Shown: positions 1-64,000 of the stretch, piece after piece
How the letters are laid out: each line of letters starts with the position of its first letter
How positions within the stretch are numbered: the first letter of the stretch is position 1
Position numbers and translations under genes: made by a program
Virus record (IMG/VR): IMGVR_UViG_3300034110_001237
Span: 64,001 to 128,000 of that record
Strand: one strand, 5' to 3'
DNA from: a virus
DNA: 64,000 nt
The notes under the pieces: model-generated
Databases searched by the model: none
The model's input: only the letters and a program-made list of their open reading frames with translations
Told to the model about the DNA's origin: nothing

Positions 1-276
1 GAAAAAGAAACATCTGGTCAAGATCCTTATGTGGACGAAAATGGTGCCCAATGCCATGCTTCCAGTAAAGATGTTGATCTTGAAGTTCCAATGTATGAAC
101 TTCGTGAAGCGGTTCGAGCAGAATTTCCACAAGTCGTAGATGTAGAAAAGTTTGTCGATAATGTTTTGAAACTGCACAGTGATGATACTTACTATATGAA
201 CCATTATTATGGCGATAGTGTCACTTATGCTTACATTAAAATCAAAAAAGATGCTGACCTTAGTCGCTATCTCTAA
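1..276 (+). CDS. hypothetical protein, 5' end truncated by window edge
   Basis: Frame is open from base 1 (EKETSGQDPYVD...) to TAA at 276. Confidence 0.7.
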   Translation, partial: EKETSGQDPYVDENGAQCHASSKDVDLEVPMYELREAVRAEFPQVVDVEKFVDNVLKLHSDDTYYMNHYYGDSVTYAYIKIKKDADLSRYL

Positions 277-291
277 TTAAAAGGAAACTTT

Positions 292-597
292 ATGAGCCGC
301 ATGAATGTTCGATTTGACCGCGTATTTAACAAGAAAGGTAACTTTGATCTTAAAGAGTTTGATCTTCGTTATTTTGACCCTTATCGTCGTGACGATGATA
401 ATAAAAACCATGTTGAGTTATATGAACTCTTGTTTGATAGCAATGGTAATGTGCTAGATGAAGTTCGTCATGAACTTGAAGCTTATATCAAGCTGAAGGA
501 ATTTCCTGCCTTGTCAGATGCTGTAAAACTGTTTTATGCTGGTATCCACGGTAGTCGTACTGATGGTTCTTATCCCGCAGTTTACATGTTCAAATAA
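292..597 (+). CDS. hypothetical protein, paralog of 48084..48410
   Basis: RBS AAGGA; shares F..(V/I)FN..GNF and H......LLFDS.GN, L.DAV.L with 48084. Confidence 0.8.
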   Translation: MSRMNVRFDRVFNKKGNFDLKEFDLRYFDPYRRDDDNKNHVELYELLFDSNGNVLDEVRHELEAYIKLKEFPALSDAVKLFYAGIHGSRTDGSYPAVYMFK

Positions 598-693
598 TTC
601 AAAAATAAATTTGAAATTGTTTAAATAATAGTTGTTTTAAGTTAAAAACGTTGATATAATAACCCCACACTAACTAAAAAAGGAAATACAATC

Positions 694-819
694 ATGGCAA
701 CAGTAAATTCAGCAAAAAAAGCACAAGAAATCGAACAAGCCTACGCACAGGTTGCTGAAACCAAGCGTCGTCAGGAAGAAAAAATGTGGTCGCAACACGA
801 AAAAGCAAACAAGCGTTAA
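694..819 (+). CDS. small 41-aa helical protein (below ORF-track cutoff)
   Basis: TATAAT at ~655-660, RBS AAGGA, ATG 694 MATVNSAKKAQEIEQ...KANKR, TAA 819. Confidence 0.65.
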   Translation: MATVNSAKKAQEIEQAYAQVAETKRRQEEKMWSQHEKANKR

Positions 820-846
820 TACCCCTCATTCAAAAAAGGATTTACA

Positions 847-1182
847 ATGTCACAAGCAACTGCAGTCATTGAGTTTGACAACTTGAATAACCCACCAGAA
901 GGGTTTCATGCTTCGGCAATGGGATGGTATTTTCATGGTGAACTTGAAGACATGGTAGGATTTGATATTCCATCCGCTTCCGTTGACCTACGTGAAGTTC
1001 CAGATGGTATCTATGCCGGTTCTTACAAAGGGCTGGACTGCACCTTTTTTAACTGGTCTGTTATTGAAGAGTATGGTTCTATCAAAAAACGTCGTCATCG
1101 TGGATTCATTGTCCTTAATACGGATAAGGAAGCTTACGAATTTGCCGAGTTGGCTTACCGAACTAAACGTCAAAATCTTTAA
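847..1182 (+). CDS. hypothetical protein
   Basis: RBS AAGGA, 111 aa, followed by terminator-like hairpin. Confidence 0.8.
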   Translation: MSQATAVIEFDNLNNPPEGFHASAMGWYFHGELEDMVGFDIPSASVDLREVPDGIYAGSYKGLDCTFFNWSVIEEYGSIKKRRHRGFIVLNTDKEAYEFAELAYRTKRQNL

Positions 1183-1282
1183 AAATGTAATCTGTAAAAA
1201 AGATCAAGTTTTCTTGATCTTTTTTTTTGCCTTTATTTTCTGTTCATGGTATACTTAATCATTACTTAATTTGGAGTCTTCT

Positions 1283-1714
1283 ATGTATGATATCGTTGCG
1301 TCAAGCATCATTAATGACCTAATTCTTAATCGTGATCCTACCAGTCATCTTATTTTGGATGAACTTAAAAAGGCTCAAAGTCTTGTTGGTCAAACTGAAC
1401 TGCTGATTCAAATTGATTCAGATGACGATTTTGCGGTTGATGGGAAATCAGTTTTTTCCAAATCTTTTGTAATTGGCAATCGTGATTTGGTAGAAGTCTA
1501 TAAAGACGCTATTAAAAGTATCACTTTCGGTCATCACAATCAAAAAAACTACAAGCTTGAACGTTTCTTGGAAGATATTATGACAGAAGATTTTTTAGAG
1601 GAAGTTGCTAGCGGCCATGCATCCACAGGTGGTAATCAAACCATTGATGTATACGTTATTCCATCCCCTACTGTGTTGACTATCGGGTCAATTAAGATTG
1701 ATTTGACAAAATAA
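1283..1714 (+). CDS. hypothetical protein
   Basis: TGGTATACT -10, RBS GGAG, ATG 1283 in frame with track ORF. Confidence 0.75.
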   Translation: MYDIVASSIINDLILNRDPTSHLILDELKKAQSLVGQTELLIQIDSDDDFAVDGKSVFSKSFVIGNRDLVEVYKDAIKSITFGHHNQKNYKLERFLEDIMTEDFLEEVASGHASTGGNQTIDVYVIPSPTVLTIGSIKIDLTK

Positions 1715-1771
1715 TACTTTCAATTATTGCTCAATTATGTTAAAATAGGCCCACTTGAGGGCTTATTTTTT

Positions 1772-2419
1772 ATGAGAAAACCAATTACTGTCAACACCAT
1801 TGCAGAACTGAAATCAGTTGCATTTGATTATAATGCTCCTGTTTTCGTTGGCCCTGACATTCTGATTAGTGATTTTATTTCGACGGATGATGAATGTGAT
1901 AAACTCATTGAAAAATTAAAACCTTATCACAAAAGTGTGATTGCTTTCTGTTTTTCTCATGATGGTTTTCGTGTTCATTTTTTGATGATTGATAATTTCG
2001 TCGTCTTAAAAAAATATGCCATTGAAAATGTGACGATTATGAATTTGAAAAAATTTGTTGTCCACTCTATTCGTTTTGACACTGGCACTCATGATTGGAG
2101 CGAAAAGGAATTCTATTCCTATAAGCGTGGTAATAAACCTGTCAGTGTTAGTCGTAACTATGCTTCGTTTATTGCAAAATATGCTCATGTTTATGATAAA
2201 ACCTACGTCAGTGAAATTAGAGTAACTGATAACTCTCAATACTTGATTGATATGACATTTAATCGTAACGGTCGTAAGATTACATTAATGGAGTTGGGAG
2301 CGGAGTATCCAGAGATTGTGTCTGCATTGCGTGGAAAGGTTCGCTCAGTTGAAAACTTGACCAATAAAAGTAAGCTGATTAAATCGTTTTTACCTATTAT
2401 TGATATGATACTTATTTAA
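1772..2419 (+). CDS. hypothetical protein with C-terminal MxxI tag
   Basis: RBS GAGG before ATG 1772; ends IIDMILI. Confidence 0.8.
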   Translation: MRKPITVNTIAELKSVAFDYNAPVFVGPDILISDFISTDDECDKLIEKLKPYHKSVIAFCFSHDGFRVHFLMIDNFVVLKKYAIENVTIMNLKKFVVHSIRFDTGTHDWSEKEFYSYKRGNKPVSVSRNYASFIAKYAHVYDKTYVSEIRVTDNSQYLIDMTFNRNGRKITLMELGAEYPEIVSALRGKVRSVENLTNKSKLIKSFLPIIDMILI

Positions 2420-2422
2420 GGA

Positions 2423-3058
2423 TTGATTATGCTCCATATAGAAACTATTGACCAGTTAAAAGCATGCTTGCTCTCGGATACATCTACTGGGTTATTTATT
2501 ACTCCAGTCCAAACATTTGTAAAATCAGGTGAGCTTATTAAATATGAAAATCGAGCTGAATATTTATATCCGCTTGATGAAGTGACTTTCATTAAATTCC
2601 AAATTAGTCAAAATGTTATTGTTTTCAAAGGCTATTGCATTAAATTTGAAAAACATTACATTTATCATCGCTTAAATAACCTGCCAGCCACTTTGTTTTA
2701 TTTAAGAAATGGAGAACTCAATACAACAAGTTGGTTTGTGGATGGAGCATTGGTTCGAGATCACCCAATGCAACCTGTCATGGTTGAGCATTGTGATGGT
2801 GATTATTGGAAGTTTCAGTATGCAAAAACAGATGACAGTTTCTTTGAGATATCTTATATCCTTTTTGACAAGAAAAAGACCGGGACATTACAAATAGTGG
2901 ACATGTTAGTTCGATATCGTGGAGAAAACCTTAATCTCAAAAGTATCAAAAAACGTTATCCATTTATTGAAGATCTCACGTTTGAAGACTGTTATGACCT
3001 AAGTGTCAACATTTTTACAGATGATCAAATCACTTTAATGAGAATGATTGATATTTGA
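2423..3058 (+). CDS. hypothetical protein with C-terminal MxxI tag
   Basis: 211-aa ORF; ends LMRMIDI. Confidence 0.8.
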   Translation: MIMLHIETIDQLKACLLSDTSTGLFITPVQTFVKSGELIKYENRAEYLYPLDEVTFIKFQISQNVIVFKGYCIKFEKHYIYHRLNNLPATLFYLRNGELNTTSWFVDGALVRDHPMQPVMVEHCDGDYWKFQYAKTDDSFFEISYILFDKKKTGTLQIVDMLVRYRGENLNLKSIKKRYPFIEDLTFEDCYDLSVNIFTDDQITLMRMIDI

Positions 3059-3161
3059 AATCGGCAATATAATGCGGATTATTTATTAATTTTGGCACCT
3101 AATCGGCAATGTAATGCAGATTAAGGTGCTTTTTAGTATCGAAAACTGCATTATATTGCAG
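3059..3161. repeat. three copies of GCAAT(A/G)TAATGC(A/G)G (two direct, one inverted) between convergent genes
   Basis: AATCGGCAATATAATGCGGATTA 3059-3081, AATCGGCAATGTAATGCAGATTA 3101-3123, inverted CTGCATTATATTGCAG 3146-3161. Confidence 0.8.
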
Positions 3162-3163
3162 TC

Positions 3164-3997
3164 TTAACACTCAATCATCTCAATCAACTTTAAATAATCC
3201 ATAAAGGCTACTTTGTTTGGCCCAGTTAAATTGTCATAGAAAATTTTGTTTACAATTTTAAACCAATTTGTATTTTCAAAATCAATACTGGCATAATCCA
3301 AGAAACTTGTGTCCACATCTTCTTTGATCGAGTTCACATGATTAACAAAGCTTACCAGCAATAGTTCGCTTTGCGGTGTTCCAAAATCGTCAACATAATA
3401 ATTACTACTACGACCTTCTAAAACTTTTTTTGTCTCAAAACTCTTTTTACATAGTTTATGTTCTTTATCAAAAAAGTAACACATAGAGTTTGAATAATAG
3501 GTTTTAGCTTTAATTTTATCAATCAGGTCTGGTGTTTTAAAACAGTTCTTTTTGACTAATACATAAATCGAACCACCAAATTCCATGTCTAGATAGAAGT
3601 TTAATGTCATAGATGGGTCATTAAAATGATCGATGTTTAAATGTTTGATAAGTCCTGTTTCAGAAGTTCCACCTTCATAATTAGAACTGTAATGTGTTTG
3701 TCTGCCATTTTCGTCATAATGAACATAAATTGGCATCTCAAATCGACAATCAAATAGTTCATACAAGTTGAAGGTAAATGTGATGGTAATACAATCTTTT
3801 GTTTTTTCATTAGCGTAAAATGAGGTTTCATTTTCTTCCAAGTGAAGATGCTCTTGAATCAATTCCATTGTTATATCTGGATTATTATTGATTGCATTTA
3901 ATTTCTCACACATTAACGCATGCATAATTTGGAAGTGCCTAGGTTTCAGCATTTCCTTCGTAGATAATTCTTTATAATGTGGAAAAAATAACTTCAT
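3164..3997 (-). CDS. hypothetical protein, tandem paralog 1 of 3, C-terminal Mxx-phi tag
   Basis: Shares L.FP.Y.EL, LN(I/L).HFND, LTG...AF.DY with 4017 and 4828; ends LIEMIEC. Confidence 0.85.
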   Translation of the reverse strand: MKLFFPHYKELSTKEMLKPRHFQIMHALMCEKLNAINNNPDITMELIQEHLHLEENETSFYANEKTKDCITITFTFNLYELFDCRFEMPIYVHYDENGRQTHYSSNYEGGTSETGLIKHLNIDHFNDPSMTLNFYLDMEFGGSIYVLVKKNCFKTPDLIDKIKAKTYYSNSMCYFFDKEHKLCKKSFETKKVLEGRSSNYYVDDFGTPQSELLLVSFVNHVNSIKEDVDTSFLDYASIDFENTNWFKIVNKIFYDNLTGPNKVAFMDYLKLIEMIEC

Positions 3998-4016
3998 TTT
4001 AGTGTCCTTTTATTTC

Positions 4017-4811
4017 TTAAATTGTCATCATATCGATCACTTTCATATAATCTAAGAAAGCATTGCGTTTATCACCTGTTAAGGCATTTAAAAACATGTT
4101 ATGGACTTTTTTAAACCATTCTGGTTTATTGAAGTCTATTCTCGCATAATTAACAAACGTTGTGTCAACAGTTTCTTTTTGATTGATTATATGATTTAAA
4201 AACATTAAAAACAAATGTTCTGTTTCCAATTTTTCAAAACCTTCAAATGAATAGCTTGTTTCAGATTCTGTATCCGCATCAATAGTTTTAAATTTTCTAT
4301 ATTTTATTTTATGATGTTTATCAAAAAAATATCTTAATGTTACTGTTTTTGAATGAGACATCGGTGTTTTTATGTAATCATGTTTTACAATTTCATAACC
4401 TTCTTCTAATTCTCTTTTATTTAAATGAAACTCAAGATAAGAATGTCCATCATTAAAATGATCAAGATTTAACATCTGCATTATTTCTGAACGTTTTATT
4501 GAGCCAACATAACGTGACTCCCATGTTGTATACTTGCCGCTTTCATCGAATGAAATAGTTATTGGTATTCTAAATTTAAAATCAAAAAAAACAACATCGA
4601 AATTAATGATTACAAAATCTTTTATTGGATAAAAATGAATTTTATGGCCTACTATTTCTAAGTTCTCGACAATCAAACTTTCGTTAAATTCTAAGTTATT
4701 ATTAATTTCATTTAATTTTTCACATATTAATGTATGCACAATTTTAGAATACCTAGGGTTCAGCGACTCTTCACTGGTTAATTCTTTGTAGTCTGGAAAA
4801 ATTAAATTCAT
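4017..4811 (-). CDS. hypothetical protein, tandem paralog 2 of 3, C-terminal MxxI tag
   Basis: Same motifs; ends VIDMMTI. Confidence 0.85.
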   Translation of the reverse strand: MNLIFPDYKELTSEESLNPRYSKIVHTLICEKLNEINNNLEFNESLIVENLEIVGHKIHFYPIKDFVIINFDVVFFDFKFRIPITISFDESGKYTTWESRYVGSIKRSEIMQMLNLDHFNDGHSYLEFHLNKRELEEGYEIVKHDYIKTPMSHSKTVTLRYFFDKHHKIKYRKFKTIDADTESETSYSFEGFEKLETEHLFLMFLNHIINQKETVDTTFVNYARIDFNKPEWFKKVHNMFLNALTGDKRNAFLDYMKVIDMMTI

Positions 4812-4827
4812 TTTATTTAGTATCCTT

Positions 4828-5631
4828 TTAAATAGTTAACATATCAATCATTTTCATGTAATCTAAGAAAGCAACACGTTTATCACCTGTTAATAATCTA
4901 AAAAATGTTGAATGTGCTTTTTTTGCCCAATCAGCGTCATCAAAATTGAATGTATTATAATTAATCAAATCAATATCAGTATGTTCTTGTTCATTTGTGA
5001 TATGTCGTAAAAATTTAAGGAATAAAATCTCTGATGCTACTTTCTCGAAGCCATCAATCGAATAACTTGATGTTCCAGCACCGTTAACGCTATAGTTCAC
5101 TGTTTCAAAACTTTTGCAGTGAACAGTGTGATTTCTATTGAAGTAATATTTCAATTTTAATCTTTTCTTCGGATAGTCTGGTAACTTAACATCGTTTAAT
5201 TTGATAATTGTATACACTTCATTGAGGTCATCATCTTTTAATGAAAATTCAAGATGTGAATGGGTATCATTGAAATGATTTATATTCAATATATTCATTA
5301 TCTCTGGATATCTTGAATCCCCTTCATAATAGGAGAGCCATTGAGTATATTGACCTATATTGTTAAAATAGGCATTCACTGCCAAACAAAAGGTAAAATC
5401 GAAAAATTTAACATATAAATTGAAGGTTACATATTCTTTTGATTTATAGAAATTTGTTACTGTGTTAATAATTTTAACATTGTCCTTGATGGTTTCTTTG
5501 TTTAATTCATGATTATTATTCATGATAGTAAACTTATCACATAACATTGATTGTAAAATGTCTTTTTGTATGTCCGTTAAATTAGGAGATTTCTCTAATT
5601 CATAGTAGTTTGGAAATTTTAATGACATCAT
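4828..5631 (-). CDS. hypothetical protein, tandem paralog 3 of 3, C-terminal MxxI tag
   Basis: Same motifs; RBS GAGGA; ends MIDMLTI. Confidence 0.85.
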   Translation of the reverse strand: MMSLKFPNYYELEKSPNLTDIQKDILQSMLCDKFTIMNNNHELNKETIKDNVKIINTVTNFYKSKEYVTFNLYVKFFDFTFCLAVNAYFNNIGQYTQWLSYYEGDSRYPEIMNILNINHFNDTHSHLEFSLKDDDLNEVYTIIKLNDVKLPDYPKKRLKLKYYFNRNHTVHCKSFETVNYSVNGAGTSSYSIDGFEKVASEILFLKFLRHITNEQEHTDIDLINYNTFNFDDADWAKKAHSTFFRLLTGDKRVAFLDYMKMIDMLTI

Positions 5632-5770
5632 CAGTCCTCAGTTTTCGCATCTTTAAATTATACATCATTTTCCTATTATAGTCTAGCTTTTCGTTTGGAA
5701 AAAGCTAAAAAAAACAGTTGCTTTCATCTGTTTATTTATGTTAAAATGATCGTCTCAAAGAGGTAATTTT

Positions 5771-6205
5771 ATGGAACTGGATATAAAAGTTATAAAAGAA
5801 TTAGGATCACATGTTGGGACAAAAGTTTGGATTTGTGATTATCGTCAACCTGATTTGGATAAGAAAGCTATCCGTCATGTCCCTCCAACAGAAGTATTCA
5901 TTGTTTCAAATGAAGAAAATAAAACCAACAAGAAAATTTATTATTCTGACACCCATTTTAGACCAGTTGGTAAAAATGGCGAAGCCAGCAGTAAAATGAT
6001 TGCTATTTTTGACAACACTGGCTACCGTGCTTATCCGGGTGTTCCGCTTCATGTTTTTGATAACAAAGAAGAGTGTGTTGACTTTTACAATGACCAAGCT
6101 GATAAAATTATTTCAGCAATTGATGACAAGATCAGTTGGGTTGTGGTAGGATTGAACAATTACAAAAACGAAATTCTCGACAATAAACTTAAATCAAGGA
6201 AATAA
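5771..6205 (+). CDS. hypothetical protein
   Basis: RBS GAGG, 144 aa. Confidence 0.8.
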   Translation: MELDIKVIKELGSHVGTKVWICDYRQPDLDKKAIRHVPPTEVFIVSNEENKTNKKIYYSDTHFRPVGKNGEASSKMIAIFDNTGYRAYPGVPLHVFDNKEECVDFYNDQADKIISAIDDKISWVVVGLNNYKNEILDNKLKSRK

Positions 6206-6208
6206 TCA

Positions 6209-6646
6209 ATGACTACTCCAGTAGAAATAGGTGTTAAAGATCGGTATGGTGTTGAAATCGTTCAGGGTGATTATGTAAAGTTTGATTTTTCTGACTTGAT
6301 GGACACTCCATTCAGTAACAGTCACTTTGGACAACTGATTCGCAAGCATAGCCTTGAAAAGTGTGTCATTCACTTTATGGCTGCAAAGACCTTTCAACCT
6401 GACTACGGTTGGCACAATACCTTATGCTATGTCATCTACTTTTTGAAAAATGATGATGTATTTCTTCGTCGTGAAGATCGTGAAGCAGATGAACCCCCTT
6501 ATGTTCGGACGGGTGATGAACCGCCTTACTTTACTTACGATTTTGATGCTCGTTTCTTGGTCTACATTAAACAGAAAGACCGTTTCAGTATTTCTGGTCA
6601 TTCAGATAATACACTTTTGACACTGGATGAGATCAAATCCGCTTAA
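6209..6646 (+). CDS. hypothetical protein with YopX-like N-terminal motif
   Basis: GVKDRYGVEIVQGDYV resembles the YopX G.KD.NG.EIYEGDIV motif. Confidence 0.6.
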   Translation: MTTPVEIGVKDRYGVEIVQGDYVKFDFSDLMDTPFSNSHFGQLIRKHSLEKCVIHFMAAKTFQPDYGWHNTLCYVIYFLKNDDVFLRREDREADEPPYVRTGDEPPYFTYDFDARFLVYIKQKDRFSISGHSDNTLLTLDEIKSA

Positions 6647-6694
6647 CTATTTATAACGATGGCTTAGGTCATCTTTTCATTTGGAGTTTTAACC

Positions 6695-7024
6695 ATGCTT
6701 AATTTTCTTTTTAAAAAAGTGATTGTTGTTGAATATGATGACCGTATTAGTATCTATGATACCTTTAAAAAAGTAAAACGTAATGATGCTCTATTGGAAT
6801 ATGTCAACAGCAATTTGACACTTAAAAGTGGTTCTAAGTCGATGCCAGCAGAATTGCACACAGGTGCTGAATTTTATTATCCAGTGACATTGTACGCCGC
6901 CCACCGTTTTAATTTCTTGCACCTTAGTGATGCAGCTTCGTGTGCTTATCATCAATTTAAATCTGTTTTGATACGTTCTTCATGTGACTGGGATGGATTT
7001 TCAGCATACTCTTTTAAAAAATAA
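6695..7024 (+). CDS. hypothetical protein
   Basis: RBS GGAG, 109 aa. Confidence 0.75.
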   Translation: MLNFLFKKVIVVEYDDRISIYDTFKKVKRNDALLEYVNSNLTLKSGSKSMPAELHTGAEFYYPVTLYAAHRFNFLHLSDAASCAYHQFKSVLIRSSCDWDGFSAYSFKK

Positions 7025-7045
7025 ACATATTTCTTTGGAGATTTT

Positions 7046-7483
7046 ATGAATAAAGATAACTTTCATACTGATAACTGTAAAGCAGATAAAAGGAAATCTA
7101 TTGTTATACTTTCAATTATTTCTTCAATCTACATACTTATTTTATTTGTTGTTTTTGGATGTATGTATATTTATCAATCTCTTTATTTTAAAAGTCAACA
7201 ATCTTCATTAGAAGTTTCAAAATTCACAATTTTTCATGATCAATTTGATAAGTCTACGCAAACATGGCTGATAGGTGTAATTTCAGACGATTCCGATATT
7301 GCTGGGTCTTTCTCCTGTGCAAAAAAACCACTCAACCACAATCCAGAGCTGTATTACGTTATTGATTACTTAACCACATTTTCCGGCAAAAACAAAAAAT
7401 CATATGATTTTGAAAATCTTATGAATTGCTATAAGATTGTTAAACTTCCAGAACTTGGTTCTGGCCGTCAGGTGAAGCTTTAG
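7046..7483 (+). CDS. single-pass membrane protein
   Basis: RBS GGAG; N-terminal hydrophobic helix. Confidence 0.75.
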   Translation: MNKDNFHTDNCKADKRKSIVILSIISSIYILILFVVFGCMYIYQSLYFKSQQSSLEVSKFTIFHDQFDKSTQTWLIGVISDDSDIAGSFSCAKKPLNHNPELYYVIDYLTTFSGKNKKSYDFENLMNCYKIVKLPELGSGRQVKL

Positions 7484-7543
7484 TGGTTGATTTTTTCTCA
7501 ATTCATGATATAATGTCATTCTAAATTATTAGAGGTCTTTATC

Positions 7544-8023
7544 ATGGGTGTTACCTTTCAGGCTCAAATCAATCACAACGACTACCCAGAAGTTAAAGTC
7601 TTCATGGCTGATCGTTATCCTGATCTTGATGAAGAATACTTCAAGCTTGAAGGCTACTGCCCATTTGATGAAGAAACTCAACGCCATTACCAAATGGAGC
7701 GTGTCATTGACTTTAAACAAAGTCGTGATTTTAGTTATGCTAATTTCTATTTGATTTTGGATTTGGTTGATCGCAATATCCGTATTGCTACCCAAGCCGA
7801 TGGTGGATACTATGCTATTGATCATGCTGATATTCAGATTTTCCGCAAAAAAGTCTTTATGGCTTTGAATAAAGTCAATGAGATCAATGCTGTTGAACCC
7901 ACGCAAAACGGTAACTTCTATGATGGTGGTGCATCAACTGATTACATTCGTGATGCCATGACCGACATGCTTGAAATTATTGATCAGGCATACAAGAAAA
8001 ACTTAAACGTATTTTGGGCCTAA
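7544..8023 (+). CDS. hypothetical protein
   Basis: TATAAT upstream, RBS GAGG, 159 aa. Confidence 0.8.
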   Translation: MGVTFQAQINHNDYPEVKVFMADRYPDLDEEYFKLEGYCPFDEETQRHYQMERVIDFKQSRDFSYANFYLILDLVDRNIRIATQADGGYYAIDHADIQIFRKKVFMALNKVNEINAVEPTQNGNFYDGGASTDYIRDAMTDMLEIIDQAYKKNLNVFWA

Positions 8024-8373
8024 TGATGATAAAATCAAACCAGATATTTAAAGCCGGATTATGCACCATCTTTGGTGCTGTAGCTTTTTCATTATTTTTT
8101 TGGAATGGTTATATGAACGATACTGGTCGCTACATGATTTGGAAAGCCTTCGAAGGCGACTCCCAGCTTCTTATGTTTGCTGTCTTTATGATGCCTTTAC
8201 TGATGGGATTGCCGACTGGTTTTGGTCTTATCTTTTATTCTTTTCGTAGAGAACGCATTGAACTAGAAGATGAAATTAACGAACGGATTGCTATCAGGGA
8301 TCAAAAATTAGAAAATCCTGCATTAACAGCTACTGAACGTTTAGATATTATTCTAGACACTCACAAACACTAA
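8023..8373 (+). CDS. membrane protein (2 TM)
   Basis: Stop/start overlap TAATG with upstream gene; two hydrophobic segments. Confidence 0.75.
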   Translation: MMIKSNQIFKAGLCTIFGAVAFSLFFWNGYMNDTGRYMIWKAFEGDSQLLMFAVFMMPLLMGLPTGFGLIFYSFRRERIELEDEINERIAIRDQKLENPALTATERLDIILDTHKH

Positions 8374-8388
8374 CTACGGAGGTTTCAT

Positions 8389-8769
8389 ATGACAATTGCT
8401 CAGAAAGACAATGAAAGTTTTGTTAACGCTATACGTTCAATGACTGAAAAGTTTATTGTTCTCTATGAAAGTAAATCTGTATCCCAAGATTTTTCTTGGT
8501 TTAAGTTTCGTGATGATACACTTTTAACCGCAATCCAACATTCTTTTGGTGAGCTTACTAAAGAAGAACGTGAGCAATATGATCATGTGTTTAATAATGT
8601 CATGAATCTGCATGGTTATGTTCAAAAAAAGGTCAGTATGTTTGATGATGAAGTCGAAGTGTGGCACACAACCCCCAGTTTGAATATTCAGCTTCATGAA
8701 TACCTTGGCATTGCTTGGGGTGATTATCACCATTTTATGTTTGGGCGTAATGTTTATTCAAAACAATAA
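8389..8769 (+). CDS. hypothetical protein
   Basis: RBS GGAGG, 126 aa. Confidence 0.8.
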   Translation: MTIAQKDNESFVNAIRSMTEKFIVLYESKSVSQDFSWFKFRDDTLLTAIQHSFGELTKEEREQYDHVFNNVMNLHGYVQKKVSMFDDEVEVWHTTPSLNIQLHEYLGIAWGDYHHFMFGRNVYSKQ

Positions 8770-8783
8770 AATTAGTTAATATA

Positions 8784-9419
8784 ATGAGGTGCTGCTTGTT
8801 AAGTCCAACAGAAAGAAATACATTCATTACAACAGCCATTCAATTCGCTTCGAAACATAAGATACCAACGAATAATTATCTTGATAAGTTTCGACTTTCA
8901 TTTCATGATCATAAAAATGAAGAATTCGTGCCTAATCATTATTTTGATTATTCAAGATATGCTTCAATTATCTTGAAAGATTTCGATCTACAACACTCTA
9001 ATTTAAAACTAACAAGCCTATTAAAACCTTATATTAAACACTTGAATATTAACATTGATTTTGATCGACTGCGATTGCATCAATATTATAAAATTGGCTT
9101 AAAACCAGATTACTCATCAATTGAAGATGTGTTATATTTGAGCATTCAACTTGTTAGTATTAATCCTACCAAAGAAGTTCAAGATAGAATAACGATTCGA
9201 TATTATTTTACACCTATCAAAACTTATTTTAAACAATCTATTTTTCCTCGCAGTTTTAATGCTGATGGTTTTGTATTGCATGTTTATTACAAAGATATTG
9301 AATCGTCAGTCATTGCTTTGTTGGAAAGCAATAGAAGAGTCATTGAAAACATCCTTGGATACAGCATTGATCACGTCAATCAAGACACTGTTGACCTTCT
9401 AGATATGTCAATGATTTGA
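8784..9419 (+). CDS. hypothetical protein, paralog of 9514, C-terminal MxxI tag
   Basis: Shares LK.DY.S..DV.Y and VYYKD.ES with 9514; ends LLDMSMI; exact start uncertain. Confidence 0.8.
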   Translation: MRCCLLSPTERNTFITTAIQFASKHKIPTNNYLDKFRLSFHDHKNEEFVPNHYFDYSRYASIILKDFDLQHSNLKLTSLLKPYIKHLNINIDFDRLRLHQYYKIGLKPDYSSIEDVLYLSIQLVSINPTKEVQDRITIRYYFTPIKTYFKQSIFPRSFNADGFVLHVYYKDIESSVIALLESNRRVIENILGYSIDHVNQDTVDLLDMSMI

Positions 9420-9513
9420 TTTTATCATCTTTTCGTTGACTCTAACGTCTAAATATGCCATAATATAGCATCATTAACTGACAGTAGACACATATATTTA
9501 TTGGTATTTTTTC

Positions 9514-10143
9514 ATGAAAGCAAATGATAATGACATTGATTATTTCAAATCACTTTTAGCTGTGTTTTCTGCTGAACATAAACTCCACGTTGATAAATAT
9601 TGTTCAAGAAGACTCTTGAGTTTTTACACTCATGATTTCAAGCCGCTTATGTTGCATAAAATGGATATTGATATCGTCGCCCCACTGGTGTTAAAGCCCT
9701 TCAAAGCTTTTAATGTCGAACGACTGGTTAAAAAAGCAAAAATTATCTTTGATGAATTTGTTGATGAACGTCTTGAAGGCTTTATGCTGCCTGATTTTTA
9801 TGATACCTTTGAAACGCATACTATTCAATCTGTTGTATTGAAGAAGGATTATACCAGTCTTCTGGATGTGGCTTATTATCAGGTTGAATTGATTAGTGAT
9901 ACAAAACCTACTCGTATTTTTATCAACCTTCATACTGAGCCTGTTACGCCTTCTTATCGAAGAGACAGTAACAAGCGAGGTTCTATTAAATATATCATTG
10001 CTGATGTTTACTACAAAGATATGGAGTCTATTAAGGAACCTATGTTAGCCTATTATTTAACAGAAGTCAGTGCATTCCTTCAAATTCCAGTTACTGACAT
10101 GGATGAAAACGTCTTGACCTTGATTAAAATGGCTAAAATCTAA
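9514..10143 (+). CDS. hypothetical protein, paralog of 8784, C-terminal MxxI tag
   Basis: TTGACT..CATAAT promoter; ends LIKMAKI. Confidence 0.8.
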   Translation: MKANDNDIDYFKSLLAVFSAEHKLHVDKYCSRRLLSFYTHDFKPLMLHKMDIDIVAPLVLKPFKAFNVERLVKKAKIIFDEFVDERLEGFMLPDFYDTFETHTIQSVVLKKDYTSLLDVAYYQVELISDTKPTRIFINLHTEPVTPSYRRDSNKRGSIKYIIADVYYKDMESIKEPMLAYYLTEVSAFLQIPVTDMDENVLTLIKMAKI

Positions 10144-10179
10144 AAACATATCCTTTTTTCTTGACGAATTTATATTTTT

Positions 10180-10189
10180 TTAGTATAAT
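10180..10189 (+). promoter_or_regulatory. sigma70-like promoter -10 (TTGACG -35 at 10161) for RNA ligase gene
   Basis: TTGACG-N17-TATAAT, near consensus. Confidence 0.7.
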
Positions 10190-10222
10190 CACGAGATTGA
10201 GAATAAAAGAGGATTTCATAAA

Positions 10223-11308
10223 ATGTCTACGTTTAAAGCAACCGTTCTTTCAGTCATTGTTGAGCCACACCCTAACGCTGATGCGATTGAACTGGCTCGC
10301 GTTGGTGATTTCTTTTCGATTATCCAAAAAGGATATTTGAAAACTGGCGATTTGGCTGTCTATATCCCAGAAGGTGCCCTTGTCCCTGAATTCATTCAGG
10401 AAGAAGTGGGGTGCCTCGGTAAATTGGCAGGTTCCAAGAAAAATCGTTTGAAACCGTCTATGCTTCGTGGCGTGCTTAGCCAAGGTCTTTGCTTTAAGGC
10501 CCGTGAAGGTTGGGAAATTGGTGATGATAAAGCCGAAGAATTGGGTATCGTGAAATATGAGGCTCCTATTCCAGCTTCTATGAATGGTGAAATTTCTAAC
10601 GTAGGCATTGAAAACACTTTCCACTTTGACATTGAAAACGTCAAACGCTACCCTGATGTGTTGGTTGAGGGTGAAGAAGTGTCGATGACTGAAAAACTGC
10701 ACGGTACTTTTACTATTGCAGGTAGTGTGTATGGTAAAGCTCCAATTCCACACACTGTTAATGGTCGTTCTTTTGTGAGTAGCAAAGGATTCTTTAACAA
10801 AGGTTTGGTGCTTCGTGATAACGAACAAAATGCTCATAACATTTACATTCGTGTAGCGAAGAAGTTTAATCTTTATGACATTACGGCTATCCTTTCAGAC
10901 CGTTACAAAACTAACGCTTACATTTCGGGTGAAACGTTTGGTGCTGTTCAAGATTTGACTTACGGTCTTGAAGCGGGTGTGTTCGATTTCCGTGTGTTCA
11001 ATGTGTTCCTTGGTAATCGTAGCGAAGCAAGTGGTGTGTTCCCAGTGAACGATGATGTATTAGAAGAAATTCTTGCTGAGTTCGACTTGAAGCGTGTTCC
11101 AGTGCTTTACAAAGGGCCATACAGTAAAGAAGTGATGTTGAAATATACGGATGGATTTGAAACCTATTCAGGCAAAGAAACACACATCCGTGAAGGTTTG
11201 GTTATTGAACCACTTGTTCAGCGTCGTGACCCAACCATTGGGCGTGTTGTCTTGAAAAGTGTTTCAACTGCTTACTTGTCGCGTAAAGGTGGCACTGAGC
11301 TTAACTAA
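10223..11308 (+). CDS. RNA ligase, DRB0094/Rnl5 family (N-terminal OB domain + adenylyltransferase)
   Basis: N-terminal PHPNADAIELARV..GDLAVYIP; motif I TEKLHGT; GETFG; FDFRVFNV; motif IV REGLVI; motif V VLKSVS..YL. Confidence 0.9.
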   Translation: MSTFKATVLSVIVEPHPNADAIELARVGDFFSIIQKGYLKTGDLAVYIPEGALVPEFIQEEVGCLGKLAGSKKNRLKPSMLRGVLSQGLCFKAREGWEIGDDKAEELGIVKYEAPIPASMNGEISNVGIENTFHFDIENVKRYPDVLVEGEEVSMTEKLHGTFTIAGSVYGKAPIPHTVNGRSFVSSKGFFNKGLVLRDNEQNAHNIYIRVAKKFNLYDITAILSDRYKTNAYISGETFGAVQDLTYGLEAGVFDFRVFNVFLGNRSEASGVFPVNDDVLEEILAEFDLKRVPVLYKGPYSKEVMLKYTDGFETYSGKETHIREGLVIEPLVQRRDPTIGRVVLKSVSTAYLSRKGGTELN

Positions 11309-11321
11309 TCGCAATACTTAT

Positions 11322-11346
11322 AGGAGCCAAAAGGTTCCTTTTTTTT
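11322..11346 (+). terminator. intrinsic terminator
   Basis: AGGAGCC-aaaa-GGTTCCT followed by T run; near-identical copy at ~11707. Confidence 0.7.
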
Positions 11347-11355
11347 GAGGTCTTA

Positions 11356-11697
11356 ATGATGATTACAATGACGTGCGAACAAATTAAAGCAGCCGTTGGA
11401 TTGGTAGCTTTAAAACACAATCTGGATATTCATTGGAGTTCCGAAGATTCATTTACATGGATTACCATGTGGCGAGATGGCTTTAAATTCAAAGCGTCCG
11501 AAGCTGAGCAGATTTCTCAAGAGATTGCAGACGCTAGTGGTTGTGATTTCTACTTGAACAAAATCATTGCTGATGGTTTTGAAGGTGCCCTAGATGCTTA
11601 TTTCCGTAAAGTGCTGCCGGATGAAGTGCCAAAACATTATATCGACTATGGTAATACACACATTGATGATTATGGTGAACGATTTATTGCTAAATAA
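11356..11697 (+). CDS. hypothetical protein
   Basis: RBS GAGG, 113 aa. Confidence 0.8.
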   Translation: MMITMTCEQIKAAVGLVALKHNLDIHWSSEDSFTWITMWRDGFKFKASEAEQISQEIADASGCDFYLNKIIADGFEGALDAYFRKVLPDEVPKHYIDYGNTHIDDYGERFIAK

Positions 11698-11780
11698 TCC
11701 ATTTAAAGGAGCCGAAAGGTTCCTTTTTTGTTGCTATCATGGTATAATCAGTCATCAAATTATCTAGAGCCTTCTTAATC

Positions 11781-12380
11781 ATGAACGAAAAAATTAGCCG
11801 TTTACTCAACGCTTTTTATCACATCAGCTTTGATGGAACCGATTACTTCTCTGTTTCACCTACCGTACCACACGATGGTATTTCAGAGTTGGCGATTTGT
11901 ATTGCTCATGATTGTGATATTCATGTCATGCCTTGCATTAATCCAGACGTTACTTCTTTGCGTGATGCAGATGGAACCATGAATGATATTTATCAAGACA
12001 TGTTCTTTTCCTTTGAACAATACCCGACTCTGACAGGCTTCTTGAAGATTGCCGCTCGTGGGATTGGTATGGATAACATGCTTGGACGTATTACCAGTGG
12101 AGTGGATCTTAAAAATCCTGTTGAATTAATTAATGCCATTGTGGCAGAGCAAGACTACCCAGAAATTATTGAAGGCTTTGTCTACTCTCGCCTACAAGAT
12201 GATAATGATGGTGAAGATACCTCAACGCTGGATATCAGCTTTGACAGTGTAGGGGCGTATGTGAAGGTTCGTTCACTGGATAGCCTTCGTTATCGGACAA
12301 GCTATGGCGGTGGTAAAAGTGACCGTCTTCGTAATTCTTTGCTGTTGATTTGTTATATCATTCATCATAACCTTGTCTAA
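11781..12380 (+). CDS. hypothetical protein
   Basis: TGGTATAAT promoter, 199 aa. Confidence 0.8.
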   Translation: MNEKISRLLNAFYHISFDGTDYFSVSPTVPHDGISELAICIAHDCDIHVMPCINPDVTSLRDADGTMNDIYQDMFFSFEQYPTLTGFLKIAARGIGMDNMLGRITSGVDLKNPVELINAIVAEQDYPEIIEGFVYSRLQDDNDGEDTSTLDISFDSVGAYVKVRSLDSLRYRTSYGGGKSDRLRNSLLLICYIIHHNLV

Positions 12381-12430
12381 TCCATCGTAAACTGCTATAA
12401 TAAGCCATACTTTTTCATCGGAGATACATT

Positions 12431-12859
12431 ATGACTACTTTGCACAAAGGCTTTAACAAAATCATGGAAAGCGAATCCATCTTGAGTGGTAACGTTCACT
12501 CGACGGTTCAGCGTTCGATGTATGTTCGTGGTATTCATAATGTTGAATGTAATGGTTATGATTTTAAAACAGGTGAACTTCATCAACGTGACATGAATAT
12601 TTTTACTGATTGGATGCAGCGTAATGTATCGGCTGATTACCTTGTTCGTGATGATTTCTACAAACGAGTGTCTGACCTCGCTTTTAAAGGTGATGTCTGC
12701 TTGTATATCTTCCACAGTTCGCCTAAATCGGCTGCGATTGCTATTGCAGTTTCGGATAAAACAGGACTGCAGTATTTCTACGAATTGAAAGGCGATGTTA
12801 AAAATCGCAGTATCGTCAATTACATCAAAAGTGAATTGAACACCAAGGGATGGTTTTAA
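12431..12859 (+). CDS. hypothetical protein
   Basis: RBS GGAG, 142 aa. Confidence 0.8.
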   Translation: MTTLHKGFNKIMESESILSGNVHSTVQRSMYVRGIHNVECNGYDFKTGELHQRDMNIFTDWMQRNVSADYLVRDDFYKRVSDLAFKGDVCLYIFHSSPKSAAIAIAVSDKTGLQYFYELKGDVKNRSIVNYIKSELNTKGWF

Positions 12860-12952
12860 CTGCCATTTATCTAACTCCTAGTTGAAACTTTGACTTTCAC
12901 TCAGATTATAGTATACTGATTTGAAGTTAGAAGAAAACAACTAGGAGTATTT

Positions 12953-13453
12953 ATGTTTAAAAAAACCCTATTCGCGTGTCTTTTGATCAGTAGTTCCTTA
13001 GCTGTTCATGCCGAAGATTTTTCACCTTTTGGAATCAAAATCGGAGAGACGAGTTCTTTCTATCCAAAAAATCTCCAACCCACAGTTCTTGAACCAGTAA
13101 AAGTTCAGCCGCCTGCACCTGTTGATGACTTTTTCAATGAATACAACGTTTATTTTAATGACGATCAATTGGTTCGTAAAGTCGAAGCATCTGGTGATTT
13201 AACATCTGGTAAATACAGTTGTGTGGATATTGCTAATTCACTTAACGACACATTCATCAAAACCTATAAAAACGCTCAACCGGGTGTTCAAAATGGTGCA
13301 ATGTATGCTTATACCGTTGAAAGTGGAACAGACACCTATTCTGCTTATATCTCATGTGATGACACGTCTATTCATTATGTGATGTTCAATCCCGGTCTTG
13401 AAAAAATACGCGATAACATTGAAAACCCACCAAAAACAGATGTAAAATTGTAA
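12953..13453 (+). CDS. secreted protein
   Basis: Signal peptide MFKKTLFACLLISSSLAVHA; PFGIKIG; two mature Cys. Confidence 0.8.
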   Translation: MFKKTLFACLLISSSLAVHAEDFSPFGIKIGETSSFYPKNLQPTVLEPVKVQPPAPVDDFFNEYNVYFNDDQLVRKVEASGDLTSGKYSCVDIANSLNDTFIKTYKNAQPGVQNGAMYAYTVESGTDTYSAYISCDDTSIHYVMFNPGLEKIRDNIENPPKTDVKL

Positions 13454-13541
13454 CCTTTTTTGTTTTGAATAATTAGCCAGCACTTGTGTTGGCTTTTTTG
13501 TTTTTTCTGTTATATTAAATGTTTTAAGGAGAACAAAAAAA

Positions 13542-13931
13542 ATGGCAAACATCCCAAAATTAAGTATTCGTCTAACTGACAGTTTTAATTCAGCACTCGA
13601 TGAAATCAAAACCGCTATTAATGATTTTAAAGCAATGGATGAGTTACATGATCCCTACATGGTCGAAATGGTTATTAGAGACGCTTGTGCTAATAGCGAT
13701 GAAAATATTCCAGATGATTATGATTTTGAATTGGATCAAGAATCCTTGTATATCAATATCTCGCACCTTCCTAAGTTAAAACAATGCACCCCCGCTGAAC
13801 TTAGTTTGTTGGAATATTCGTTTAAAGATTCTGAATTGAAGTTGTGGTTTTATATCACTCATGATGATAAATATTTTGTCTTTATACAAGCTCCATTATC
13901 TCATATCCTTGAGAATGCTAGGAAATACTGA
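13542..13931 (+). CDS. hypothetical protein, possible paralog of 13931
   Basis: RBS AGGAG; ALDEI..AI...K..DEL resembles AIDTI..LI...K..DDL. Confidence 0.75.
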   Translation: MANIPKLSIRLTDSFNSALDEIKTAINDFKAMDELHDPYMVEMVIRDACANSDENIPDDYDFELDQESLYINISHLPKLKQCTPAELSLLEYSFKDSELKLWFYITHDDKYFVFIQAPLSHILENARKY

Positions 13932-14362
13932 TGACTGATATTGTTCCTTTACTACCACAACTTGTCCATACACCTGATATTGTTAAAGCCATTGATACCA
14001 TCACTGGCTTGATTTCTCAGGTTAAATCAGCCGATGATCTTTTTTCAAAAAAAGACATCATCGACAGAGCACCAGAACTTGATTATCGTATGCATTATGA
14101 GAAAAAACTGCCTAATGATATGTTATTTATTCCTATTCCTTTTGAAATACTCAACATCTCAAACGCTGAAATTGAAGTCGTTAAACGCTACTTTGAGATT
14201 AGATCTGGTATCGTTTTTTCAATCAAGCATATTAAAGTGAAGCATGTTTATAATCATTGTATTGGATTCTCAATGGATGTTTTGTATCCGTCATCAGAAA
14301 AAGCAGAGAAAATTGAACCGATTAAAGCAGTAGCTAAGATTCCAGTAAAAAAAGGTAAATAA
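13931..14362 (+). CDS. hypothetical protein
   Basis: TGATG coupling with upstream gene, 143 aa. Confidence 0.75.
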   Translation: MTDIVPLLPQLVHTPDIVKAIDTITGLISQVKSADDLFSKKDIIDRAPELDYRMHYEKKLPNDMLFIPIPFEILNISNAEIEVVKRYFEIRSGIVFSIKHIKVKHVYNHCIGFSMDVLYPSSEKAEKIEPIKAVAKIPVKKGK

Positions 14363-14390
14363 AAACCCCGCTCTTTCGAGCAGGGCTTTC
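14361..14390 (-). terminator. intrinsic terminator, strongest on minus strand
   Basis: Minus strand GCCCTGCTC-GAAA-GAGCGGGGT-TTTT. Confidence 0.7.
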
Positions 14391-14605
14391 GGAATGAGGT
14401 AAGATTGGCGATGAATTGCCGATAAAGATATCTTATGATCCCCGCAATAAGACGGCCCTTGGTGGCTATAATATTGCTGGTTACTTTTTACAACTCCCTT
14501 CCAGAATAACCACGACCAGTTAGGATGTTAGATTTTATATTAATACTGTCGATGAGGAAAAAACCTTCGAGACGCAAAAAACCTTTCGCACAGTGAATTT
14601 TTTTT
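14365..14605 (-). ncRNA. candidate sRNA
   Basis: ~240-nt non-coding, GC-richer segment with a TATACT -10 upstream (14617-14622, minus) and a strong terminator. Confidence 0.35.
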
Positions 14606-14703
14606 AACAACTATTAAGTATACGGCCTGAAAAAAATTCAATAAAAAAATCCGATATACTCAACCAAGATCTAAATCATATCACAAATAATACCCTTGTC
14701 AAT

Positions 14704-15339
14704 TCAACTATAACCAAGAATAACGTTGGTAGGTGCATAACTGGTTTTGTTCAAAGACGGTAGATATTTTACAATGTCTTCTGGCACGACTACATCAATC
14801 AAATAGCAGGATTCATTCTCGCTCATTATGAAACTTTGAAGCAAGTTGATAAACTCATTGCTGTCAAACAAGGCGTTAGGTACAAAAATATTTCTATCTT
14901 CCAGTTTCAAGAATGCTTCTTTATTGATTTCATCACCAACAATCAAGGTCAAATAGGTTTCATGTTGACGTGGCTCATGAAGACATACACCAATACTTTT
15001 GCAAGCTGCCCAGTAAGCATCCTGAATGACACTGACTTCTTCAACATGGTAAGGGAGCTTGAAGACAATGGTCTTTGCATTCACTCCTTTATCTACAGTG
15101 ATACTGTATACATCATCATACTCTTCGCTGATGAGTTCTTTGATTTCGCAGTAATGGATTGCGTTGTTAATCACATCATCTTGCGATGAGCCATGCAGCA
15201 CACGGTAATCTGATTCATGCCAAAAACGAATCCAAAACGCATCATCAGTGGATTGTTTGATCTTATTTTCATCAAAATCAATCTCGGGTTCGTTTGCAAG
15301 CACCCAAGCCAGTCGTTGTTCAGCGGTATAGTTTTTCAT
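14704..15339 (-). CDS. hypothetical protein
   Basis: 211 aa; TGGTATAAT upstream on minus strand. Confidence 0.75.
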   Translation of the reverse strand: MKNYTAEQRLAWVLANEPEIDFDENKIKQSTDDAFWIRFWHESDYRVLHGSSQDDVINNAIHYCEIKELISEEYDDVYSITVDKGVNAKTIVFKLPYHVEEVSVIQDAYWAACKSIGVCLHEPRQHETYLTLIVGDEINKEAFLKLEDRNIFVPNALFDSNEFINLLQSFIMSENESCYLIDVVVPEDIVKYLPSLNKTSYAPTNVILGYS

Positions 15340-15486
15340 GTGGATAAACCTTGTTGGAAGTAGACGGCAATTATACCAACATTTGAGTGAGTAATCAATC
15401 TTGATTTGTTGTTTTAAATAGGTGTATTTACTTTTATTTTGTTTGTGGCTATGGTATAATTAGACATCCTTTTAGAGAGCTTAACT

Positions 15487-16080
15487 ATGTTCGACATTAA
15501 GTATACTGAATTCCATGACATGCGTAAGATGGCTAATCTCATCAAGCGTCATAAGTTGTTTGAAAAAGAGCACCGTTCAAGCCGCTTTGAAAACAATGCC
15601 AATGATATTTTGGCAGGTGATGAAATTCGTCCTATGGGTGATGTTAATTTCATCAAAATCAGCCATTTCTCCACAGTGGTTTGTCGTGTTGATAAAAAGC
15701 CTGTTGGTTTACTTATTTTAGAACACTATATTGTTGCTGATACTATTGATTCATCTTTCATGTTGAGTCATAAAAAACGTCGTTATACCATGATTGGCTT
15801 GGTTGGCACCTATGTGAAACCAGCGTTTCGTAAAAGGGGTATTGGTCATGCCATGATGAATCTTTTAAATGAACACCTTCAAGATTTTCATGTCAGTGAT
15901 GACACTCATGTCCCTATGTTGGCAGCAACAGGAAAATCATTTGATTTGGTTCACTCTAAAATGCCTTCGTTTTGTCCCGTTGTCGCACCTTACAATGCAA
16001 ATAAATGGAAAGATACGGCTAAGAGTTGGTATACTTATAGTCGTCGCACAAACGAAGTAGATATGGTAGAATTTGTTTAA
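15487..16080 (+). CDS. GNAT-family acetyltransferase
   Basis: Acetyl-CoA motif A: YVKPAFRKRGIG. Confidence 0.8.
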   Translation: MFDIKYTEFHDMRKMANLIKRHKLFEKEHRSSRFENNANDILAGDEIRPMGDVNFIKISHFSTVVCRVDKKPVGLLILEHYIVADTIDSSFMLSHKKRRYTMIGLVGTYVKPAFRKRGIGHAMMNLLNEHLQDFHVSDDTHVPMLAATGKSFDLVHSKMPSFCPVVAPYNANKWKDTAKSWYTYSRRTNEVDMVEFV

Positions 16081-16121
16081 TTATGCTATAATACATCCAC
16101 ACATATTTGAGGATTAAGACA

Positions 16122-16406
16122 ATGTTCAGTAAAATTCTTTTTGGTCTTGGTGCTGCTTGGGCTTGGTTCTGGTATAACACCGTAACTCGTTTTCTGGTTG
16201 TCTTGATTCCCACTTACATGATTGCTGTAATCCCCTTTTTCGTTCATGTTGTTAAGGTGCCTCCTTCTGATATGGCGAACTCATTGTCTGCCGTCTATTT
16301 GCTTGTTTTCGGTTGGGCTGTTTACGATAATGATTTTTCTAAACGGCAAAAATACGGCATTCCAGAGAGGGTTTTCTTTAATAAGAAAGCGAAATCTGTA
16401 AAATAA
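16122..16406 (+). CDS. small membrane protein
   Basis: RBS GAGGA before ATG 16122; hydrophobic segments. Confidence 0.7.
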   Translation: MFSKILFGLGAAWAWFWYNTVTRFLVVLIPTYMIAVIPFFVHVVKVPPSDMANSLSAVYLLVFGWAVYDNDFSKRQKYGIPERVFFNKKAKSVK

Positions 16407-16437
16407 GTTTTATTCATTTAAATTTTGGAGTTTTAAT

Positions 16438-16698
16438 ATGATTTCAGAACCACTTAACTATTATGATGAACAAGTCATTGCGTTGGATTTGACACGGCTC
16501 TATAAGCGAGAACAAGAATTGCTGGCAGAAATGATCCAGAAACAATCTGCTGCAACTTCGATGGTCGAACAAAAACAAATTATACAAGCCTATCGAGAAC
16601 AAGACGATGTGATTAAGTTTTCGGATCGAAAAGAAGAAATCATGCGGCGTCAACATGTGGCTAACGCTCGAAAAGAGGCCGCTAAAAACAAAAGTTAA
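16438..16698 (+). CDS. small coiled-coil protein
   Basis: RBS GGAG, 86 aa, charged helical. Confidence 0.75.
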   Translation: MISEPLNYYDEQVIALDLTRLYKREQELLAEMIQKQSAATSMVEQKQIIQAYREQDDVIKFSDRKEEIMRRQHVANARKEAAKNKS

Positions 16699-16762
16699 TG
16701 ATTGCCTTTTTACATCATTTTTGTTATAATTGTCACATCTTAACCAAAACGAGAATTCCATC

Positions 16763-17137
16763 ATGAAAATTGCACACGTTGTTATTAAAGAAGCTGTCAC
16801 GCATTTTCTGGCTAATCAGCCCATCAATAATCTGATTAGTAAATTGTTTCGTGGTGGCCGACAAGTTCAAGATGATTTCGAAATTTTTAAACAAATTGGC
16901 TTCATGAAATTTGAAAATGGTGTGGGTACCATTCGTATGCATTGGAGCGATGTCATGCCACGTATTCTTGACCAGATTGAAAAACGTGAAGAGTTGGACA
17001 CTACCTTTATCATTGAAGTTAAAGGACTTGAAGCGGAAATCGTGGTAAGTTATGATACGCCTTCGATGTGGTTTAACATTACCTCGACAACATTTGATAA
17101 TCTTTTTGCACTGGCCGTGGAACGGTCAAAGGAGTAA
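16763..17137 (+). CDS. hypothetical protein
   Basis: TGTTATAAT promoter; ATG 16763 in frame with track ORF. Confidence 0.75.
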   Translation: MKIAHVVIKEAVTHFLANQPINNLISKLFRGGRQVQDDFEIFKQIGFMKFENGVGTIRMHWSDVMPRILDQIEKREELDTTFIIEVKGLEAEIVVSYDTPSMWFNITSTTFDNLFALAVERSKE

Positions 17138-17139
17138 CT

Positions 17140-17568
17140 ATGGAATTTAGAGAATTTTTAGAAAAAGCCTCAGAAGAAGTATCATTGTTGTCGAACAGCC
17201 AAGTTTTGTATGGCTATGTTTCTTCAGACAATCTATCTTCTATGAGTGATGATGACCTTGAATCGCTGATTTTTGAGCGTTCATGGGTTTCGGGTGGTTC
17301 AACTGGTAAAAGCTGCTGGGGTGGTGAAGCTTATAGCCGATCAGCAGATGCCCCAGAAGACATTACACCTGATGTAGCCAAAGTTTTAATGGCTGTTGGT
17401 AAAGAAAACATCAGTTTTGTTGTTTACATGGCAAAGATTCAACCTTTGGTTCAATCAACTGATTTGTCGGATAATAGTGACTATTATGGTAACTACACCA
17501 CTTATTCGCGTGTTTACATGAATTTGAAAGAGTTGTATGATGTGTTGTATGGCGAGCGTGATGATTAA
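17140..17568 (+). CDS. acidic hypothetical protein, tandem paralog of 17628
   Basis: Shared EF.EF..KA, WVSGG..G..C, DYY.NY..YS.VY..LK.LYD. Confidence 0.85.
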   Translation: MEFREFLEKASEEVSLLSNSQVLYGYVSSDNLSSMSDDDLESLIFERSWVSGGSTGKSCWGGEAYSRSADAPEDITPDVAKVLMAVGKENISFVVYMAKIQPLVQSTDLSDNSDYYGNYTTYSRVYMNLKELYDVLYGERDD

Positions 17569-17627
17569 TAGCTGACAATCTTAATTATATCCTATGAATC
17601 TAGTGAAGATTATATAAGGAGAAAATT

Positions 17628-18047
17628 ATGATTGAGTTTAAAGAGTTTGTAAAAAAAGCTATTGTGTTTGCGAATGTGTCTGTTGATGTATTGCATTCAC
17701 GCGATTATTCGTTAACCGAATCATGCGTTGAAGCGTTAGATGACAAAGTGCTGGAAACTGCAGTGATTGAAAAAGTATGGGTTTCTGGTGGTGTCTCAGG
17801 TAACGATTGCTATGAGTATTTGAATAGGGATGTAGAGAGTGAAGGTGAACAAGACATCGTTCCAGAGGTTTTGGGCTTGTTGAGAAGTTTAGGTCGTGAT
17901 GACGTTGACAGTTCAGCCATTAGTGCTTTGGTAGAGGCTTACAGCTTCGATGAAGAACCAGATTACTATTTCAACTACTACGAGTATTCAAAAGTGTATG
18001 TCAGCTTGAAAGCGTTGTATGATAAGTTTTTAGCGAAAGCTGTCTAA
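17628..18047 (+). CDS. acidic hypothetical protein, tandem paralog of 17140
   Basis: RBS AGGAG; same motifs. Confidence 0.85.
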   Translation: MIEFKEFVKKAIVFANVSVDVLHSRDYSLTESCVEALDDKVLETAVIEKVWVSGGVSGNDCYEYLNRDVESEGEQDIVPEVLGLLRSLGRDDVDSSAISALVEAYSFDEEPDYYFNYYEYSKVYVSLKALYDKFLAKAV

Positions 18048-18172
18048 TTTATCAATTCAATGTGTTAAAGAAAAACCTCATTTCGGTGAGGTTTTTTGTT
18101 GTCTACTGATTTCAATTCTGTTATACTGTTATTATTGACTTAATTTGCTTAGAGAGCAAAGGAGAAAAACAC

Positions 18173-18406
18173 ATGAGTCGTGGTGAATCCACTGAAATGA
18201 TTTCAACAACATTCTATATCGGATGGTTTTATATGAGGGCTGTTCGTGACTATTTGAATGATATCATTGAAAACAAAAAATGGCCGGTTCGCTATGAAGA
18301 ATCTATTAGTTTCTTTGAAAATAAGTTTGTGCTCTATGGCCCACAACGGGATATCATGTATATTCATTACAAAGTCGAAAATTATTTGAAAAATCTTCAA
18401 ATTTAA
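18173..18406 (+). CDS. small hypothetical protein
   Basis: RBS AGGAG, promoter upstream, 77 aa. Confidence 0.75.
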   Translation: MSRGESTEMISTTFYIGWFYMRAVRDYLNDIIENKKWPVRYEESISFFENKFVLYGPQRDIMYIHYKVENYLKNLQI

Positions 18407-18425
18407 ATAAAAAAAGGAGTGTTAA

Positions 18426-19442
18426 TCACTCCTTTCTCTCTTCCATGTTATTATTTTCTTGAATCTCTCTTTGGTCAAATTCATTTTTCTTTTCAATAAG
18501 CATCCCTATCAATGATGATTTTGTTGTTTCTAATTCTTTCATAGCTGCATCAATCCCTTTCGTTTTATAGGTGTTAAGTAGATTTATATCTTCATCTCTT
18601 AATTTAGAAAATTTCTTAAAAATATGCAATCTTGTAAAATCAGCCTTATCACCAAGCTTTTCTTTTAAATACGTTTCATCTTTTATTCCAGAATTCTTAG
18701 AGAACTTATCCATTATTTCAAAAATTTCTTCATTTGTTGTTTTGTTAATGGTCGGATAATGTAGTATAGCCAAAAAGTCAGTATACTTTTTTGAAGATCT
18801 TTCTAAATTTGCAACGCCATCTGGTATTCTTTCAACGCTTAATAGATTAACTTTATTTTTATAGAGTTGTGTTCCATTTTTAGTAAATTGAAGATTTACA
18901 TCATTTACTCTATTTATTATTGAAGCTATTAACAAATTGACTTGTAGGCATAATATTAATGTTATTGAAATGCAAGCTAATGAACTAATGATTATTAGCT
19001 TTATGTTCTTTATTTGCTTTATGTTTATCAATATTGCACTAATTATGGGTATCAGTATAAAATATATATTTACACTTAGCATTTCTTCAATACCATTATT
19101 ATTGATTGTCGAACTTAATGTATAGACACCAATACTTAATAATAGACACAGTGATAGTTGAATTTTTAAAGCACCTGTTATATTTCTAACTATTTCTCCT
19201 TTACCACGATAAAGTGCAATAAATAGCAAATTAATACCAATTAAAATTGTATACATGATCCCATAATAGGTGTCTAAGTTAATTTTCCAGTATTCTTTTG
19301 GAGTGCCTTCAGCATAAATTAATGTGCCAGATATATGATTATAGATACCAGAAGGGTCAAGTAATCCAAAATAGGCAATGATAATGAAAATTATATTTAT
19401 ACACAAAAAAAATAAAGCAACTTTATTATTTATTAATTTCAT
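18426..19442 (-). CDS. multi-pass membrane protein with soluble C-terminal domain
   Basis: About 5 TM segments in N-terminal half; overlaps DUF1643 gene end. Confidence 0.8.
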   Translation of the reverse strand: MKLINNKVALFFLCINIIFIIIAYFGLLDPSGIYNHISGTLIYAEGTPKEYWKINLDTYYGIMYTILIGINLLFIALYRGKGEIVRNITGALKIQLSLCLLLSIGVYTLSSTINNNGIEEMLSVNIYFILIPIISAILINIKQIKNIKLIIISSLACISITLILCLQVNLLIASIINRVNDVNLQFTKNGTQLYKNKVNLLSVERIPDGVANLERSSKKYTDFLAILHYPTINKTTNEEIFEIMDKFSKNSGIKDETYLKEKLGDKADFTRLHIFKKFSKLRDEDINLLNTYKTKGIDAAMKELETTKSSLIGMLIEKKNEFDQREIQENNNMEERKE

Positions 19443-19938
19443 TTTGTTGTCCTAGTTTAAATTCTATGAAAGGTTGATCGCCTTTTATATACAATGGGTG
19501 CTTTGGCATACCAGCCTTGGTAGTTCCTAAACAATACATTTCAACGCCTAATTTATTGAGCATATCGTAAACTTCGACTACTCTCTCCATTTTAGCATTT
19601 CCACCCCACGCACAGATAATTCTTTTATGTTTGCTGAACAAATTCATAAGGTAGGCATCATTATCTATCCCTACTGGGTCATCTGTTAACCATAAGCTTT
19701 TTGGAGTAGGTGAACGAAAGGCATATAAGTTAACCACTTTCAATGAATCATGACCATTGTCTTTAGCAAATTGTATACATCTTCTAATAGTAGGATCATC
19801 AATCATTGAATCAGCGGTACTGGGATTTAGCATACAAAATATGGCTGGGTTGTTTGGGGCTTCTACGAAGCTACGACCTAATTCATAGCGAAATTTTAAA
19901 CATTGACTAATGACGGCTGTTTTCATATTTTCTTTCAT
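19426..19938 (-). CDS. DUF1643 family protein
   Basis: MLNPSTAD...DDPTIRRC..FA, VVNLYAFRS..P, AWG, PKHPLY motifs. Confidence 0.9.
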   Translation of the reverse strand: MKENMKTAVISQCLKFRYELGRSFVEAPNNPAIFCMLNPSTADSMIDDPTIRRCIQFAKDNGHDSLKVVNLYAFRSPTPKSLWLTDDPVGIDNDAYLMNLFSKHKRIICAWGGNAKMERVVEVYDMLNKLGVEMYCLGTTKAGMPKHPLYIKGDQPFIEFKLGQQNEINK

Positions 19939-20151
19939 ATTTATTTTCTCCTTATGCTAAGATATATGACAAACTAAATACTGTCAAACAAAAGCATATT
20001 ATAAAGCAAATACACGATGTAATATTATAAAAACACATAGTTTTTTAATATAAAAATATAACTAATTAAAATCAAAGTATTATATATAAAGTATGATTGA
20101 AATTTTAACGAAAAAGATGTAAAGTTTAAGTCCTTAACAAAGGATTAAATC

Positions 20152-20661
20152 ATGAAATTCTTTCTGTTGGTCAGTGTTGGAATACTCAGTGTTTTGTTAG
20201 CTACTGCCAATGAGCCATTCAACAGAAAATTACCTTATACTTTGTCTATTACTGACAGTCAAAAACAATTGAATGTCTCTGTTCCCACATCGGTTGGCAC
20301 CATTTCATACTTTTCCACCAATGAAAGCAACGAAATATTGTTAACTCAATGCTTGGCTGGTATTGACGTTATGAATCAAGAACATATCAAACGATTAACC
20401 TATAAAAATAAACAGATCGATGCAGATATTACAGTTTTTGTCATGTCAAAGAATGATGATCGATTTAAAGCAATGGTGGTTTATTCAAAATTAGATGACA
20501 AACCAATTCAAAATAAATCAAAGGAGAATGTCTGTAATTCTTTAAATGGTATTTATTCAACAAAAAAATGGATTGTAGATCTTTCTTTCAACAAAATCAC
20601 ATCAATTACATTGAATGAGAACAATCAGCTATATTTGAAGATAGCAAAATATACTAACTAA
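20152..20661 (+). CDS. secreted protein, divergent member of 4-gene tandem family
   Basis: Signal peptide; Y.L.I.D, two Cys, V.YSK, terminal W..D...LYL.I strand. Confidence 0.75.
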   Translation: MKFFLLVSVGILSVLLATANEPFNRKLPYTLSITDSQKQLNVSVPTSVGTISYFSTNESNEILLTQCLAGIDVMNQEHIKRLTYKNKQIDADITVFVMSKNDDRFKAMVVYSKLDDKPIQNKSKENVCNSLNGIYSTKKWIVDLSFNKITSITLNENNQLYLKIAKYTN

Positions 20662-20720
20662 CTATAATTGTAAACAGTATTTAACTTAGTATACTACTTA
20701 TACAATTAGGAGGATTTATT

Positions 20721-21224
20721 ATGTTTAAAACTTTTCTTGCTGCTACTCTTTTAATCTCATCAGGTTTTGTATATGCAGAAACTATTGCACATGAACCATA
20801 TCTTATTCAATTCAAAGACAAACAAAATAAAATCAATGACGTTATAAGACTTGATGTTGATGGATTCCCATCTTCTGGCGGTGGGATAATGAAAGAAAAG
20901 CATAAAACAACCGACTGTATTCTTGAACCCTATGATTTTGAAATGTATTCCGCCAGTGATTCATTTTCTGGGATAACTGTTCAAACTTTATCCCAAACTA
21001 GAGAGATTTTTCACATTGTTTTTACATTAACGTATACCGAAGATTTTTCTACTGAAAACGCTATTAAATTGAATGATACTTGTACAATTGCTAATAACGT
21101 ATCAAGTACGATTGATGTCCAATGGGCAGGTGATATTCAGTTTGGAGAGAAGAAAACTATTAAACTGCCTAACAATAATGAACTGTATATGGAAGTGTTG
21201 AAAGATTATCCAGAAATAGATTAA
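20721..21224 (+). CDS. secreted protein, tandem family member 2
   Basis: Signal peptide MFKTFLAATLLISSGFVYA; DVQWAGDI; two Cys. Confidence 0.8.
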   Translation: MFKTFLAATLLISSGFVYAETIAHEPYLIQFKDKQNKINDVIRLDVDGFPSSGGGIMKEKHKTTDCILEPYDFEMYSASDSFSGITVQTLSQTREIFHIVFTLTYTEDFSTENAIKLNDTCTIANNVSSTIDVQWAGDIQFGEKKTIKLPNNNELYMEVLKDYPEID

Positions 21225-21307
21225 TATTTAATGGTTTAAATATATTTTAATATGATTGTATTAATAATTTAATAGCTTATAATAAACATTTAATTAGGAG
21301 TTTTATT

Positions 21308-21838
21308 ATGCTAAAAACCATATTTATAACAAGTTCTTTACTTATATCATCTATGTCTGCATATGCGGATGTTTCGGCTTACAAAATTGACATCAAAGAG
21401 AAACTTGATGACAGTTCATTTTCAATTACAACACCAATGGGCAGCATTGTTCCGTTCCAAAAAGGTGGTAATCCATTAAAAAATGAAAAGTGTTCTATTG
21501 TCTTGAATGATGGCACCACAAAAACAGAATTTGAAACTAACCAAATAAAGTCAGATAAAAATAATACATTAACTGCATCTGTATATCCTGTTTCTATTGA
21601 TGGCGATAAAGTTAAATTTGTATTGGTGTATAGTAAGCAAGATATGATGACTTCACAAGAAGATCAAGACTTCATGCAGATCGGTGAAAACTGTAAATTC
21701 CATAACTCAGTTGTTCATGCAGTATCTACTGATGTCCATTGGGCAGGTGAAGTAACGTTAGGTAAACATACCACTATTCCAGTATCTTCAAATAATTCTA
21801 TTGATGTACTTATTACAGAAATTAAACCAACTAAATAA
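21308..21838 (+). CDS. secreted protein, tandem family member 3
   Basis: Signal peptide; TASVYPVSIDGD; DVHWAGEV. Confidence 0.85.
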   Translation: MLKTIFITSSLLISSMSAYADVSAYKIDIKEKLDDSSFSITTPMGSIVPFQKGGNPLKNEKCSIVLNDGTTKTEFETNQIKSDKNNTLTASVYPVSIDGDKVKFVLVYSKQDMMTSQEDQDFMQIGENCKFHNSVVHAVSTDVHWAGEVTLGKHTTIPVSSNNSIDVLITEIKPTK

Positions 21839-21865
21839 TAACTCAATCCTTTTTGGAGATTTACA

Positions 21866-22399
21866 ATGTTAAAAAAAATGCTGATTGCAAGCTCATTGAC
21901 ACTTATTTCATTATCAGCTCTTGCTGATGTCGTTTCACCACCAATGTATAATATTGAACTTAGAGAAACTGATGGTGTTGTTGATACCGCTGTCGCTTCA
22001 TTTATCACATTTATTGGCAAGGCAATGCCAATTGAAGTCACACAAGAAAACAAAGACAATTCTACCAATTGTTCACTGACTGTTAAAGATGATATAGGTT
22101 TAACTGTATTGAATATTGAACAGAAAAATAAACTAGGTATTACTGCTACTGTTTACCCGATGTCTATTGATGGTGACAATATCAAATTAATGTTAACGTA
22201 TAGCAAACAAGCTGATATTTCGTCTGATAAAGGAACACTCGTTAATGATAACTGTTATTTTTCTAATGCTGTTTCAACCACCACCAATGTTCAATGGTTA
22301 GGGAATGTTGAGATTAATGAAAAAACAAAAATCCCAGTAGCTGGTAAAACAAACTTAATTGTTCTTATCAAAAAAGTTAATACTAATGATAAAGACTAA
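21866..22399 (+). CDS. secreted protein, tandem family member 4
   Basis: Signal peptide; TATVYPMSIDGD; NVQWLGNV. Confidence 0.85.
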   Translation: MLKKMLIASSLTLISLSALADVVSPPMYNIELRETDGVVDTAVASFITFIGKAMPIEVTQENKDNSTNCSLTVKDDIGLTVLNIEQKNKLGITATVYPMSIDGDNIKLMLTYSKQADISSDKGTLVNDNCYFSNAVSTTTNVQWLGNVEINEKTKIPVAGKTNLIVLIKKVNTNDKD

Positions 22400-23039
22400 T
22401 ATCAATCAATCTGTTAAAAATACCTGTCAACAACTAGGCTTTCCACAAGAATTTGTGGACAGCTTAGATATTGAAGCTGTCTTGGCGGCAGAAAAACAAC
22501 AAAAGACTATTTTAGCCATCAATTCAAATTATTCTGGTTCAATTGACATTCACTCTAAATTGACTGATTCTGTTAACAAGCACAGTATTTGTGTAACATT
22601 TGATAATCCAGTTGATTTTTTAGAAAAACGATCATTATTTAATCAAATACACGAAGATTCATTTTGTTTCTTCAATCTTATTTTTGATAACAACTTCAAG
22701 TTTGTGTCTTTTTCATTACCTTATTGTTTCCATGCTGATCATGTGTATAACGAAATTGAGCATGATTTTGTCATATTTTTCAAATTTGATATTGATAATC
22801 AATTGATAGGCGTTGAGACTCGAGAGTTTAGAGAGAGTGAAGAAATTCCTATGATATCGAAATCAAGTCATCTGTTAATGCCTATTGCTGATGAACTTTT
22901 GTTGGTGGAATTCCTACGTTACAAATACAGTCCAGAAATGATAGAACTCATTCCTGAATTTACCATACCAGCGGCTTATGATTTTACATCTGCAGATCTT
23001 GACCGCCGTATTCAATTAGCTAGAATGATCAAGTTTTAA
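22386..23039 (+). CDS. hypothetical protein related to 60189/60718, C-terminal MxxF tag
   Basis: ELIPEF....AYDFTS.D...RIQLARMIKF matches the PE.Y..GVY.F.S..F..R...ANM..I tail of 60189/60718. Confidence 0.8.
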   Translation: MIKTNINQSVKNTCQQLGFPQEFVDSLDIEAVLAAEKQQKTILAINSNYSGSIDIHSKLTDSVNKHSICVTFDNPVDFLEKRSLFNQIHEDSFCFFNLIFDNNFKFVSFSLPYCFHADHVYNEIEHDFVIFFKFDIDNQLIGVETREFRESEEIPMISKSSHLLMPIADELLLVEFLRYKYSPEMIELIPEFTIPAAYDFTSADLDRRIQLARMIKF

Positions 23040-23725
23040 TAGTCAAACACTTTATCTTGCAATCTGTCAAGAATTGTTATGTCACCCTTGTAATGTTTAT
23101 CAATTACTTGTTTGAAGGCTTCTGTATCCCTGAAAAACAGATGATTTGATGGTTTACACACTTTGACATTCATAGCATCTTCATAACTGTTAGAATGGCT
23201 AAATAGCTTATCATATTCTTTACCACGTTTTGACCATTCTCGTTTAGTCATACCTTCTGGTAAATCTGAGTTATCATAATAGTCGTAACTGATTAAAGGG
23301 ACATTGGCTTTTACATTCTCTATGATTTCTTTGTAAGCAGAATTGTTGTAGATACGATAGAAGGTTTTCTTGCCTTGTGTTTTAAAATAGATATTGGTCG
23401 TTTTGTTTAAAGCACAACTAGATTGAACTTTTGAGGCCAGCTCAATGATGGCATAATAGAATTCATGCAATTCAACTTGCCTACCTTTATATTTTTGATT
23501 GATAATACTGAACAGTAATTGATTTTGATAGGTAGCATACTGCTTTTCAAACACCTCTTGAAGTGATGTTTCGTTTTCAAACAGTATAAAGTCATCAATG
23601 ATCGATTTATAAATAGCCTCTCTGGCGATTTTGTTGGCAATTTCTTCAATTAATTTATTATGGCTATCAATTTCTGCCATTTTATTGGTATTTAGTACAA
23701 AAAAATTATCAATCACTGTTGACAT
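23036..23725 (-). CDS. hypothetical protein
   Basis: RBS GAGG; YDYYDNSDLPEGMTKREW..RG motif. Confidence 0.8.
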   Translation of the reverse strand: MSTVIDNFFVLNTNKMAEIDSHNKLIEEIANKIAREAIYKSIIDDFILFENETSLQEVFEKQYATYQNQLLFSIINQKYKGRQVELHEFYYAIIELASKVQSSCALNKTTNIYFKTQGKKTFYRIYNNSAYKEIIENVKANVPLISYDYYDNSDLPEGMTKREWSKRGKEYDKLFSHSNSYEDAMNVKVCKPSNHLFFRDTEAFKQVIDKHYKGDITILDRLQDKVFDY

Positions 23726-23895
23726 AAATTAACCCTCAAATAATCGATTATTTTACTTTATGGATGATAAAAAGTCAATGTTTTATGTTATTTTCATTTT
23801 ATTTCTTTGTTTTTAACTTTTTCATGATTAAAACGTTGCTTTATAGGCTCTATTTTGGTACAATATCGGAAATGAAAACAACGGAGATACACCAC

Positions 23896-25050
23896 ATGTC
23901 AATTTTTCCAACTATTCGCCATATTGACGACATCTTGCCAGCTTTGGTTGGTAAAGATTACATCGGTATCAACAAGCAATCTAACGGTTCGACTGTTATT
24001 TGCTATAACATCAGCAATGCTGAAGGTTTTGCTACGTCTTTTGAAAAAGAGTGTCGTGGTATTACTTTCAACCGCGATGGTAAAATTGTCTCCCGTCCTT
24101 TGCATAAGTTCTTTAACTTGGCAGAGCGTGAAGAAGTCTTGCCACAAAACTTGAATTGGGATGATGTTGTTGCTGTCTTCGATAAAATGGATGGTTCTAT
24201 GATTACGGGTGGTGTATTCCACGGTGAAGTCTTCGTAAAATCTAAAAAATCCTTTGAATCGGATGTGGCTGTCTCTGCTTTGGCTTATGTGAAAGCAAAC
24301 CAGAAATATTACGATTTCATCAAGCATTGTGCTAATGTAGATTTGACACCAGTTTTTGAATATACGTCGCCAAATAACCGGATCGTATTGCGTTACGATG
24401 AAGAAAAAATGACTGTGTTGCATGTTCGTCATAACATCACTGGTTTATACCATACTCCAGATGAAGTGGCAGCATTGGCGAAGTCTTTTGACATTCCAGT
24501 GAACGCACCATTGTTTGGTAAAGGCTTTGATTTGAAAGCATTGTTGGAATCTTTGAATACTGTTGAAGGAATCGAAGGTTATGTCATTCAGTTTAAAAAC
24601 GGCGATATGGTGAAAGTCAAAACTCGCTGGTATGTAAACTTGCACCATGCTGTTACTTTCGTGCGTATCCGTGATATTGCTCGTTTGGTATTGTCGGAAA
24701 AAATTGACGACTACATTGCATTTGTTGCTTTGAATGCACCAGAAGCCGATTTGACTCAAATCCATCATATCAACGACACTATTAAAGGTGAAATTGAAGG
24801 AATCAAGAAAGAAGTTGATACAATTTTGGCTCAGCATCAAGGTGCAGATTTCAAAACGTTGGCAACTACTTACTTGGGGCATCCATACTTCTCTTTCATC
24901 ATGACCACTGCTCGTGGTAAAGAAGTGGATTATTTGGACTACTACGAACGTAACCGTTTGAAAGAAGTTTGGTCTTTGGAGCAAGTGGATTTGGGTGACT
25001 TCACTGGCACCGACGAATCAGACGAAGAAGTTCAAGTAGACGAAGAGTGA
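23896..25050 (+). CDS. RNA ligase, T4 Rnl1 (RnlA) family
   Basis: ECRGITF..DG.IVSRP.HKFFN; motif I DKMDGS; FEYTSP.NRIV..Y; motif IV EGYVI; motif V VKVKT.WY; RBS GGAG before ATG 23896. Confidence 0.9.
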   Translation: MSIFPTIRHIDDILPALVGKDYIGINKQSNGSTVICYNISNAEGFATSFEKECRGITFNRDGKIVSRPLHKFFNLAEREEVLPQNLNWDDVVAVFDKMDGSMITGGVFHGEVFVKSKKSFESDVAVSALAYVKANQKYYDFIKHCANVDLTPVFEYTSPNNRIVLRYDEEKMTVLHVRHNITGLYHTPDEVAALAKSFDIPVNAPLFGKGFDLKALLESLNTVEGIEGYVIQFKNGDMVKVKTRWYVNLHHAVTFVRIRDIARLVLSEKIDDYIAFVALNAPEADLTQIHHINDTIKGEIEGIKKEVDTILAQHQGADFKTLATTYLGHPYFSFIMTTARGKEVDYLDYYERNRLKEVWSLEQVDLGDFTGTDESDEEVQVDEE

Positions 25051-25066
25051 TACACTGTAACATCAT

Positions 25067-25092
25067 AAAAAGGCGGCTATGTCGCCTTTTTT
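25067..25092 (+). terminator. intrinsic (bidirectional) terminator
   Basis: AAAAAGGCGGC-tat-GTCGCCTTTTTT. Confidence 0.75.
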
Positions 25093-25177
25093 GTTTAACC
25101 AGTTTTAACATTTAAGAATATTTTCATTGACTTAATATATATAAAATAGTATAATTAATCAAATCCTACGGAGTTAT

Positions 25178-25732
25178 GTGATGAATATTATTCCCCCAGA
25201 ACACAAAGAAAAAACCGTTAATTCTATTCTTTTTTCATGTACTTTAAACATAGCTCTCATCATTGGTGGAGTTTACTTAGCTTACCTATCGTTAGTATTT
25301 ACTTATCAACACTGGTCGATGATTTCTGGTTCTGTTGAATCGTTTTTCTTGATGTTTAAACCTGCTAAAGATTTTTTGGTTAGTCATCTTGGAAAACTCT
25401 TTATCGTCTGGTCGGTGATGACAGCTTGGTTTTTTTGCTTAACTTCTAAACTGGACAAAGAATATCTTGATTTCAACTCCGTAGCAATGAATATTACTGA
25501 TATTTTCATGTTCTTGGTTCCTTTTTTGGGCTTTATTGTTTTTGGAACGGTGCCCTTTAAACTCGACAGTTCATTGATTTTAATTAGTGTTATATCAAGT
25601 GTTATTTCTTTTGTTTGTTGTCTATTTTGGATTTGTATTGTCGGAATGCATCTTGATAATACTTTTTCAAAAAAAGAATATGGTACAGTAATGGAAGCTA
25701 GACCAGAACAGTTGAAATTAGACTTACTTTAA
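25178..25732 (+). CDS. 4-TM membrane protein, paralog of 25850
   Basis: Shared SI..SCT.N, K.FL..HLGK.FI.WS, PF.L; ends PEQLKLDLL. Confidence 0.85.
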   Translation: MMNIIPPEHKEKTVNSILFSCTLNIALIIGGVYLAYLSLVFTYQHWSMISGSVESFFLMFKPAKDFLVSHLGKLFIVWSVMTAWFFCLTSKLDKEYLDFNSVAMNITDIFMFLVPFLGFIVFGTVPFKLDSSLILISVISSVISFVCCLFWICIVGMHLDNTFSKKEYGTVMEARPEQLKLDLL

Positions 25733-25849
25733 ACATACATTCATCAAAAGTAAGAAAAGACGCATTGATAGCGTCTTTTTTTGTTTTTGTTAATTGACTT
25801 ATTGATAATAAATAATATTATATACTCAATTTATTGGAGTTATTATATT

Positions 25850-26383
25850 ATGGAAAAAGTTAAAAAAAGTTTAGGTTCCATTATGCTTTCTTGTACATGC
25901 AATGTAGTGCTTGCTTGTATAGGATTTTATTTGCTATATCTGTTATTCGGCTATCTCAATGATAACTGGGAAACGATTAGCACCAGTATCATGTCTTTTA
26001 TGACTACATTTATACCTCTTAAAAATTTCTTATTTGCACATCTTGGAAAAATATTTATTGCGTGGTCTATATTAGCTCTTTGGGTTTTATGTGTAGGTAT
26101 GAAAATGGAAGAAAATGAAATCGAAGAATCAAGTATACTTAATTTTATACTTTTCTTAATGCTTCCTGTTGGATCAATTATTTTCTTTATGATTCCTTTT
26201 CAACTCGGTTGGAAATGGTTCCCAGTCAATGTTTTGTCTATTTCAGCCAGCTTCGTTCTGCTTGTTTTCTTTATTGCTGTAATTTGTATTTTCTTTGATT
26301 TAGATACTGTTGATAACAAAGAAAATTCAGAAGGTACAGACATTGATGCTCCTGAGCAATTAGAGTTGTTTGATAAAAAATAA
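25850..26383 (+). CDS. 4-TM membrane protein, paralog of 25178
   Basis: RBS GGAG before ATG 25850; ends PEQLELFDKK. Confidence 0.85.
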   Translation: MEKVKKSLGSIMLSCTCNVVLACIGFYLLYLLFGYLNDNWETISTSIMSFMTTFIPLKNFLFAHLGKIFIAWSILALWVLCVGMKMEENEIEESSILNFILFLMLPVGSIIFFMIPFQLGWKWFPVNVLSISASFVLLVFFIAVICIFFDLDTVDNKENSEGTDIDAPEQLELFDKK

Positions 26384-26471
26384 AATAATAGGCCGACAAA
26401 GAGACGCTTTCATAGCGTCTTTTTTTTGCTTTATTGTTTTCATTATGGTATTATAACCAAATCAAAAAAAA

Positions 26472-27104
26472 ATGAGGTTATCATCAGTGATTAATGTAAT
26501 TACCAACAAAAAAATGATTGAAAATATTAAATCTGGCTTAAATTCTGAGTTGGTTGATCATCCTGCTATTCGTATTGATCATTGGGTATATAATGCCGAT
26601 ATCTTCCGAGAACTGTCATATGACGAGAATGGATTTAAACGCCCTGCTGATATTATTAACTACCTTTACTGTTCTTCTTACAACGATTTCTTGAAGGCTT
26701 ATAAAGTCACCAAAAGCAGCTTTGTTTTTGAAACTTTCAGACGTTATAAACATTATGCACTTGAATACACTTCACCGACTGAAACCTATTATTTCACAGT
26801 TAGCTATAACTCTGAACGTGGTATGGATATTAATTTCTATCCTCATATGATTTCATCTGGCTTTGATTCATCCGCCCGTGATGATTTTAATAGTGAAATG
26901 TATTTGGCTTATTCAAAGATTATGTATGACTTCTTGACGGAATTCTATGCGGATATTTTAAACCATCTTTTTGATACTTACGATTTGAAATCCATTATTG
27001 ACTATTTCAGCAAATCATACCGCCATTCAGTAGGTGCTGTTGAAATTTTAACAGATTATGAACAGTCTAGGGACATTACCTTGATTATGCCAAAACTACA
27101 ATGA
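26472..27104 (+). CDS. hypothetical protein
   Basis: 210-aa ORF; TGGTATTAT upstream; start may be a few codons downstream. Confidence 0.75.
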   Translation: MRLSSVINVITNKKMIENIKSGLNSELVDHPAIRIDHWVYNADIFRELSYDENGFKRPADIINYLYCSSYNDFLKAYKVTKSSFVFETFRRYKHYALEYTSPTETYYFTVSYNSERGMDINFYPHMISSGFDSSARDDFNSEMYLAYSKIMYDFLTEFYADILNHLFDTYDLKSIIDYFSKSYRHSVGAVEILTDYEQSRDITLIMPKLQ

Positions 27105-27131
27105 TTGTGTAGACAAAGCGTTGGATTAATT

Positions 27132-27692
27132 ATGATTAAAAATATAGACTTGTCTTTGGATTTAAAGGAATTTTTAATATATGTTGAGTCATTGAATATT
27201 GGTATGGAGCCTATTCATTACTATTATTTAATTGACGTTGATTACAAAAAAAGACTATGTTCAGTCACTGAAAATGGTGAAACAAAATTTTTGATAGGTA
27301 TTGATAAAATACAGTATCTACGAGAAATTTTAAAACCACTAATGAATGATAAAAACGTCAATCAACTTATTTATATACTTTCAATAGCTCAATTTTACAG
27401 CTATTTATTTTATGATGATTATTTCAATGGTTTAGTTGATTTCTCTTATGTGGATAAATATGCATCTGATTATTTACAGTTTTCAGTCGGTGTTTTAAAT
27501 TTTAATATTTTTGACAATAATATACAAGTTTATAATTGTGGTGACGATTATATATTTGAGTCATTTACTATTGAAGATACATATAATTTTTTCTTAAATT
27601 ATATTCAACAAAAAATAATTGACAATTTACACGCTGATAGGGAACAGATAAGTAACAAAAATATTTTGCTTCTTGAAATGCTGAAAATTTAA
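27132..27692 (+). CDS. hypothetical protein with C-terminal MxxI tag
   Basis: ATG 27132; ends LLEMLKI. Confidence 0.75.
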   Translation: MIKNIDLSLDLKEFLIYVESLNIGMEPIHYYYLIDVDYKKRLCSVTENGETKFLIGIDKIQYLREILKPLMNDKNVNQLIYILSIAQFYSYLFYDDYFNGLVDFSYVDKYASDYLQFSVGVLNFNIFDNNIQVYNCGDDYIFESFTIEDTYNFFLNYIQQKIIDNLHADREQISNKNILLLEMLKI

Positions 27693-27776
27693 ATCCCTAG
27701 CGTTCCTTCCATTTCTTCATTGCCTTGTTTTTACTCTTATGCTATAATAAGGCATCATTTTTTAGAGCATTCACTT

Positions 27777-28154
27777 ATGCAACCAAAGCCAGAATGGACA
27801 ACCTCACAAATCAATGCGAACATAGCCCTTCGCAACCGTCTTTATGTTTCCGGTTTTCTATTATCCGGTGTCCTGAAAGATATTCGTGCTGGTCATGCTA
27901 ATGGTGTTGTGAACCTTCATTACGAAGATGACATTCCAGTGGGTGTTATTGTTCATGTGACCGATGGCACACTAACTGATGATTTGTCTTGTTATTACGA
28001 CTTGATGGTTTTTGTCCGTAAGGCACATCGGAAGAAGGGTATTGGTAAAAAATTAGTGAATGAATTGAACGTGTCTACTCGTTTAAAAGTGGGCCGTGGA
28101 TCTCGATATAGTCAAAATTTTTGGAGTTCATTGGGGTTTAACACTTATGGCTAA
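27777..28154 (+). CDS. GNAT-family acetyltransferase
   Basis: FVRKAHRKKGIGKKL motif A and FWSSLGF motif B. Confidence 0.8.
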   Translation: MQPKPEWTTSQINANIALRNRLYVSGFLLSGVLKDIRAGHANGVVNLHYEDDIPVGVIVHVTDGTLTDDLSCYYDLMVFVRKAHRKKGIGKKLVNELNVSTRLKVGRGSRYSQNFWSSLGFNTYG

Positions 28155-28689
28155 TCATCATACGAAAAAGAAAATTGTAACGCTGGTTGTTGACAGCTTT
28201 CATACTGTTTTTAAAAACAATCACCTAAATGGACTGGGTTTTCATGAAGATTTTGAGCCGATGAAAGAGGTTTGTGCATTTTTCAATGGCACCCCTGTTG
28301 GAGCATACGGTTGCTTTAAATTTGAGTTGGATGGACACACCGTTTTTGTTTATAACACATATGGTGATGAAGACAACGAAAGACATGACGCCGAAGACAT
28401 GGTGAACATTGCCAGTATGGGTTTTTGTTTTTACTTTGATAAATACTTTTATTGTTTTGATATGGACTCTGGTGGTTACATTATACTTTTCAACAAAACA
28501 GTAAAGCCTGCTAAAATCGATCCTGATTTTTTTAGTGGTAAGCGACCTTTCTATCATTATAATGATCAAGGATTCTTGTCGATGCAAGGTTTTTATGAAA
28601 GCCTTAAATTTCCAGAACATCTAGAAGCTCATAAATGGACAAGTGGTCCAAGAACTCGATTTGAGCTTGAAGAATATACCTTATTATGA
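28147..28689 (+). CDS. hypothetical protein
   Basis: RBS GGGG, overlaps GNAT stop. Confidence 0.75.
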   Translation: MANHHTKKKIVTLVVDSFHTVFKNNHLNGLGFHEDFEPMKEVCAFFNGTPVGAYGCFKFELDGHTVFVYNTYGDEDNERHDAEDMVNIASMGFCFYFDKYFYCFDMDSGGYIILFNKTVKPAKIDPDFFSGKRPFYHYNDQGFLSMQGFYESLKFPEHLEAHKWTSGPRTRFELEEYTLL

Positions 28690-28742
28690 TACTATTGTTT
28701 AAAATGTGAAACACCCACTCATGCATACAAATAGGTGAATTT

Positions 28743-29048
28743 ATGACTACTCATTATCTTTCCATCTACAATCGTGAAACCACTACGTTGAACTATTCCG
28801 GGTTCAAAGACCCTACTGCAAGCTTGCTTAAAGTACAAGGCGAACTTTCCCCTGCGGTCATTGCAGCAGCTAAATTTATTGTAACTGATGGTGTTCTTGT
28901 TAAAATTAACGAAGGTGGCCGTTACCCTAAATGTGGTGTTGGTGAAACACTGACTGATGAACAGATTCATCACCTGCAATCCAACTATGAAAAAACCACC
29001 ACTCAATATTTGAACACATCCGATAAGATTGAGGCTATCTTGGCATGA
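28743..29048 (+). CDS. hypothetical protein
   Basis: RBS AGGTG, 101 aa. Confidence 0.75.
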   Translation: MTTHYLSIYNRETTTLNYSGFKDPTASLLKVQGELSPAVIAAAKFIVTDGVLVKINEGGRYPKCGVGETLTDEQIHHLQSNYEKTTTQYLNTSDKIEAILA

Positions 29049-29476
29049 ATACAAAACTCATGAAAGAAGAAGTTCAACTCTATAAGCCGAAGTATCGAAA
29101 TAGAACTCATGCTCGCATGGACTTTTCTGATTGGCAAAAAGAACTCAATCGTAAAATCCGTCAACAAATGCCACCAGAACTTTGCTTTCGTGTGGCTGTT
29201 CGTGAACACTTCTTGGATCGCCTAATTGACCGAGAAGCTGATCCTCGACACATCAAGAAGTTGATTGAAGATACGATTCAGAAGAAAATGTGCGAAATTC
29301 TCTTTTTTGGTGCATTAAATAAAGATTTTCCACGCATGGTTTTTACGGATACCATTCACCATGTTATGTCAACTTGGTCAAATCATGACCGTTGCATTGT
29401 ATTACGTTCTTATTTCTTGAACAGTGATCGTCTGGTGGGTCAGAATCCTGAGTTTACATTAAATCCCCATCAATAA
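29045..29476 (+). CDS. hypothetical protein, possible RelE/BECR-like RNase fold
   Basis: ATGA overlap; EHFLDRL..R motif and terminal strand ending LRSYF. Confidence 0.55.
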   Translation: MNTKLMKEEVQLYKPKYRNRTHARMDFSDWQKELNRKIRQQMPPELCFRVAVREHFLDRLIDREADPRHIKKLIEDTIQKKMCEILFFGALNKDFPRMVFTDTIHHVMSTWSNHDRCIVLRSYFLNSDRLVGQNPEFTLNPHQ

Positions 29477-29542
29477 ATATTTTCGTTGCATAATTGTTTT
29501 TTTGCTGTTATAATCTCGAAATCATATTATTGGAGATCAACC

Positions 29543-29935
29543 ATGTTTAAAGAAATGTCTCAACAAACTCAAGAACTTATTGTGGAATCACTGAACAGTG
29601 TTGTTACTAAACTTACTTGTTTTAATGGTGAAATTGCTATTCTCATGCAAGACGCGGCTGAACCCTATCAGAGTATCAATGATGCGGTGACTGACAAACT
29701 TGAAAACGTTGCTGAACTGTTTACCGAAGACGGTCATGTGATTGATGAAGTAGATGCTTATGCAAAAATGGTTGTTCTTAAAGCCCTTAATGATCGTATT
29801 AAGGAACTTGAAACTTCGCTGACCTATTTTATTCAATTTGGCGAGGCATTGCCTATTGAAGATGTGGTTTTTGCTTATGAATCCAAAATCAAAGCCCTGT
29901 ATGGTGCTCAAATGGAATTCTTGACCGCTGTTTAA
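29543..29935 (+). CDS. hypothetical helical protein
   Basis: TTGCAT-N17-TATAAT promoter, RBS GGAG, ATG 29543. Confidence 0.8.
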   Translation: MFKEMSQQTQELIVESLNSVVTKLTCFNGEIAILMQDAAEPYQSINDAVTDKLENVAELFTEDGHVIDEVDAYAKMVVLKALNDRIKELETSLTYFIQFGEALPIEDVVFAYESKIKALYGAQMEFLTAV

Positions 29936-30041
29936 GCTGTATTAGTGATTTAATAAAGCCATCCTTGTGATGGTTTTTTTATTGAAATTTTTTGTTGTTT
30001 GTATTATAATATACATCTCAATTCTAACATGAGTAAATAAA

Positions 30042-30482
30042 ATGTCTAATTTTAATGTAGGTGATGTTGTCGTTGACTTAACCAATATGGACAAATGGCG
30101 AGATCCGAAAGAATTTAAGTCGGAATTCTTTCTCTATGAATTCAATAAAAAAGTTTTGATGACGGACGAAACAAGCTTCATTATCAAATCAAATCATGAA
30201 CGTTATAATAATCCTGTTTTCTTGCCTGATCATGAGCTATTTTCTCAATCTACCGGATTGAATGAAGATAAGTCCCGAGTTCTTTTCAACTTGACTCCAC
30301 ACATGGCTGGTCTTGGTGCAGTCCTTCGAAAACAAAAGACACCAGAAGAATACGCTCGCTTAAAATCACCTCTTGCAATGGATGATGATGAAGACTTTAA
30401 TCATTTTGTTAGGTCTTTAAAAGATGCCTTCTTGACTTATTTTGATAACATCCATGAAGAAATCAAGCCACAAATTGCTTGA
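30042..30482 (+). CDS. hypothetical protein
   Basis: Promoter upstream; FNVGDVV start; 146 aa. Confidence 0.75.
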   Translation: MSNFNVGDVVVDLTNMDKWRDPKEFKSEFFLYEFNKKVLMTDETSFIIKSNHERYNNPVFLPDHELFSQSTGLNEDKSRVLFNLTPHMAGLGAVLRKQKTPEEYARLKSPLAMDDDEDFNHFVRSLKDAFLTYFDNIHEEIKPQIA

Positions 30483-30542
30483 TGTTTTTGGTGTTTTTTG
30501 ATAAAATAGTTTCATAAATTAATCACATATTAGGTGGCAGTC

Positions 30543-30803
30543 ATGTCTGAACGTGTAATCACTATTAAAAAAGTAGGTACTGTCAATAATGTTATGTATC
30601 GAGATGTTCTTGTTGGATCATTTGAAGATGGAGATACAGAAACTCTTGCCATGATTATTGATCGAGCTATTGACGTTTCTATCGAACGAAGGGCACCCAG
30701 TTTAAAAGACGCTTTTGAGCGAACTATTGATCTGGCGTATGATATGGGGCGAAAAGGTCAAAATATCAATACGGCTAAACAACTTATTTTGTTGGCTTGC
30801 TAA
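30543..30803 (+). CDS. small protein, paralog of 30841
   Basis: ITI......V.Y...(L/F)(V/I)G..EDGD shared with 30841. Confidence 0.75.
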   Translation: MSERVITIKKVGTVNNVMYRDVLVGSFEDGDTETLAMIIDRAIDVSIERRAPSLKDAFERTIDLAYDMGRKGQNINTAKQLILLAC

Positions 30804-30840
30804 ACAAAACTTCAGCTTTCTACTATTTTCGAGGCTTGTG

Positions 30841-31104
30841 ATGAACGATATCACCATTACACATTTGCCTATGCAACAAGTCAGCAGTGTCGCCTACAAA
30901 GGAAAATTCATTGGTCTGGCCGAGGATGGTGATTCCGCCAAAATGCAGCGGTTGGTTAATGAAGCGATGGAGCTTCATGATAAAGCTGAAAAAGAAAACT
31001 GGATTAAAGCAATGGTCAAAGTCTCTCGACTTGTATATAATCTTGACAATGATGAGGTTTCGGAATCTCGTATGATCGAAATTATTAAGGAGCAGTTCAA
31101 ATGA
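30841..31104 (+). CDS. small protein, paralog of 30543
   Basis: RBS GAGG before ATG 30841; same motif. Confidence 0.75.
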   Translation: MNDITITHLPMQQVSSVAYKGKFIGLAEDGDSAKMQRLVNEAMELHDKAEKENWIKAMVKVSRLVYNLDNDEVSESRMIEIIKEQFK

Positions 31105-31574
31105 AATATCTTTCTTTGTCCAAAGACATTGGAGCGGTAGCGGTTGCTCTTGGTGTTTCAAGTTATAAAATCAAAGATACCATTTTTGATGTATTCCAAT
31201 CTATGGAGATTAAATACTCAAATTTTTCTGATTGGTATGACAAGATTTTTGTCGAAGTATTGATGGATAATGTGCGTCGGGATATTGTTTTGGCTGTTGA
31301 TGGCACTACCATTGCGGCTATCTTGATTTTGAAAGATATGGATGGTGAGAAGAAAGTATGCAATATTGTGGTACTTCCAGCTTACCGTAAACAAGGTATT
31401 GCCAACGAATTGTTTGAAATTGCATTTGAATATCTTGGCACTCGTAAACCTATGCTTTCAATGTCACAAGACTTGGTACCTAGCTTTTCTGGCATTATTC
31501 GTAAATTTAAATTTAAGCTTACTAATATTGATCAAGCTTACAATACAGATAAAGCAGAATTTTATTATAATTGA
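31101..31574 (+). CDS. GNAT-family acetyltransferase
   Basis: Y..F..WY, ILK....EKK.C...V.P.YRKQGIA..LF, LGT.KP. Confidence 0.85.
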   Translation: MKYLSLSKDIGAVAVALGVSSYKIKDTIFDVFQSMEIKYSNFSDWYDKIFVEVLMDNVRRDIVLAVDGTTIAAILILKDMDGEKKVCNIVVLPAYRKQGIANELFEIAFEYLGTRKPMLSMSQDLVPSFSGIIRKFKFKLTNIDQAYNTDKAEFYYN

Positions 31575-31584
31575 AAAAAAGTAT

Positions 31585-31613
31585 TGACTTATAGACTTAA
31601 TTCTCTTATAATT
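31585..31613 (+). promoter_or_regulatory. sigma70 promoter of tRNA-Leu
   Basis: TTGACT-N17-TATAAT just upstream of tRNA. Confidence 0.75.
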
Positions 31614-31622
31614 GTCAGCATT

Positions 31623-31706
31623 GCGGAAGTGATGAAATGGTAGACGTTCTGGTCTTAGAAGCCAGTGCCGAGAGGCGTGTGGGTTCGAGTCCCACCTTCC
31701 GCACCA
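31623..31706 (+). tRNA. tRNA-Leu(TAG)
   Basis: Acceptor GCGGAAG/CTTCCGC-A-CCA, anticodon arm CTGGT-CTTAGAA-GCCAG, long variable arm, GTGGG-TTCGAGT-CCCAC. Confidence 0.95.
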
Positions 31707-31779
31707 TTTTAATACAGGCTCACATTTGTGGGTCTTTTTTTTAACTTTTTGTCAGTGTGATCGATGATGGGAGTGTTAT

Positions 31780-31989
31780 GTGAAAGAAAATCTTGATGTC
31801 TCCAAATCAAAAAGAAATTTATTCATTGTTGTGGGTCTTGTTTCTTTTTTGGCTCTCTTTCTTGGCATGGAGTTATCCCGATTTTTTCATAACTATTTTG
31901 ATCGTCAGTCTTCTATTCACAACACAACCTCTGATAAAACCCAAGGCATGGTTAAATCATTCTTTGCTCAACAAGGAAGCAGACAATGA
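31780..31989 (+). CDS. small single-pass membrane protein
   Basis: RBS GGGAG, GTG start, one TM. Confidence 0.65.
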   Translation: MKENLDVSKSKRNLFIVVGLVSFLALFLGMELSRFFHNYFDRQSSIHNTTSDKTQGMVKSFFAQQGSRQ

Positions 31990-32474
31990 CTCTTCCTGTC
32001 TATACTGACTTTATCGTTAAATACACACAAGAACAACCCCTTGAACGTAGTTGGATGCCTCGTTTACACAATAACAGTCATTATTATTGTGATAAAGAAT
32101 CTCGATTTGTCGATGTCTCTGAAATGTTGGAAAGTTTGTATTCAGAAAAATTAATTAGCTATCCACGAACAGATGCAAATGTTATCTCTGTTGATTTGTT
32201 TGATGAACGCTTTGATATTCTGGATGCCATTACTGAATCCAATTACCATAACAAGGACATTGTTAATCTCTTGATACAAATGGACATCAATTACATGAAA
32301 CCTAACTGTTGGGTAGAGCAATTGAAATTCTCTCATAATGCGATCCACCCAGAAGCCACTGTTAAAGATATGCGTTGTTATTTTTTACCAAGGACTCGGC
32401 CTTACGATGTGGTTAGGGAAGTTATCTATACCGATATTTGTAAATCCTACATTAAACTGTTCATTCCAGATTGA
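31986..32474 (+). CDS. stand-alone type IA topoisomerase catalytic-tyrosine domain
   Basis: LESLYSEKLISYPRTD...SHNAIHP...IYTDI matches TopA/TopB Q.LYE..LITYPRTD...AH.AI.P...LY.LI; no TOPRIM domain. Confidence 0.75.
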   Translation: MTLPVYTDFIVKYTQEQPLERSWMPRLHNNSHYYCDKESRFVDVSEMLESLYSEKLISYPRTDANVISVDLFDERFDILDAITESNYHNKDIVNLLIQMDINYMKPNCWVEQLKFSHNAIHPEATVKDMRCYFLPRTRPYDVVREVIYTDICKSYIKLFIPD

Positions 32475-32523
32475 GGCTTTTCTTTGTTTGTGGTATAATT
32501 GTCGAAATCTTAGAGGAATTACC

Positions 32524-33102
32524 ATGACCAGTCTTGATCTTATTTTGAAAAATATGATTCTGTCTGCACCGCATATTTACCCAACGACTTGGCAATGTTA
32601 TACATCTATTTTCCTTGATATGAACTCAGGTTTCACTTTTTCTAATTCAGAAGTTGGCTGTCCTTTTGAAGTCAATGAACTTCCTGTTATCAATGAACAA
32701 CATCTTGATGCCTACAAAGCTTTAGCTGTCAATCCAAAAGGACAGCTTGACTACGAAATGAAAGTATTTATGACCAATTTTATCAAAGAAAATATTGATA
32801 TGATTGTTAAGACGAAATGCGTCTATGTAGAATACCTTAAGCCTTCTCGTGACGATTTAGCTCTGTTGAATGATCGGTCGCCTCTTTGGTTGATTGATGA
32901 CACCTATCCTGCTGATGTAATTAACGCTGCTCTTTGTGTGTTGAAAGAAATGAAACATGTATTATGGAATTTTCATGGCATTCATCATTCACCTTCTCGA
33001 CCGATTGATAGTGCAGCTTGGAAAGAAATATGTTATCATACAGCTTATGTTAAAGTGTCTGACCGACTTGAATATCTTCAACCACAAAGGACTCTACCTT
33101 AA
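32524..33102 (+). CDS. hypothetical protein, paralog of 33102
   Basis: TGGTATAAT, RBS GAGG; I......Y.T.W......F N-terminus similar to 33102. Confidence 0.75.
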   Translation: MTSLDLILKNMILSAPHIYPTTWQCYTSIFLDMNSGFTFSNSEVGCPFEVNELPVINEQHLDAYKALAVNPKGQLDYEMKVFMTNFIKENIDMIVKTKCVYVEYLKPSRDDLALLNDRSPLWLIDDTYPADVINAALCVLKEMKHVLWNFHGIHHSPSRPIDSAAWKEICYHTAYVKVSDRLEYLQPQRTLP

Positions 33103-33686
33103 TGAAAGCGATTACAGTGATTGAAGCAATTATTGCCCAATATAACCTTTCTTTCTCTACTCGTTGGCGAGTATTGGAGCACCTTTTTCTGGTGAATGGT
33201 AATGGTTGCTATTGGTTGAAAGATGGCTCTCTTGATTCGGACATCTCTAATTACAAAGAAGGCGTCATGGGTGAAAACAAAATGATTCAGTCGTTGAATG
33301 AATCCTTGGAACTGGTCAAAGACTATAACATCCCAGCCTTTACTGATGCTTATCATCTGCAAATTAAGTTTGAACAAGGCTTTGATCAATTTAAAGAGAA
33401 AAACTTCAAAGCAATTGCAGCAAACCAATTCTTTTTCTTTGACAGTCAAATCCCAAGGTTTAAAGATCTGTCACGGGCCACCTTCAATCATCTGTTCTAT
33501 GAAGTGCCTGATAATGTCCAACCTGACTGGAAAGCATTGATTGTTGAAACTGCTTGTATTGTCCAGAAGGGTATTAAAGACACCTACTTTGTTTCAGGTG
33601 CTCTTACGTCTCCAGATTCATGGTCTAATCAAGAAGCTTTTAGTGTTTATATGGCGGCAGAAAACCAGCTAAAATCTTTAAAATGA
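33102..33686 (+). CDS. hypothetical protein, paralog of 32524
   Basis: TAATG coupling; TRWRVLEHLFL.NGNG. Confidence 0.8.
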   Translation: MKAITVIEAIIAQYNLSFSTRWRVLEHLFLVNGNGCYWLKDGSLDSDISNYKEGVMGENKMIQSLNESLELVKDYNIPAFTDAYHLQIKFEQGFDQFKEKNFKAIAANQFFFFDSQIPRFKDLSRATFNHLFYEVPDNVQPDWKALIVETACIVQKGIKDTYFVSGALTSPDSWSNQEAFSVYMAAENQLKSLK

Positions 33687-33754
33687 CTTGACGAACTCTT
33701 GATTTTTCATCCTACTATGTTATAATGGCCTTCTTAATTAGGGAGGTCATTGTC

Positions 33755-34246
33755 ATGTCGAACAATCATGAAATCGAAAATCTTGAAGATAAAATTTTCA
33801 CGACCTTACGCCGTAATGGGAATTATGCCATTCCTAAAAATGCGGTGAATATTTACGCACCTATCCTTTCATTGCTTACCAAGATGAGCGAAAATGGTTT
33901 CGTTGTTCAGACAGAATCTCCTAATAAATTCATTTTTACAGCTACTGATAAATTGTCGCCTACCATTGTGGTTCGTGGTGTGACTGCAGACAAAGTTCGC
34001 ACTGGTTATCACCTTTGCCGTAAGAAGACCGATGATGTTGTGTCCAAAGTGAATGCTCGTAACCTTGAAGTCTATGCTAAAGATGTAGACTTTCTGGGTG
34101 TCGTTTGTTCGGTGGAAACAAAAGAAGTGGCTGCTAATCTATGGGAACGTCTCACCTTTAAGAAAAATGGTGTTAAAACAGTAATTAAGTTCAAATATAA
34201 GACACTGGTTGTAGCACCTGATACCGAATTGATGAAAGTTCGGTAG
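33755..34246 (+). CDS. hypothetical protein
   Basis: RBS GGAGG before ATG 33755. Confidence 0.8.
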   Translation: MSNNHEIENLEDKIFTTLRRNGNYAIPKNAVNIYAPILSLLTKMSENGFVVQTESPNKFIFTATDKLSPTIVVRGVTADKVRTGYHLCRKKTDDVVSKVNARNLEVYAKDVDFLGVVCSVETKEVAANLWERLTFKKNGVKTVIKFKYKTLVVAPDTELMKVR

Positions 34247-34352
34247 ATATCCTACTCATCAACCAACCGTCTATAACATCACTAACAAGCACTTCGGTGC
34301 TTGTTTTTTTTGAAAGTAGCTTTATACTATTTTTAATTTGTGGAGGTTGCCA

Positions 34353-34673
34353 TTGCTTAAATTTGCTGTATTGTTGAGTTGTTTCACCTTTCTATCTGGT
34401 TGTGGTGGTGATACCATCATTAGTGAGAATCCGCGTGAATTTATTGTCTTAGAATATGATAAGCCTTATGGCTTCAGCGTTACACTTGAAGACGTGATTA
34501 CTCATGAAATATACAAAGATGTTCCTGTTTCGACATCTTGTGACGACTATCCAAAGTTGAAAATTGACTCCATCTGGTCATTCCCTGTCACCACCTATGT
34601 GGACAACTCAGGAAAATCCTATTCGGTGGTTGATGCTAGTGATTTGTGCGATAAACTAGAAAAAATGCTGTAA
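34353..34673 (+). CDS. lipoprotein
   Basis: RBS GGAGG, TTG start, lipobox LSGC. Confidence 0.7.
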   Translation: MLKFAVLLSCFTFLSGCGGDTIISENPREFIVLEYDKPYGFSVTLEDVITHEIYKDVPVSTSCDDYPKLKIDSIWSFPVTTYVDNSGKSYSVVDASDLCDKLEKML

Positions 34674-34719
34674 AACCTTCTCAATTTCTGTTATACTTAG
34701 GCATTCTTCATGATAAAGG

Positions 34720-35406
34720 ATGTCTATTATGACTTCGCTTGATACAGCATCATTGTTTTCTGTCGCAAGGCTTAAAACTCGGTTAAATCGAGAAAACCTT
34801 TCAGAATTCATTCCATCTTCGTTCGTTTTTCAATCAGTCTCCATCATTGTCATGGTTCTTGCTTTTATCTATGGTATGAGCATTGATAGTCGTAAAATCA
34901 TAGTATTCAGTGCATTCAATGGGATTGCTTCCATTCTATTGTTCGGTTTGGTGTTATGGATGACTAAAATTAAAACGTTGCCTGATCGCTATTACAGTTG
35001 GTCTACTGCCATCAATTATGTGGGAGCAGTGTTTTCCATTCCTTATCTGATTTTTATTGACTATGAAGCTGTATTGGCATTTTCGACGATCTTCTTTTTC
35101 ATCAACATTTTCAACCTTTGTGTTCTTCTTCATATTTTGAATTTTCGGTCTAATCATCACCACAGTTGGAATGCTCTTCGTCAAGTTACCGAATCGAAGA
35201 AAGGCTTCAAATTCAAGCTGACAATGGGGCTACGCCTTCATATGATTATGCCTATTGGTTTGATCAGTATTCATTTTGAAAGTATCACTATCAATCATGT
35301 CGAACATGATTTGTACTATCTAACTAAACATTTCAAAGAATATGGACTAGACTTGTCTTCGGTTACTGATGATGATTTAAAACTTTGGGAAATGATTAAC
35401 TATTGA
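34720..35406 (+). CDS. 4-TM membrane protein, tandem paralog 1 of 3, C-terminal MxxY tag
   Basis: PDRYYSW...NY shared with 36171; ends LWEMINY. Confidence 0.85.
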   Translation: MSIMTSLDTASLFSVARLKTRLNRENLSEFIPSSFVFQSVSIIVMVLAFIYGMSIDSRKIIVFSAFNGIASILLFGLVLWMTKIKTLPDRYYSWSTAINYVGAVFSIPYLIFIDYEAVLAFSTIFFFINIFNLCVLLHILNFRSNHHHSWNALRQVTESKKGFKFKLTMGLRLHMIMPIGLISIHFESITINHVEHDLYYLTKHFKEYGLDLSSVTDDDLKLWEMINY

Positions 35407-35423
35407 TTAAAATCAGGTGGTTT

Positions 35424-36092
35424 ATGACTAATATTTTATTTTTTACACAACGTATGCTGGTCGCTTACACCTTTGGTTTTATGGGCATTCTGTGCTCTAT
35501 TCTTATCGCGGCTTTACAGATAACAAAGATATCTGCTAGCGGTGATGTGCTATGGCTTTTATTGGCGTGTGGTTTTGCAGTGGCTGTATTTGTGGTTTAT
35601 CTGGATAGCCGTCCAGTTCTTGACAATATTAATTACTATTCAAAATATGCCATGTTTAATTATGTGTTTAGTTTATATGTTGTGGCTCATTCAGTTATCA
35701 TGATTGGATCAAGTCAATTGTTTATACTGTTACCTGCCATGTTGCTAAGTGTTTTCAATATTTTCTTGTTTTCTAAAATCCATCATGGTCTTTCTGAACA
35801 CTTGATTATTCCAAGACTTCAACAATTATATAAGTTATTGCCAGAAATGCATAATGTTAATATTGATTTTGACTATACTTTTTTACGAAAAACAGATCTT
35901 TTGATTTTTGAAAGAAGATTCTTTAAAATCATGACAACAATGGGTGAATTGCTTTTTGACGGCCATTATCTTTACTTGAACGGCTATAAGTATGAAGTCG
36001 ATGCTTTTGTGGATGGATTTAAAGCTTGCTCTATCGACATTAACAGTTCAACACCAGAAGATGCTATGGTTATGCAAATGTATTGTGTATAA
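35424..36092 (+). CDS. 4-TM membrane protein, tandem paralog 2 of 3, C-terminal MxxV tag
   Basis: YYS....FNY; FN.FLF; ends VMQMYCV; RBS AGGTGG before ATG 35424. Confidence 0.8.
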   Translation: MTNILFFTQRMLVAYTFGFMGILCSILIAALQITKISASGDVLWLLLACGFAVAVFVVYLDSRPVLDNINYYSKYAMFNYVFSLYVVAHSVIMIGSSQLFILLPAMLLSVFNIFLFSKIHHGLSEHLIIPRLQQLYKLLPEMHNVNIDFDYTFLRKTDLLIFERRFFKIMTTMGELLFDGHYLYLNGYKYEVDAFVDGFKACSIDINSSTPEDAMVMQMYCV

Positions 36093-36182
36093 TTGTAGCT
36101 TAATAAGTCATTTTTAGCTGTCTTATTTCTTTTCAATAGTGTATAATCAACATATATTTGAATCAACGCCATGAGGTGTTTT

Positions 36183-36875
36183 ATGAAAGCATTACAGTAT
36201 TTGAAACAAATCACACCCTTGTTTATTATGCGGCAATACAACTTGTCCGCATTTTTGGTTTTGTTATGTTCATGTTTTGGCATGTATCTCACCATGTCAC
36301 ATATGGAACTTGGTGGTAATAAGTTCTTTATCATTGTTGGAGGTGTAACCTTAGTGACACTGGGGTTCGCTTTTGTCCTTCATGCGATGAATTACTTTGC
36401 TATGCCGCCTGACCGCTTCTATTCAGATTGGTCTTGGATGAATTATATTTTGGCTGGTGTTGTGTTGTTGTCAACTCTCACCATTCCAGAAGAAAGCCTT
36501 GTTAACTATTTGATTATTTTTTCTATTGCTATTCTCAACTTGTGTCTGTTTATGTCAAGCATGCAATTTAGAAGCACATATTCAACTGAAATCACTAAAC
36601 TGCGAAAATTGTTTCCTGATGAAAAACAGTTCATGTTTGATTTTGACTTTGATTTTTCACGAGATTTTAAGGGCGTTGTCAATAAGAAAAAAGTAAACTT
36701 TGGTATTTGTCTCTTAACAAATTCAGGTAAAATTGTTTTGGCGGGTGATAATTTTTATTTTGATGACAAACCTTATTCCGCTGATAAACTGGCAAAGGAT
36801 CTTAAAGAATGTGAATTGAGTTTTAACAAGGCCAGTAAAGATGATTTGAAAGTTGTTGAAATGGCAACCTATTAA
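36183..36875 (+). CDS. 4-TM membrane protein, tandem paralog 3 of 3, C-terminal MxxY tag
   Basis: PDRFYSDW..MNY; ends VVEMATY; RBS GAGG before ATG 36183. Confidence 0.85.
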   Translation: MKALQYLKQITPLFIMRQYNLSAFLVLLCSCFGMYLTMSHMELGGNKFFIIVGGVTLVTLGFAFVLHAMNYFAMPPDRFYSDWSWMNYILAGVVLLSTLTIPEESLVNYLIIFSIAILNLCLFMSSMQFRSTYSTEITKLRKLFPDEKQFMFDFDFDFSRDFKGVVNKKKVNFGICLLTNSGKIVLAGDNFYFDDKPYSADKLAKDLKECELSFNKASKDDLKVVEMATY

Positions 36876-36932
36876 TTCGCTAGTTTTATTGCTCTATTTA
36901 CTGTATAATTTAGAAAATTTGGAGAGAGTTAG

Positions 36933-37442
36933 ATGTCAGATAAACCTGCTAAAATTGTTCCTTATGTTCCTCATTATGCTCGTGGTGGCAATGAAGTGTT
37001 GATGGAGCAAGAACGCACCTTTTATGACCGTAGTGGTAATCATGCTTTGGTCACCAGTGTGGTTTATCGAGACAAGAAAGGTGGCATTCATCAAGAAGAT
37101 ATTCGTGTTAAATGGATTAATATTAAACCAGCCGTTAAGATCGAAAAACCCAAGGTAACGGTTGAACGTGTATTCATTAGCTTAATGGTATGCAGTAATG
37201 GCTTGTTCTTTTACACAACACTGCAGATGTCTGATGGTCGCCGTGAAACGCCATCACATAGTAAAGAGCTTTATCGTGCTCTTTACGACATTGCCACATG
37301 GGCCAATACCTTTGACATTGAACCAGATGTTTACTTGTCAAATGAGTATGTTTCCGAAACTGATGTGCAGGCGGCTTACAAAGAAATTAAACGCATGGTT
37401 GAGCGATTGAAAATGTCTCGCAACCAAAAAAGCTACTTTTAA
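36933..37442 (+). CDS. hypothetical protein
   Basis: TATAAT, RBS GGAG, 169 aa. Confidence 0.8.
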   Translation: MSDKPAKIVPYVPHYARGGNEVLMEQERTFYDRSGNHALVTSVVYRDKKGGIHQEDIRVKWINIKPAVKIEKPKVTVERVFISLMVCSNGLFFYTTLQMSDGRRETPSHSKELYRALYDIATWANTFDIEPDVYLSNEYVSETDVQAAYKEIKRMVERLKMSRNQKSYF

Positions 37443-37456
37443 TTGAGGTTTTAATT

Positions 37457-37735
37457 ATGTCAAAAATCAACGGTTTTATGGAATGGTTTAAAATGTCGTA
37501 TCCTACTCGCAATGTAGAATCTCTTCGTCGTCGGGCATCTAGCTTAACTATTCGGTTGAGTGATTACGCTCAAAATAATTATGGCACTCACTCTGCTGAC
37601 CGCATGGAGAGTGTTGTAAAAACCAGTTGGAATGTCCTAACAGGGATGAACCTTATTCCTGAGAAGGATAAGGTTTTTCATTTGAAAGGTCTTATCAAAA
37701 TTTTGAAAATGAATACTAAGATGAATGGCTGCTGA
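37457..37735 (+). CDS. small helical protein, possible paralog of 37738
   Basis: RBS GAGG; NVE.L...A..L...L and LK.(L/M)IK.LK shared. Confidence 0.75.
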   Translation: MSKINGFMEWFKMSYPTRNVESLRRRASSLTIRLSDYAQNNYGTHSADRMESVVKTSWNVLTGMNLIPEKDKVFHLKGLIKILKMNTKMNGC

Positions 37736-37737
37736 TT

Positions 37738-38001
37738 ATGTTTAAATCCTTGTTGAAGTATTTTAAAGCATCCAATAACGTCGAAGACCTTCTTTCAGAA
37801 GCGACACGTCTTATTGGAGCCATTGAGTCGCGTTTGTATTCTCAGGAAACCCGCGAAGGTTACCTCAATTCCATGAAAACATTGAAAACATCAAGGGAAA
37901 TGCTGCAAATTCTTAACGAATCGAGTGAAGAACAGCAAGTTATTTTCTTGAAAAAAATGATCAAACGGTTGAAACCGATTAGTAAAATGAAACGGTTTTG
38001 A
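37738..38001 (+). CDS. small helical protein, possible paralog of 37457
   Basis: Same pattern. Confidence 0.75.
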   Translation: MFKSLLKYFKASNNVEDLLSEATRLIGAIESRLYSQETREGYLNSMKTLKTSREMLQILNESSEEQQVIFLKKMIKRLKPISKMKRF

Positions 38002-38089
38002 CGGATTTTAAAAGTTGTTGCATTTTTTCATTTTTTCTGTTATAATCCGTCATCACGTTACACCGTTGTACTGCCTGAAGGAACCTTCT

Positions 38090-38620
38090 ATGAAATCACC
38101 AGAACTAACAAAATTAAAGATTCTCATTGATGTATTGAAAGATAAACATAATGATTACTACGAAAAGTACAGTGGTCATGATTTTCTAGCACATGCCGAT
38201 GAAGATGATAATTCTGATACTATTTCTTATTTGATGGAGCATGTCCGAAAACTTAAAGTGACTGACAAGAAATATCCAGCTTATTTACAATATTGTTATG
38301 CGATCTTTAAAGAATTACAAGCTTCTGTTAGATCAGATCTTGAAATTGCTAAACTTACTTATTCTGATCTCATTTATCAAAGCCTCACTGACAATTCATC
38401 AGACCGTTTATTTCTTGTTGAGTCTTCGATCCATCAACCTGAAAAACTGGATGAATTGTATTCAGTTATTAAGAATGATACAAATGAAAAGTTGTCCGAT
38501 GTTGTTCTTGGTGTTATTGACAATTATAAGATCTTTGAAGAAGATCGAAAACGTAGATTGTCCAATATCAATTCATACTTTAACTATTTTTCTAAGTGTT
38601 TTGATGATTTGAAAAAATGA
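38090..38620 (+). CDS. helical hypothetical protein
   Basis: RBS AAGGA before ATG 38090. Confidence 0.75.
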   Translation: MKSPELTKLKILIDVLKDKHNDYYEKYSGHDFLAHADEDDNSDTISYLMEHVRKLKVTDKKYPAYLQYCYAIFKELQASVRSDLEIAKLTYSDLIYQSLTDNSSDRLFLVESSIHQPEKLDELYSVIKNDTNEKLSDVVLGVIDNYKIFEEDRKRRLSNINSYFNYFSKCFDDLKK

Positions 38621-38778
38621 GCTTGATCGCCCGTATCCCTGTATGGTTAAGACGATTAGGTAATAGTCCGGTGGCTACCTCGCCAGTAATGGCTTAATAG
38701 ACGACTGATTGGTGTCGGCAAATCCGGTAAGATGGTGTAAGACTGTCAAAGAAAGAAGACCTTTGGGTCTTTTTTTTT
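38621..38778 (+). ncRNA. candidate structured RNA ending in terminator
   Basis: GC-rich intergenic, GCCA-GTAA-TGGC tetraloop hairpin, ATAGTC/GACTGT pairing, terminator AAGACC-tttg-GGTCTT-T run. Confidence 0.4.
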
Positions 38779-38820
38779 ATTTTTTTTGCGTTACAATTAA
38801 GCAATAACCCCTATATAGAT

Positions 38821-39666
38821 ATGAATAATTACTTAAAAACATCACTGGCTTTTTCTGTTTTCTTAGCTTCGTTGATCACTCATGCTGACTACCAAGTCAA
38901 TTACTTTCTTGATAAGAAAGACATCAACTTTACCAATACTCCAGTTGTTGGAGAGTGGTTATCAACCACACCATCTTACAGCGAGTGGACATACGTTGGT
39001 GACTATTTTGACTGTCAGTCAGCCTTGCCAACTATTGAAACGCAAGACGAAGGTGTTCAGTTTACACAAACTCTATCAGATTGCTCCAGAAACAGAACAC
39101 GATCTGTTCAACAACGAGAGCAAAACGATCAAACACATGCCTACCGAAATGTTGGTACTCCTGTTGATGAAAATGAAGATGAAAAAAACTTAACATACAC
39201 TCAACAATTAATAGGAACCAGTCCAGCTTTCACACTTAATTTTGGAGCTGGTCGATATACTGCAACTGGTAGTACATTGGTTGGTTCTTATGCTCGAACA
39301 AATTCTGGAATATCTATTGGTTCAACTATCTTGAATGAAAATGGTGCCAGAGTGCTTTTATATTTTACCTCTCCTGCTCAATATCCTGCACTTCAAAGCT
39401 GTATACTCAGGTATGGCATCACTTCAACAACAGGTTGGACACCGGGCGGTATCACACCCCCAACAGCCTATGACGATGTTCAAAAATATAACTATATTGA
39501 TCTCTATAATGGAAGCACATTATACAAACGTTATAGCCTTTCAGGTTCCAATATAAACTCAGCCGAGACTGGTTATTACCGTGATATTTCAGCCACTTGC
39601 TCTGATATGTCGGCATTCTACGACAATACTTCATTTTTCAGTAAAGCTGTATTCCGTAAACACTGA
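38821..39666 (+). CDS. secreted protein, A(D/E)Y N-terminal family
   Basis: Signal peptide then ADYQVNYFLD..DINF; YSEW..VG...DC...P...QT..DC...RTR..Q.RE.N beta-rich domain. Confidence 0.8.
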   Translation: MNNYLKTSLAFSVFLASLITHADYQVNYFLDKKDINFTNTPVVGEWLSTTPSYSEWTYVGDYFDCQSALPTIETQDEGVQFTQTLSDCSRNRTRSVQQREQNDQTHAYRNVGTPVDENEDEKNLTYTQQLIGTSPAFTLNFGAGRYTATGSTLVGSYARTNSGISIGSTILNENGARVLLYFTSPAQYPALQSCILRYGITSTTGWTPGGITPPTAYDDVQKYNYIDLYNGSTLYKRYSLSGSNINSAETGYYRDISATCSDMSAFYDNTSFFSKAVFRKH

Positions 39667-39722
39667 TTAAATTTTGAACAAAAAAAAGACCTTCGAAAAG
39701 GTCTTTTTAATTAACAATGATT

Positions 39723-40316
39723 TTATTGATTTTGAAACTTGTCCCATTCTTCTTTGATAGTTTCCGAATCAACAAAGACGGCAAGGTTTTCATAGACCAC
39801 ATCGTTAATCTTGATATTGCGATCTCGACCCACTGACATACCTAGAATAGCTGACTTGTCTGCAGAGTAGACTGGCCCACCTGACATACCACCAATCGTT
39901 CGAGAATCACTAATCGCATAACGGCCATCTTTAAATTCAACTTCGTCTTGAATGAACTTACCACGCAGTTCAACTGTCAGACCGTTGTCTTTTGGCCCCA
40001 CATGAATGACTTCTTCATCGGCTTTTGGATTTCGCCATTCAATCGCTGGATTGAACTTATCGTTGGGCTTGTTCTTGAAGAATACCAGATCAACAGTATC
40101 ACTGACATACTCAGGATCTGCTGGGTATTTGTTATGCTTGGCGGTTACAGCATATTCACTATTCCATTGAATATAGCTTGCACTAATCACTTTACCGTCT
40201 TGTAGATCAGTGATTTTTTTGTAATTGCTGTTAGGGGCAGAACTGCAGGCAGTTACCAGTGCAACACACGCCATCACCAGAATCATTTTCAGCATTTTCA
40301 GCATTTTCATGAACAA
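39723..40316 (-). CDS. trypsin-like serine protease lipoprotein (intact triad)
   Basis: Lipobox VTAC; VTAKH (His), VDLVFF (Asp), GGMSGGPV (Ser). Confidence 0.85.
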   Translation of the reverse strand: MFMKMLKMLKMILVMACVALVTACSSAPNSNYKKITDLQDGKVISASYIQWNSEYAVTAKHNKYPADPEYVSDTVDLVFFKNKPNDKFNPAIEWRNPKADEEVIHVGPKDNGLTVELRGKFIQDEVEFKDGRYAISDSRTIGGMSGGPVYSADKSAILGMSVGRDRNIKINDVVYENLAVFVDSETIKEEWDKFQNQ

Positions 40317-40457
40317 TCGTCTCCGTTTAAATTTCCATTATTATATTATAAATTGAACAAAAACACAATGTTAATGTGATTACATTCCTTAATATTGATG
40401 TTTTCATAAATGATTATTATTATCAACAAGTTATGTCTTCATAACATTAAAAATAAA

Positions 40458-40486
40458 TTGACTTCTTAGTTTCTATTTGTTATTAT
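40458..40486 (+). promoter_or_regulatory. sigma70 promoter of tRNA-like RNA
   Basis: TTGACT-N17-TATTAT (with TG extension) 5 nt upstream of RNA. Confidence 0.7.
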
Positions 40487-40491
40487 TGAGC

Positions 40492-40588
40492 CACTAGATA
40501 GAGATGACGATGGAATCGCCTCACAGAAAGGTTAGATCATCTTTAGGTTCAGCGGCGATTGGTTGGGTTCGAGTCCCAGATCTAGTGT
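40492..40588 (+). ncRNA. tRNA-like RNA lacking D stem, with 33-nt anticodon-position loop
   Basis: CACTAGAT/ATCTAGTG acceptor-like stem, TTGGG-TTCGAGT-CCCAG T arm, AATCGCC/GGCGATT stem; own promoter and terminator. Confidence 0.7.
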
Positions 40589-40589
40589 G

Positions 40590-40621
40590 AGGACTTACAA
40601 TTATGTGAGTCCTTTTTTTTT
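40590..40621 (+). terminator. intrinsic terminator
   Basis: AGGACTTACA-atta-TGTGAGTCCT followed by T run. Confidence 0.8.
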
Positions 40622-40632
40622 GGAGATTTTCT

Positions 40633-41259
40633 ATGGAATCATTAAATAAACAGTATTGCAAAGCGTCTTTGGTCGTTTTGCTAATTGTTTTGATTTCTTT
40701 TTGTATTAATTCTATGGTGCTCAATCCTTTCGAAGAAGCTCCCTATATCTTTCGCATTCTATATGCTGTCACTGCAGCTCTGGTAGTGTTGGTTCTTTTC
40801 AAGTCAAGAACATTACTGGTGCAGCTTGATTTTTTTAGTCTTACAAAATATCTCTTCTCATTTGTATTCGCCATTACCTTTTTCTCAGGAATCATGACAA
40901 TCTTCAACCCACAAATAACGCAACTTATTGTGGCTAAAAAATATGACGACTATTCCGTGCAGATTAAAACCGAAGATCGTTATCAACCCATTTATTACTA
41001 TTTTGCAGTCGCTCAACAAAAAAATAATGTCAAATATTTAGTCAATTTTGAAAAAAATGGGGTAATTGATAATTTTATTTATCTGGATGATAAAGGGCTT
41101 GATGCTTTAACCAATATCATGAAAGTCTCCAAAGATAAAAATCTTATTGAACTGTATGATACGCTCAATAAAGATGGTAAGATTAGTAAGAAAGAGGCTA
41201 AACAGATATTGCTTTACCTTACGACCTTTGGAGTGACCTATGAAAAACAACCTTTTTAA
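40633..41259 (+). CDS. 3-TM membrane protein
   Basis: RBS GGAG; three hydrophobic segments then soluble domain. Confidence 0.8.
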   Translation: MESLNKQYCKASLVVLLIVLISFCINSMVLNPFEEAPYIFRILYAVTAALVVLVLFKSRTLLVQLDFFSLTKYLFSFVFAITFFSGIMTIFNPQITQLIVAKKYDDYSVQIKTEDRYQPIYYYFAVAQQKNNVKYLVNFEKNGVIDNFIYLDDKGLDALTNIMKVSKDKNLIELYDTLNKDGKISKKEAKQILLYLTTFGVTYEKQPF

Positions 41260-41524
41260 GCGGTTTTACAAAAGATTTGAGCATTACTTTACAACTGATG
41301 AAGAACGCGACCCTTGCCCATCTTGTGGTGGTTGTATGCGTCATCGTTTACATGAAGACAGTGGTATGTCGGCAGAAGCTAAGTTTGGTTGTCTCAAATG
41401 TGGTTACACTGAGTTTCGTGGTGGCACTGGCAGTGAAATATGGTTGGAAAAAATTTATTTTGCAAGACAAAAAAATTTATATTTGAGAAAAAAGTATTCA
41501 ATTATTGTAAAATATGATGTATAG
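41240..41524 (+). CDS. small zinc-ribbon protein
   Basis: CPSCGG...CLKCG. Confidence 0.75.
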   Translation: MKNNLFKRFYKRFEHYFTTDEERDPCPSCGGCMRHRLHEDSGMSAEAKFGCLKCGYTEFRGGTGSEIWLEKIYFARQKNLYLRKKYSIIVKYDV

Positions 41525-41560
41525 TAACAATCACACATACTTGTCAATGGAGATTTAATC

Positions 41561-41905
41561 ATGGGTAATAAAAATAAACCACAACGTTTTGAAGGCTTCT
41601 GGTGGTCAGAACGTGAACCGCACTTCCCAAAGCCTGTTAGTTCCGATGTAGCGTTTGAAGGCAAAGCCGCTGTGGTTGAAGCACTCGAAAAACTGGAAAA
41701 AAATATTTATACTCATAAAGATCGTGCTGGCACTTGTGTTTACTTTAAGGGTTGGTCTAACTGCCGGTGTTGTGGTGCAGAAAATGGTTCAGCAGAGTTT
41801 TCTTATAAGAACTGGAAATGGCCTGATGGGTTGTCTCATTATGTTAAAGTGCATAATGTGAAACCTTCTGATGACTTCTTGAAAGATGTGTTGCATATTG
41901 GTTAA
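41561..41905 (+). CDS. hypothetical Cys/His-motif protein
   Basis: Y.KGWSNCRCCG..NGS.E...W.WP.GL.HYV..H.V.P; RBS GGAG. Confidence 0.8.
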   Translation: MGNKNKPQRFEGFWWSEREPHFPKPVSSDVAFEGKAAVVEALEKLEKNIYTHKDRAGTCVYFKGWSNCRCCGAENGSAEFSYKNWKWPDGLSHYVKVHNVKPSDDFLKDVLHIG

Positions 41906-41976
41906 GTTTTGTTCCTGACAATCTTGATTGTTTGTTCTCAAAATGGTATAATATCTTATCATTTTGAGGATAGACC

Positions 41977-42774
41977 ATGACCAAAAAATCGTATGAACTC
42001 ATTGTCAATACTAACCGAGACATTAGCGAACTGTACAAAATGTTGGGTGCTTATATTACCAGCCATATTGAAAAGAAAAGCTCTTGTGAAGGTGATTATC
42101 CTTTTGACTGTGACGATGTTATTGAAGCATACACTGAAAGTAATTGTGATACTTATCCAGACTATTTGTGGTGGCATAACAATACTGAATTCAAGGGGCG
42201 AAATAATGAAGACCCTTACCTTTTAACTTCTGGTAAAGGTTCGTTCTGTGACAAAAACTTCCCTGACATTATCTTTTCGGTAGGCGATACTGATGAGTAT
42301 GTTCGTTCTCAAATCAAAGCCGAAATCTTTAAAAAATTTAATACCATCGTTGATCCAGTTGATAATTCGACATTGATTGATGAAGTCAAAGTGTTGATTG
42401 AATCTGATGTTTTTACTACCAAGTTTACAGAAGAATATTGCCATGCTGTTGTTGAAGATTATAACACGATGGAGAAAGTGTTTTCTGGTTATGTCATTGA
42501 GAAGGTTGAAGTCCCATCTGAAATCAGTGATACATCCTCAATGGTGATCTTTCTTAAACAAGAACCCACCAAAGAACTTGTTGAGAACATGATTGCTCGT
42601 ATTCATCAATTCGTTGACAACTATGAAGCTATTTTGGCTGAGACGGATATGGAAAATAAATGTTTTTGTGACACCACCATTGAAGAAGTCATCACCGATC
42701 CTGCTAACTTTAAAGTAGTGTTTGTTGAATTGGTGGAACATGTAACAGAATCAACAACTAAAAAAATTGTGTAA
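41977..42774 (+). CDS. acidic hypothetical protein
   Basis: TGGTATAAT, RBS GAGGA, 265 aa. Confidence 0.8.
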   Translation: MTKKSYELIVNTNRDISELYKMLGAYITSHIEKKSSCEGDYPFDCDDVIEAYTESNCDTYPDYLWWHNNTEFKGRNNEDPYLLTSGKGSFCDKNFPDIIFSVGDTDEYVRSQIKAEIFKKFNTIVDPVDNSTLIDEVKVLIESDVFTTKFTEEYCHAVVEDYNTMEKVFSGYVIEKVEVPSEISDTSSMVIFLKQEPTKELVENMIARIHQFVDNYEAILAETDMENKCFCDTTIEEVITDPANFKVVFVELVEHVTESTTKKIV

Positions 42775-42989
42775 TATTTGTTACAAAATTAACCCAGCCT
42801 TGTGTTGGGTTTTCGATTGAATGTTCATTTTTTCGATGATATACTGTAATTCATTTTGGAGAATTACATGTTTCACATGCAGGAAGCCAACAACATTGTT
42901 GAGTTACTTCGATCTATTTAAGGTGACGAGCAACAAGTCTTTTAAATAGACAAGTACATTTTTTTAACAATTAATAATAGGCGATTACC

Positions 42990-44009
42990 ATGACTTTCGA
43001 ACGCGACCTTGATCAATTTTACACCAACAGTGACATCGCTCTTAAATGCTATGACTTACTGCAAGGTGTACTGGCACAAAACAATATCAAACCTACCATA
43101 TGGTTAGAACCATCAGCCGGTTCAGGGGCGTTCTTTTCTATTGTGTCTGGTAGTAAGCTAGGTATTGATATTGATCCTAAAATTGATAAAGTGGTCAAAG
43201 CAGACTTTTTGGAATACCCTTTGAAAGATGAAGGTTATATCACTATTGGTAATCCCCCTTTTGGCAAGAATTCCAGTTTAGCCATCAAGTTTTTTAACAA
43301 ATGTGCAGAAGTCTCCAAAGTGGTCGCCTTTATTGTGCCGAAGACCTTTAAGAAAGACAGTGTGCAAAAGAAGCTGAATAACCATATGCACCTTGCTTTT
43401 GAATGGGATGTTCCCAGCGACTCGTTCAACATAAAAAAAGAAATTGTGGACGTGCCTTGTGTCTTTCAAGTTTGGATTAAACAAGACATCGTTCGTCAAA
43501 ACACTAACAAAAGCTCTCTGGTAGAAGATTTTATCTTCACTAATAGAACCACGGCGAACATCGCTTTTCAACGAGTGGGTGTAAGGGCTGGAACGATTAA
43601 AGGGTGTGCAGCATTCCCTGAAATTGCTGATGCGTCACATTTGTTTATTAATACCTTACAACCTGATGTCGTGAAGATTTTGAAAGTTATTGACTGGTCA
43701 GCGATTAAATTTAATACTGCAGGAAATCCAAGCATTTCAAAACGCGAATTGATTAGCGAATACACTCGATACAAAGCGAACCTTGTTGGTATTATTGATG
43801 ACTATCTGTTGTTTAATTTTGATGACGTTATCTCGATTGTGTTCTTGGTGAATGGTAATGTGTTCAACATAAAAGTTGAAGAAGGTAATCTTGTGTTCCA
43901 TGATGCTATTTTTAAAATTCAAGTGGGTAATGTTGACTTTAATTTGGTGAAAGCTGCCTATCTTGATTTCAAAAAAACATTGAATGAAAACCTCACTAAA
44001 AAAAGTTAA
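42990..44009 (+). CDS. orphan amino (N6A/N4C) DNA methyltransferase
   Basis: DQFYT, motif I LEPSAGSGAF, IDID, motif IV IGNPPFG, AFIVP. Confidence 0.88.
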   Translation: MTFERDLDQFYTNSDIALKCYDLLQGVLAQNNIKPTIWLEPSAGSGAFFSIVSGSKLGIDIDPKIDKVVKADFLEYPLKDEGYITIGNPPFGKNSSLAIKFFNKCAEVSKVVAFIVPKTFKKDSVQKKLNNHMHLAFEWDVPSDSFNIKKEIVDVPCVFQVWIKQDIVRQNTNKSSLVEDFIFTNRTTANIAFQRVGVRAGTIKGCAAFPEIADASHLFINTLQPDVVKILKVIDWSAIKFNTAGNPSISKRELISEYTRYKANLVGIIDDYLLFNFDDVISIVFLVNGNVFNIKVEEGNLVFHDAIFKIQVGNVDFNLVKAAYLDFKKTLNENLTKKS

Positions 44010-44102
44010 AATATTTGAAAAAAAAGGTTGCCTTACCGATAAAGTTTTGATAGAATATCTACATTGAATGAGCAAAGCAATACGCTCTCAATGCCTTAAA
44101 AT

Positions 44103-44176
44103 GGCTGCTTGGCAGAATGGTCATGTACCGGATTGCAAATCCGAGTATGGGGGTTCGATTCCCTCAGCAGCCTCCA
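44103..44176 (+). tRNA. tRNA-Cys(GCA)
   Basis: Acceptor GGCTGCT/AGCAGCC-T-CCA, anticodon loop TTGCAAA, GGGGG-TTCGATT-CCCTC. Confidence 0.93.
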
Positions 44177-44228
44177 ACTTTAAAACATAAAAAGACATCT
44201 TAGGATGTCTTTTTTATTGTCTTCATTC

Positions 44229-44774
44229 TTAATTATTTGTGGTTTGTTCTATTTCTGGTGTGTCGATTGCCATTGTTGTTTTTTCGTCACTGCTTTTAAG
44301 GTTAATTGTTTTTACTGCATATTCTGGCTTGTTCATTTCTTCGTATAGATAGTAAGCGACATTACCTGTTATTCCCATATATTTTTTCATGTCATATTCG
44401 ATTACATGTTTTGCATTAACAATGGCTTGATGATTTATATCTGGAAACAAATCTTCTAGTTTTCCTTTGTAAACCATTTTGTCGAACATAATAGCTTTCA
44501 TGTTTCTTAAATCATGAATAACCATAATCAATATGACCAATGGAATGCTAACTGCAGCATAACCAGCCATTAAGTAATAGTACCAATCTGGCATTATTGA
44601 TAATGGAGCCAATAACAAAATCATCATTCCCACGAGTGGCACCATCAAAAAGAGAGTTAATTTAAATAATTTAGGATCTCTTTTTTTATCATACTCTACC
44701 TTATTTTTTTTGAAGTATTCAAAATTTTTTATAAATTCTTTTTTTGCTAATTTTTCTTTCATATTATTCACCAT
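44229..44774 (-). CDS. 2-TM membrane protein, paralog of 48458
   Basis: KEF...FE..KKN, M.YKG...DLF, GITG..AY shared. Confidence 0.8.
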   Translation of the reverse strand: MVNNMKEKLAKKEFIKNFEYFKKNKVEYDKKRDPKLFKLTLFLMVPLVGMMILLLAPLSIMPDWYYYLMAGYAAVSIPLVILIMVIHDLRNMKAIMFDKMVYKGKLEDLFPDINHQAIVNAKHVIEYDMKKYMGITGNVAYYLYEEMNKPEYAVKTINLKSSDEKTTMAIDTPEIEQTTNN

Positions 44775-44914
44775 TCCTTTAAATTATCCTATTATTTTAT
44801 TGATGAATGTCAAATATCAAAGAACTATCCATTTGAATATATTTATGTTAAATAAACTTGACATTATATATTTTTTTGAATATAATACAGACTCAACTTA
44901 TTGGAGAATCGAAA

Positions 44915-45250
44915 ATGAAAAAAATGTCTATTTTGGCCGCTATTAGTATGTCGCTTGCATTTGTTATTGGTTCGCAAGCTATTGCGTCAGAAACTGTTGT
45001 TCAAAGTCAACCTGTAACCTCTGTTACGCCTCTTATTGTTGAAGCCACTCCATTTATGGATGTAAAACAGGTGATTTCTGATAGTCCATTGGTTGCACAT
45101 ACAGCCGAATATATTGCACATGTTCGTTGTCAAGATGAAGCCCGTGTAATGGTATTTAAAGATAGCCAAGGCGTATTGAAGTCGGTTCAATATACTGCCA
45201 GTAATATGAATGGTTGCACTGATGGTGATGGTGGAGTCAATTATCTTTAA
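44915..45250 (+). CDS. DUF2790-like secreted protein
   Basis: Signal peptide; MDVKQVIS...C....RVM.F.DSQG.....Y....NGC, the pattern of Pseudomonas DUF2790 proteins. Confidence 0.7.
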   Translation: MKKMSILAAISMSLAFVIGSQAIASETVVQSQPVTSVTPLIVEATPFMDVKQVISDSPLVAHTAEYIAHVRCQDEARVMVFKDSQGVLKSVQYTASNMNGCTDGDGGVNYL

Positions 45251-45304
45251 CTAGAATACAAGAAAAAAGGTTAGCATGTTCTAACCTTTTTTATTTTAGA
45301 TTTT

Positions 45305-47128
45305 TTACTGTCTACATATTCTATACATTTCTTCCGAAGATCCTACTTCATCTATTATAGCAGAACCTACATAAGTGCTTCTTGTATAGGTATATCCACC
45401 GGCAGCTACAGAAGCTGCGTTCGATCTTAATGTAGCTACAGTTACTCCACCATATCTCCAAGTTTGATATCGGCTTGAACCATTATATATTACTCCATTT
45501 GATGAGCTATATGCTGGACAAATAATACTGCTTGTTGTGGTTACTGATACAGATTTTACTGGACTATATCTTGTAACTCCATTTAAAGATTTCTTAGCAC
45601 TTGCATAATATGTAGTGGTTGTTACAGCAGATGATGCGGTTGATGGTAAGTTTGATTCTGCTGTTCCTGCACTATTCATTCCCTGTAACGTAGCTCCAGT
45701 GCTATATCCAGATCCAGAAAACGTAATTGCAGTGGATTGCACAACCGATGTGCTTACAGCTCCATTTACAGTAAACGTTGTAAATGTTGGGTTGCTTTCA
45801 ACAACAACAGTTTTAGTTGATTCAGTTTCGACATTGGCTTCATTTATAGCTATTACGGTGTAAACATATGTGCCTGCTGCTGTTGGTGTTATTGCTGTTG
45901 ATGTCAAAACACCTAAATCAACATTATTCGTAGAAATACCTGAATTAGCATTATTTGATTTTATCTTATAGCTTGTAGCACCGCTTGATGAGAATGATAA
46001 TGTGAATGGTGCATTTGCAAACACTGTAGATGGGGCTGTAATTGAAGGTGAAGTTGCGGGCTGTATCACATTGACTGTAATTTTTTCTTGTATGGATTTT
46101 CCAGCTCCATTTTTGTTTATATATACATAATCTTTCGAACCTGTTAATGGTGCTACTAATGTTTTACTTTGACCAGTTACATTTACATTATCTAGTAACT
46201 GTTCTTCAAAACCACTTCCAACCCAATTAAAATTAAGGTTGCTGTTTGGCCCTACTTTAATAGTAGTTGGTACACCATTTACAGTAAATGAACTAATTAT
46301 TGGCTCTGGGTACACTGTTATACTTTTCTTTTTATTAATTTTAGTCCCGCTAAAATTTGTCGATTCCAATGTATAGTCAAAATTTCCGACTGTTGTTGTT
46401 AAAATTGATTTTGTGCCTGATGGCAAGTTTACTTGTGAACCATCAAAAGTTAACAATTCAGATCCTTCAACATTCCAATTGAAAATAGCGGTATCACCAA
46501 CAGTTAATTTTTCTTTATCCACATTGAAAGAATTTATTATGGAGTCAGGAACAACTTCAATTGATAATGATTTTGATAAATCTGATATTCCAGTGTAACC
46601 TTTTGCTGTTAATGTATATGTTGTAGTTGATTGTGGATGAACAGTTGTATTGCTATTCAATGACACATTACCAATTCCATTATTAATGCTTACAGCATTT
46701 GAATTGAGCACATTCCAGTTTAATTTAGCTGATTGACCCATACCGATTCTTTGAATATCGCTTGTAAAAGTAATTTCTTGTTCAGGTTGAATGACATTCA
46801 ATGTGAGTTTTTCTTGTCTATTATTTTTACCATTACTTATTGTAATTAAATATTCTGTTGTTTCGAGAGGGGCTACATCTGCAAGTCCTTTTTTTGAGTT
46901 ATAAGAACCAATATTTTCTATGTTAATGTTATTAGCATATTTATAATCCCAAACAATACTGGTTTCTTCACCTCTTTTTATTATTGGCTTTTTTAGCTTT
47001 ATTTCTCCGTTAACTTCGCTATCTTTTATAATTATTTTGTTACCATCCAATGGAACATAAACATTATAGTCTGCAAAACTGTTTCCGCTTAATAAAGCAA
47101 TAATTATTAGATATTTATTTTTATTCAT
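45305..47128 (-). CDS. large secreted Ig-like repeat protein (putative adhesin), A(D/E)Y N-terminal family
   Basis: Signal peptide, ADYNVYVPLD; repeated I.SF........G....(L/F).W.V...TT.Y.L.A units; Cys-containing terminal domain ending YRICRQ. Confidence 0.85.
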   Translation of the reverse strand: MNKNKYLIIIALLSGNSFADYNVYVPLDGNKIIIKDSEVNGEIKLKKPIIKRGEETSIVWDYKYANNINIENIGSYNSKKGLADVAPLETTEYLITISNGKNNRQEKLTLNVIQPEQEITFTSDIQRIGMGQSAKLNWNVLNSNAVSINNGIGNVSLNSNTTVHPQSTTTYTLTAKGYTGISDLSKSLSIEVVPDSIINSFNVDKEKLTVGDTAIFNWNVEGSELLTFDGSQVNLPSGTKSILTTTVGNFDYTLESTNFSGTKINKKKSITVYPEPIISSFTVNGVPTTIKVGPNSNLNFNWVGSGFEEQLLDNVNVTGQSKTLVAPLTGSKDYVYINKNGAGKSIQEKITVNVIQPATSPSITAPSTVFANAPFTLSFSSSGATSYKIKSNNANSGISTNNVDLGVLTSTAITPTAAGTYVYTVIAINEANVETESTKTVVVESNPTFTTFTVNGAVSTSVVQSTAITFSGSGYSTGATLQGMNSAGTAESNLPSTASSAVTTTTYYASAKKSLNGVTRYSPVKSVSVTTTSSIICPAYSSSNGVIYNGSSRYQTWRYGGVTVATLRSNAASVAAGGYTYTRSTYVGSAIIDEVGSSEEMYRICRQ

Positions 47129-47302
47129 TTTATTAATCTATTATAGTTATTTATAAATATTATTGTATAACATATTTAACACATAACAATATCTTTATTC
47201 TATTTTTCTTAATTTTTAACTTGCTCATTGTAAATTTAGAAACTATCCATTTGCATATAGGTTTGTATATCGTATACTCTTTATAAATTATTTTTATAAT
47301 AT

Positions 47303-47857
47303 ATGGAGATTATTATGATCAATACAACAACCATTGAGATGGTTAACCATCCTTTTTCTATTACCGCACTTAATTTGTTGCAAAAAGACTTAGAAATTTG
47401 TGCAAAAAAAATGAAAAAAGTTGGACATGTTTCACTTTTGTTCTTTGCTATTTTGACTTATTTTGGACTTTCTTATATATGGACCTCTGACTTTGTTATT
47501 CACTTTTATTTAGGTGATAGAGTGATGCCAACAGAGACTGTTGGCAAAATGTTAGTGGATTATCGTCTTTACAAAACGAAAATGGGTTTTTCATTCATTT
47601 ATCTGTTGTTTACTGTCGGAATATCACTTTTGGCTTTAATGGGGGTAGATCGTCTTTTAGTAAAACATGTTGACATGACGATTGATGGAGAAGCCATATT
47701 CTTAAACCGAAAAGATTTAGAACCTGTCAAGAAAATTGAGCAGAAAATGATTGCTAAGAATAATGATGTTAGCATCATGTATCAAAACATCTTGAATCAA
47801 GGTCGTGAGGTTCGAAAATTTGAATATACCTTTATGAAAAAGCTTGCAAAAAAATAA
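47303..47857 (+). CDS. 2-TM membrane protein
   Basis: RBS GGAG (start probably the second Met); two TM. Confidence 0.75.
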   Translation: MEIIMINTTTIEMVNHPFSITALNLLQKDLEICAKKMKKVGHVSLLFFAILTYFGLSYIWTSDFVIHFYLGDRVMPTETVGKMLVDYRLYKTKMGFSFIYLLFTVGISLLALMGVDRLLVKHVDMTIDGEAIFLNRKDLEPVKKIEQKMIAKNNDVSIMYQNILNQGREVRKFEYTFMKKLAKK

Positions 47858-47922
47858 TTGCGAGCACATCTATTTTGTGTTAAAATCATATAATTAAAAG
47901 CAGTTTCAGTTAGGAGAATGTT

Positions 47923-48072
47923 ATGCCTAAGATTTCAATTGAACAGATCCGAACAGCCAACCAAAAGCTTATGGCGGGTAAAGGTGGTTCTGTTAAAAGC
48001 TATGCTTCCAAACTTTCTCAATATGACATCAATGAGATGTTGAAGAAAGCTTTTCATTCCTTGCCACAATAA
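47923..48072 (+). CDS. small 49-aa protein (below track cutoff)
   Basis: RBS AGGAG, MPKISIEQIRTANQKL...HSLPQ, TAA 48072. Confidence 0.65.
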   Translation: MPKISIEQIRTANQKLMAGKGGSVKSYASKLSQYDINEMLKKAFHSLPQ

Positions 48073-48083
48073 TTGGAGGTCAC

Positions 48084-48410
48084 ATGACCAAGAAAAAAGT
48101 ATTTGAACCTATCTTTAATGCTGATGGTAATTTCGTGGTGCTTGGTTATGATCCATTTTATTGTCAGTGGGATAATCCGGCACATCGTGCTATTCATGAT
48201 TTATTGTTTGATTCGGATGGTAATCTAAATGAGAAATTTGATGGTAATTTGACTGATGATATTCAAGATCTTGAAGAGTTCATTCAGGAATTGTTTAAGA
48301 AAAATCCGTCAGTATCTCCATTGTGTGATGCGGTTCATTTGTATTTCGCGGAACTGGCGTCCAGTGCAACCAATCAGCAGTATTCAGTTGCCAGTATGTT
48401 CAAGCGGTAG
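48084..48410 (+). CDS. hypothetical protein, paralog of 292..597
   Basis: RBS GGAGG; shared motifs. Confidence 0.8.
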   Translation: MTKKKVFEPIFNADGNFVVLGYDPFYCQWDNPAHRAIHDLLFDSDGNLNEKFDGNLTDDIQDLEEFIQELFKKNPSVSPLCDAVHLYFAELASSATNQQYSVASMFKR

Positions 48411-48457
48411 TATTTTAGCAAACTAAATAAAAAAGACATCTAGGATGTCTTTTTTTG

Positions 48458-48982
48458 TTAATCAATTTCTAATCGTTTTAAACCATGTACTCTGGCAATT
48501 TCATCAATGGCTTGTTGTTCAATAGAAGGTGTTGTTGCGTTATGGATAATCTCCTTATCCGTAAATCCATGATGAATTTTGTACGCAGTTTCTCCTGTAA
48601 TTCCACCTTTATAGAGAATGTCTGCTCTTATTTGTTCTTTGTAATAATTTATGACAGGATGTTCGATGTTGGAAAATAGATCGGATATTAAACCTTTGTA
48701 AATCATGTTATTAAATTTTGTTATTTTTCGGTTTAAAAAAGATTCAAGAAATGATATGGCAAATGTGAACAAACCACCAAAAACAAAAAATGTCCATAAA
48801 TAGTTCATATAAAGATTATATTCTTCATCATCTAATATTGTTGCTACTTTTGTCCCAAATCCTATTGTCATCACTAAAAATAGCATCAGTATAACGAGTC
48901 CATATGATTTAATTTTATATTTGTAATCGTTAGGATTTTTTTTGTAAAATTCAAATCTTTCTAAAAATTCTTTGTTTTTCAT
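48458..48982 (-). CDS. 2-TM membrane protein, paralog of 44229
   Basis: RBS AGGAG before ATG 48982; shared motifs. Confidence 0.8.
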   Translation of the reverse strand: MKNKEFLERFEFYKKNPNDYKYKIKSYGLVILMLFLVMTIGFGTKVATILDDEEYNLYMNYLWTFFVFGGLFTFAISFLESFLNRKITKFNNMIYKGLISDLFSNIEHPVINYYKEQIRADILYKGGITGETAYKIHHGFTDKEIIHNATTPSIEQQAIDEIARVHGLKRLEID

Positions 48983-49137
48983 GATACACTCCTTTATTAT
49001 TTTACAGTTTATTAGTAAAAAAAAATTAATCAAATTTATTCAAAAAACTCCTTGAAAGGTATTGATTGCTTCGTTTCTTTTTGCTAGAATGGCTACATTG
49101 ATGAGATGACAACTCAAAAGTCACTCAGAATTGTAAC

Positions 49138-49240
49138 GCGGATGTGTGAGCGTAATAGGAGAGTTGGCCGTCCGTCCTTGAATAAAGGTTGCTCTACTGT
49201 TGTATTGGTAACGTAGGTTCAAATCCTACCATCTGCACCA
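49138..49240 (+). ncRNA. tRNA-like RNA (Leu-like acceptor) with non-canonical D/anticodon region
   Basis: GCGGATG/CATCTGC-A-CCA, GTAGG-TTCAAAT-CCTAC; 103 nt; no canonical anticodon arm. Confidence 0.7.
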
Positions 49241-49288
49241 AATTTCTTGATTGTTGTGATGGCTTGTGGTATAATCATCACATCAAAC

Positions 49289-49452
49289 GAATTAGGAGCC
49301 TTCGTCAAAGAAGGTTGGATAGCAGCGGTGTCGCGGGCAAGCTATCAAGAAAGGTGAGAAATACTCCCTTTCATAGTAACAAAGTCCATCAGGGTGCTGT
49401 TTGCCTTGATTAAAACGCTTAGGTGAAGCGGTTCTTTGTTACGAACTTATTT
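49289..49452 (+). ncRNA. multi-stem structured RNA, copy A
   Basis: Own TTGATT-N17-TATAAT promoter; stems covary with copy B. Confidence 0.75.
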
Positions 49453-49458
49453 GTCAAT

Positions 49459-49521
49459 TAGCGAAGGAATTATAGTCCTAGTGGCTATGATTAAAACGGT
49501 TAGGTGGACTGGCCTTCGTTA
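49459..49521 (+). ncRNA. stand-alone 3-way-junction module of the repeated RNA (copy C)
   Basis: TAGCGAAGG/CCTTCGTTA closing stem, TGATTAAAACGGTTAGGTG core. Confidence 0.65.
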
Positions 49522-49581
49522 AGACCAATTTTAAAGGTTGTTATTTACAGGTAATTGATGTATAATAACTTCCAGTTAAAC

Positions 49582-49750
49582 GAATACGGAGCAGCAGTTA
49601 AATGTTGCTGAATGGTAGCGGTGGTCGGGCGAGCCATTGTGTGAAGGGGAGGTGATTTCTTAGTCCCTCTCTTAGCAACAAGGGAATTAAGATGTTGTTT
49701 GTCTTGATTAACACGGTTGGGTGAACCGGCCCTTGTTGCAAACCTTATTC
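49582..49750 (+). ncRNA. multi-stem structured RNA, copy B
   Basis: Own TTGTTA-N17-TATAAT promoter; stems covary with copy A. Confidence 0.75.
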
Positions 49751-49784
49751 CAAAGAGTTGTCGATGACAGCTTTTTTTGTTTTA

Positions 49785-49960
49785 TGCCCTATAGTCTAAT
49801 GGATAATCATTGACAGACTGACAAATTAGTCAGAATCATTCAGGTTAAACTGAATGTGAAGTTGAAAATGGTAACTTTTCGGTTCATGCAAAACCGAAAA
49901 GGAGGACGCCACGTATGTATGTTGGTGGAGATGCAGGTTCGATTCCTGCTTAGGGTACCA
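49785..49960 (+). ncRNA. tRNA-Glu-like scaffold with ~96-nt multi-hairpin insertion in the D loop
   Basis: GCCCTA/TAGGGT-A-CCA, D stem GTCT..GGAC, CCAC/GTGG stem, GCAGG-TTCGATT-CCTGC. Confidence 0.75.
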
Positions 49961-49983
49961 ATTTAATGAATGTGGAGATTATC

Positions 49984-50196
49984 ATGATTAAGAATAACGA
50001 ATTTGCAAGTGATTATGCTAAACAACTTGTATCTAACATGACTCTTGAACAACGCCAAATGGCATTTAAACACCTTGAAAGTTTTTTTGATGAAGTTACA
50101 ATTGCAACCATGAAATATGATGCACAATACATTGGTGAAGAGCGAGCAGCGATGGACCGTGCCCTTGCTGAGTTGGATGCTAAACCTTCTGTTTAA
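49984..50196 (+). CDS. small hypothetical protein inside ncRNA island
   Basis: RBS GGAG before ATG 49984. Confidence 0.7.
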   Translation: MIKNNEFASDYAKQLVSNMTLEQRQMAFKHLESFFDEVTIATMKYDAQYIGEERAAMDRALAELDAKPSV

Positions 50197-50212
50197 TGGG
50201 ATACCTTTTTAT

Positions 50213-50265
50213 TGGTGAATACTCAATTTATTGAGGTCGTAGGCTAATCCCTTCTTCACCAGCCA
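50213..50265 (+). ncRNA. 53-nt tRNA-like RNA lacking the anticodon arm
   Basis: TGGTGAA/TTCACCA-G-CCA, TA, CTCAA-ttta-TTGAG, GTC, degenerate T arm GTAGG-CTAATC-CCTTC. Confidence 0.55.
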
Positions 50266-50268
50266 GAT

Positions 50269-50379
50269 TTGCTGTAGGCTCTTGTAGCCTGTCCGACCGG
50301 GTTGTGACCGGGCAGTACCAGACGGTACCCATTTAGGTGGAGTCAATAAGGCGTAGGTAACTGGTTCCTATTGCAGCAA
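50269..50379 (+). ncRNA. candidate multi-branched structured RNA
   Basis: TTGCTGTA/TGCAGCAA closing stem with several internal hairpins, GC-rich. Confidence 0.55.
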
Positions 50380-50470
50380 TGATATTATTAACACTATTGA
50401 GAGAATATTATGCCGACATATGAAAAAATCTGGACACGATTATAAAATGTTAACCCTAGGAGGGTAAATT

Positions 50471-50632
50471 ATGTCCAGAAGTGTAAAAGGCAGTAAAGGT
50501 TGTGGTTATGAATATTGGTCTAAACGTCCTATGTGCTATTCTTCTCCCGGTCGTTGGGCAAAGCAGAAATGCCATAGAATTGAAAGACAACATGATAAAG
50601 AGTTAATCAGAACTGAACTCAAAGATCTTTGA
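50471..50632 (+). CDS. small basic 53-aa protein (below track cutoff)
   Basis: RBS AGGAGG; MSRSVKGSKGCGYEYWSKRP...PGRWAK..CHRIER. Confidence 0.75.
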   Translation: MSRSVKGSKGCGYEYWSKRPMCYSSPGRWAKQKCHRIERQHDKELIRTELKDL

Positions 50633-50783
50633 GTGGTTCTTACAGAGCAAGACCTGCATTAAGTGAAGACTGGCAGCTTGATACGGGAATTATACCGGCC
50701 CAGCGGAATAGTGGAGCGAGAGGTGTAAACCTTGACCTTAGAAGCGATGATTTCCGGTGACTTGGTGGTGGAATTAGAACCAC
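50633..50783 (+). ncRNA. candidate structured RNA
   Basis: GTGGTTCT/AGAACCAC 8-bp closing stem, GC-rich interior, terminator follows. Confidence 0.5.
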
Positions 50784-50800
50784 ATAGTACATAGTACGGG

Positions 50801-50828
50801 AAAAGACTTCTTATGAAGTCTTTTTTTT
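50801..50828 (+). terminator. bidirectional intrinsic terminator closing the ncRNA island
   Basis: AAAAGACTTC-ttat-GAAGTCTTTT TTTT. Confidence 0.8.
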
Positions 50829-50844
50829 ATTCTTTTTTAAGCTG

Positions 50845-51477
50845 TTACATTTTTAAGCGTCTTTTTGTTTCTAGTTTTGGTTTTGGCGTTTCTCTATTTG
50901 CTGCCAAATTAATCCATTGAGTGTCTTCTCTACCTTGTTTATCTATACTATGAGATAATTTTACATTTCCAAAAAGTTTTGATTCGTCAATTATTTTTGT
51001 TAATTCTGGTATGGTATAATAACTGAAAAATCTTCCTTTTGGATCGCTTGATTCACCTTCACCTGCCTTAAAGCTTGCATATATTTTTGCCCCTTCTCGC
51101 ATGCTTTCAGCAATATTTTTTAAAGCATCTTTTAATTCATTTTTGTTCAAATGAAGTAATGAAGCCATACACCAGACACCATCAAATTCATTTTTCCAAT
51201 TTATTTCTGAAAATGTTTTATTTTCAACAACAACACCAGAATTGTGTTTAGCAATTTCAACCAATTCTTTTGAGGCATCTATACCTTGCACATTAAATCC
51301 TAAATTTTTGAACGCCAGTAAATCACGACCTGAACCGCAACCCGCATCCAATATTTTTGCACCTACTGGTAAGTTCTTTGTAAATTCCTTGTGAAGATCG
51401 GAAATGTCCAAGTTTATAGTGCTTTGAGCGTACTCATCAGCATTCTTATTGTAATAATCTATCGTCTCTTTATTCAT
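50845..51477 (-). CDS. class I SAM-dependent methyltransferase
   Basis: ILDAGCGSGRD, GIDAS, FDGVWCMASLLH, YASFK.GEGE. Confidence 0.9.
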   Translation of the reverse strand: MNKETIDYYNKNADEYAQSTINLDISDLHKEFTKNLPVGAKILDAGCGSGRDLLAFKNLGFNVQGIDASKELVEIAKHNSGVVVENKTFSEINWKNEFDGVWCMASLLHLNKNELKDALKNIAESMREGAKIYASFKAGEGESSDPKGRFFSYYTIPELTKIIDESKLFGNVKLSHSIDKQGREDTQWINLAANRETPKPKLETKRRLKM

Positions 51478-51583
51478 AATATTCTTTTCTGTTGATTATT
51501 TACATTGTACCACATTTTTTTGTTGTTTAAAGCTTGAAGAAGTGCTATAATCTTTCCATACAAACACACAAAGGTGCTTTACC

Positions 51584-51850
51584 ATGATCAGTGAACGAGT
51601 TTCGGTTAATAACTATGTTGTTCGTTTCTACACCAAAGTAGAAGACGCCCGTGATGCGGCTAAATACGAACATATGCAAGTCTGCCAGTATGGTAAAGAT
51701 AATCGGTTTATCATCACACCAAACAAAGATGCTGAGCACCCTGAGTTGATTGATACCACTGGCGTTATTTTCAGTAAGCGTTCGCAGGAAAATGACAGCA
51801 CTGTTAAGGTTTGGGTGACTGAGTTTGTGGCTGAACTCACCGTTGTCTAA
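51584..51850 (+). CDS. small hypothetical protein
   Basis: TGCTATAAT, RBS AAGGTG, 88 aa. Confidence 0.75.
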   Translation: MISERVSVNNYVVRFYTKVEDARDAAKYEHMQVCQYGKDNRFIITPNKDAEHPELIDTTGVIFSKRSQENDSTVKVWVTEFVAELTVV

Positions 51851-52051
51851 GTAAGAACTGCTGGGGAGCAGCGTAAGACCATTAGGAGCAGTTGTAACAA
51901 CCTCGCACATGAGAATGTCCGAGGTTTTTTGTTATCTATCAAAAAAAATAGATGACACATTTAAAGAGCCGACGAATGGCTCTTTTTTTGTTTAACTCTT
52001 TCATTTTTTACAATTTAAGCTATAATGGAGGTGCAAACTAAGGAGCTTACT

Positions 52052-52735
52052 ATGTTTAAACTAATGTGTATTGTATTTTCTGGCTTATTGATGACTGGGT
52101 GTGCTATTAACAACATTGGTAACACAGTGAATCGAAAAATGGATAATTATTCAATTATTGACACCATTACGGAACCACAAAACAAGCTGGATTACATTCG
52201 TTTTGAATCACGTAAAACGGAAGCTGCAGACACCTATTTCTCAGTATCGAGTGGTGTTCAGTGGAATGATGATTATGTAGTGGCTTTAAAAACCACTGAA
52301 AGTGCAAATGATAAGTTTGCTTGTCTTAATGAATGTGGTGTTGTGTTTATTAAGAAACATAAACAAGAACCAGTACCGGAATGGCGTCATCGTATCAGTA
52401 ATGAACCTGTCATTTTGCTGGGGGCTTCTGATAATATTGATGAAACCTTTGTTTATAAATCAATGGATATAGATGTTTCTGCTATCAGTGCAGACATAAC
52501 ACCATATCCAGTATATGCGGTACCAACCACCATTGTAGAAAATAATGCAGAAGGTGGCCCAGTCTATGGCACTGATGGTAAAGTGATTGGTATCATTTCT
52601 GGTTTTGTGAATACTGTTGATGATACAGGTGAACGTTTGACTTATCTGGATGGTTTTGATTCTGGTTATTTTGCTTTGTATATTCCTTACAGTGAATTGA
52701 TTAGAGCTTGGGATTTAGTCAAGCCAACTAAGTAA
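52052..52735 (+). CDS. trypsin-fold lipoprotein, catalytically degenerate
   Basis: Lipobox MTGC; SGVQWN.DYVV; no catalytic His; NAEGGPV instead of GMSGGP. Confidence 0.8.
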   Translation: MFKLMCIVFSGLLMTGCAINNIGNTVNRKMDNYSIIDTITEPQNKLDYIRFESRKTEAADTYFSVSSGVQWNDDYVVALKTTESANDKFACLNECGVVFIKKHKQEPVPEWRHRISNEPVILLGASDNIDETFVYKSMDIDVSAISADITPYPVYAVPTTIVENNAEGGPVYGTDGKVIGIISGFVNTVDDTGERLTYLDGFDSGYFALYIPYSELIRAWDLVKPTK

Positions 52736-52836
52736 ATATATTCTTATTAATATTAAGGACTTTTTAGTCCTTTTTTGTTGCTTAAAACTCAATAATTTGG
52801 TATAATAGCACTTCACTATTCCATCGAGTAAAATCA

Positions 52837-53562
52837 ATGTTTAGACACGTCATTCTTGTTGCCATTACAAGCCTTATTATAGGTTGTTCGTTTAATGCTT
52901 CCAATTATGAAGCAGAGCAAGCTAAACAGCCTGTTAATGGTCTTAAAAACTACAATGTGGTTCAAGACGCCAGTGTCAACATGGGTGGACGCGATTTGAC
53001 TTTCGTTACCTTTGAAAAAATGGTTGAAGTTCATATTGTTCAAAATGGTAAAACCATCACCGATACACAATCTCAGTATGGCAGCGGTGTTCAATGGAAT
53101 GAAGATTATGTGGTGACAACTAAAACTGTCAATTTTGTAGATAGGTCTGATCAGCCATGTATCAAAGATTGTGAAATTCAATTTATCAAACGAAAAGCAA
53201 CCGCTCCAGTTCCTGATTGGCGTTCTCATGTTGCCAATGAACGAATCACCTTTGTGGGAATTGAAAGCGAAGCTCGTTTTCGTGCTGAATTTGGTATGGA
53301 TTTGAACGTTAAGACCTATACCGAAACCAACACAAGCACATTGTTCAATATAGCAGACAATCAAATTGTTAATAGCATGTCAGGTGGGCCAGCTTATGGT
53401 CTGGATGGTAAAGTGGTTGGCATCTTGACGGGTTCTACTGAGACAGCTAACCTCCGTAATTCAAATAATCGTAATTTGAGTAGCCGTGGCGAACGTTTGT
53501 CAGTCTATCTGTCCTATGAAGATGTGCAGAAAGAATGGGTTAAGTTTCAACAATCGCATTAA
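52837..53562 (+). CDS. trypsin-fold lipoprotein, catalytic His missing
   Basis: Lipobox IIGC; GSGVQWNEDYVVTTKT; SMSGGPAY. Confidence 0.8.
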   Translation: MFRHVILVAITSLIIGCSFNASNYEAEQAKQPVNGLKNYNVVQDASVNMGGRDLTFVTFEKMVEVHIVQNGKTITDTQSQYGSGVQWNEDYVVTTKTVNFVDRSDQPCIKDCEIQFIKRKATAPVPDWRSHVANERITFVGIESEARFRAEFGMDLNVKTYTETNTSTLFNIADNQIVNSMSGGPAYGLDGKVVGILTGSTETANLRNSNNRNLSSRGERLSVYLSYEDVQKEWVKFQQSH

Positions 53563-53586
53563 TTATTTTAATATTAGGAGAATACA

Positions 53587-53796
53587 ATGGAAGCAAAACT
53601 TAAAGAATTTCAAGTAATGACTGAACGTTTTCGTATATTGGAAACTGAAATCCTGACTGCCATTCAAACCGTAGGTAAAGCAAAAGGCTTTAACTGGCCG
53701 ATTCATGCTATTTCGAATTTGTTTGTGGGTGATAACTATGTTTCATTTAAAGTCAACGGCCTTCCAAAACGTCTTGAAATGCACGAAGTCGTTTAA
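53587..53796 (+). CDS. small hypothetical protein
   Basis: RBS AGGAG, 69 aa. Confidence 0.7.
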   Translation: MEAKLKEFQVMTERFRILETEILTAIQTVGKAKGFNWPIHAISNLFVGDNYVSFKVNGLPKRLEMHEVV

Positions 53797-53972
53797 TATT
53801 AATCATTTTAATTAAATGTTTTGACCATGAAAAATATTATCACACATCATTTAAAGCAATATCAACATAGATAAAAAAAACAAACCCCATTGTTCTCAGT
53901 GGGTTTTTTGTTGTTTTAATAAATAAAATAGTGTATAATCCATCTATTAAATTTAATGAAGGTCAAAAAATT

Positions 53973-54509
53973 ATGAAAAACAGTTTTCGCATTCTTCTGT
54001 CAATTTTGGCAATCACTTCAACAATGGTTTCAGCGGATGAAACTTTTGAAAAAGTTCGTCAGCTTGATAAATTCAGCTATCATGGCGTTGGCTTCAAGTC
54101 GAGTAAAGCAGATTTGGAAGGTCAACGATTCACCTGTAATCAAATGCGTTGCTCTCGTAATGAAAAAGACACTCAGATTGATGTCGTGTTTACTGGTGAT
54201 CAAATTCAAAAAATTGACGCACGAACACGATACAATAGCCGTATTGATTGTCTTGACAATCAGAAAGAAATTAAAAACTTTTTGGCAGACACCTATGATT
54301 TTGAATATGTCAATCAAGACTACAAAGTGCTTGGCATGAATGTTAAGAGTGAGGATTTGGGTGGTAACATTAAAACGAAGGATGGTTCTATTTGGGTGAA
54401 TGTCTCTTGCATGAATGATCCTAAGATCAATATGAGCTATGTCAGCACTCGTTTTGACCTAAAAGATATTTCCTACCAGAACTTTAAGGACGCCTTCAAA
54501 TATGAATAA
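53973..54509 (+). CDS. secreted Cys-containing protein
   Basis: Signal peptide MKNSFRILLSILAITSTMVSA; four Cys. Confidence 0.8.
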   Translation: MKNSFRILLSILAITSTMVSADETFEKVRQLDKFSYHGVGFKSSKADLEGQRFTCNQMRCSRNEKDTQIDVVFTGDQIQKIDARTRYNSRIDCLDNQKEIKNFLADTYDFEYVNQDYKVLGMNVKSEDLGGNIKTKDGSIWVNVSCMNDPKINMSYVSTRFDLKDISYQNFKDAFKYE

Positions 54510-55041
54510 AATTGTTAGCAATGGTTCAGTGCATCATCTAATTGATTTGAAATCAAGGGAAGCTATGCACCTTTATTACGGTTTAAAAAACAGGTTTGAA
54601 TACACTGTCGAGAATCGTGAAGAAGTCATTAAAACCATTGCTGATGATATTCGTTCTTTTATCTTGCAGTATGACTTTGTGGTGTATCCAGAAAGCAGTG
54701 CATCGTTTATCAGTGATGTATTATCTCAGATTAATATTCCACAATACCAAGTGGTCAAAAATTCAATTGATAATGTGAGGAAATTCTCTAACACGCTCAA
54801 TTTGCAAAAGAAAGAACGTGAAAGCCATGAGGAACGTTTTGCTCTTATGGGGCCAAAGTTTAAAATCAACCAGATGAAATCAACACAACGTGTAAAATAC
54901 GAAAATGTTATTTTTGACAAGATTGAATTACCATCCGGTCGAGGTCTTGTAGTTGATGATAGTCATTTCTCAGGGACTACATACAGAGCATTAGTCAGCG
55001 TGACAGGTGTTGATGAATTCTTGGCTATATTTTCAAAATGA
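54502..55041 (+). CDS. phosphoribosyltransferase-fold protein
   Basis: VVYPESS and PRPP loop LVVDDSHFSGTT. Confidence 0.75.
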   Translation: MNKIVSNGSVHHLIDLKSREAMHLYYGLKNRFEYTVENREEVIKTIADDIRSFILQYDFVVYPESSASFISDVLSQINIPQYQVVKNSIDNVRKFSNTLNLQKKERESHEERFALMGPKFKINQMKSTQRVKYENVIFDKIELPSGRGLVVDDSHFSGTTYRALVSVTGVDEFLAIFSK

Positions 55042-55130
55042 TAAAACACTATAATATCAATTTAACCTCCATTTGACAGTATTTTTAAGTAGTGATAGCA
55101 TGATATTAATATAATATTAGAAGTATAATC

Positions 55131-55724
55131 ATGACTAAGTTTCTGTGTTTTTCTGCTTTAATGGCTTTCATAGTATTTCCATCAGTTCATGCTGAATATA
55201 GAATGGTAGTCGGTCTTGAAGGGACTTCTGGTGGTAGTCTTCCAAAAAATTCGATTGTTTTTACAAACACAGGCACTGTTCCCACTCAACCAGAAGGTGA
55301 TGATTATTCTATTTTTGGTAGCTATGCGGCGGTTGCACGAGCAATTGTCGCTGAGAAAAATCCTGTCACTGTTATGACGTATGAAAACGTTCGAGATGTT
55401 TTTAATGCTGGTTACAATTTAAACGATTATCGCACGCTGCAGATGGATGGTTATGGATATGGTTTGTTAGCGACTTATGTATGGTCTACTGATTTTACAT
55501 TGAGTAATCTTATTTCTTTACACAATGAAGGATATAATTTGTTAACGGTGGCTCAAGCTGGGAACTATATGTTCGCTGTATACAATATTCCTACCAATAT
55601 TGGTATTCATAAGATTACAGAAAGCTATAAGGCCAGTTGTTTTCCTTCTTTAGTTTCTGTTTTCCCTCAAATAGATATTTCCCAATGGGACGCTTATGCT
55701 GGACAACAAAACTGTTTAAAATAA
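55131..55724 (+). CDS. secreted protein, A(D/E)Y N-terminal family
   Basis: Signal peptide, AEYRMVVGLEG..GG.LP.NSIVF, Pro/Thr linker. Confidence 0.8.
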   Translation: MTKFLCFSALMAFIVFPSVHAEYRMVVGLEGTSGGSLPKNSIVFTNTGTVPTQPEGDDYSIFGSYAAVARAIVAEKNPVTVMTYENVRDVFNAGYNLNDYRTLQMDGYGYGLLATYVWSTDFTLSNLISLHNEGYNLLTVAQAGNYMFAVYNIPTNIGIHKITESYKASCFPSLVSVFPQIDISQWDAYAGQQNCLK

Positions 55725-55769
55725 TCTAGGTATGTGGTATAATAGCTTACACTTACAGAGGATGATGAT

Positions 55770-55920
55770 TATGTTGAAATGTCTTTTTGGTTTGAACTGC
55801 AATATGGTTTATTTTAAAGATGTTGTGATTAGTCATGGGATCTTGGATGGTAGCACTGTCATGTCTGTTTACAAATGCACGGTCTGCAATCGAGAAAAAA
55901 ACGAAGAATATTCACGTTAA
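55770..55920 (+). CDS. small zinc-ribbon protein
   Basis: RBS GAGGA; LKCLFG..C...CTVC; start approximate. Confidence 0.6.
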
Positions 55921-55956
55921 AAAAAGGTAGCCTAGGCTACCTTCTTTATTTTATTG

Positions 55957-56259
55957 TTACTCTTTTTTCATGTCTTCGACATTATCTCTGAGATAACTCT
56001 CTTTTCTGCTGGCTTTTAATTCATCCCATTTTTTGTTTTGCTCTGGGGTGAGTACGCCTTGTATGTCTTTATCTTCTGCGAGACGGTGTTTTTCATGAAT
56101 GTCTCTTAATTGTGTTTTTTGTGTATCGTTAAGTTTTAAATCTTGATAATACTTACCAAAGAATCCTTCAAACCAGTTGTCATTTGTACTTGGGCCAGCG
56201 AAAGCAACTGATGATGTAAGTAATGCAGCTCCCATAATTGCGATTAATGATTTGTTCAT
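55957..56259 (-). CDS. Spy/CpxP-like periplasmic protein
   Basis: Signal peptide; LNDTQK.QL and VLTPEQ.KKW LTxxQ motifs. Confidence 0.75.
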   Translation of the reverse strand: MNKSLIAIMGAALLTSSVAFAGPSTNDNWFEGFFGKYYQDLKLNDTQKTQLRDIHEKHRLAEDKDIQGVLTPEQNKKWDELKASRKESYLRDNVEDMKKE

Positions 56260-56428
56260 AAAACATCCTCCTAATTATTGGTCTTACTAATATTAGCATA
56301 GAAAAACCAAAAGTCAATAGCAACCATTCGCATTTACTTGTCTCTATTTCCTTTTAAACATGTAAAAACGTTTAACTTTTCCATATTCTTTGGTATAATA
56401 CAAACACTTAAAATAGTGGAGAAAAAAT

Positions 56429-56755
56429 ATGGTCAGTTTCTTGAAATACGCATTCACCATTAAACCAGAGTTCGTTCCAGATCTGAAAGAAGCCTTGGTT
56501 GAATTTGAGTGGATGTCTAATTTTGTTTCGGTTGATGATACGGGTGTTGTTTCTTTATTTGACGTTCAAGATGGCCTTACAGAAGATGCTATTACGCAAG
56601 TTATGGGTTCGTTGTCACCAGAAGGTGTTGCCAGCATTCAATGTGATATCATTTCTTGCGAGTTCAATCAAGTAGTTCGTTGCCGTGTTAAAAATGGTCG
56701 AGTTGTCAAAAATTATGCTTGCGATTTTGTTTGGAGTGCTACTGAGCAAGTTTGA
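56429..56755 (+). CDS. hypothetical protein
   Basis: TGGTATAAT, RBS GGAG. Confidence 0.75.
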   Translation: MVSFLKYAFTIKPEFVPDLKEALVEFEWMSNFVSVDDTGVVSLFDVQDGLTEDAITQVMGSLSPEGVASIQCDIISCEFNQVVRCRVKNGRVVKNYACDFVWSATEQV

Positions 56756-56860
56756 TATTAATTTCTTAAATCCTCGAATACAAAACACTCTTCGGAGTGT
56801 TTTTCTATTGCAAAAACAAATTGATATGATATTTTATTGATTTAAAATGAGGATTTTTTA

Positions 56861-57229
56861 ATGGCGTTAATATTATACAGCAATGGTGAAGCTTCATTCA
56901 TCAAGAAAGACATTAATCCAGATTATTTTGATGACAGTGGTCGATTAAATATTGAGTATGTACAGTTCACATTGGATTCAGAAGACATCCATACCATCTT
57001 CATAGATGATCCAGAAACTGTTTTGACCATTGGTGAAGGTGAGTTTCAAGGCCATTACACCATGTTCCTTTACAACAGTGAGGCTGAATTTAAAAAATTA
57101 CCTGTCAATGAATTTATGACTGATGTTGCATTGCAAGTGGGAATGATACCTCCTGACACTAATATCAGAGGCACTGTCATTTGTTTGGAAATTGATGAGC
57201 TAGGTATGCCAGACATGTCTGAGACATGA
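56861..57229 (+). CDS. DUF3846-like protein, paralog of 57301
   Basis: MAL....G.A, F.D.GR.N, LP.N.F.T, I.G.V pattern. Confidence 0.7.
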   Translation: MALILYSNGEASFIKKDINPDYFDDSGRLNIEYVQFTLDSEDIHTIFIDDPETVLTIGEGEFQGHYTMFLYNSEAEFKKLPVNEFMTDVALQVGMIPPDTNIRGTVICLEIDELGMPDMSET

Positions 57230-57300
57230 TAAATTGTCTATTGTTTATTGAATTAACTTTACATCATGTTAATCTTTAATTAACAACATGGAGTTATTCA

Positions 57301-57645
57301 ATGGCATTAGTCATTTTTGAGGATGGCACAGCGAACAGTGCAAATGCAGTAGATCAACCAGAATTTTATGATGAACTAGGTAGGCCCAACACCATGTTCA
57401 TGCAAAGTGTTTTAGAAACAACCAACATAGGAGCTATCTATTTTGAAGATCCAGAAGATGTCATTAGTTATAAAGGTGTTGATTATTCGTTAATTCTTGT
57501 CGATAACGATGCAGAAGACAAAGGGCTTTCTGTCAACAAATTTGCTACTGAAGTCACTCGACGCATGGGATTGATTGAAGATGATGAAGTCCTTAAAGGA
57601 GCTGTTATGTTTGTGGCAGTTACAGAATTAGGGTCAATGGAATAA
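57301..57645 (+). CDS. DUF3846-like protein, paralog of 56861
   Basis: LVDNDAE.KGL.VNKFAT...LKGAV. Confidence 0.7.
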   Translation: MALVIFEDGTANSANAVDQPEFYDELGRPNTMFMQSVLETTNIGAIYFEDPEDVISYKGVDYSLILVDNDAEDKGLSVNKFATEVTRRMGLIEDDEVLKGAVMFVAVTELGSME

Positions 57646-57660
57646 TTTTTTTAATAGGAG

Positions 57661-57921
57661 ATGTATATGAGTGTATTTAAGATTGAAGCTGATGGTAAGA
57701 TGCATGTGTTTAATTTGGTAAAATTTAACTTGTATGACAATCGTGGTAATGGCTACGTACTACAAACCGATCAGGCAAAAAATTTATCTGTTTTAACTGT
57801 TGGTCAGAGTATTGACAGGTTAGATATTTTAGAAGGCGTTGGTCAAGTTGCTCGTGGACTTATTGTTAAAGAAATAAATGATACAATACTAACACTTGTT
57901 CATCATTATGTTTTAAAATAA
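57661..57921 (+). CDS. small hypothetical protein
   Basis: RBS AGGAG, 86 aa. Confidence 0.7.
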   Translation: MYMSVFKIEADGKMHVFNLVKFNLYDNRGNGYVLQTDQAKNLSVLTVGQSIDRLDILEGVGQVARGLIVKEINDTILTLVHHYVLK

Positions 57922-58046
57922 AAAATCATTAATGACAGCTTTTAATAAAAAGACCTTTCTGGTCTTTTTTACTTTAAATATAACATTATTTGACAATGAT
58001 TTGACTTGCATTATAATATGAGTATATAACAGTTATTGTGGCTATC

Positions 58047-58607
58047 ATGAATAATAAACTTTTTTTATTTGCACTTTTTGGATTAATTCCTGTCACTTCT
58101 ATGGCTGATTATAGAATGCATATTAATTTCTCTGATCCATCCAGTATTTCTTTTGGATCAAACACCAGTGAACCGGGTGAAGGTACACCAGAAGAACCTA
58201 CCGATCCAGTTGATACTTGTCCGACAAATTTTCCTGCACCCACCTTTTTAACTGGGTTTCCCTATGTGCAAAAAAGTGGGCTTGATGTTATTTATAATGT
58301 TCAAATTACAGCAGTGGGTGGTTATTCTTCATATGAAGAATTGTCTACATATAATGAAGCTAATTCTGGTGGTAAACGTTATTTTAAGATGTTAACTACT
58401 CGAGCTGATGATGGCATACTTTCTAATTTAGATGGTGGATTATATGTTGGGACTACTCAATCGTGGATGGTTAAAAATGGCAATTATTTAAAAGTTACGG
58501 TTACTCCAATTGCTTTTGATATGAAAGAAGGCACTGTCTGTGCAACTGGAACGCCTTTTATTTTGGTAAATAAGACACATACACAGCTATATTCAGAAGC
58601 ACATTAA
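58047..58607 (+). CDS. secreted protein, A(D/E)Y N-terminal family
   Basis: TTGACA-N17-TATAAT promoter; signal peptide, ADYRMHINF...SSISF, EPGEGTPEEP linker. Confidence 0.8.
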   Translation: MNNKLFLFALFGLIPVTSMADYRMHINFSDPSSISFGSNTSEPGEGTPEEPTDPVDTCPTNFPAPTFLTGFPYVQKSGLDVIYNVQITAVGGYSSYEELSTYNEANSGGKRYFKMLTTRADDGILSNLDGGLYVGTTQSWMVKNGNYLKVTVTPIAFDMKEGTVCATGTPFILVNKTHTQLYSEAH

Positions 58608-58713
58608 TTTAAATTATAATTTTAAAGAACCTTTCAAGGTTCTTTTTTAATACTTGATATTTTTCTAAGTGTTTGGTAAAATAGAGCCATATTTGATAAA
58701 GAGAGTATTGCCA

Positions 58714-59052
58714 ATGACTACGACCATCTTGACTGTTGAACAACAACGTAATCGTTTTGTAAAGCACCACAAAAACGCAGCACCTGTTGAATTTGACTAC
58801 ACCTTTGAAGGTAATGGTTTTAAAGACGTTATGCTTAATGGTATCTTTTTGGGATGGTTGTTGGCTGTTGAAGCACAGACCAAAGACGAAGTGAATCTCT
58901 ATTACAGCCGAACCTATGGTTGGAAACTTGAATCTGCTGATAGTGGTTTCACTGTCCCTTCGCCAGAATTCATGCGGCGGTCGGATGAAGATAAAGTCAT
59001 TGAATGGGCTAAAGAACATGGTTTTTTGGTGATTAAAGTTGATGATGAATAA
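58714..59052 (+). CDS. hypothetical protein
   Basis: RBS GAGAG before ATG 58714. Confidence 0.75.
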   Translation: MTTTILTVEQQRNRFVKHHKNAAPVEFDYTFEGNGFKDVMLNGIFLGWLLAVEAQTKDEVNLYYSRTYGWKLESADSGFTVPSPEFMRRSDEDKVIEWAKEHGFLVIKVDDE

Positions 59053-59094
59053 TCTTTGACTGCATAAAAAAGCCCAGCTAATGCTGGGTTTTCT

Positions 59095-59604
59095 TTATTT
59101 CTTATTCCATTTTTCTTGACAGACAAATCTAATGCGTTCTATTTCATCCAAGAACCATTGATAATCAGTAGCAAGATAGATTTTGTATTTACCATTCTTG
59201 CCATACCAGTTGAAATGGATAAATGGTAATGTGGACGCTACCAACATATTAAGTAAATCTCTGTTTTGACGCAGCTTACATCGCAATCCTTCCAAAATAT
59301 CTTCGACTTCTTCACTGGTCAACTCAGTAGTTCTTGGATTTAACTTATCCAGTTCATCCCCTTTTTGTTTGGCTTCGTAACCATACAGTGATCTCAACTC
59401 ATCATGTTGCTGACCTGACCAAAGCCATGCCCAGTAGCCTTCCATACTTTCGAAGTGGCCGTGTTTGGGATGATTGAATGGATAGTGTGCGAAGTTGCTT
59501 AATGCTTTTCCAATTTTAGTTTTTCCTTTGGACGCCGCATTGATAAATAGAATGCCATCGTTGTCTGGCGAAATGTCTTCTTCTTGCAGAATGGTAATTG
59601 TCAT
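59095..59604 (-). CDS. NADAR-like protein (divergent)
   Basis: LSNFA..PF.....G.F.S.EGYW, EAK..G, KLRQN..L...L.AST follow the NADAR motif order. Confidence 0.65.
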   Translation of the reverse strand: MTITILQEEDISPDNDGILFINAASKGKTKIGKALSNFAHYPFNHPKHGHFESMEGYWAWLWSGQQHDELRSLYGYEAKQKGDELDKLNPRTTELTSEEVEDILEGLRCKLRQNRDLLNMLVASTLPFIHFNWYGKNGKYKIYLATDYQWFLDEIERIRFVCQEKWNKK

Positions 59605-59677
59605 TGTTAATAACTCCTAAGATCTCTATTAACAATAACATGTTTTTTAATCTTTTCAATTTATGGTTAAGAAGCTT

Positions 59678-60124
59678 TTAGTCCTTTTTGGATTCCTTGG
59701 TCAGTCTTGCTTCAAAATCTTTGTAGTTTTTGATAGCCACTCGCATTTCAGATTCGAGCTTTTCTTTCTTTTGTTCATCAACAATTCTTTGATCTAAAGT
59801 GACTTTTGGTTTTTCATTGAGATCTTGAATGCAATCGGTAATCCAAGGAATAAAAACACCATGTCGAATCGCTTTCACAGCTTTATAAAGAAACAATAGT
59901 GTCATGATACCCACACCAATGCAGCCGATGGTAAACATCACTGTCGAAATAAGGAAATACAATGGAAAGAAAAAGTCAGATTCCGCCACGTAGCTGATAC
60001 GGATAATGAACTGCAGCATAAACCCAAGCACCATCATTGCCATTGATAGACAGAAAACGGAACTCTTCACAGAGTTATCTACCAACATCCAGCTTGGTAT
60101 TTTTGATTTTAGGTCTATGCTCAT
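59678..60124 (-). CDS. 2-TM membrane protein
   Basis: RBS GAGGA; two TM then charged tail. Confidence 0.75.
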   Translation of the reverse strand: MSIDLKSKIPSWMLVDNSVKSSVFCLSMAMMVLGFMLQFIIRISYVAESDFFFPLYFLISTVMFTIGCIGVGIMTLLFLYKAVKAIRHGVFIPWITDCIQDLNEKPKVTLDQRIVDEQKKEKLESEMRVAIKNYKDFEARLTKESKKD

Positions 60125-60188
60125 TCTTTAAATCCTCATTAATTACTGCAATTGTATCAAACGTAAGCAGATATTGCAATACATTATA

Positions 60189-60716
60189 TTATATCGTTAA
60201 CATATTAGCGACTGTCAGCCTTTGATTAAATTCGACACTTGTAAAATTGTAGACACCGACTGTATACATTTCTGGCAACAGCTCTTTAAGTTCCGGCCCT
60301 TTGTAGTGTTTGGACATCATGAGTAATTTCAATAACTTCTCATCTAAACCCACATTAAAGTTACAGATGACTTTTTCATTGATATTACGTTGATAACGAT
60401 AAACAATATCATTCAGTTCAAGATGGTTTTCACCCTTGACATCTTCATAGAAAATCCAGAGCATCGAGCCATTGGCTTTGTTGTAAAAGGAGAATCGTAA
60501 TCGTTTGAACTTACCATCATCAAAAATGGCATCGCAGTCTTCTAGCATCCCCGGAAAGGAAATGCCTAATGTTATAGTATCAAAGTTAAGTGTTGTCTTA
60601 TAGATTAAGCCACAAGTTCCTTTGATAGCGGCGTCTTCGCACAGCACTTCGAAATAGCTGGGAAGCCCCCATTTATTTTTATCTTTGAAGTCAGTTAGGA
60701 CAAATTTTTCATACAT
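60189..60716 (-). CDS. hypothetical protein, paralog of 60718, C-terminal MxxI tag
   Basis: F.GM...C.A.F...G.FK; PEMYTVGVYNF; ends VANMLTI. Confidence 0.85.
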   Translation of the reverse strand: MYEKFVLTDFKDKNKWGLPSYFEVLCEDAAIKGTCGLIYKTTLNFDTITLGISFPGMLEDCDAIFDDGKFKRLRFSFYNKANGSMLWIFYEDVKGENHLELNDIVYRYQRNINEKVICNFNVGLDEKLLKLLMMSKHYKGPELKELLPEMYTVGVYNFTSVEFNQRLTVANMLTI

Positions 60717-60717
60717 A

Positions 60718-61230
60718 TTAAATTAACACCATATTAGCGAGATCTATTCTTTGTTTGAAATTATCACTATTGAAATCATACACTCCTTTCTGATAAAATT
60801 CTGGGAATGTTTCTTCTACGAATTCTTGCTGACCAGTCTTGCTACTCATCAATATTTTGATCAGATCTTCGTCAAAAATAGCTCCAAATCTATATTTTTG
60901 GTGATCTTCAATATGTCCACCAGATGGGTTGTATCCAAAGGCTGTTCTAACAAAATTCAAATCCTTATCAACTGTAATGCTTAGTATTTTATTATATATT
61001 CTGCTATTAAAAGCAAAATGAATGTTTTTAAAACGACCTTCATCTGTAAAGTATGCTCGACACGATTCTTCCATACCATCAAATTCCATGCCCGTTTTGA
61101 CATTAGAAAGATCGAGACTTTTATTGTTTGCATAGCGATGAATTTCTTTTTCAACAATAGCTTCTAAAAGATCGATGAAACCTGTTTTATCAGCTTTAAA
61201 AAAATTCGAAATTGTTGGATATTCTAACAT
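60718..61230 (-). CDS. hypothetical protein, paralog of 60189, C-terminal MxxI tag
   Basis: Same motifs; ends LANMVLI. Confidence 0.85.
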   Translation of the reverse strand: MLEYPTISNFFKADKTGFIDLLEAIVEKEIHRYANNKSLDLSNVKTGMEFDGMEESCRAYFTDEGRFKNIHFAFNSRIYNKILSITVDKDLNFVRTAFGYNPSGGHIEDHQKYRFGAIFDEDLIKILMSSKTGQQEFVEETFPEFYQKGVYDFNSDNFKQRIDLANMVLI

Positions 61231-61401
61231 TAGATAGCTCCAGTGAAAAATAGAACGTTATTATAACATATTGGTAACAGAAAAATCAAATGTTATAAAA
61301 TTCCGTATTAAAACTTATACTATTGCTATTGTTTAAAAAAAATCTTTGCTCTATGACAATAAATAGTGTATAATTCTAATATCATTTAAGGTACCTAAAT
61401 T

Positions 61402-62400
61402 ATGCACAACTTCCATTCTCATCATGCTCACGACGACCATGCTCATGATCCCGTTAACGTCGCCAATCATGATCATTGTCCAAGCCTTCATATTCATGAC
61501 ATCAATAAACAGAAATCAAGTGGGCGTAAAAAGCTAGGCATGATCATGACGATCACCTTTGCTTTTGCCATTGTTGAAATGGTGGGTGGGTGGTTTTCAG
61601 GTTCGTTAGCCCTCATTTCAGACGCTTTCCATATGCTAACAGACTCATCGTCTCTTATGCTTGCTTTAATCATGGCAATTCTTGCTCAAAGACCGGCAGA
61701 TGATAAGTATTCCTATGGTCATGGTCGTTGGGAGATTATCGGGGCATTACTGAATGGTATTTTCATGATTGCTGTGATTGTCTTCTTGATTTATGAAGGC
61801 ATCGACAGGATCTTGAATCCAAGACCCGTTGAGTCTACGACTATTATCTGGATTGCCACTATTGGTTTGTTGATCAATATTTTTGCGGCATGGTTACTTC
61901 ATTCACACAGCCATTCATTAAACACCCGTGGGGCGTTTCTTCACGTCTTGGGTGATTTACTGGGTAGTGTCGCGGCAATTGCGGCTGGTGTGCTTATCTA
62001 CTTTACTGGCATGACCATCTTTGATCCAATCATTTCTATCGTTGTGGCTCTTATTTTGGTTGCACCTACTTACAATTTGTTGAAACAAACGTCTCGTATT
62101 ATCTTGGAAGGTGTTCCAGAACATATTAATTATGTCGAAGTAGGTAAAAGCTTAAATGAAGTAGAAAATGTACTTTCAGTTCATGATCTTCACATTTGGT
62201 CAATGACATCCGAACATATTTCATTGTCAGCACACGTTGAAATTGCCAGCATTGATCAGTGGGAACAAGTATTAGCTGATATTCAGCTTATGTTGTCTAA
62301 CAAATTCCAGATTAACCACATCACCCTTCAACCCGAAGTCCATAAAGAACACAAAGATGATCCTTTTGAAGATAATCATCTGGTTGAAGATGCTAATTAA
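61402..62400 (+). CDS. cation diffusion facilitator (Zn/Co/Cd efflux, ZitB/CzcD-like)
   Basis: His-rich N-terminus; SGSLALISDAFHMLTD; YSYG..R.E; SLN.RGAFLHVLGDLLGS; VHDLHIWS; HITLQPE. Confidence 0.95.
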   Translation: MHNFHSHHAHDDHAHDPVNVANHDHCPSLHIHDINKQKSSGRKKLGMIMTITFAFAIVEMVGGWFSGSLALISDAFHMLTDSSSLMLALIMAILAQRPADDKYSYGHGRWEIIGALLNGIFMIAVIVFLIYEGIDRILNPRPVESTTIIWIATIGLLINIFAAWLLHSHSHSLNTRGAFLHVLGDLLGSVAAIAAGVLIYFTGMTIFDPIISIVVALILVAPTYNLLKQTSRIILEGVPEHINYVEVGKSLNEVENVLSVHDLHIWSMTSEHISLSAHVEIASIDQWEQVLADIQLMLSNKFQINHITLQPEVHKEHKDDPFEDNHLVEDAN

Positions 62401-62465
62401 ATACTTCTATCTATCGTCCGTTATCTGTGATATACTCTATGTATTCTCAATAACGGACTTTTAAC

Positions 62466-62735
62466 ATGCACTATTTGAAATACCTGTTTGATTGGAACAA
62501 CCACCCTATTCGAACACTCTACGTCTTAATTCCTATTGTTATCCTTAAATTTGGCTATTTGTTGGCATATTCTGTTGCACAGATAACGGTTAATCAATAC
62601 TGGGTTCCCTTGATTATTACGGTGCTTGGATTTATTCTCTTTGTGGTTTGTGTCTGGCCCCTATATCGCATTATTCGTGATAAGGAAGCCGCAAACAAAA
62701 CTCAAAAAAAACAACAATTTGATGAAAAACATTAA
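62466..62735 (+). CDS. small 2-TM membrane protein
   Basis: Two hydrophobic segments. Confidence 0.7.
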   Translation: MHYLKYLFDWNNHPIRTLYVLIPIVILKFGYLLAYSVAQITVNQYWVPLIITVLGFILFVVCVWPLYRIIRDKEAANKTQKKQQFDEKH

Positions 62736-62858
62736 ATTATTGACCATTTTTAATTTTAGTGTTATAATTTAACTCTAAATTAGACACCAGCTAATGCCAC
62801 CCCATTAGTTTGGATAGAAACATTGATAATAATATTTTACAATTTTTGGAGTCCTACA

Positions 62859-63191
62859 ATGACTAACGCTACTATTAAGATCGACAATAAAGAAATTTCT
62901 ACTCTAGCTGCTGAATGGCTGGATGCTATTGAAACCATTCCTAACGAAAGCATTTACTCTAAAATGAAAGTACGAGAAGAGTCAATGAACTTGTGGAACA
63001 TGTTCCGAACCAACTGCGATGTGCTGGTTAATGGTGATGTTTCTATTGTTGTGGCCGAAACTGACATCATGGCAAAGTCGAAGGCATATGCGGTGTTTGT
63101 GCATTCCCTACCAGAAGATATTCGTGAGTTGTTTAATCACAAGTTTGAAAATTTTTGGGAAGCGGTTTGTTCCCATATGGTTCTCAGATAA
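62859..63191 (+). CDS. hypothetical protein
   Basis: RBS GGAG before ATG 62859. Confidence 0.75.
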   Translation: MTNATIKIDNKEISTLAAEWLDAIETIPNESIYSKMKVREESMNLWNMFRTNCDVLVNGDVSIVVAETDIMAKSKAYAVFVHSLPEDIRELFNHKFENFWEAVCSHMVLR

Positions 63192-63221
63192 GCAGACATG
63201 AATAAAGCCTCTTCGGAGGCT

Positions 63222-64000
63222 TTATTTTTTGAATATTACATCGAGTTTGCCAACATAGTCGTTGATGTTAGGTAGTCCATCACATAGGTAATCTGCGTTA
63301 AAACTACTGCCAATATTTGAAAAATATCTTCTTTCCATTGTACACATATAATCTTTTGGTGATTTTTCAGTCCTAACGATGACTTCATTTGGCACATCCA
63401 GTAATGTGGTCGATTGAACACCATCCATTCTTATCTTTAAGCTTTGTTCTAGGCTTGGAATGATATAGTTTTCTGGATACACATCATTTTCTTGGCTTCT
63501 CATTGAACCATTGACTTCATAAATATCTCGTTGTGCCTTATAGACATCATCGCTGTAATCAAATGTAATCAACACATTCAAATTACCCAATGAATTTTGC
63601 AATGATGTTGTATTTTCTATTAGTTGAATATCTTTATTATTCGCAAGCCCTGCATACTCTATATTGTATCTTTTATGATTCCCACTTGGAACCAATTGTG
63701 GATTTCTTTTTAATTCAATAGAAATCATGGGAAATGAATAGGATGGTTTATTTTCATTCATTTCATAATTTTCATTAGGTAATAATGATTTTAAAGCTGC
63801 ATTAGTCGTTTGTTTTTCAATGTCAGACACAATAACTCTTCTCAATGGAATTTTAAAACTATTATCAATAGTATAACGTCTACCCTGTAAAAGCATTTGT
63901 TCTTTTTTTCTGTATAATTCTGGATCGATTTTGTCTATGGCAGTATTTAATTCTTCATCTTCAATACCTACAAACGAATCTTTTTTAACGGTTTGAACGG
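63222..64000 (-). CDS. hypothetical protein, 5' end beyond window
   Basis: Reading frame stays open upstream of 63896 to the window edge. Confidence 0.7.
   Translation of the reverse strand, partial: VQTVKKDSFVGIEDEELNTAIDKIDPELYRKKEQMLLQGRRYTIDNSFKIPLRRVIVSDIEKQTTNAALKSLLPNENYEMNENKPSYSFPMISIELKRNPQLVPSGNHKRYNIEYAGLANNKDIQLIENTTSLQNSLGNLNVLITFDYSDDVYKAQRDIYEVNGSMRSQENDVYPENYIIPSLEQSLKIRMDGVQSTTLLDVPNEVIVRTEKSPKDYMCTMERRYFSNIGSSFNADYLCDGLPNINDYVGKLDVIFKK

Follow-up and report, generated by a model that had tools for sequence, protein, structure and literature searches.

In the gp45 sliding-clamp system, one hub is bound by several different proteins through short acid-plus-hydrophobic peptides located at the extreme C-terminus, which a few proteins of replication and transcription carry on flexible linkers. 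In T4-family phages, the tails of gp33 and gp55 are of this clamp-binding kind, as is that of the RB69 polymerase, whose last heptad is composed of Leu, Phe, Asp, Met, Phe, Asp and Phe, with Met at -4. The proteins described here, hereafter named carriers, also end with a short peptide of the same residue classes, Met at -4 included. The T4 gp43 C-terminus, ...EKASLDFLFG, is only loosely alike through its LDFLF (PMC6212786). A similarity of heptad length cannot show membership among the clamp-binding tails and, in contrast to the latter, the carrier tail forms the end of a predicted folded helical module and occurs on over 200 orphans, some of which are membrane proteins.

The Dot/Icm (type IVB) effectors of Legionella and Coxiella likewise number in the hundreds per genome and are orphans with little resemblance to one another. 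Their signal lies in the last 20-35 residues, with acidic residues and a hydrophobic residue near -3/-4, and the type IVB secretion system and its coupling-protein complex are encoded in the same genome. That signal is degenerate and disordered, and its register is not fixed, whereas the carriers display a near-invariant Met, a fixed end and a predicted helix, within a huge-phage-like gene content. Encapsulin cargo-loading peptides and microcompartment encapsulation peptides are short terminal peptides borne on a flexible linker, with a gene for the shell protein at the same locus, whereas in the models the carrier tail hangs on no such linker. Another likeness is with the multigene families found in large viruses. 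Poxvirus ankyrin proteins associate a variable body with a C-terminal PRANC/F-box-like domain. In the jumbo phage G, a lineage-specific expansion has led to about 35 zinc-ribbon copies (PMC7824862). As in such families, dozens of tandem, fast-diverging paralogues occur in a giant viral genome, and a small terminal domain is their most conserved part, following a 'constant handle, variable binder' logic. However, the carriers have no sequence or fold relation to the poxvirus ankyrin and phage G expansions, and the scale is much larger, with about 20% of genes.

The window analysed is a stretch of 64,000 nucleotides (positions 64,001 to 128,000) of the IMG/VR record IMGVR_UViG_3300034110_001237. 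According to the original prediction, 14 of its proteins share an exact C-terminal heptad, and all 14 endings were found exactly as reported (Table 1). Gene positions were then given as the lowest coordinate per gene; the likely ATG starts are at 2429 for the gene listed at 2423, and at 36171 for that listed at 36183.

Table 1. Proteins of the window that carry the C-terminal tail.
Position	Strand	Length (aa)	Last seven residues	BLAST cluster	Remarks
1772..2419	+	215	IIDMILI	c12	Soluble orphan; Pfam search without match; identical ending retained by orthologues in 4 related records
2429..3058	+	209	LMRMIDI	c13	Pfam search without match; 5/5 orthologues tagged
3164..3997	-	277	LIEMIEC	c2	Tandem paralogue 1 of 3
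4017..4811	-	264	VIDMMTI	c2	AlphaFold2 model made
4828..5631	-	267	MIDMLTI	c2	
8784..9419	+	211	LLDMSMI	c10	
9514..10143	+	209	LIKMAKI	c10	
22386..23039	+	217	LARMIKF	c1	AlphaFold2 model made
27132..27692	+	186	LLEMLKI	c17	
34720..35406	+	228	LWEMINY	c3	Membrane carrier; about 4 TM, then soluble tail region of about 90 aa
35424..36092	+	222	VMQMYCV	c3	Membrane carrier
36171..36875	+	234	VVEMATY	c3	Membrane carrier
60189..60716	-	175	VANMLTI	c1	Same family as 22386..23039
60718..61230	-	170	LANMVLI	c1	

The pattern [LIVM][LIVMAW].M..[IFYCVL]$ is matched by 14 of the 95 window ORFs (non-overlapping, at least 90 aa). Away from the ends, the same 7-mer pattern occurs at 29 of 44,189 internal positions, a frequency from which only 0.06 terminal matches are expected (binomial P about 5e-29). 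The enrichment over shuffled termini that had been anticipated is also borne out, since shuffling the last 30 residues yielded a mean of 0.07 matches and never more than 2. Over the complete record (161.7 kb), Met is found at -4 in 54 ORFs, compared with 1-9 at any other distance from -1 to -15. About one in five proteins of this giant, phage-like and almost unannotated element end with the tail, and the same tail pattern is present in four related IMG/VR records. As predicted, the carriers are soluble or possess about four TM segments, are encoded on both strands and are of similar size (170-277 aa, for an announced range of about 170-280 aa). The absence of the tail from recognisable enzymes was likewise observed: no Pfam-recognisable protein carries it, and it is confined to orphan proteins.

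Family-weighted conservation reveals Asp at -11, hydrophobic residues at -9, -7 and -6, Asp or Glu at -5, Met at -4, L/I/A/S at -3 and I/Y/V/C at -1. The notion of a seven-residue tag had to be abandoned, as conservation extends across families to at least -13, and over about 58 C-terminal residues in the 22386/60189/60718 family (cluster c1), which shares the module ...LPE..IPSAYDF.S..F..RL....M..x and where invariant or near-invariant residues of the 22386 family lie only within the last 58. In every family, the 13 terminal residues are among the best conserved stretches of that length, and in nearly all families the 40 residues ahead of the tail show stronger conservation than the body. Within clusters, the tail is retained over the five related records in 39/42, 28/32, 18/18 (c2), 15/15 (c3), 12/12 and 10/11 members. 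At the nucleotide level, the codons ATT/ATA/ATC, TTA/TTG/CTT/CTG and GAA/GAT/GAC, as well as the three stop codons, all occur in ordinary proportions among the 188 distinct tail DNAs. Synonymous and stop codons thus vary at the tail, which indicates selection at the protein level.

Met at -4, first described as invariant, is so in all 14 window proteins, but not in the wider family. Among 129 full-length wider relatives, Met at -4 is combined with a hydrophobic last residue in 89 and with a polar one in 12, and I/L/V replace it in 19 (15%); the last residue is polar in about 10%, and the chain ends at the same residue in about 93%. Met giving way to I/L/V with the chain end kept fixed is how a core position of a terminal helix behaves. 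Relatives of the 22386..23039 protein form 137 clusters at 50% identity (in 1.84 billion proteins).

With regard to kinship, the window carriers fall into seven BLAST groups, as foreseen, but their bodies are not all unrelated. Profile comparisons revealed body-level links between c0 and c9 (155 columns, E 9e-5), c0 and c1 (102 columns, E 2.5e-4), and c6 and c18 (E 2e-12). A further link joins c3 to c20 (92 columns), the c3 member 34720..35406 showing a 92-column profile link with the 2-TM family of G000 13132 that reaches the C-terminus. Profiles join the 22386/60189/60718 family to the LLLLDMQAI and 43457 families via their bodies, and a deep HMM of the 22386 family matches about 20 LLLLDMQAI family members across the bodies. 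The proposal that the bodies are unrelated therefore fails for these three families, whereas five of the seven window groups showed no sequence-level link to others beyond the last 10-40 residues in profile comparisons.

AlphaFold2 models were made for two BLAST-unrelated families. The 4017-4811 protein (pLDDT 86.7, pTM 0.80) is predicted to contain three N-terminal helices, nine strands (51-187) and helices 195-210, 232-245 and 249-263, the last of which is the tail; residues 193-264 align by themselves to small helical domains. For the 22386..23039 protein (pLDDT 76.8, pTM 0.74), the same element order is obtained, a3 - b(3-4) - a - b5 - a3, the comparison of the two models relying on this order and on shared PDB neighbours. 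Both models end with three C-terminal helices, the last of which is the tail, with a pLDDT of about 70-90, and this fairly confident helix is no floppy appendage, at variance with a loose tag. Both models rank the same PDB entries high, namely the BLIP-like/PepSY-like tandem alpha+beta proteins 4fr9_A, 3u1w_A and 4hbr_A (Z 6.1/5.6/5.2 for one model and 4.1/4.7/4.3 for the other; for 4fr9_A, 117 aligned residues with rmsd 4.1, and 95 with rmsd 4.5), and the small inhibitor/immunity proteins Ugi-2 (8aim_G) and TriTu (7zhm_D) are also among the best neighbours, but Z values of 4-6 are within the noise range or reflect common arrangements, as stated by the structure-search tool. All share helices packed on an antiparallel sheet, and the C-terminal three-helix module is missing from every one of them. 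Foldseek returned nothing at E<=0.001 from PDB or BFVD, ESM Atlas shape matches did not exceed a TM of 0.46, and no convincing fold relative emerged from PDB (Foldseek and VIA-align), BFVD or ESM Atlas. A complex prediction with two copies of the 4017-4811 protein gave no answer (score 0.00), which bears on self-association neither way. In the 4-TM carriers, another N-terminal part precedes the module. As the TM carriers begin with a basic N-terminus and cross the membrane an even number of times, the positive-inside rule of membrane protein topology would place the module in the cytoplasm.

Sequence searches gave little further help. No match was found in Pfam for 10 carriers at the curated cut-off (two marginal single matches when 44 carriers were searched), in PHROGs for the seven tried, in PADLOC for 44, or in the PDB sequence profile search; neither the window (megablast, phage and plasmid collections) nor a carrier (tblastn, phages) gave a match either. 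The module was never found fused to a known domain, only in proteins of about 110-230 aa without Pfam domains, which is weak evidence. The statement that no described signal has such a consensus agrees with our literature searches, which found no description of this tail.

The best explanation, to which we give about even confidence, is that the carriers represent one or very few lineage-specific, hyper-expanded and fast-diverging superfamilies with a constant C-terminal helical module as a handle. The tail looks to be shared largely through common descent of a folded domain, rather than as a free peptide grafted onto unrelated proteins. A soluble member would consist of a variable alpha/beta body, built from three N-terminal helices plus two beta-meanders, followed by a conserved helical module of about 50-70 residues, and the 'tag' would be the end of its last helix, D-x-phi-x-phi-phi-[DE]-M-phi-x-phi-COOH; in some members, TM segments ahead of the module would take the place of the N-terminal body part. 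The module is probably the common handle of the family. It may act as a folded interaction domain plugging many diversifying bodies into one cytoplasmic partner or platform, the bodies possibly having diversified into binders or inhibitors that serve host takeover or counter-defence, while the fixed chain end and Met could belong both to the module core and to its binding surface. Counting against this reading, a helix of purely structural role would not usually show a near-invariant Met and a residue-exact chain end, features that suit a recognised terminus. The five window groups without sequence-level link to others, the coverage of two families by the models and the noise-range Z values of their shared PDB neighbours also weigh against it.

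A more ambitious and tentative possibility is that the module ending ...[DE]-M-x-x-phi-COOH is an address or docking domain which directs about a fifth of the proteome of a clade of 0.8-1.9-Mb phage-like elements into a single hub. Packaging or translocation ATPases, a clamp or a compartment would be candidate hubs, and membrane-anchored members could serve as fixed docking sites or as cargo. With regard to the dedicated sorting system that had been proposed, the tail proved to be real, selected at the protein level and confined to orphans, but the accessible related DNA, about 750 kb in five partial records (22-59% complete according to CheckV), revealed neither a receptor nor a sorting machine.

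Conversely, the module could be a purely structural cap in a true superfamily, its terminal helix closing the hydrophobic core without any common partner, and the massive sharing would then reflect gene-family expansion alone. The confident tail helix in both models, the substitutions of Met and of the last residue among wider relatives, and the hydrophobic positions -9, -7, -6, -4, -3 and -1, which occupy most of the helix surface, are in favour of such a cap. We nevertheless consider it rather unlikely. Conservation is stronger in the module than in the body and includes polar residues (P-E, Y-D-F, S and R in the 22386 family), a pattern more typical of a functional surface; chain ends are fixed to the residue in about 93% of relatives, whereas the C-termini of ordinary families drift in length; and the module is retained where TM segments replace the N-terminal part.

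That the tail is a register-fixed linear signal on unrelated proteins, read by one dedicated machine (T4-type sliding clamp, packaging/translocation ATPase, secretion coupling protein or compartment shell), appears improbable. Its strictly fixed distance from the free carboxylate, its presence on soluble and membrane proteins alike and the resemblance of the acid-hydrophobic heptad to the RB69 and T4 gp43 clamp-binding tails would suit such a signal, but the tail is predicted within a folded helical module without flexible linker, conservation runs far upstream of the heptad, and several carrier bodies are homologous. The search for a reader in the five records yielded no supported gp45-type clamp, no family-B DNA polymerase, and no TrwB or HerA match with the TrwB_AAD_bind and DUF87 HMMs, an absence which counts for little because the records are partial. 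PF02916 (gp45-type clamp) had no match in G000 and a single 18-bit match in the four relatives, inside a carrier of the LLLLDMQAI family; as only one of 20 members of this family reproduced it (E 0.007), this clamp candidate was rejected as spurious. HMM searches of the accessible records, in which a minor part of the 773-kb contig was covered, detected no type IV secretion gene, and the 25 of 29 non-carrier Pfam families listed include no shell family. In favour of a dedicated machine, a 547-aa P-loop protein (G000 773-2416), encoded directly upstream of four carriers, has HerA/FtsK/TrwB-like ESM Atlas neighbours, with structural TM by query of about 0.4-0.5 and feature scores of at most 0.85, values under 0.9 being leads only according to the tool. 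Pfam, PHROGs, PDB sequence and genome HMM searches returned nothing for this protein, and its HerA/TrwB nature is a lead only.

A degron, by which a host or element-encoded protease would give the repertoire a short, co-ordinated half-life, is very unlikely. The bacterial proteases ClpXP, Tsp and FtsH do recognise C-terminal non-polar tails, and the carriers have a non-polar C-terminus at fixed register, but this tail differs from known degradation motifs of the LAA or MuA type, its prediction is that of a packed helix, and no protease figures in the 25 of 29 non-carrier Pfam families listed. Chance or an annotation artefact is practically eliminated by the binomial probability given above, as is a nucleotide-level signal (3' DNA/RNA motif or internal start codon), for which the invariant ATG codon is the only support and which the synonymous and stop codon variation refutes.

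If the module is indeed a common handle, it offers an entry point into the biology of nearly unannotated giant phage-like replicons, and its partner hub would organise about 20% of their proteins; if the docking reading is true, an undescribed proteome-scale sorting system would operate in a bacterial virus-like replicon. Even conservatively, this expansion ranks with the largest lineage-specific ones known from virus-like elements, with a chain end fixed to the residue, no clear fold relative and no entry in Pfam or PHROGs, and defining the carriers as a family would annotate hundreds of metagenomic orphan genes.

An N-terminal M-[KT]-T-[IL]-Y motif was considered as a second shared signal and rejected, being limited to one family. 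As to the surrounding genes, the Pfam matches of non-carriers give the element a gene content resembling that of a huge phage, and a flanking AcrB-like gene product shares about 61% identity with gammaproteobacterial pumps.

Carriers, i.e., orphan proteins ending in a short tail with Met at position -4, share a C-terminal signature that is a real, striking and previously undescribed feature. Translation of the window reproduced exactly the 14 terminal heptapeptides of the original prediction, in which each gene is designated by its left end, so that the tail of plus-strand genes lies at the opposite end of the ORF. When non-overlapping ORFs of 90 aa or more are taken from the window, 14 of the 95 match the pattern [LIVM][LIVMAW].M..[IFYCVL]$. 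Within the proteins of the record, 29 of 44,189 internal positions match this 7-mer, giving 0.06 expected matches at 95 termini (P ~5e-29), and the proposed control of shuffling the last 30 residues yielded a mean of 0.07 and a maximum of 2 matches versus the 14 real ones. Throughout the record, Met is counted 54 times at -4 and 1 to 9 times at each other position from -1 to -15. Codon choice for Ile, Leu, Asp and Glu varies freely among the 188 distinct tail DNAs, in which all three stop codons occur, indicating that it is the peptide that is under selection rather than a motif in the DNA or RNA.

The record was compared with four related IMG/VR records (64-193 kb), each taken whole. Among ORFs of at least 100 aa, M-x-x-hydrophobic endings are found in 46/210, 53/230, 38/199, 55/248 and 11/87 across these five records, and the carriers sort into ~24 genuine BLAST clusters. 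In the largest of these, 39/42, 28/32, 18/18, 15/15, 12/12 and 10/11 members retain the tail, the few members without it being truncated copies or showing a Met to Ile replacement. With each family weighted once, conservation spans positions -13 to -1, with Asp at -11, hydrophobic residues at -9, -7 and -6, Asp or Glu at -5, Met at -4, Leu, Ile, Ala or Ser at -3, and Ile, Tyr, Val or Cys at -1. Whatever the family, the terminal 13 residues are one of its best conserved windows, ranking, e.g., 1/248, 3/283 and 3/206. Two decay forms were noticed in the record, namely, a paralogue (137079-137738) whose tail, ...YEMMIT, has a polar last residue, and a 65-aa remnant (157566-157763) in which nothing but its family's C-terminal module is left.

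With regard to the family comprising the window carriers 22386, 60189 and 60718, the conserved residues all lie within the last ~58, following the pattern ...D-E..L...LPE..IPSAYDF.S..F..RL....M..x. A profile search against 1.84 billion representatives returned 137 clusters at E <= 1e-3, with alignments nearly all extending to the last residues of the protein. Among 129 full-length relatives, Met at -4 is combined with a hydrophobic end in 89 and with a polar end in 12, and 19 carry Ile, Leu or Val at this position; the chain ends on the same residue in ~93% of them. An N-terminal hydrophobic segment is present in 8 of the 129, and some relatives of 320-384 aa possess an extra N-terminal region, in many cases with a second profile match. 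One relative is located on a 1,859,102-bp JGI contig.

The carriers had been described as about seven groups that look unrelated. Seven groups were borne out at the BLAST level; however, profile links and predicted structures argue that the bodies, located N-terminal to the module, are at least partly shared. In profile-profile comparisons performed with the last 15 residues removed, a clear link joins clusters c6 and c18 (E ~1e-11), c0 is linked over ~100 columns to c1, the 22386 family (E ~3-8e-4), and c0 to c9 (E 8e-4, or 9e-5 over 155 columns at full length). Full-length profiles also connect the membrane families c3 and c20 across 92 columns. From 112 database relatives of the 22386 family, a deep HMM was built that matches the bodies of ~20 members of another carrier family, ending in LLLLDMQAI, and, more weakly, some untagged proteins of 150-180 aa. 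For five of the seven window groups, profile comparison found no link beyond the last 10-40 residues. The 4-TM carriers (34720-36875, c3) have a different N-terminal part, followed by a ~90-residue soluble region ending in the tail. The tail is lacking in four paralogues arranged in tandem (window 20152-22399), whose N-termini resemble signal peptides or those of lipoproteins; one of them (21866-22399), immediately upstream of the 22386 carrier, and a relative in another record give only weak matches to the body portion of the HMM for the 22386 family (E ~0.06-0.1).

AlphaFold2 models were obtained for the carriers at 4017-4811 (pLDDT 86.7, pTM 0.80) and 22386-23039 (pLDDT 76.8, pTM 0.74), whose groups have no sequence link. 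The order of elements is identical in both, with three N-terminal helices, 3-4 strands, a short helix, five strands and three C-terminal helices, the last of which reaches the chain end; furthermore, 4fr9_A, 3u1w_A and 4hbr_A are weak PDB neighbours among the top matches of both. In the better model (4017-4811), residues 193-264 alone align to small helical domains, so that what was supposed to be a tag is the closing part of a folded helical module at the C-terminus. Most likely, the carriers are not unrelated proteins bearing a 7-residue tag but form a new protein superfamily that has expanded enormously and has a conserved helical domain at its C-terminus; both the homology of the module and its folded state are supported by evidence.

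No function emerged for the carriers or their models from Pfam, PHROGs, PADLOC, PDB, BFVD or ESM Atlas. In the simplest reading of the pattern, held with moderate confidence, the module would be a constant handle, presumably for docking, and the bodies variable binders. We favour it because the module is the best conserved part, polar residues included, the chain end is fixed to the residue, and the hypervariable bodies occur as tandem duplicates, and also because the module of the membrane forms is probably cytoplasmic, as judged from the positive-inside rule. Its main rival is that the folded module acts purely as a structural cap. The free linear sorting signal first proposed is less likely, the tail being the end of a folded module. 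The helical domain may be an address label. As regards possible partners of such a handle, the tail resembles clamp-binding tails, such as those of RB69 and of T4 gp43, a likeness taken as a lead only. The clamp-binding tail of T4 gp43 ends in ...EKASLDFLFG (PMC6212786). The accessible DNA of the five records yielded no supported clamp and no polymerase. A candidate hub is a 547-aa Walker A (P-loop) protein (773-2416 of the record), whose gene immediately precedes four carriers in an operon-like arrangement. In the ESM Atlas, it neighbours translocating ATPases of the HerA/FtsK/TrwB type; no HMM support was obtained for this assignment.

The record (161,697 bp, 33.8% GC), of which the window covers bases 64,001-128,000, is classed by IMG/VR as a provirus of ~50% completeness, a label that is doubtful. 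The same DNA is contained in a 773,483-bp ENA metagenome contig (ERZ27272093, k141_708015), a 222,568-bp JGI contig and a GenBank MAG contig (GCA_043530215.1). On the left side, the record is flanked by an outer-membrane factor and an RND pump of AcrB type, ~61% identical to gammaproteobacterial genes, and carriers resume beyond this pair as well as on the right side. The replicon is possibly a phage-like element on the megabase scale, whether a megaphage or a giant element of a different kind. Only ~20 of 149 non-carrier proteins have Pfam matches, including Sir2, dCMP deaminase, NAD kinase, an HNH endonuclease, two RNA ligases and a RegB-like RNase (see table) and, elsewhere in the record, a class I (Trp/Tyr-type) tRNA synthetase and ribosome recycling factor, a content resembling that of huge phages. 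One RNA ligase is Rnl2-like with a PHA02142 OB domain, and the other is Rnl1-like, its best match being from Ralstonia jumbo phage RsoM2USA (44%).

Non-carrier features (L003, a further stretch of DNA)
Feature	Location	Context
tRNA-Leu(TAG)	window 31623-31706	among orphan genes
tRNA-Cys(GCA)	window 44103-44176	among orphan genes
tRNA-Arg(CCG)	L003 6459-6535	among orphan genes
Two different RNA ligases and RegB-like endoribonuclease (RNase)	window 10223-11308, 23764-25050, 29045-29476	
Cation-diffusion-facilitator (zinc transporter type), complete gene	window 61402-62400	adjoins two carriers

The LLLLDMQAI family forms 7-13 tandem copies in the record (149161-154627) and its relatives. In these copies, the N-terminus also bears the motif M-[KT]-T-[IL]-Y-[ED], reminiscent of the T4 capsid-targeting sequence; as a second common signal it was rejected, being specific to this family and absent from the other carriers. 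Finally, in a relative's 102-kb ENA contig (L008), a gene for a 527-aa TnpB/Cas12f-like protein (3451-5034) is inserted among otherwise syntenic genes.

Follow-up and report, generated by a model that had tools for sequence, protein, structure and literature searches.

What kind of gene, if any, lies at positions 40458-40621 of this viral DNA, where the signals of a complete small transcription unit surround what reads like half of a tRNA? The window (the whole stretch of 64,000 nucleotides analysed here) belongs to an IMG/VR virus record of 161.7 kb, with 34% GC and about 50% completeness, which consists of three tRNAs, two RNA ligases (one of the T4 Rnl1 type) and small genes whose function is unknown. 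A first-pass annotation, made from the letters of the window, had described a stand-alone tRNA-like RNA with its own promoter and terminator, no D stem and a potential pseudoknot, and had likened it to a miniature tmRNA or a Y RNA. Inspection of the sequence and folding placed all the elements that it listed (promoter, 8-bp acceptor stem, T arm, 7-bp stem, complementarity between the D region and the loop, lack of a CCA, terminator) within 40458-40621, as follows.

40458..40486, + strand: sigma-70-type promoter, TTGACT-17-TATTAT with a TG extended -10; hexamers and spacing are kept in relatives, the spacer sequence diverges
40492..40499, + strand: acceptor stem, 5' strand, CACTAGAT (RNA CACUAGAU); pairs with 40580-40587
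40500..40507, + strand: pseudoknot helix, 5' strand, AGAGATGA (RNA AGAGAUGA); pairs with 40537-40544
40508..40513, + strand: loop L1, CGAUGG; usually 6 nt long in the family, but no more than 5 nt in a few members
40514..40520, + strand: stem S2, 5' strand, AAUCGCC (AATCGCC); sequence-invariant, pairs with 40554-40560
40521..40536, + strand: loop L2, UCACAG-A-AAGG-UUAGA; UCACAG-N-AAG is conserved family-wide
40537..40544, + strand: pseudoknot helix, 3' strand, TCATCTTT (RNA UCAUCUUU); covarying pairs with 40500-40507
40545..40553, + strand: loop L3, AGGUUCAGC; the spacing GG-N3-AGC is conserved
40554..40560, + strand: stem S2, 3' strand, GGCGAUU (GGCGATT); invariant
40563..40579, + strand: T arm, UUGGG / UUCGAGU / CCCAG; 4 of 5 pairs covary
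40580..40587, + strand: acceptor stem, 3' strand, ATCTAGTG (RNA AUCUAGUG); followed by UGAGG, with no CCA
40589..40620, + strand: intrinsic terminator with an 11-bp stem, a 4-nt loop and a T-run; close relatives retain the stem with an altered sequence

These parts form an RNA of about 96 nt (fold z-score of the window copy, -3.3) that consists of the top half of a tRNA, an acceptor stem of 7-8 bp stacked on a canonical T arm, and has neither a D stem nor an anticodon arm. Judging from the promoter position, transcription is predicted to start at the first base of the acceptor or the one beside it (40492/40493), the acceptor stem beginning five bases past the promoter. Stem S2 leaves the core at the position where helix 2 leaves the core of tmRNA. 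Its 33-nt loop folds back on a D-loop equivalent of 13-14 nt and forms with it a covarying pseudoknot of 6-8 bp, the 5' strand of which occupies the place of the D stem of a tRNA or of the D-loop of tmRNA. The linkers are short, 0-3 nt to the acceptor and 2-3 nt to the T arm; the one between S2 and the T arm is GG in the window and GA in most members of the family described below. The 15-nt core of the T arm is identical to the T arm of the phage's own tRNA-Leu.

Is this a known RNA that standard tools would recognize? In the window, ARAGORN and Rfam 15 at gathering thresholds both reported only a tRNA-Leu(UAG) and a tRNA-Cys. The first-pass annotation had proposed searches with the tmRNA, YrlA and tRNA models: at E<=10 the window copy gave no match to any of these, nor to tRNA-Sec, and sub-threshold tmRNA matches appeared in its GC-rich relatives. 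The sole match of the window RNA at E<=10 was the streptococcal sRNA SpF41 (E 0.43), which came from the T arm and the terminator. We rejected membership of the tRNA family (RF00005), given that there is no D arm, no 7-nt anticodon loop on a 5-bp stem and no match by ARAGORN or Rfam. A reading as tRNA-Sec was also discarded: the 8/5 stack is all that can be drawn of it, and some members lack the eighth pair. The Y RNA interpretation fell as well. The ends of the molecule form an acceptor, the YrlA model does not match, and the source record has no TROVE/Ro gene; YrlA genes are linked to rsr (Ro). Finally, a candidate tag reading frame (GAA/GCA AGG UUA GAU CAU CUU UAG) is not conserved in the homologs, which share no conserved stop.

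The search for relatives revealed a family. Four related contigs, reached through the neighbouring proteins, carry a 63-nt core that differs at only two positions; in these close relatives the T stem is compensated (from UUGGG/CCCAG to CGGGG/CCCCG), and the promoter hexamers are retained around a rewritten spacer. A search with the Rnl1 ligase led to a 437-kb, 98%-complete phage, where the covariance model finds the RNA at 82 bits. There, the acceptor (UAUUGGAU/GUCCGAUA) shows three fully compensated pairs relative to the window and the T stem is AUGGG/CCCAU. The same promoter stands at the same distance from the RNA, the terminator is not adjacent to it, and both flanking genes are unrelated to those beside the window RNA. 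Since promoter and RNA are kept together between unrelated flanks, they form a self-contained module and are neither a leader nor a remnant, in line with the earlier proposal of a stand-alone unit that is not a decaying tRNA.

More distant members came from motif searches. The pattern AAUCGCCUCACAG-N-AAGG retrieved three more viral contigs and AAUCGCCUCACAG-N15-40-AGCGGCGAUU retrieved 21 metagenome contigs; the latter had 0 matches in 185,579 prokaryote species represented by one genome each. In total, about 28 metagenomic or viral contigs carry the RNA, and many of them place it within a tRNA array (the largest has 21 genes), in some cases with a true tRNA only a few bases away. Among cultured phages, blastn with the locus, its 10-kb neighbourhood, the core and a GC-rich member gave only T-arm-level or chance matches, and the core motif was not found in a search of the literature. 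The covariance model found no copy in 50 other Rnl1-bearing viral records (17 of them at least 90% complete), two matches of about 18 bits being an odd 95-nt tRNA-Ile and noise. The distribution is patchy, and the family is a previously undescribed, rare but deep one, carried by unrelated huge phages within or close to their tRNA clusters.

We assessed the fold with an alignment of 22 distinct homolog sequences (A6) fitted to the pseudoknotted structure. All 8 acceptor pairs and all 8 pseudoknot pairs change on both sides, with 97% and 95% of the cells paired, respectively, as do 4 of the 5 pairs of the T stem (95.5%). S2 behaves differently: none of its 7 pairs changes and all 7 are identical in 22/22 sequences (100% of cells paired), although the invariance of S2 and L2 arises partly by construction, most of the distant homologs having been retrieved with that motif. 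The structure attains a covariation score of 0.771; shuffles give 0.179 (none of 500 comes up to 0.771) and slid controls at most 0.133. Because the alignment had been fitted to the pseudoknot, we also ran an alignment-free test, comparing the longest helix between the D region and the loop within each RNA with that formed between different RNAs. Self helices have a mean of 7.5 bp (minimum 6) and cross-sequence helices a mean of 4.6 bp. The register of the pseudoknot is near-constant, with about 6 nt in L1 and a 3' strand that begins about 10 nt past UCACAG, and it is filled by some 15 different sequences in the family, such as AGAGAUGA/UCAUCUUU, GAGACAA/UUGUCUC, ACCUCAG/CUGGGGU, UCAUGCA/UGCAUGA and CGACCGC/GCGGUUG.

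The potential pseudoknot of the first-pass annotation is thus upheld by both tests. Its other suggestion, that this pairing could give an alternative fold, is not: the inner hairpin of minimum free energy (MFE; 40527-32/40539-44) is the structure that fails to be conserved, with only 45% pairing in the homologs, and distant members score 10-20 bits higher with a covariance model that includes the pseudoknot than with one that includes the MFE hairpin. The absence of a D stem also holds across the family. The homologs do not keep the local GAU/AUC pairing that could be drawn in the window, its 5' strand being the variable strand of the pseudoknot. Other local structures met the same fate, namely a CGAU/AUCG hairpin and a CCU/AGG hairpin, neither kept in the homologs, and an alternative 5' acceptor arm GUUAGAU (40531-37) found in a scan of the sequence, which is not conserved in the homolog L025.

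Conservation outside the helices is concentrated in UCACAG-N-AAG (L2), GG-N3-AGC (L3), the penultimate G of L1, which is invariant across the family, and the G-R linker. Three observations limit the ascertainment caveat on S2 and L2. AAG and GG-N3-AGC are conserved although they were absent from the metagenome search pattern. Members found by synteny or by the model retain the motif, with acceptor stems changed at 5/8 pairs. And a relaxed motif, in which the outer four pairs of S2 were left free, brought nine chance, coding-looking matches and no further true members; L028 and L052 are chance matches as well. We consider it very probable that this is a real, conserved, stand-alone structured RNA with the architecture given above. 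The window locus would then be a functional small-RNA gene, presumably transcribed from its own early-type promoter.

These data also bear on the simplest explanation of a tRNA-like locus, i.e., that it is a decoding tRNA, a pre-tRNA whose anticodon loop carries an intron-like insert, or a tRNA pseudogene in decay. Such an explanation would account for the canonical T arm and the acceptor, and the start of L2, read as CUCACAG, could be taken for a valine (CAC) anticodon loop. Yet ARAGORN and the Rfam models of tRNA and tRNA-Sec reject the molecule, removal of the insert would leave a tRNA with no D arm, and the insert is itself a strand of a covarying pseudoknot. The G3:U70 pair present in some members (see below) is at odds with a valine anticodon, and the near-invariant core and the conserved promoter exclude decay. 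We regard this explanation as already largely refuted and very improbable.

The ends of the molecule separate two branches, which may differ in their relation to aminoacylation. Seven distinct GC-rich members have an acceptor of the form GGGC.../...GUCC with a G3:U70 wobble, their discriminator is A73 in six and G73 in the seventh (L042), and four of the seven encode CCA (L035, L042, L045 and L049); one GC-rich member starts with GGGGCUGU and ends with GCGGCUCC-ACCA. L1 in these members reads UGACGN. AT-rich members, the window copy included, have arbitrary acceptor sequences, no G3:U70 and no encoded CCA. The tRNAs around them follow the opposite usage: AT-rich carrier contigs encode CCA in 70/75 tRNAs but never in this RNA, whereas GC-rich carrier contigs encode it in only 12/59 tRNAs, yet often in this RNA. 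From these sequences, the acceptor end looks functional and alanine-specific in the GC-rich branch and deliberately non-chargeable in the branch of the window. A host enzyme could add CCA after transcription, and a descent from tRNA-Ala is conceivable. The eighth acceptor pair of the window copy may be a -1:73 precursor pair, to judge by the alignment: it is lost in one homolog (L047, C.A), and the -1:73 pair forms in only some of the GC-rich members, which have 7 bp plus a discriminator.

How close does this bring the family to tmRNA? The Rfam tmRNA model aligns both ends of the GC-rich members with 15-30 bits (E down to about 1e-8), which is below the gathering threshold of 47 bits and overlaps the scores of some ordinary phage tRNAs; these matches are supportive, not decisive, and no member tested reached the threshold. 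The architecture of tmRNA's tRNA-like domain is present, with acceptor and T arm, a stemless D-loop, no anticodon arm and a helix 2, although the D-equivalent is half paired in the pseudoknot. Alanine identity is absent from the window copy, which has C-G/U-A at position 3, G or U at position 73 and no CCA. The RNA is not tmRNA proper, as it fails on the tag, on alanine identity (window copy) and on the model score. Hence, the idea of a miniature tmRNA survives in part: the layout supports it, as do G3:U70, A73 and CCA in distant members, and the missing tag frame, the missing tmRNA match of the window copy and its missing alanine pair speak against it. We suggest that the family arose from a tag-less tRNA-like domain of tmRNA or converged on one, and that in the lineage of the window it would work uncharged, as a mimic or a decoy.

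What could such an RNA act on? The three best-sampled carriers (G001, 31% GC; G006, 48%; G008, 61%) have only 5-13 proteins in common in pairwise BLASTP comparisons, and the sole protein common to all three in the gene-content comparison is an M23 peptidase. No SmpB gene was found in five carrier records, these three among them. With almost no common proteins, and SmpB not one of them, a phage-encoded protein partner is unlikely. Antisense targets within the phage genome were limited to chance-level 9-15-mers. Since the core is invariant across unrelated carriers, its partner is more plausibly something universal in the host, and we propose that the core would bind a universally conserved component of host translation. 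The best single guess for this component is SmpB with the trans-translation machinery, because a molecule consisting only of the tRNA-like domain has been reported to inhibit tmRNA: mycobacteriophage DS6A carries such a tmRNA, and a molecule like it is a strong inhibitor of tmRNA whether or not it can be charged, perhaps through titration of SmpB (PMC4131195, PMC11915505; Mao et al. 2009, cited there). Our main reading is that the locus encodes a functional, stand-alone, tag-less RNA that would act uncharged on a host translation component, with SmpB as the best guess; we give it a probability of roughly 0.4. The specific mechanism, a decoy of SmpB and trans-translation drawn by analogy with DS6A, we hold only tentatively and as somewhat doubtful.

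The genomic neighbourhood provides arguments both for and against this mechanism. In two of the carriers (G006 and G008), the RNA shares its tRNA array with a full tmRNA; of these two tmRNAs, one is standard (tag ANDSSYDQLAQAA) and the other permuted (tag ANDSQFKVAAYA). Only one of the 50 non-carrier records has a tmRNA above threshold, and among near-complete records the comparison is 2/3 against 1/17, numbers that are small and come from related, non-independent records. This co-occurrence hints at some connection to trans-translation, and it also speaks against a simple, indiscriminate titration of SmpB: a sponge would hamper the phage's own tmRNA in these two carriers, which have a full tmRNA and no SmpB. 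Structure raises a second objection. SmpB binds the elbow of tmRNA and holds its single-stranded D-loop extended, sitting where the D and anticodon stems of a tRNA would be, with helix 2 mimicking a long variable arm (PMC3968760). In our RNA, the segment matching this D-loop is equally long, yet half of it is paired, and the GAC motif is missing from AT-rich members. Half pairing of the D-equivalent implies that the pseudoknot must open for SmpB, or that it takes the place of SmpB.

The latter possibility leads to a different model, in which the RNA is a self-sufficient, tRNA-shaped ligand of the ribosome that would enter a tRNA site of the ribosome, or occupy it, without SmpB. The pseudoknot and the invariant stem and loop would fill the space of the D and anticodon arms, which in tmRNA is filled by SmpB, and the RNA would be charged with alanine in the GC-rich phages and uncharged in the lineage of the window. 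The paired D-equivalent and the short linkers agree with this model, its geometry being argued from linker lengths alone, as does the place that SmpB normally takes at the D and anticodon stems (PMC3968760). The invariance of the core over 31-61% GC, with no shared phage protein, would fit a universal target such as rRNA, and the RNA coexists with phage tmRNAs and does not replace them. The uncharged, CCA-less members, however, speak against delivery by EF-Tu, and we consider the ribosome-ligand model unlikely. Taken further, the RNA would be an all-RNA counterpart of the SmpB-bound tRNA-like domain of tmRNA, in which the pseudoknotted core replaces SmpB; charged with alanine in some phages and uncharged in the window's, it would dock alone on a ribosomal tRNA site and reprogram ribosome rescue or occupancy during infection. 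This extended form we rate as quite improbable.

The position in tRNA arrays suggests yet another target. The RNA could be a decoy or sponge for a host enzyme or a defence nuclease that recognizes the top half of tRNA or an element like the anticodon loop, e.g., RNase P or Z, the CCA-adding enzyme, or anticodon or acceptor nucleases, and it would then protect or tune the large tRNA set of the phage. The Rnl1-type enzyme among the two RNA ligases of this genome is a tRNA-repair ligase, the genome seems rich in other tRNA-like RNAs, and the loop start CUCACAG resembles an anticodon loop (Y32, U33, NNN, A37). Against this stand the 50 other Rnl1-bearing phage records without the RNA, as well as an invariant core over very different hosts, which fits a lineage-specific defence poorly; we know of no nuclease whose target has the sequence of this RNA. 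Such a decoy of tRNA-recognizing enzymes seems improbable to us.

Ligand-binding RNAs typically show the pattern of conservation seen here, in which peripheral helices vary around invariant nucleotides in junctions and loops. The tRNA half could thus be a scaffold for processing and stability, and the pseudoknotted core an aptamer-like module that would bind a small ligand or a protein that has escaped detection; tRNA-like ends would permit excision from array transcripts. Rfam, however, gives no riboswitch or aptamer match, and a comparison of the flanks showed that the RNA is not placed upstream of a conserved gene. G3:U70, mostly A73, and CCA in the GC-rich members indicate that the acceptor end is itself functional. 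We see an aptamer on a tRNA scaffold as a distinctly improbable option, and keep the tag-less RNA acting on host translation as the preferred reading.

These results may have consequences beyond one locus. Huge phages have large translation toolkits, and their non-coding RNAs are barely charted; this one was missed completely by standard annotation (tRNAscan, ARAGORN or Rfam). A compact, strongly covarying RNA with an unusually invariant core, in carriers with almost no common proteins, points towards direct contact with some universal machinery of the host. Should its target be SmpB, tmRNA or the ribosome, the RNA would amount to a natural and portable inhibitor or modulator of ribosome rescue, and it would also illustrate how a tRNA/tmRNA scaffold can be rebuilt with a pseudoknot. 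The family is a clean target for structure determination and provides a new covariance model for the annotation of phages.

How, finally, does the family relate to the tRNA-like molecules already described? The window copy can form 8 + 5 stacked pairs, as in the 8/5 acceptor/T geometry of tRNA-Sec, but the 6-bp D stem, the UCA anticodon arm and the variable arm are all missing, and it does not match RF01852. YrlA (RF02553) is likewise a tRNA mimic with an element resembling a T arm; its 5' and 3' ends, however, form the Ro-binding stem and its tRNA-like part is internal, whereas the ends of our RNA form the acceptor. Tag-less tmRNAs occur in jakobid mitochondria and in some plastids (plastid forms of about 65 nt), and are presumed to act still with SmpB (PMC11915505). 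Like our RNA, these organellar molecules (jakobid RF02544) consist of the tRNA-like part only, with no tag reading frame; they differ in being organellar, usually permuted and devoid of the pseudoknotted invariant core, and no sequence or model match links them to our RNA.

Bacterial tmRNA (RF00023) and the family have the same order of elements: acceptor, a D-equivalent of 13-14 nt, helix, short linker, T arm, acceptor. The GC-rich members and tmRNA also have in common the ends GGGC.../...GUCC-A-CCA, the G3:U70 pair, and UGACG and UUGAC beside the helix. With 230-400 nt, tmRNA is much longer than our RNA of about 96 nt, which lacks its mRNA-like domain, resume codon, tag and pseudoknot ring. 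To our knowledge, no pseudoknot involving the D-equivalent, as found here, is known in tmRNA. The DS6A RNA, which we located at L062:1501-1583 (83 nt, 43 bits on the tmRNA model), has the helix CGCCG/CGGCG in place of the AAUCGCC/UCACAG motif. Neither the pseudoknot between the D-loop and the loop was found in it, nor any match to our covariance model (R2) at E<=10; and the window copy, unlike the DS6A RNA, has no G3:U70 and no A73. Still, both are phage-encoded RNAs of about 83-100 nt, without D stem, anticodon arm or tag reading frame, and both are built from an acceptor and a T arm with a short, helix 2-like stem closed by a loop.

The window holds a second tRNA-like RNA besides X, the RNA of about 96 nt in which a pseudoknot takes the place of the anticodon arm, and the same virus record (G000) carries a shorter unit, which lies some 15.4 kb before the window begins:

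Window 49138-49236: tRNA-like RNA of 99 nt, whose T arm is perfect and whose acceptor, GCGGAUG/CAUCUGC, has G3:U70 together with A73 and an encoded CCA.
G000:C1:48531-48595: tRNA-like unit of 65 nt, whose acceptor reads CUGCCAC/GUGGUGG and which also has ACCA and a T arm.

Neither ARAGORN nor Rfam called the 99-nt RNA. The covariance model of the X family did not match it either and, therefore, it is an alanine-type mimic distinct from X and encoded by the same phage. The 65-nt unit also drew no call from ARAGORN, and what we could confirm in it is an acceptor, a T arm and CCA only.

The loop of X includes the motif GUUAGAU (window 40531-40537), a near-repeat of the 5' acceptor strand that could pair alternatively with positions 40580-86. 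This motif is probably fortuitous or the trace of a duplication, because it was not kept in the 437-kb relative, a 98%-complete phage carrying X.

Two RNA ligase genes were found in the window, which suggests that the phage invests in tRNA or RNA repair:

Window 10223-11308: RNA ligase of the RNA_ligase plus PHA02142 OB-fold type (PF09414).
Window 23764-25050: RNA ligase of the T4 Rnl1 type (PF09511, E 2e-31).

X is also present on two very large metagenome contigs, Ga0308158_10000001 (L050; 1,859,102 bp) and Ga0247725_1000001 (L048; 1,539,155 bp), and the copy of the former is identical to that of a 179-kb "provirus" relative. The IMG/VR "provirus" records with X may be pieces that come from much larger replicons or from host chromosomes.

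Outside the X family, the tRNA array of a 311-kb phage includes a further non-standard tRNA (L144:1503-1597), a 95-nt "tRNA-Ile(UAU)" according to ARAGORN, with a long extra segment.

Finally, tmRNA matches occur in two phages carrying X (G006 and G008) and in other huge phages:

G006:C1:8650-9044: full tmRNA in the tRNA array.
G008:C1:195186-195591 (L053:1504-1909): full tmRNA in the tRNA array.
G026:C1:107466-107540, G043:C1:109779-109846 and G031:C1:259583-259634: short stretches of 52-75 nt, matching the tmRNA model at 34-36 bits.

One of the full tmRNAs is permuted, with the tag ANDSQFKVAAYA; the other is standard, with the tag ANDSSYDQLAQAA, and lacks an encoded CCA. Neither of these two carriers encodes SmpB. 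The short stretches could be tRNA-Ala genes, or additional tag-less tmRNA-like minis of the type found in mycobacteriophage DS6A, whose tmRNA consists of the tRNA-like domain only.

Follow-up and report, generated by a model that had tools for sequence, protein, structure and literature searches.

A predicted modular small RNA of an uncatalogued family in the tRNA-rich islands of giant phage-like elements

INTRODUCTION

The T4 RNAs C and D were already known in the 1970s, and the ROOL and GOLLD RNAs were described later. All of them are clearly selected, and we know of none with an assigned function. The orphan structured RNAs of phage tRNA islands are a long-standing puzzle. In the T4 annotation, rnaC and rnaD are 119 to 139 nt long. 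These two are small stable noncoding RNAs at the end of the phage tRNA cluster, and they are cotranscribed or processed with the tRNAs (PMC3014915). ROOL and GOLLD are RNAs of phages and prophages that often lie by tRNA islands and form RNA-only cages; in GOLLD, the 3' part is conserved and the 5' part variable (PMC12286853).

Here, a locus in a 64,000-nt stretch of viral DNA (the window; positions 64,001 to 128,000 of IMG/VR record IMGVR_UViG_3300034110_001237) was analyzed. We show that two paralogous genes and a free-standing module in this window encode a small, by prediction highly structured RNA, which belongs to a family not catalogued in Rfam 15. Its transcription, its ends and its stability are inferred from the sequence.

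RESULTS

The window contains an island of consecutive RNA units

The stretch from 49040 to 49960 (0.9 kb) is poor in open reading frames (ORFs) and consists of consecutive RNA units. Two covariance models were used, R1 for the full-length RNA and R2 for the P5 module alone. The features of the island are the following:

49062 to 49245, + strand: tRNA-like RNA 1 with its promoter (49062-49090; promoter by consensus scan)
49247 to 49275, + strand: promoter of copy A, TTGATT-N17-TATAAT with TG before the -10 element (10 of 12 consensus matches)
49285 to 49455, + strand: predicted RNA copy A (single-sequence fold; R1, 178 bits, E 5.5e-46; covariation)
within 49285 to 49455, + strand: P1 of copy A, the helix closing the 5' and 3' ends (fold)
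about 49297 to 49316, + strand: hairpin P2 of copy A (fold)
about 49318 to 49346, + strand: hairpin P3 of copy A with the invariant loop AGCGGUG..CGGGCRA (fold)
about 49349 to 49372, + strand: hairpin P4 of copy A with a bulged U (fold)
49376 to 49442, + strand: P5 three-way-junction module of copy A (alignment and consensus fold; R2, 75.1 bits)
49459 to 49521, + strand: free-standing P5 module (63 nt) between A and B (R2, 73 bits, E 4.5e-18)
49538 to 49566, + strand: promoter of copy B, TTGTTA-N17-TATAAT (10 of 12 consensus matches; kept in relatives)
49578 to 49751, + strand: predicted RNA copy B, with A-like architecture and other stem sequences (fold; R1, 194.1 bits, E 2.5e-50)
about 49675 to 49739, + strand: P5 module of copy B (R2, 87.7 bits)
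49752 to 49776, + strand: intrinsic terminator closing the A-module-B array (11-pair stem, then a T run)
49778 to 49955, + strand: tRNA-like RNA 2 with a large internal insert (end ..UUAGGGU-A-CCA; sub-threshold Rfam tRNA score)

A sequence-only reading of this DNA had placed a TTG-N17-TATAAT promoter before each copy, followed in both cases by AAACGAAT. Both promoters and both occurrences of AAACGAAT were found, and every element cited in that reading lies at the position given there. According to the promoter positions, transcription would start at about the first bases of the closing helix P1. Each unit is a predicted stand-alone gene with a sigma-70-type promoter.

Relatives are few and reside in giant phage-like elements

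Scanning IMG/VR with the module core revealed five other records. Four of these, L003 (G001), L004 (G002), L006 and L007 (G004), are close relatives in which the gene order is unchanged. The fifth, L005 (G003), has a length of 437 kb and a completeness rating of 98%. Two of its copies are of a short form that lacks P4 and stand in tandem, a full-length copy lies 11 kb beyond them, and one copy consists of the module only. Four more contigs came from one scan of metagenomes. L135 carries A, module and B; L143 and L144 carry one copy each with its own promoter; and L141, the proteins of which are only ~28% identical to those of the window's record, carries the module only. Two diverged paralogs lie side by side in five lineages. 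The copy A promoter is also kept in L003, L004, L007 and L135, and the array terminator in L003, L004 and L007.

INPHARED phages gave no match, either to the island by blastn or to the adjacent 607-aa protein by tblastn. A pattern scan of species-representative bacterial genomes yielded 48 loci, none of which was real according to R1. The same held for 60 new loci detected in IMG/VR viral contigs with a two-motif pattern; a pattern of the P3 loop gave at least 79 loci in these contigs, with no real one by R1 among the matches listed. A synteny search with the 76-aa protein encoded downstream returned the closest relative only. Judged by these sequence searches, the family, although real, is rare and does not extend beyond one broad group of elements, with about ten sequence types; so few types in one group provide limited phylogenetic power.

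The carriers are giant phage-like elements, each of which could be a giant prophage, a free huge phage or a chromosomal island. They are labeled phage on the basis of IMG/VR and CheckV calls, PHROG matches to virion proteins, and a protein family common in large phages. Pfam models of terminase and of the HK97 capsid had no match in G000 (the whole record of the window) to G004. In a metagenome contig of 1,859,102 bp (L136; Ga0308158_10000001), the RNA is located in the middle, at 1,086,264-1,091,461. One relative is an excerpt of this contig, and the closest relatives of the window's provirus are situated centrally on very large contigs, L136 and the 773-kb L152.

Covariation supports a common five-helix fold

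When folded separately, copies A and B showed one common architecture of five helices, P1 to P5. The single-sequence fold of copy A had -55.2 kcal/mol (z -3.9) and that of copy B with the terminator -76.1 kcal/mol (z -5.3), and in both cases none of 200 shuffles was equal. P1 joins both ends of the RNA. P2 is a hairpin with a free loop, and P3 is a 6-bp stem, followed by a G-C and a C-G pair that close the invariant GGUG-N-CGG loop. The one constant feature of P4 is a bulged U (RG-U-GA); the GGUGA of this hairpin is helical, with the U alone bulged. P4 is missing from copies a and b of L005, which represent the short form. All stem pairs that the sequence-only reading had quoted as different in sequence and still paired in both copies formed in these folds. 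Its P4, proposed as AGGGGA/TCCCTC, does form, and the pairing was slightly refined to a hairpin with one conserved bulged U.

Analysis of nine full-length sequences with RNAalifold gave 42 pairs, 19 of them with compensatory changes. In the model alignment of 17 sequences, 95.9% of the pair cells were paired, versus 30-46% in control registers slid by 1-3 columns, and two-sided changes were present in 25 of the 42 pairs. The covariation score of this alignment was 0.496 compared to 0.238 in shuffles, and 0.496 was not reached by any of 500 shuffles. The numerous G-U pairs, such as the 11 G-U at pair 15/32 and the 10 U-G at pair 116/137, fix the RNA strand as the + strand. We conclude that the predicted fold is under selection, its shape being well supported by covariation across independent genomes. 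This also strengthens the earlier proposal of a selected functional RNA fold, for which the A/B pair is no longer the sole basis.

In the comparison with L003, copy A was 88%, the free module 100%, and copy B 90% identical, while the next ORF was 71% identical. In L135, the corresponding values were 91% for copy A and 74% for the upstream ORF. In these comparisons, the RNAs are better conserved than the neighboring genes. The free module of L004 was 97% identical.

ORFs overlap the copies (49189-49413, + strand, 74 aa; 49598-49741, - strand, 47 aa), as would be expected if the array were a duplicated protein-coding or regulatory DNA segment and not an RNA gene. However, the substitutions are concentrated in compensatory pairs, the G-U pairs fix the strand, and the promoters face into the units. 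Furthermore, coding is excluded by indels of 1 and 2 nt between homologs. The DNA-segment explanation has next to no probability left and is effectively refuted by the covariation statistics.

P5 is a portable module with invariant unpaired bases

The P5 module (~65 nt) is composed of an outer stem, a variable hairpin (P5a), an unpaired UAAAA stretch and a 5-bp hairpin (P5b). The consensus fold of 20 aligned copies has 20 pairs, 14 of which show double changes. P5a starts with AU and ends with GAU in all aligned modules, and the junction reads GAU-UAAAA-CG invariantly save for UAACA in place of UAAAA in two copies. The loop of P5b is an RGGYG pentaloop, which reads AGGUG, GGGUG or, in 3 of the 20 modules, GGGCG; one copy has an expanded loop. 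Across the alignment, the pentaloop changes by transitions only. The sequence of the P5a loop is unconstrained, with a UUCG tetraloop in L129, and a loop-loop contact between P5a and P5b was rejected for this reason. A conserved pseudoknot partner for the loop was not found within the module.

The core TGATTAAMACGSTTRGGTG is present exactly three times in the 64-kb window (at 49407, 49488 and 49705), versus 0.04 expected occurrences, and an R2 search of the whole 161.7-kb record returned these three modules and no others. The junction domain is indeed repeated alone at 49459-49521, as had been noticed from the sequence. In addition to the window, a solo module was detected in two settings: in G003, it is the 3' end of a different promoter-driven RNA, and in L141, it is located past the stop codon, in the 3'UTR of a 45-aa ORF. 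In summary, the comparisons show a modular RNA with a conserved predicted head (P2-P3), an optional P4 and a portable P5 module.

Natural self-cleaving ribozymes are usually small and combine invariant junction or loop bases with variable stems. The P5 junction resembles them: it is small, portable and present in tandem, its junction and loop are invariant while its stems vary freely, and it resides in phage-like DNA near tRNAs. It could be a self-cleaving or otherwise catalytic module that processes multiunit transcripts of the island. Against this, no known ribozyme family matched at E<=10, and since each full unit has its own promoter, no processing is needed to part A from B. The lack of a conserved pseudoknot partner in the module and the UUCG version of the P5a loop also speak against catalysis, which we regard as unlikely.

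The RNA does not match known families

Rfam 15 comprises 4227 models, including those of riboswitches, ribozymes, ROOL, GOLLD, OLE, raiA, 6S, SRP, RNase P, tmRNA, T-box and YrlA. With the gathering score applied to the whole window, two tRNAs were detected elsewhere and nothing on the array. At E<=10, no match in the region 48900-50100 overlapped A, B or the free module. At both thresholds, this agrees with the sequence-only reading, which could not assign a known family. ARAGORN and the Rfam tRNA model also missed A, B and the module, which have no T loop and no CCA end. When R1 and R2 were run with filters off on the tRNA region of T4 (NC_000866, 69500-74500), in a search for rnaC or rnaD homology, the best match had 5.6 bits (E 0.56) and lay off any full-length match.

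GGUG-containing motifs recur in P4 and in the loops of P3 and P5b, and copy B contains GGAGGUGAU. The RNA could be a decoy that mimics rRNA or a Shine-Dalgarno sequence and attracts the 3' end of 16S rRNA, the 30S subunit or a ribosomal protein. However, with filters off and the E. coli rrnB operon as the sole rRNA reference, the best matches of R1 and R2 had 5.2 and 11.1 bits (E ~0.4-0.8), and the Rfam LSU model found nothing at E<=10 in the whole record (G000). On this E. coli reference and with the LSU model, mimicry of rRNA was rejected. The idea of a Shine-Dalgarno sponge is weakened by the helical state of GGUGA in P4 and by the dispensability of P4, and the GGGCG loop in 3 of the 20 modules breaks the pairing to CACCU. 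Moreover, the 7- to 8-mers shared with 16S rRNA (UAGCGGUG and UAAACGA) are at chance level for these lengths. Overall, a decoy of this kind appears very unlikely.

The Ro/TROVE protein (PF05731) was absent from G000-G004, where controls were detected, and no CCA-adding enzyme was found in these five. For these records, a Y RNA/Ro pair and a CCA-adding enzyme were consequently discarded as partners.

Downstream partners differ between carriers, and tRNAs are the constant neighbors

In L144, a terminator is located immediately 3' of the RNA, and in L143 the copy is followed by ~300 nt of further structured RNA and then by a terminator. In G003, tRNA-Cys starts within 3 nt of the tandem short copies, with a terminator behind it; cleavage by RNase P at the 5' end of tRNA-Cys would define the 3' end of the upstream RNA. 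An AT-rich stretch comes after copy B in L135, while in L003, L004 and L007 copy B is followed by a terminator and then directly by the 76-aa ORF, for which no Pfam family scored above the cutoff. No terminator and no ORF come after copy A or the free module. The downstream partner can therefore be an RNA unit, a tRNA, a terminator only, or nothing, depending on the carrier. This variation argues against a cis-regulatory leader.

A specific form of such a leader would be a ligand riboswitch, in which an aptamer controls the terminator at 49752-49776 and, hence, the downstream 76-aa ORF. The direct succession of copy B, intrinsic terminator and ORF in L003, L004 and L007 is in line with this, and a multihelix junction with invariant unpaired bases looks aptamer-like. 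However, A and the free module lack a following terminator or ORF, the L005 copies lead into a tRNA, copy B of L135 precedes AT-rich DNA, and the module of L141 is located past a stop codon. Furthermore, there is no evident alternative pairing of P1 or P5 with the terminator stem, and the RNA does not keep the constant 5'-leader position, with an expression platform, that is typical of a riboswitch. A riboswitch is quite improbable on these grounds. A type III antitoxin-like array (repeats, terminator and small ORF) was dropped as a candidate because the downstream gene is not constant and its 76-aa product has no Pfam family above the cutoff.

G003 has 27 tRNA genes, and its RNA copies are located inside a tRNA-rich stretch at 375-393 kb; the 12-kb L005 locus contains seven tRNAs. 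One tRNA that ARAGORN called in this cluster (L005, 7866-7941) has a four-base anticodon (agaa) and is possibly a frameshift-suppressor-like or an aberrant tRNA. Copy A of G001 and of G004 is preceded, at a distance of ~45 nt, by a tRNA with a score of 34 bits. Thus, in G003, G001 and G004, the family is present as a small noncoding RNA gene within a phage tRNA cluster.

In the window, anticodon-less tRNA-like RNAs were found on both flanks of the array. tRNA-like RNA 1 (49138-49245), which sits behind its own promoter and a leader, has a perfect T arm, A73, an encoded CCA (end ..CAUCUGC-A-CCA) and the acceptor GCGGAUG/CAUCUGC with a G3-U70 pair, and no readable anticodon. Its Rfam tRNA score of 19.3 bits is below threshold, and ARAGORN did not call it. 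With its alanine-identity-like features, the RNA is reminiscent of the tRNA-like end of tmRNA. It is kept upstream of copy A in L003, L004, L007 and L135. tRNA-like RNA 2 has a multihairpin insert of ~100 nt, and its Rfam tRNA score (18.3 bits) is also below threshold. It is absent from the same place in L003, L004 and L007 and is, by this comparison, a lineage-specific insertion.

Other elements accompany the island

Downstream, the island extends into ORF-free, GC-richer stretches with multiple predicted helices at 50200-50385 and 50635-50795, followed by a terminator at 50798-50827. The stretch at 50635-50795, which contains the motif AGUGGAGCGA..CCUUAGAAGCGAUGA, has counterparts in two other lineages, likewise downstream of the RNA family (L143, ~1030-930, minus strand; L005, ~12100-12132). 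It probably represents another uncatalogued RNA family, which accompanies the first.

Between the two downstream RNA stretches, at 50471-50632 (+ strand), lies a 53-aa ORF rich in Lys, Arg and Cys (P0001). It had no Pfam match, and its atlas neighbors are unnamed viral clusters; judging by its composition, its product could be an RNA-binding partner. Right after the island, at 50845-51477 (- strand), a class I SAM-dependent methyltransferase is encoded (Methyltransf_25, E 4e-14), which has a weak PHROG match to 'tRNA methyltransferase' and is represented by an identical protein in several assemblies. This adjacent gene was also detected on a 773-kb ENA contig (L152) and in a MAG.

DISCUSSION

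The data presented here describe a real and rare family of predicted structured RNAs, which is not catalogued and joins the orphan RNAs of phage tRNA islands. The RNA probably does not regulate by pairing to mRNAs, nor is it likely to be a cis switch. Our best guess, which we consider plausible and would not yet call probable, is a stable trans-acting docking RNA with invariant unpaired bases that hold a partner. The G-rich loops and the A-rich junction would make the contact. Because of the genomic company, the partner would most likely come from the tRNA or translation apparatus, such as the 3' end of a tRNA or tRNA mimic, or a tRNA-handling or ribosomal protein. Diverged paralogs and an extra module would increase dose or valency during infection. 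The pentaloop varies by transitions only, as would be permitted if it paired with a fixed partner.

Several RNAs recognize tRNA ends by short pairing. In 23S rRNA, G2251 and G2252 pair with C75 and C74 of tRNA, and both the GGU in L15 of RNase P and the UGGN of the T-box pair with RCC(A). By analogy, the RGGYG pentaloop, perhaps along with the GGUG loop of P3, might capture the single-stranded RCC(A) 3' end of tRNAs or of the adjacent tRNA mimics, and the Y position of the pentaloop could read the discriminator base. The transition-only changes of the pentaloop fit this idea as well. L003, L006 and L007 have an extra upstream tRNA with discriminator G, and the loop of their B copy is GGGCG; the window and L004 are without this tRNA, and their B-copy loop is GGGUG. 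This is a possible covariation, which amounts to a single evolutionary event. The proposed pairing comprises only 3-4 bp. The tRNA-Cys of G003, which we take to have discriminator U, fits neither adjacent loop. Given one co-change and this misfit, we rate capture of tRNA ends low and consider it doubtful. If true, it would reveal a free-standing, phage-encoded RNA that holds tRNA ends and could shield, sequester, sense or chemically act on them during infection, for example, in protection against host defenses attacking tRNA ends.

The docking RNA must also be weighed against an RNA-only multimer, a homo-oligomer or A/B hetero-oligomer that would resemble the ROOL and GOLLD nanocages on a smaller scale. 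The genomic niche is common to both, two diverged paralogs are kept adjacent in five lineages, and the invariant loops have no intramolecular partner. On the other hand, a conserved self-complementary loop is missing, since the CGCG of the A-type P3 loop is not present in the B type; carriers with a single copy exist (L143 and L144); and ROOL and GOLLD are 3-5 times as large. We therefore view a multimer as improbable.

For the puzzle of orphan RNAs in phage tRNA islands, this family provides a compact, modular example. With ~165 nt and a portable core of ~65 nt, the RNA is of a size suited to probing, crystallography or cryo-EM, and pulldowns. If its loops did bind tRNA ends or a translation factor, this would represent a new viral way of handling host translation or anti-tRNA defenses. 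Even with an ordinary function, the family would be a solid new entry for RNA family catalogues, and its carriers seem to be rich in tRNA mimics and other uncharacterized RNAs.

In form only, P5b resembles the P loop of 23S rRNA (H80), as both consist of a short stem and a G-rich pentaloop; in the E. coli sequence, H80 has a 4-bp stem and a GGGGC pentaloop. In contrast to H80, L15 of RNase P and the T-box, with which it has no homology, the pentaloop is part of a P5 junction that has no counterpart there. Similar to YrlA and the bacterial Y RNAs, the RNA described here is a phage- or bacterium-encoded structured small RNA with ends that form a closing helix and with ties to tRNA-like elements, but it differs from YrlA by having no Rfam match and no T-arm or acceptor-like module of its own. 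Compared to ROOL and GOLLD (~580 and ~800 nt), it is short and has no Rfam match; phage-like DNA, tRNA islands, an elaborate covarying structure and no known protein partner are common to all three. The T4 RNAs C and D, without detectable homology, are likewise small noncoding RNAs of a phage tRNA cluster, from which this RNA is distinguished by its own promoters, its modular build of five helices and its portable junction module.

Follow-up and report, generated by a model that had tools for sequence, protein, structure and literature searches.

A cassette-borne candidate for a non-decoding tRNA-like RNA with a tRNA-Arg-type scaffold in a large phage

A 176-nt element at 49785-49960 of the window (the whole 64,000-nucleotide stretch analysed here, positions 64,001 to 128,000 of IMG/VR record IMGVR_UViG_3300034110_001237) is best read as an accessory, non-decoding tRNA-like RNA gene which would have descended from a T4-type phage tRNA-Arg-like gene and would be processed in the manner of a tRNA, a reading in which we place about as much confidence as doubt. 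A tRNA-scaffolded RNA domain had already been proposed at this position in a sequence-only reading of the same DNA. The anatomy fits that proposal, which underlies our best reading, but the tRNA-Glu scaffold and the enclosing D stem that came with it did not survive closer inspection. The IMG/VR source record is 161.7 kb long with a CheckV completeness estimate of 50%, and carries phage virion genes together with T4-type ligase genes. The letters and coordinates given earlier for the element were correct when the window was re-read, and its parts are collected in Table 1.

Table 1. Parts of the cassette and the terminator that precedes it, in window coordinates.
Feature	Position	Strand	Basis
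Hairpin and T-run terminator of the upstream structured RNA	49752-49784	+	promoter at 49538-49566
Whole indel cassette: tRNA-like RNA and 12-nt AT-rich trailer	49785-49972	+	comparison of contigs with and without it
Acceptor stem, 5' strand, of the 7-bp closing stem	49785-49791	+	fold; pairs with 49951-49957
D-like hairpin	49794-49814	+	5' half of the tRNA-Arg D arm (GTCT AATGGATAA) pairs with the first 8 nt of the insert
Insert, ~96 nt relative to phage tRNA-Arg genes	49807-49902	+	homology
Insert hairpin 2, CTGAC/GTCAG, 6-nt loop	49818-49833	+	MFE fold
Insert hairpin 3, CATTCAG/CTGAATG, 7 bp	49837-49856	+	fold
Predicted single-stranded linker, 18 nt, between hairpins 3 and 4	49857-49874	+	fold; invariant in all variants
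Insert hairpin 4, CTTTTCGGTT/AACCGAAAAG, 10 bp	49875-49901	+	fold
Anticodon-arm remnant	49907-49927	+	two possible readings, neither with a 7-nt loop and U33
Canonical T arm, GCAGG-TTCGATT-CCTGC	49933-49949	+	sequence; loop TTCGATT
Bulged U49950 (C in L056), acceptor 3' strand (49951-49957) and CCA (49958-49960)	49950-49960	+	

Both the sequence and the fold of the 176-nt element confirm the closing acceptor stem, T arm and encoded CCA that had been described. The predicted RNA has a free energy of -56.2 kcal/mol, which corresponds to z = -5.2 against dinucleotide shuffles (0/200 folded as well), the acceptor pairs have probabilities of 0.74-1.0 and every stem is perfect, all of which favours our best reading. 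Under energy models that ignore tertiary contacts, the structure is a junction of six hairpins which the acceptor stem closes, namely the D-like hairpin, three insert hairpins, the anticodon-arm remnant and the T arm. Homology to tRNA-Arg would put the mature 5' end at G49786 (G1.U72) and makes A49957 the discriminator; in this register the 5' acceptor strand is one nucleotide short. Because of the nucleotide missing relative to tRNA-Arg, U49950 is either bulged or forms a U.U seventh pair, and the acceptor stem consists of six regular pairs plus this irregularity.

The middle of the element departs further from what had been supposed. A D stem of the form GTCT/GGAC around the insert has a pair probability of 0.001, and forcing it costs 4.7 kcal/mol; the preferred structure is a local hairpin, GTC-T-AATG/CATT-GAC, with a pair probability of ~0.94. 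The earlier placement of the insert in the D loop thus stands by homology, which puts it at the boundary of the D loop and D stem, but the predicted fold does not enclose it. Hairpins 3 and 4 of the insert were recovered as previously drawn, whereas GACTGA/TTAGTC is replaced in the MFE structure by hairpin 2, and an AAGTT/AACTT hairpin is present in the G97T variant only. The anticodon loop, as the sequence-only reading had seen, is replaced by a longer sequence: this forms either a 12-nt loop that holds a (TATG)2 repeat and is closed by CCAC/GTGG, or an extended, bulged stem of 8 bp with a 4-nt loop. The stretch 49898-49953 also contains a strong Shine-Dalgarno-like AAGGAGG, 9 nt 5' of an ATG at 49915 which opens a 12-codon frame to a TAG at 49951-49953 and overlaps the anticodon remnant and T arm. 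The sole change within this frame, T49950C in the most divergent copy of the element (L056), is synonymous, and the frame with its AAGGAGG is probably due to chance.

Judged by its sequence, the scaffold belongs with T4-type phage tRNA-Arg and not, as had been suggested, with tRNA-Glu. We scanned IMG/VR for the exact D-arm 15-mer TAGTCTAATGGATAA followed by a T loop at tRNA distance, with isotypes assigned by ARAGORN. All 19 of the tRNAs that matched were tRNA-Arg, as were additional D-arm matches in tandem tRNA clusters, and this result favours our best reading. Five of the 19, which are tRNA-Arg(CCG) genes, also share the identical 20-mer GATGCAGGTTCGATTCCTGC covering the variable loop and T arm. 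Several of the matched genes have G1.U72 together with A73, and tRNA-Arg of T4 itself has the same G1.U72, A73 and D loop TAATGGATA as the element, again in favour of our best reading. In a comparison with 264 phage tRNAs, the top isotypes were Arg and a long-armed 'Ile(tat)' type, and Glu ranked low. The descent of the element from a tRNA is, as judged from these matches, beyond chance. It departs from tRNA-Arg in three respects, namely the missing 5' acceptor nucleotide, the 12-nt loop with (TATG)2 and the ~96 nt that follow the D loop. The IMG/VR phages with matching tRNA-Arg genes have no proteins in common with this phage, and the phage's own tRNA-Arg(CCG) was rejected as a parent because it is of another type. 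The 'tRNA-Ile(tat)' genes are phage genes of 90-96 nt with long variable arms (IMG/VR sequences L028, L029, L031, L033 and L039). The gene in L029 has its 5' end in common with the element (TGC.CCTATAGT.TAATGG) as well as 26/29 nt of the 3' end, and it also has acceptor mismatches.

ARAGORN makes no call at 49785-49960, with or without its intron mode, nor in tmRNA mode; what it does call is a tRNA-Leu(TAG) and a tRNA-Cys in the window and, outside it, a tRNA-Arg(CCG) in the same record. With gathering thresholds applied, Rfam reports only the same two window tRNAs, tRNA-Leu(TAG) and tRNA-Cys. In a permissive scan RF00005 scores 18.3 bits, compared with a gathering score of 29, over the 3' part 49893-49957 only, and other Rfam families gave sub-threshold hairpin matches only, for example to plant miRNA precursors. 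Among the features of a canonical tRNA, the element has the acceptor stem, a TTCRANT-type T loop and the discriminator with CCA. It lacks a 5-bp anticodon stem with a 7-nt loop and U33, for which the best forced register gives A33 and two mismatches. We read the element as non-decoding because neither ARAGORN nor Rfam calls it and because its spliced form, considered below, is still defective.

Searches for relatives beyond this phage group returned no homologue in IMG/VR, JGI metagenomes, GTDB genomes or GenBank phages, which counts against our best reading. Exact-pattern scans of IMG/VR for the element's 5' and 3' ends gave no match, and JGI metagenomes gave none either to the D arm joined to the first part of the insert or to the anticodon and T arms together. 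Neither a canonical-ancestor pattern nor the neighbouring virion protein was found in GTDB genomes; GenBank phages yielded generic T-arm matches only, and scans for tRNA-Arg D arms with inserts of other sizes yielded tandem tRNAs only. Neither its own record nor the sister record holds a further copy of the element or a sequence from which the insert could have come, and nothing similar to the 96-nt insert turned up elsewhere in the searches made. We also looked for an antisense target and found no complement of at least 11 nt in the whole 161-kb record, the 18-nt linker at 49857-49874 included, a further point against our best reading.

Two neighbours of the element, a protein of 607 residues and the 70-codon gene on its downstream side, served to gather related contigs from IMG/VR, ENA and Logan; samples that hold the phage are of the sewage type. 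The cassette is carried by 14 other contigs from 14 samples, in which it is 96-100% identical and free of indels, and this favours our best reading; it is wholly missing from 20 contigs of three sister lineages with flanks 84-93% identical, and this counts against it. At the empty sites there is a spacer of 4-25 nt, with the same terminator and the same ribosome-binding site on either side. Since contigs with and without the element differ by all of 49785-49972, the polymorphic unit is the whole cassette, which is confined to one sub-lineage of the phage group and is dispensable in the three sister lineages. The upstream flank of the carriers forms one clade (support 95/92), sister to the type represented by G001, and the downstream flank is a mosaic among contigs. 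The spacers of two empty lineages (L010-L025), CCATGATAGTCTAGTGATTTTT and ATTCCATGTTAGTGTAGTTATTTTT, bear a weak resemblance to the ends of the element (p = 0.035 for the 5' end and p = 0.14 for the 3' end), and such spacers may be deletion scars of an ancestral tRNA-like gene. One ENA contig (L046, 773,483 bases as assembled) holds the island at 100% identity to the window, the sister type sits in contigs of 1.86 Mb (as assembled) holding P0001/P0005, and IMG/VR labels these records proviruses.

The variation among carriers is limited and points in more than one direction. The most divergent copy (L056) has 7 substitutions, of which 5 are unpaired and 2 preserve pairing (A-U to G.U and G.U to A-U). 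No predicted pair is broken, an outcome with a chance of 0.045 for random changes, and this favours our best reading; in hairpin 3 of this copy two loop changes and one A-U to G.U change leave the stem in place. The G97T variant, found in at least five contigs, breaks one G-C pair of insert hairpin 4, and another copy (L063) has two pair-breaking changes, C4A and G17T. Over all variants 3/10 substitutions break pairs, which is approximately the neutral expectation and counts against our best reading; selection on structure is therefore not claimed. The same applies to the divergence of L056, which at 3.7% in the element and 7.5% in the flanks gives only a borderline difference (p = 0.06), and to compensatory double changes, of which there are none among variants that are too few for a covariation test. 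The flanks of the carriers have diverged by up to ~7.5%, with gaps, and the copies of the element are without indels; recombination mosaics can explain stretches of identity. Segregating sites per 100 nt among carriers amount to 5.3 in the element, 3.0-7.0 in the neighbouring RNA genes found in all lineages and 10.8 in the adjacent ORF.

The element begins 8 nt after the end of the terminator of a promoter-driven, structured RNA of ~200 nt. This interval leaves no room for a promoter of its own, a point against our best reading, and transcription would therefore come only by read-through. On the other side, 24 nt separate the end of the element from the start codon of a small conserved ORF of 70 codons. 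The whole lies in an RNA island of 1.7 kb which holds several odd RNAs, the element among them. Another of these, at 49138-49241, is likewise tRNA-like: a non-tRNA body with GAGCGTAATAGG is framed by a canonical acceptor stem of 7 bp, a T arm and ACCA. All four lineages retain this RNA; its changes preserve pairing and are mostly one-sided, one of them being compensatory, and in two lineages one of its arms has an extra hairpin of 19 nt. By analogy, this RNA may serve as a same-island precedent for reading the element as tRNA-like. Two copies of a structured RNA of ~165 nt (49289-49452 and 49582-49750) each stand behind a TTG-N17-TATAAT promoter; the second has its terminator just 5' of the small ORF in the relatives, or of the element here, in a leader- or riboswitch-like arrangement. 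Neither copy has an Rfam match, T-box included, and a T-box identity for the upstream leader was rejected on this ground and because its GGGTG lies in a hairpin loop rather than in an antiterminator bulge. Directly 3' of the small ORF, a small closed-stem RNA ending in ACCAGCCA (50210-50268) is followed by a GC-richer multi-hairpin RNA (50266-50385), both with unexceptional fold energies (z about -0.9 and -0.7, respectively).

From these observations we propose a scheme in which the element would use the enzymes of tRNA maturation and not those of translation. Read-through of the weak terminator (49752-49776) would give a single precursor shared with the structured RNA upstream and the 70-codon gene downstream. 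The features read by tRNA-processing enzymes appear to be retained, with an acceptor stem stacked on the T arm, U-1/G+1, A73 and CCA. RNase P would cut between U49785 and G49786, the AU-rich trailer would be cleaved, and trimming would halt at the CCA to leave a stable RNA of ~175 nt. Decoding would have been lost with the missing 5' acceptor nucleotide and the conversion of the anticodon loop to a 12-nt loop or an extended stem. With the ~96 nt after the D loop would come three perfect hairpins and a single strand of 18 nt that does not vary, and this hairpin array could be the working part, for example as a binding platform or decoy. A stronger and more tentative version of this idea, which is possible and no better than that, is a natural tRNA scaffold: the acceptor, T arm and CCA of the tRNA-Arg would form a shell that serves only to excise, CCA-cap and stabilise the 96-nt hairpin array by way of host enzymes, the array would act in trans, perhaps as a decoy or sponge for a tRNA-targeting defence nuclease, and the 1.7-kb island would hold several tRNA-shelled RNAs of which the element is one. 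The phage has an Rnl1-type tRNA-repair ligase as well, which may be mentioned beside the defence-decoy reading.

The sequence-only reading had offered a protein-spliced intron as its other explanation, according to which the 96-nt insert would be cut out by a protein endonuclease and the halves rejoined by an Rnl1- or Rnl2-type ligase to give a working tRNA; this now seems very improbable. It was right about the ligases, since the phage encodes both an Rnl1-like enzyme (23764-25050; resembling T4 Rnl1, phrog_562, E = 2e-73) and an Rnl2-like enzyme (10223-11308; phrog_968), with a third and weaker RNA_ligase match at 14009-14482 of G000. Deletion of 49807-49902 also leads ARAGORN to call a tRNA-Thr(TGT), at a relaxed threshold only. 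However, the cloverleaf produced by such splicing would be defective, with a U.U seventh acceptor pair, A33, an anticodon stem of three pairs and two mismatches, and one nucleotide instead of two ahead of the D stem. A scripted scan found no bulge-helix-bulge (BHB) motif with bulges at ~49803-49809 and 49897-49907, and relaxed BHB motifs overall were not in excess (63, compared with 65.9 in shuffles). The splicing endonuclease family PF01974 reaches 13 bits only, in a frame with three internal stops in this ~50% complete record, and RtcB was not found in the record. Group I introns in tRNAs have a self-splicing core of >200 nt and usually lie in the anticodon loop; the insert here is ~96 nt long and follows the D loop, and there is no Intron_gpI match even at E values up to 10. 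Insert-less alleles of the scaffold, which had been named as a check, were sought among the homologous contigs and none was found: among the related contigs examined it is the whole cassette that is polymorphic. With neither a BHB motif at the junctions nor a credible splicing endonuclease in the record, and with no group I core and no insert-less allele to be found, the intron reading lacks support.

The other alternatives do without splicing. The element might be a neutral pseudo-tRNA relic, in which an acquired tRNA-Arg-like gene lost its function through the deletion of 1 nt, slippage to (TATG)2 in the anticodon loop and an insertion rich in hairpins, and has since drifted and been deleted in most lineages. 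This is the main rival and a serious one, which we hold to be possible though less probable than our best reading. Three independent defects relative to a tRNA, the 20 related contigs without the cassette, the scar-like empty spacers, a share of pair-breaking substitutions at the neutral expectation and the want of a promoter of its own all speak for it. Against drift, all seven helices are still perfect and the fold is better than shuffles by 5 standard deviations, no indel has entered any of the 14 copies although the flanks carry gaps, the diversity of the element is not above that of the neighbouring conserved RNA genes, and phage genomes rarely keep 188 nt of junk. We consider it unlikely that the cassette is instead a cis-acting module for the downstream 70-codon gene, one that would make the ORF independent of the leader by means of an internal promoter or of a processing site for RNase P or RNase E. 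Its place would suit such a role, exactly within the 5' UTR, after the leader terminator and ahead of the ribosome-binding site (49974-49977); the tRNA-like processing signals are intact, and a promoter-like TTGACA-18-AATCAT with a perfect -35 lies inside the insert (49810-49839). The relatives nevertheless express the same ORF without the cassette, the -10-like hexamer is weak and altered in L056 (A49834G), and neither role needs 96 nt of perfect hairpins. Finally, a scar left by attachment or recombination, where a mobile element that integrates into tRNA genes joined tRNA halves of different origin, would account for an indel whose 5' end is nearest to tRNA-Arg D arms and whose acceptor and T arm are nearest to the long 'tRNA-Ile(tat)' of L029. 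This origin is most unlikely, given that neither an integrase gene nor any other gene of a mobile element lies next to the cassette, that its acceptor strands are mutually complementary, that five tRNA-Arg(CCG) genes have the D-arm and T-arm sequences together, and that there are neither target-site duplications nor terminal repeats.

The non-decoding tRNA-like RNA that we prefer has partial counterparts in known systems. T4 species 1 RNA (rnaC, NC_000866 70908-71046) resembles the element in its canonical T arm and acceptor-like closing stem, in the extra hairpins that replace the D and anticodon arms without leaving a decoding loop, and in an Rfam tRNA-clan score below threshold (17.5 bits for rnaC and 18.3 bits for the element). 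It also adjoins a tRNA-Arg, and the element has a tRNA-Arg-type scaffold. The body architecture of the two nevertheless differs, with matches of only 7-9 nt at the T loop and the tRNA-Arg D loop, and rnaC lies within a tRNA operon whereas the element is preceded by a terminator and forms part of the 5' UTR of a small ORF. T4 rnaC is a gene of the stable-RNA type, and the likeness supplies no mechanism for the element. T4-type phage tRNA-Arg shares with it G1.U72, A73, CCA, the D loop AATGGATA with A20, a variable loop of the form NGAT and the T arm; the element differs in having no anticodon loop, being 1 nt short in the 5' acceptor strand and carrying 96 nt more after the D loop.

Closest in setting are the oversized pseudo-tRNAs of the Lak megaphages, which have 'enigmatic introns' with conserved inserts (Devoto et al., bioRxiv 10.1101/356790). 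Like the element, these are tRNA-shaped, overlong RNAs of a large phage which go uncalled at bacterial settings, have near-identical inserts across distant samples and show presence/absence polymorphism between related genomes. In Lak the polymorphism concerns the insert only, and a recognisable tRNA is left once the insert is taken out (bioRxiv 10.1101/356790), whereas here the insert is conserved at 96-100% but the whole cassette is polymorphic and removal gives no sound tRNA. This phage also differs from Lak in showing no sign of stop-codon recoding, which when considered here brought no gain in open reading frames. The non-canonical BHB introns of archaeal tRNAs include ones at D-loop positions, and the insert likewise falls at the D loop/D stem by homology; the element differs in lacking a junction BHB and an EndA-like endonuclease and in coming from a bacterial virus. 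YrlA-type Y RNAs and tmRNA, too, join tRNA-like acceptor and T-arm modules to other domains, as the element does, although it has no Rfam match to YrlA or tmRNA, no ARAGORN tmRNA call and no Ro60/TROVE gene in its record. The engineered tRNA scaffolds of Ponchon and Dardel reportedly place a foreign structured RNA inside a tRNA shell, which tRNA enzymes process and stabilise; their payload is said to replace the anticodon stem, and the natural one of the element lies between the D and anticodon arms.

Non-decoding phage tRNA look-alikes have been known for about 50 years, since T4 species 1 RNA, and recur in huge phages. To our knowledge, none has an assigned function. The element described here has natural alleles with and without the cassette in phages that are otherwise 91-99% identical, an unusually clean fold and a defined payload, and therefore suits a direct functional test. 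If it is only a relic, it would still illustrate the decay of phage tRNA genes, and in either case it cautions against labelling oversized tRNA-like genes as 'intron-containing'.
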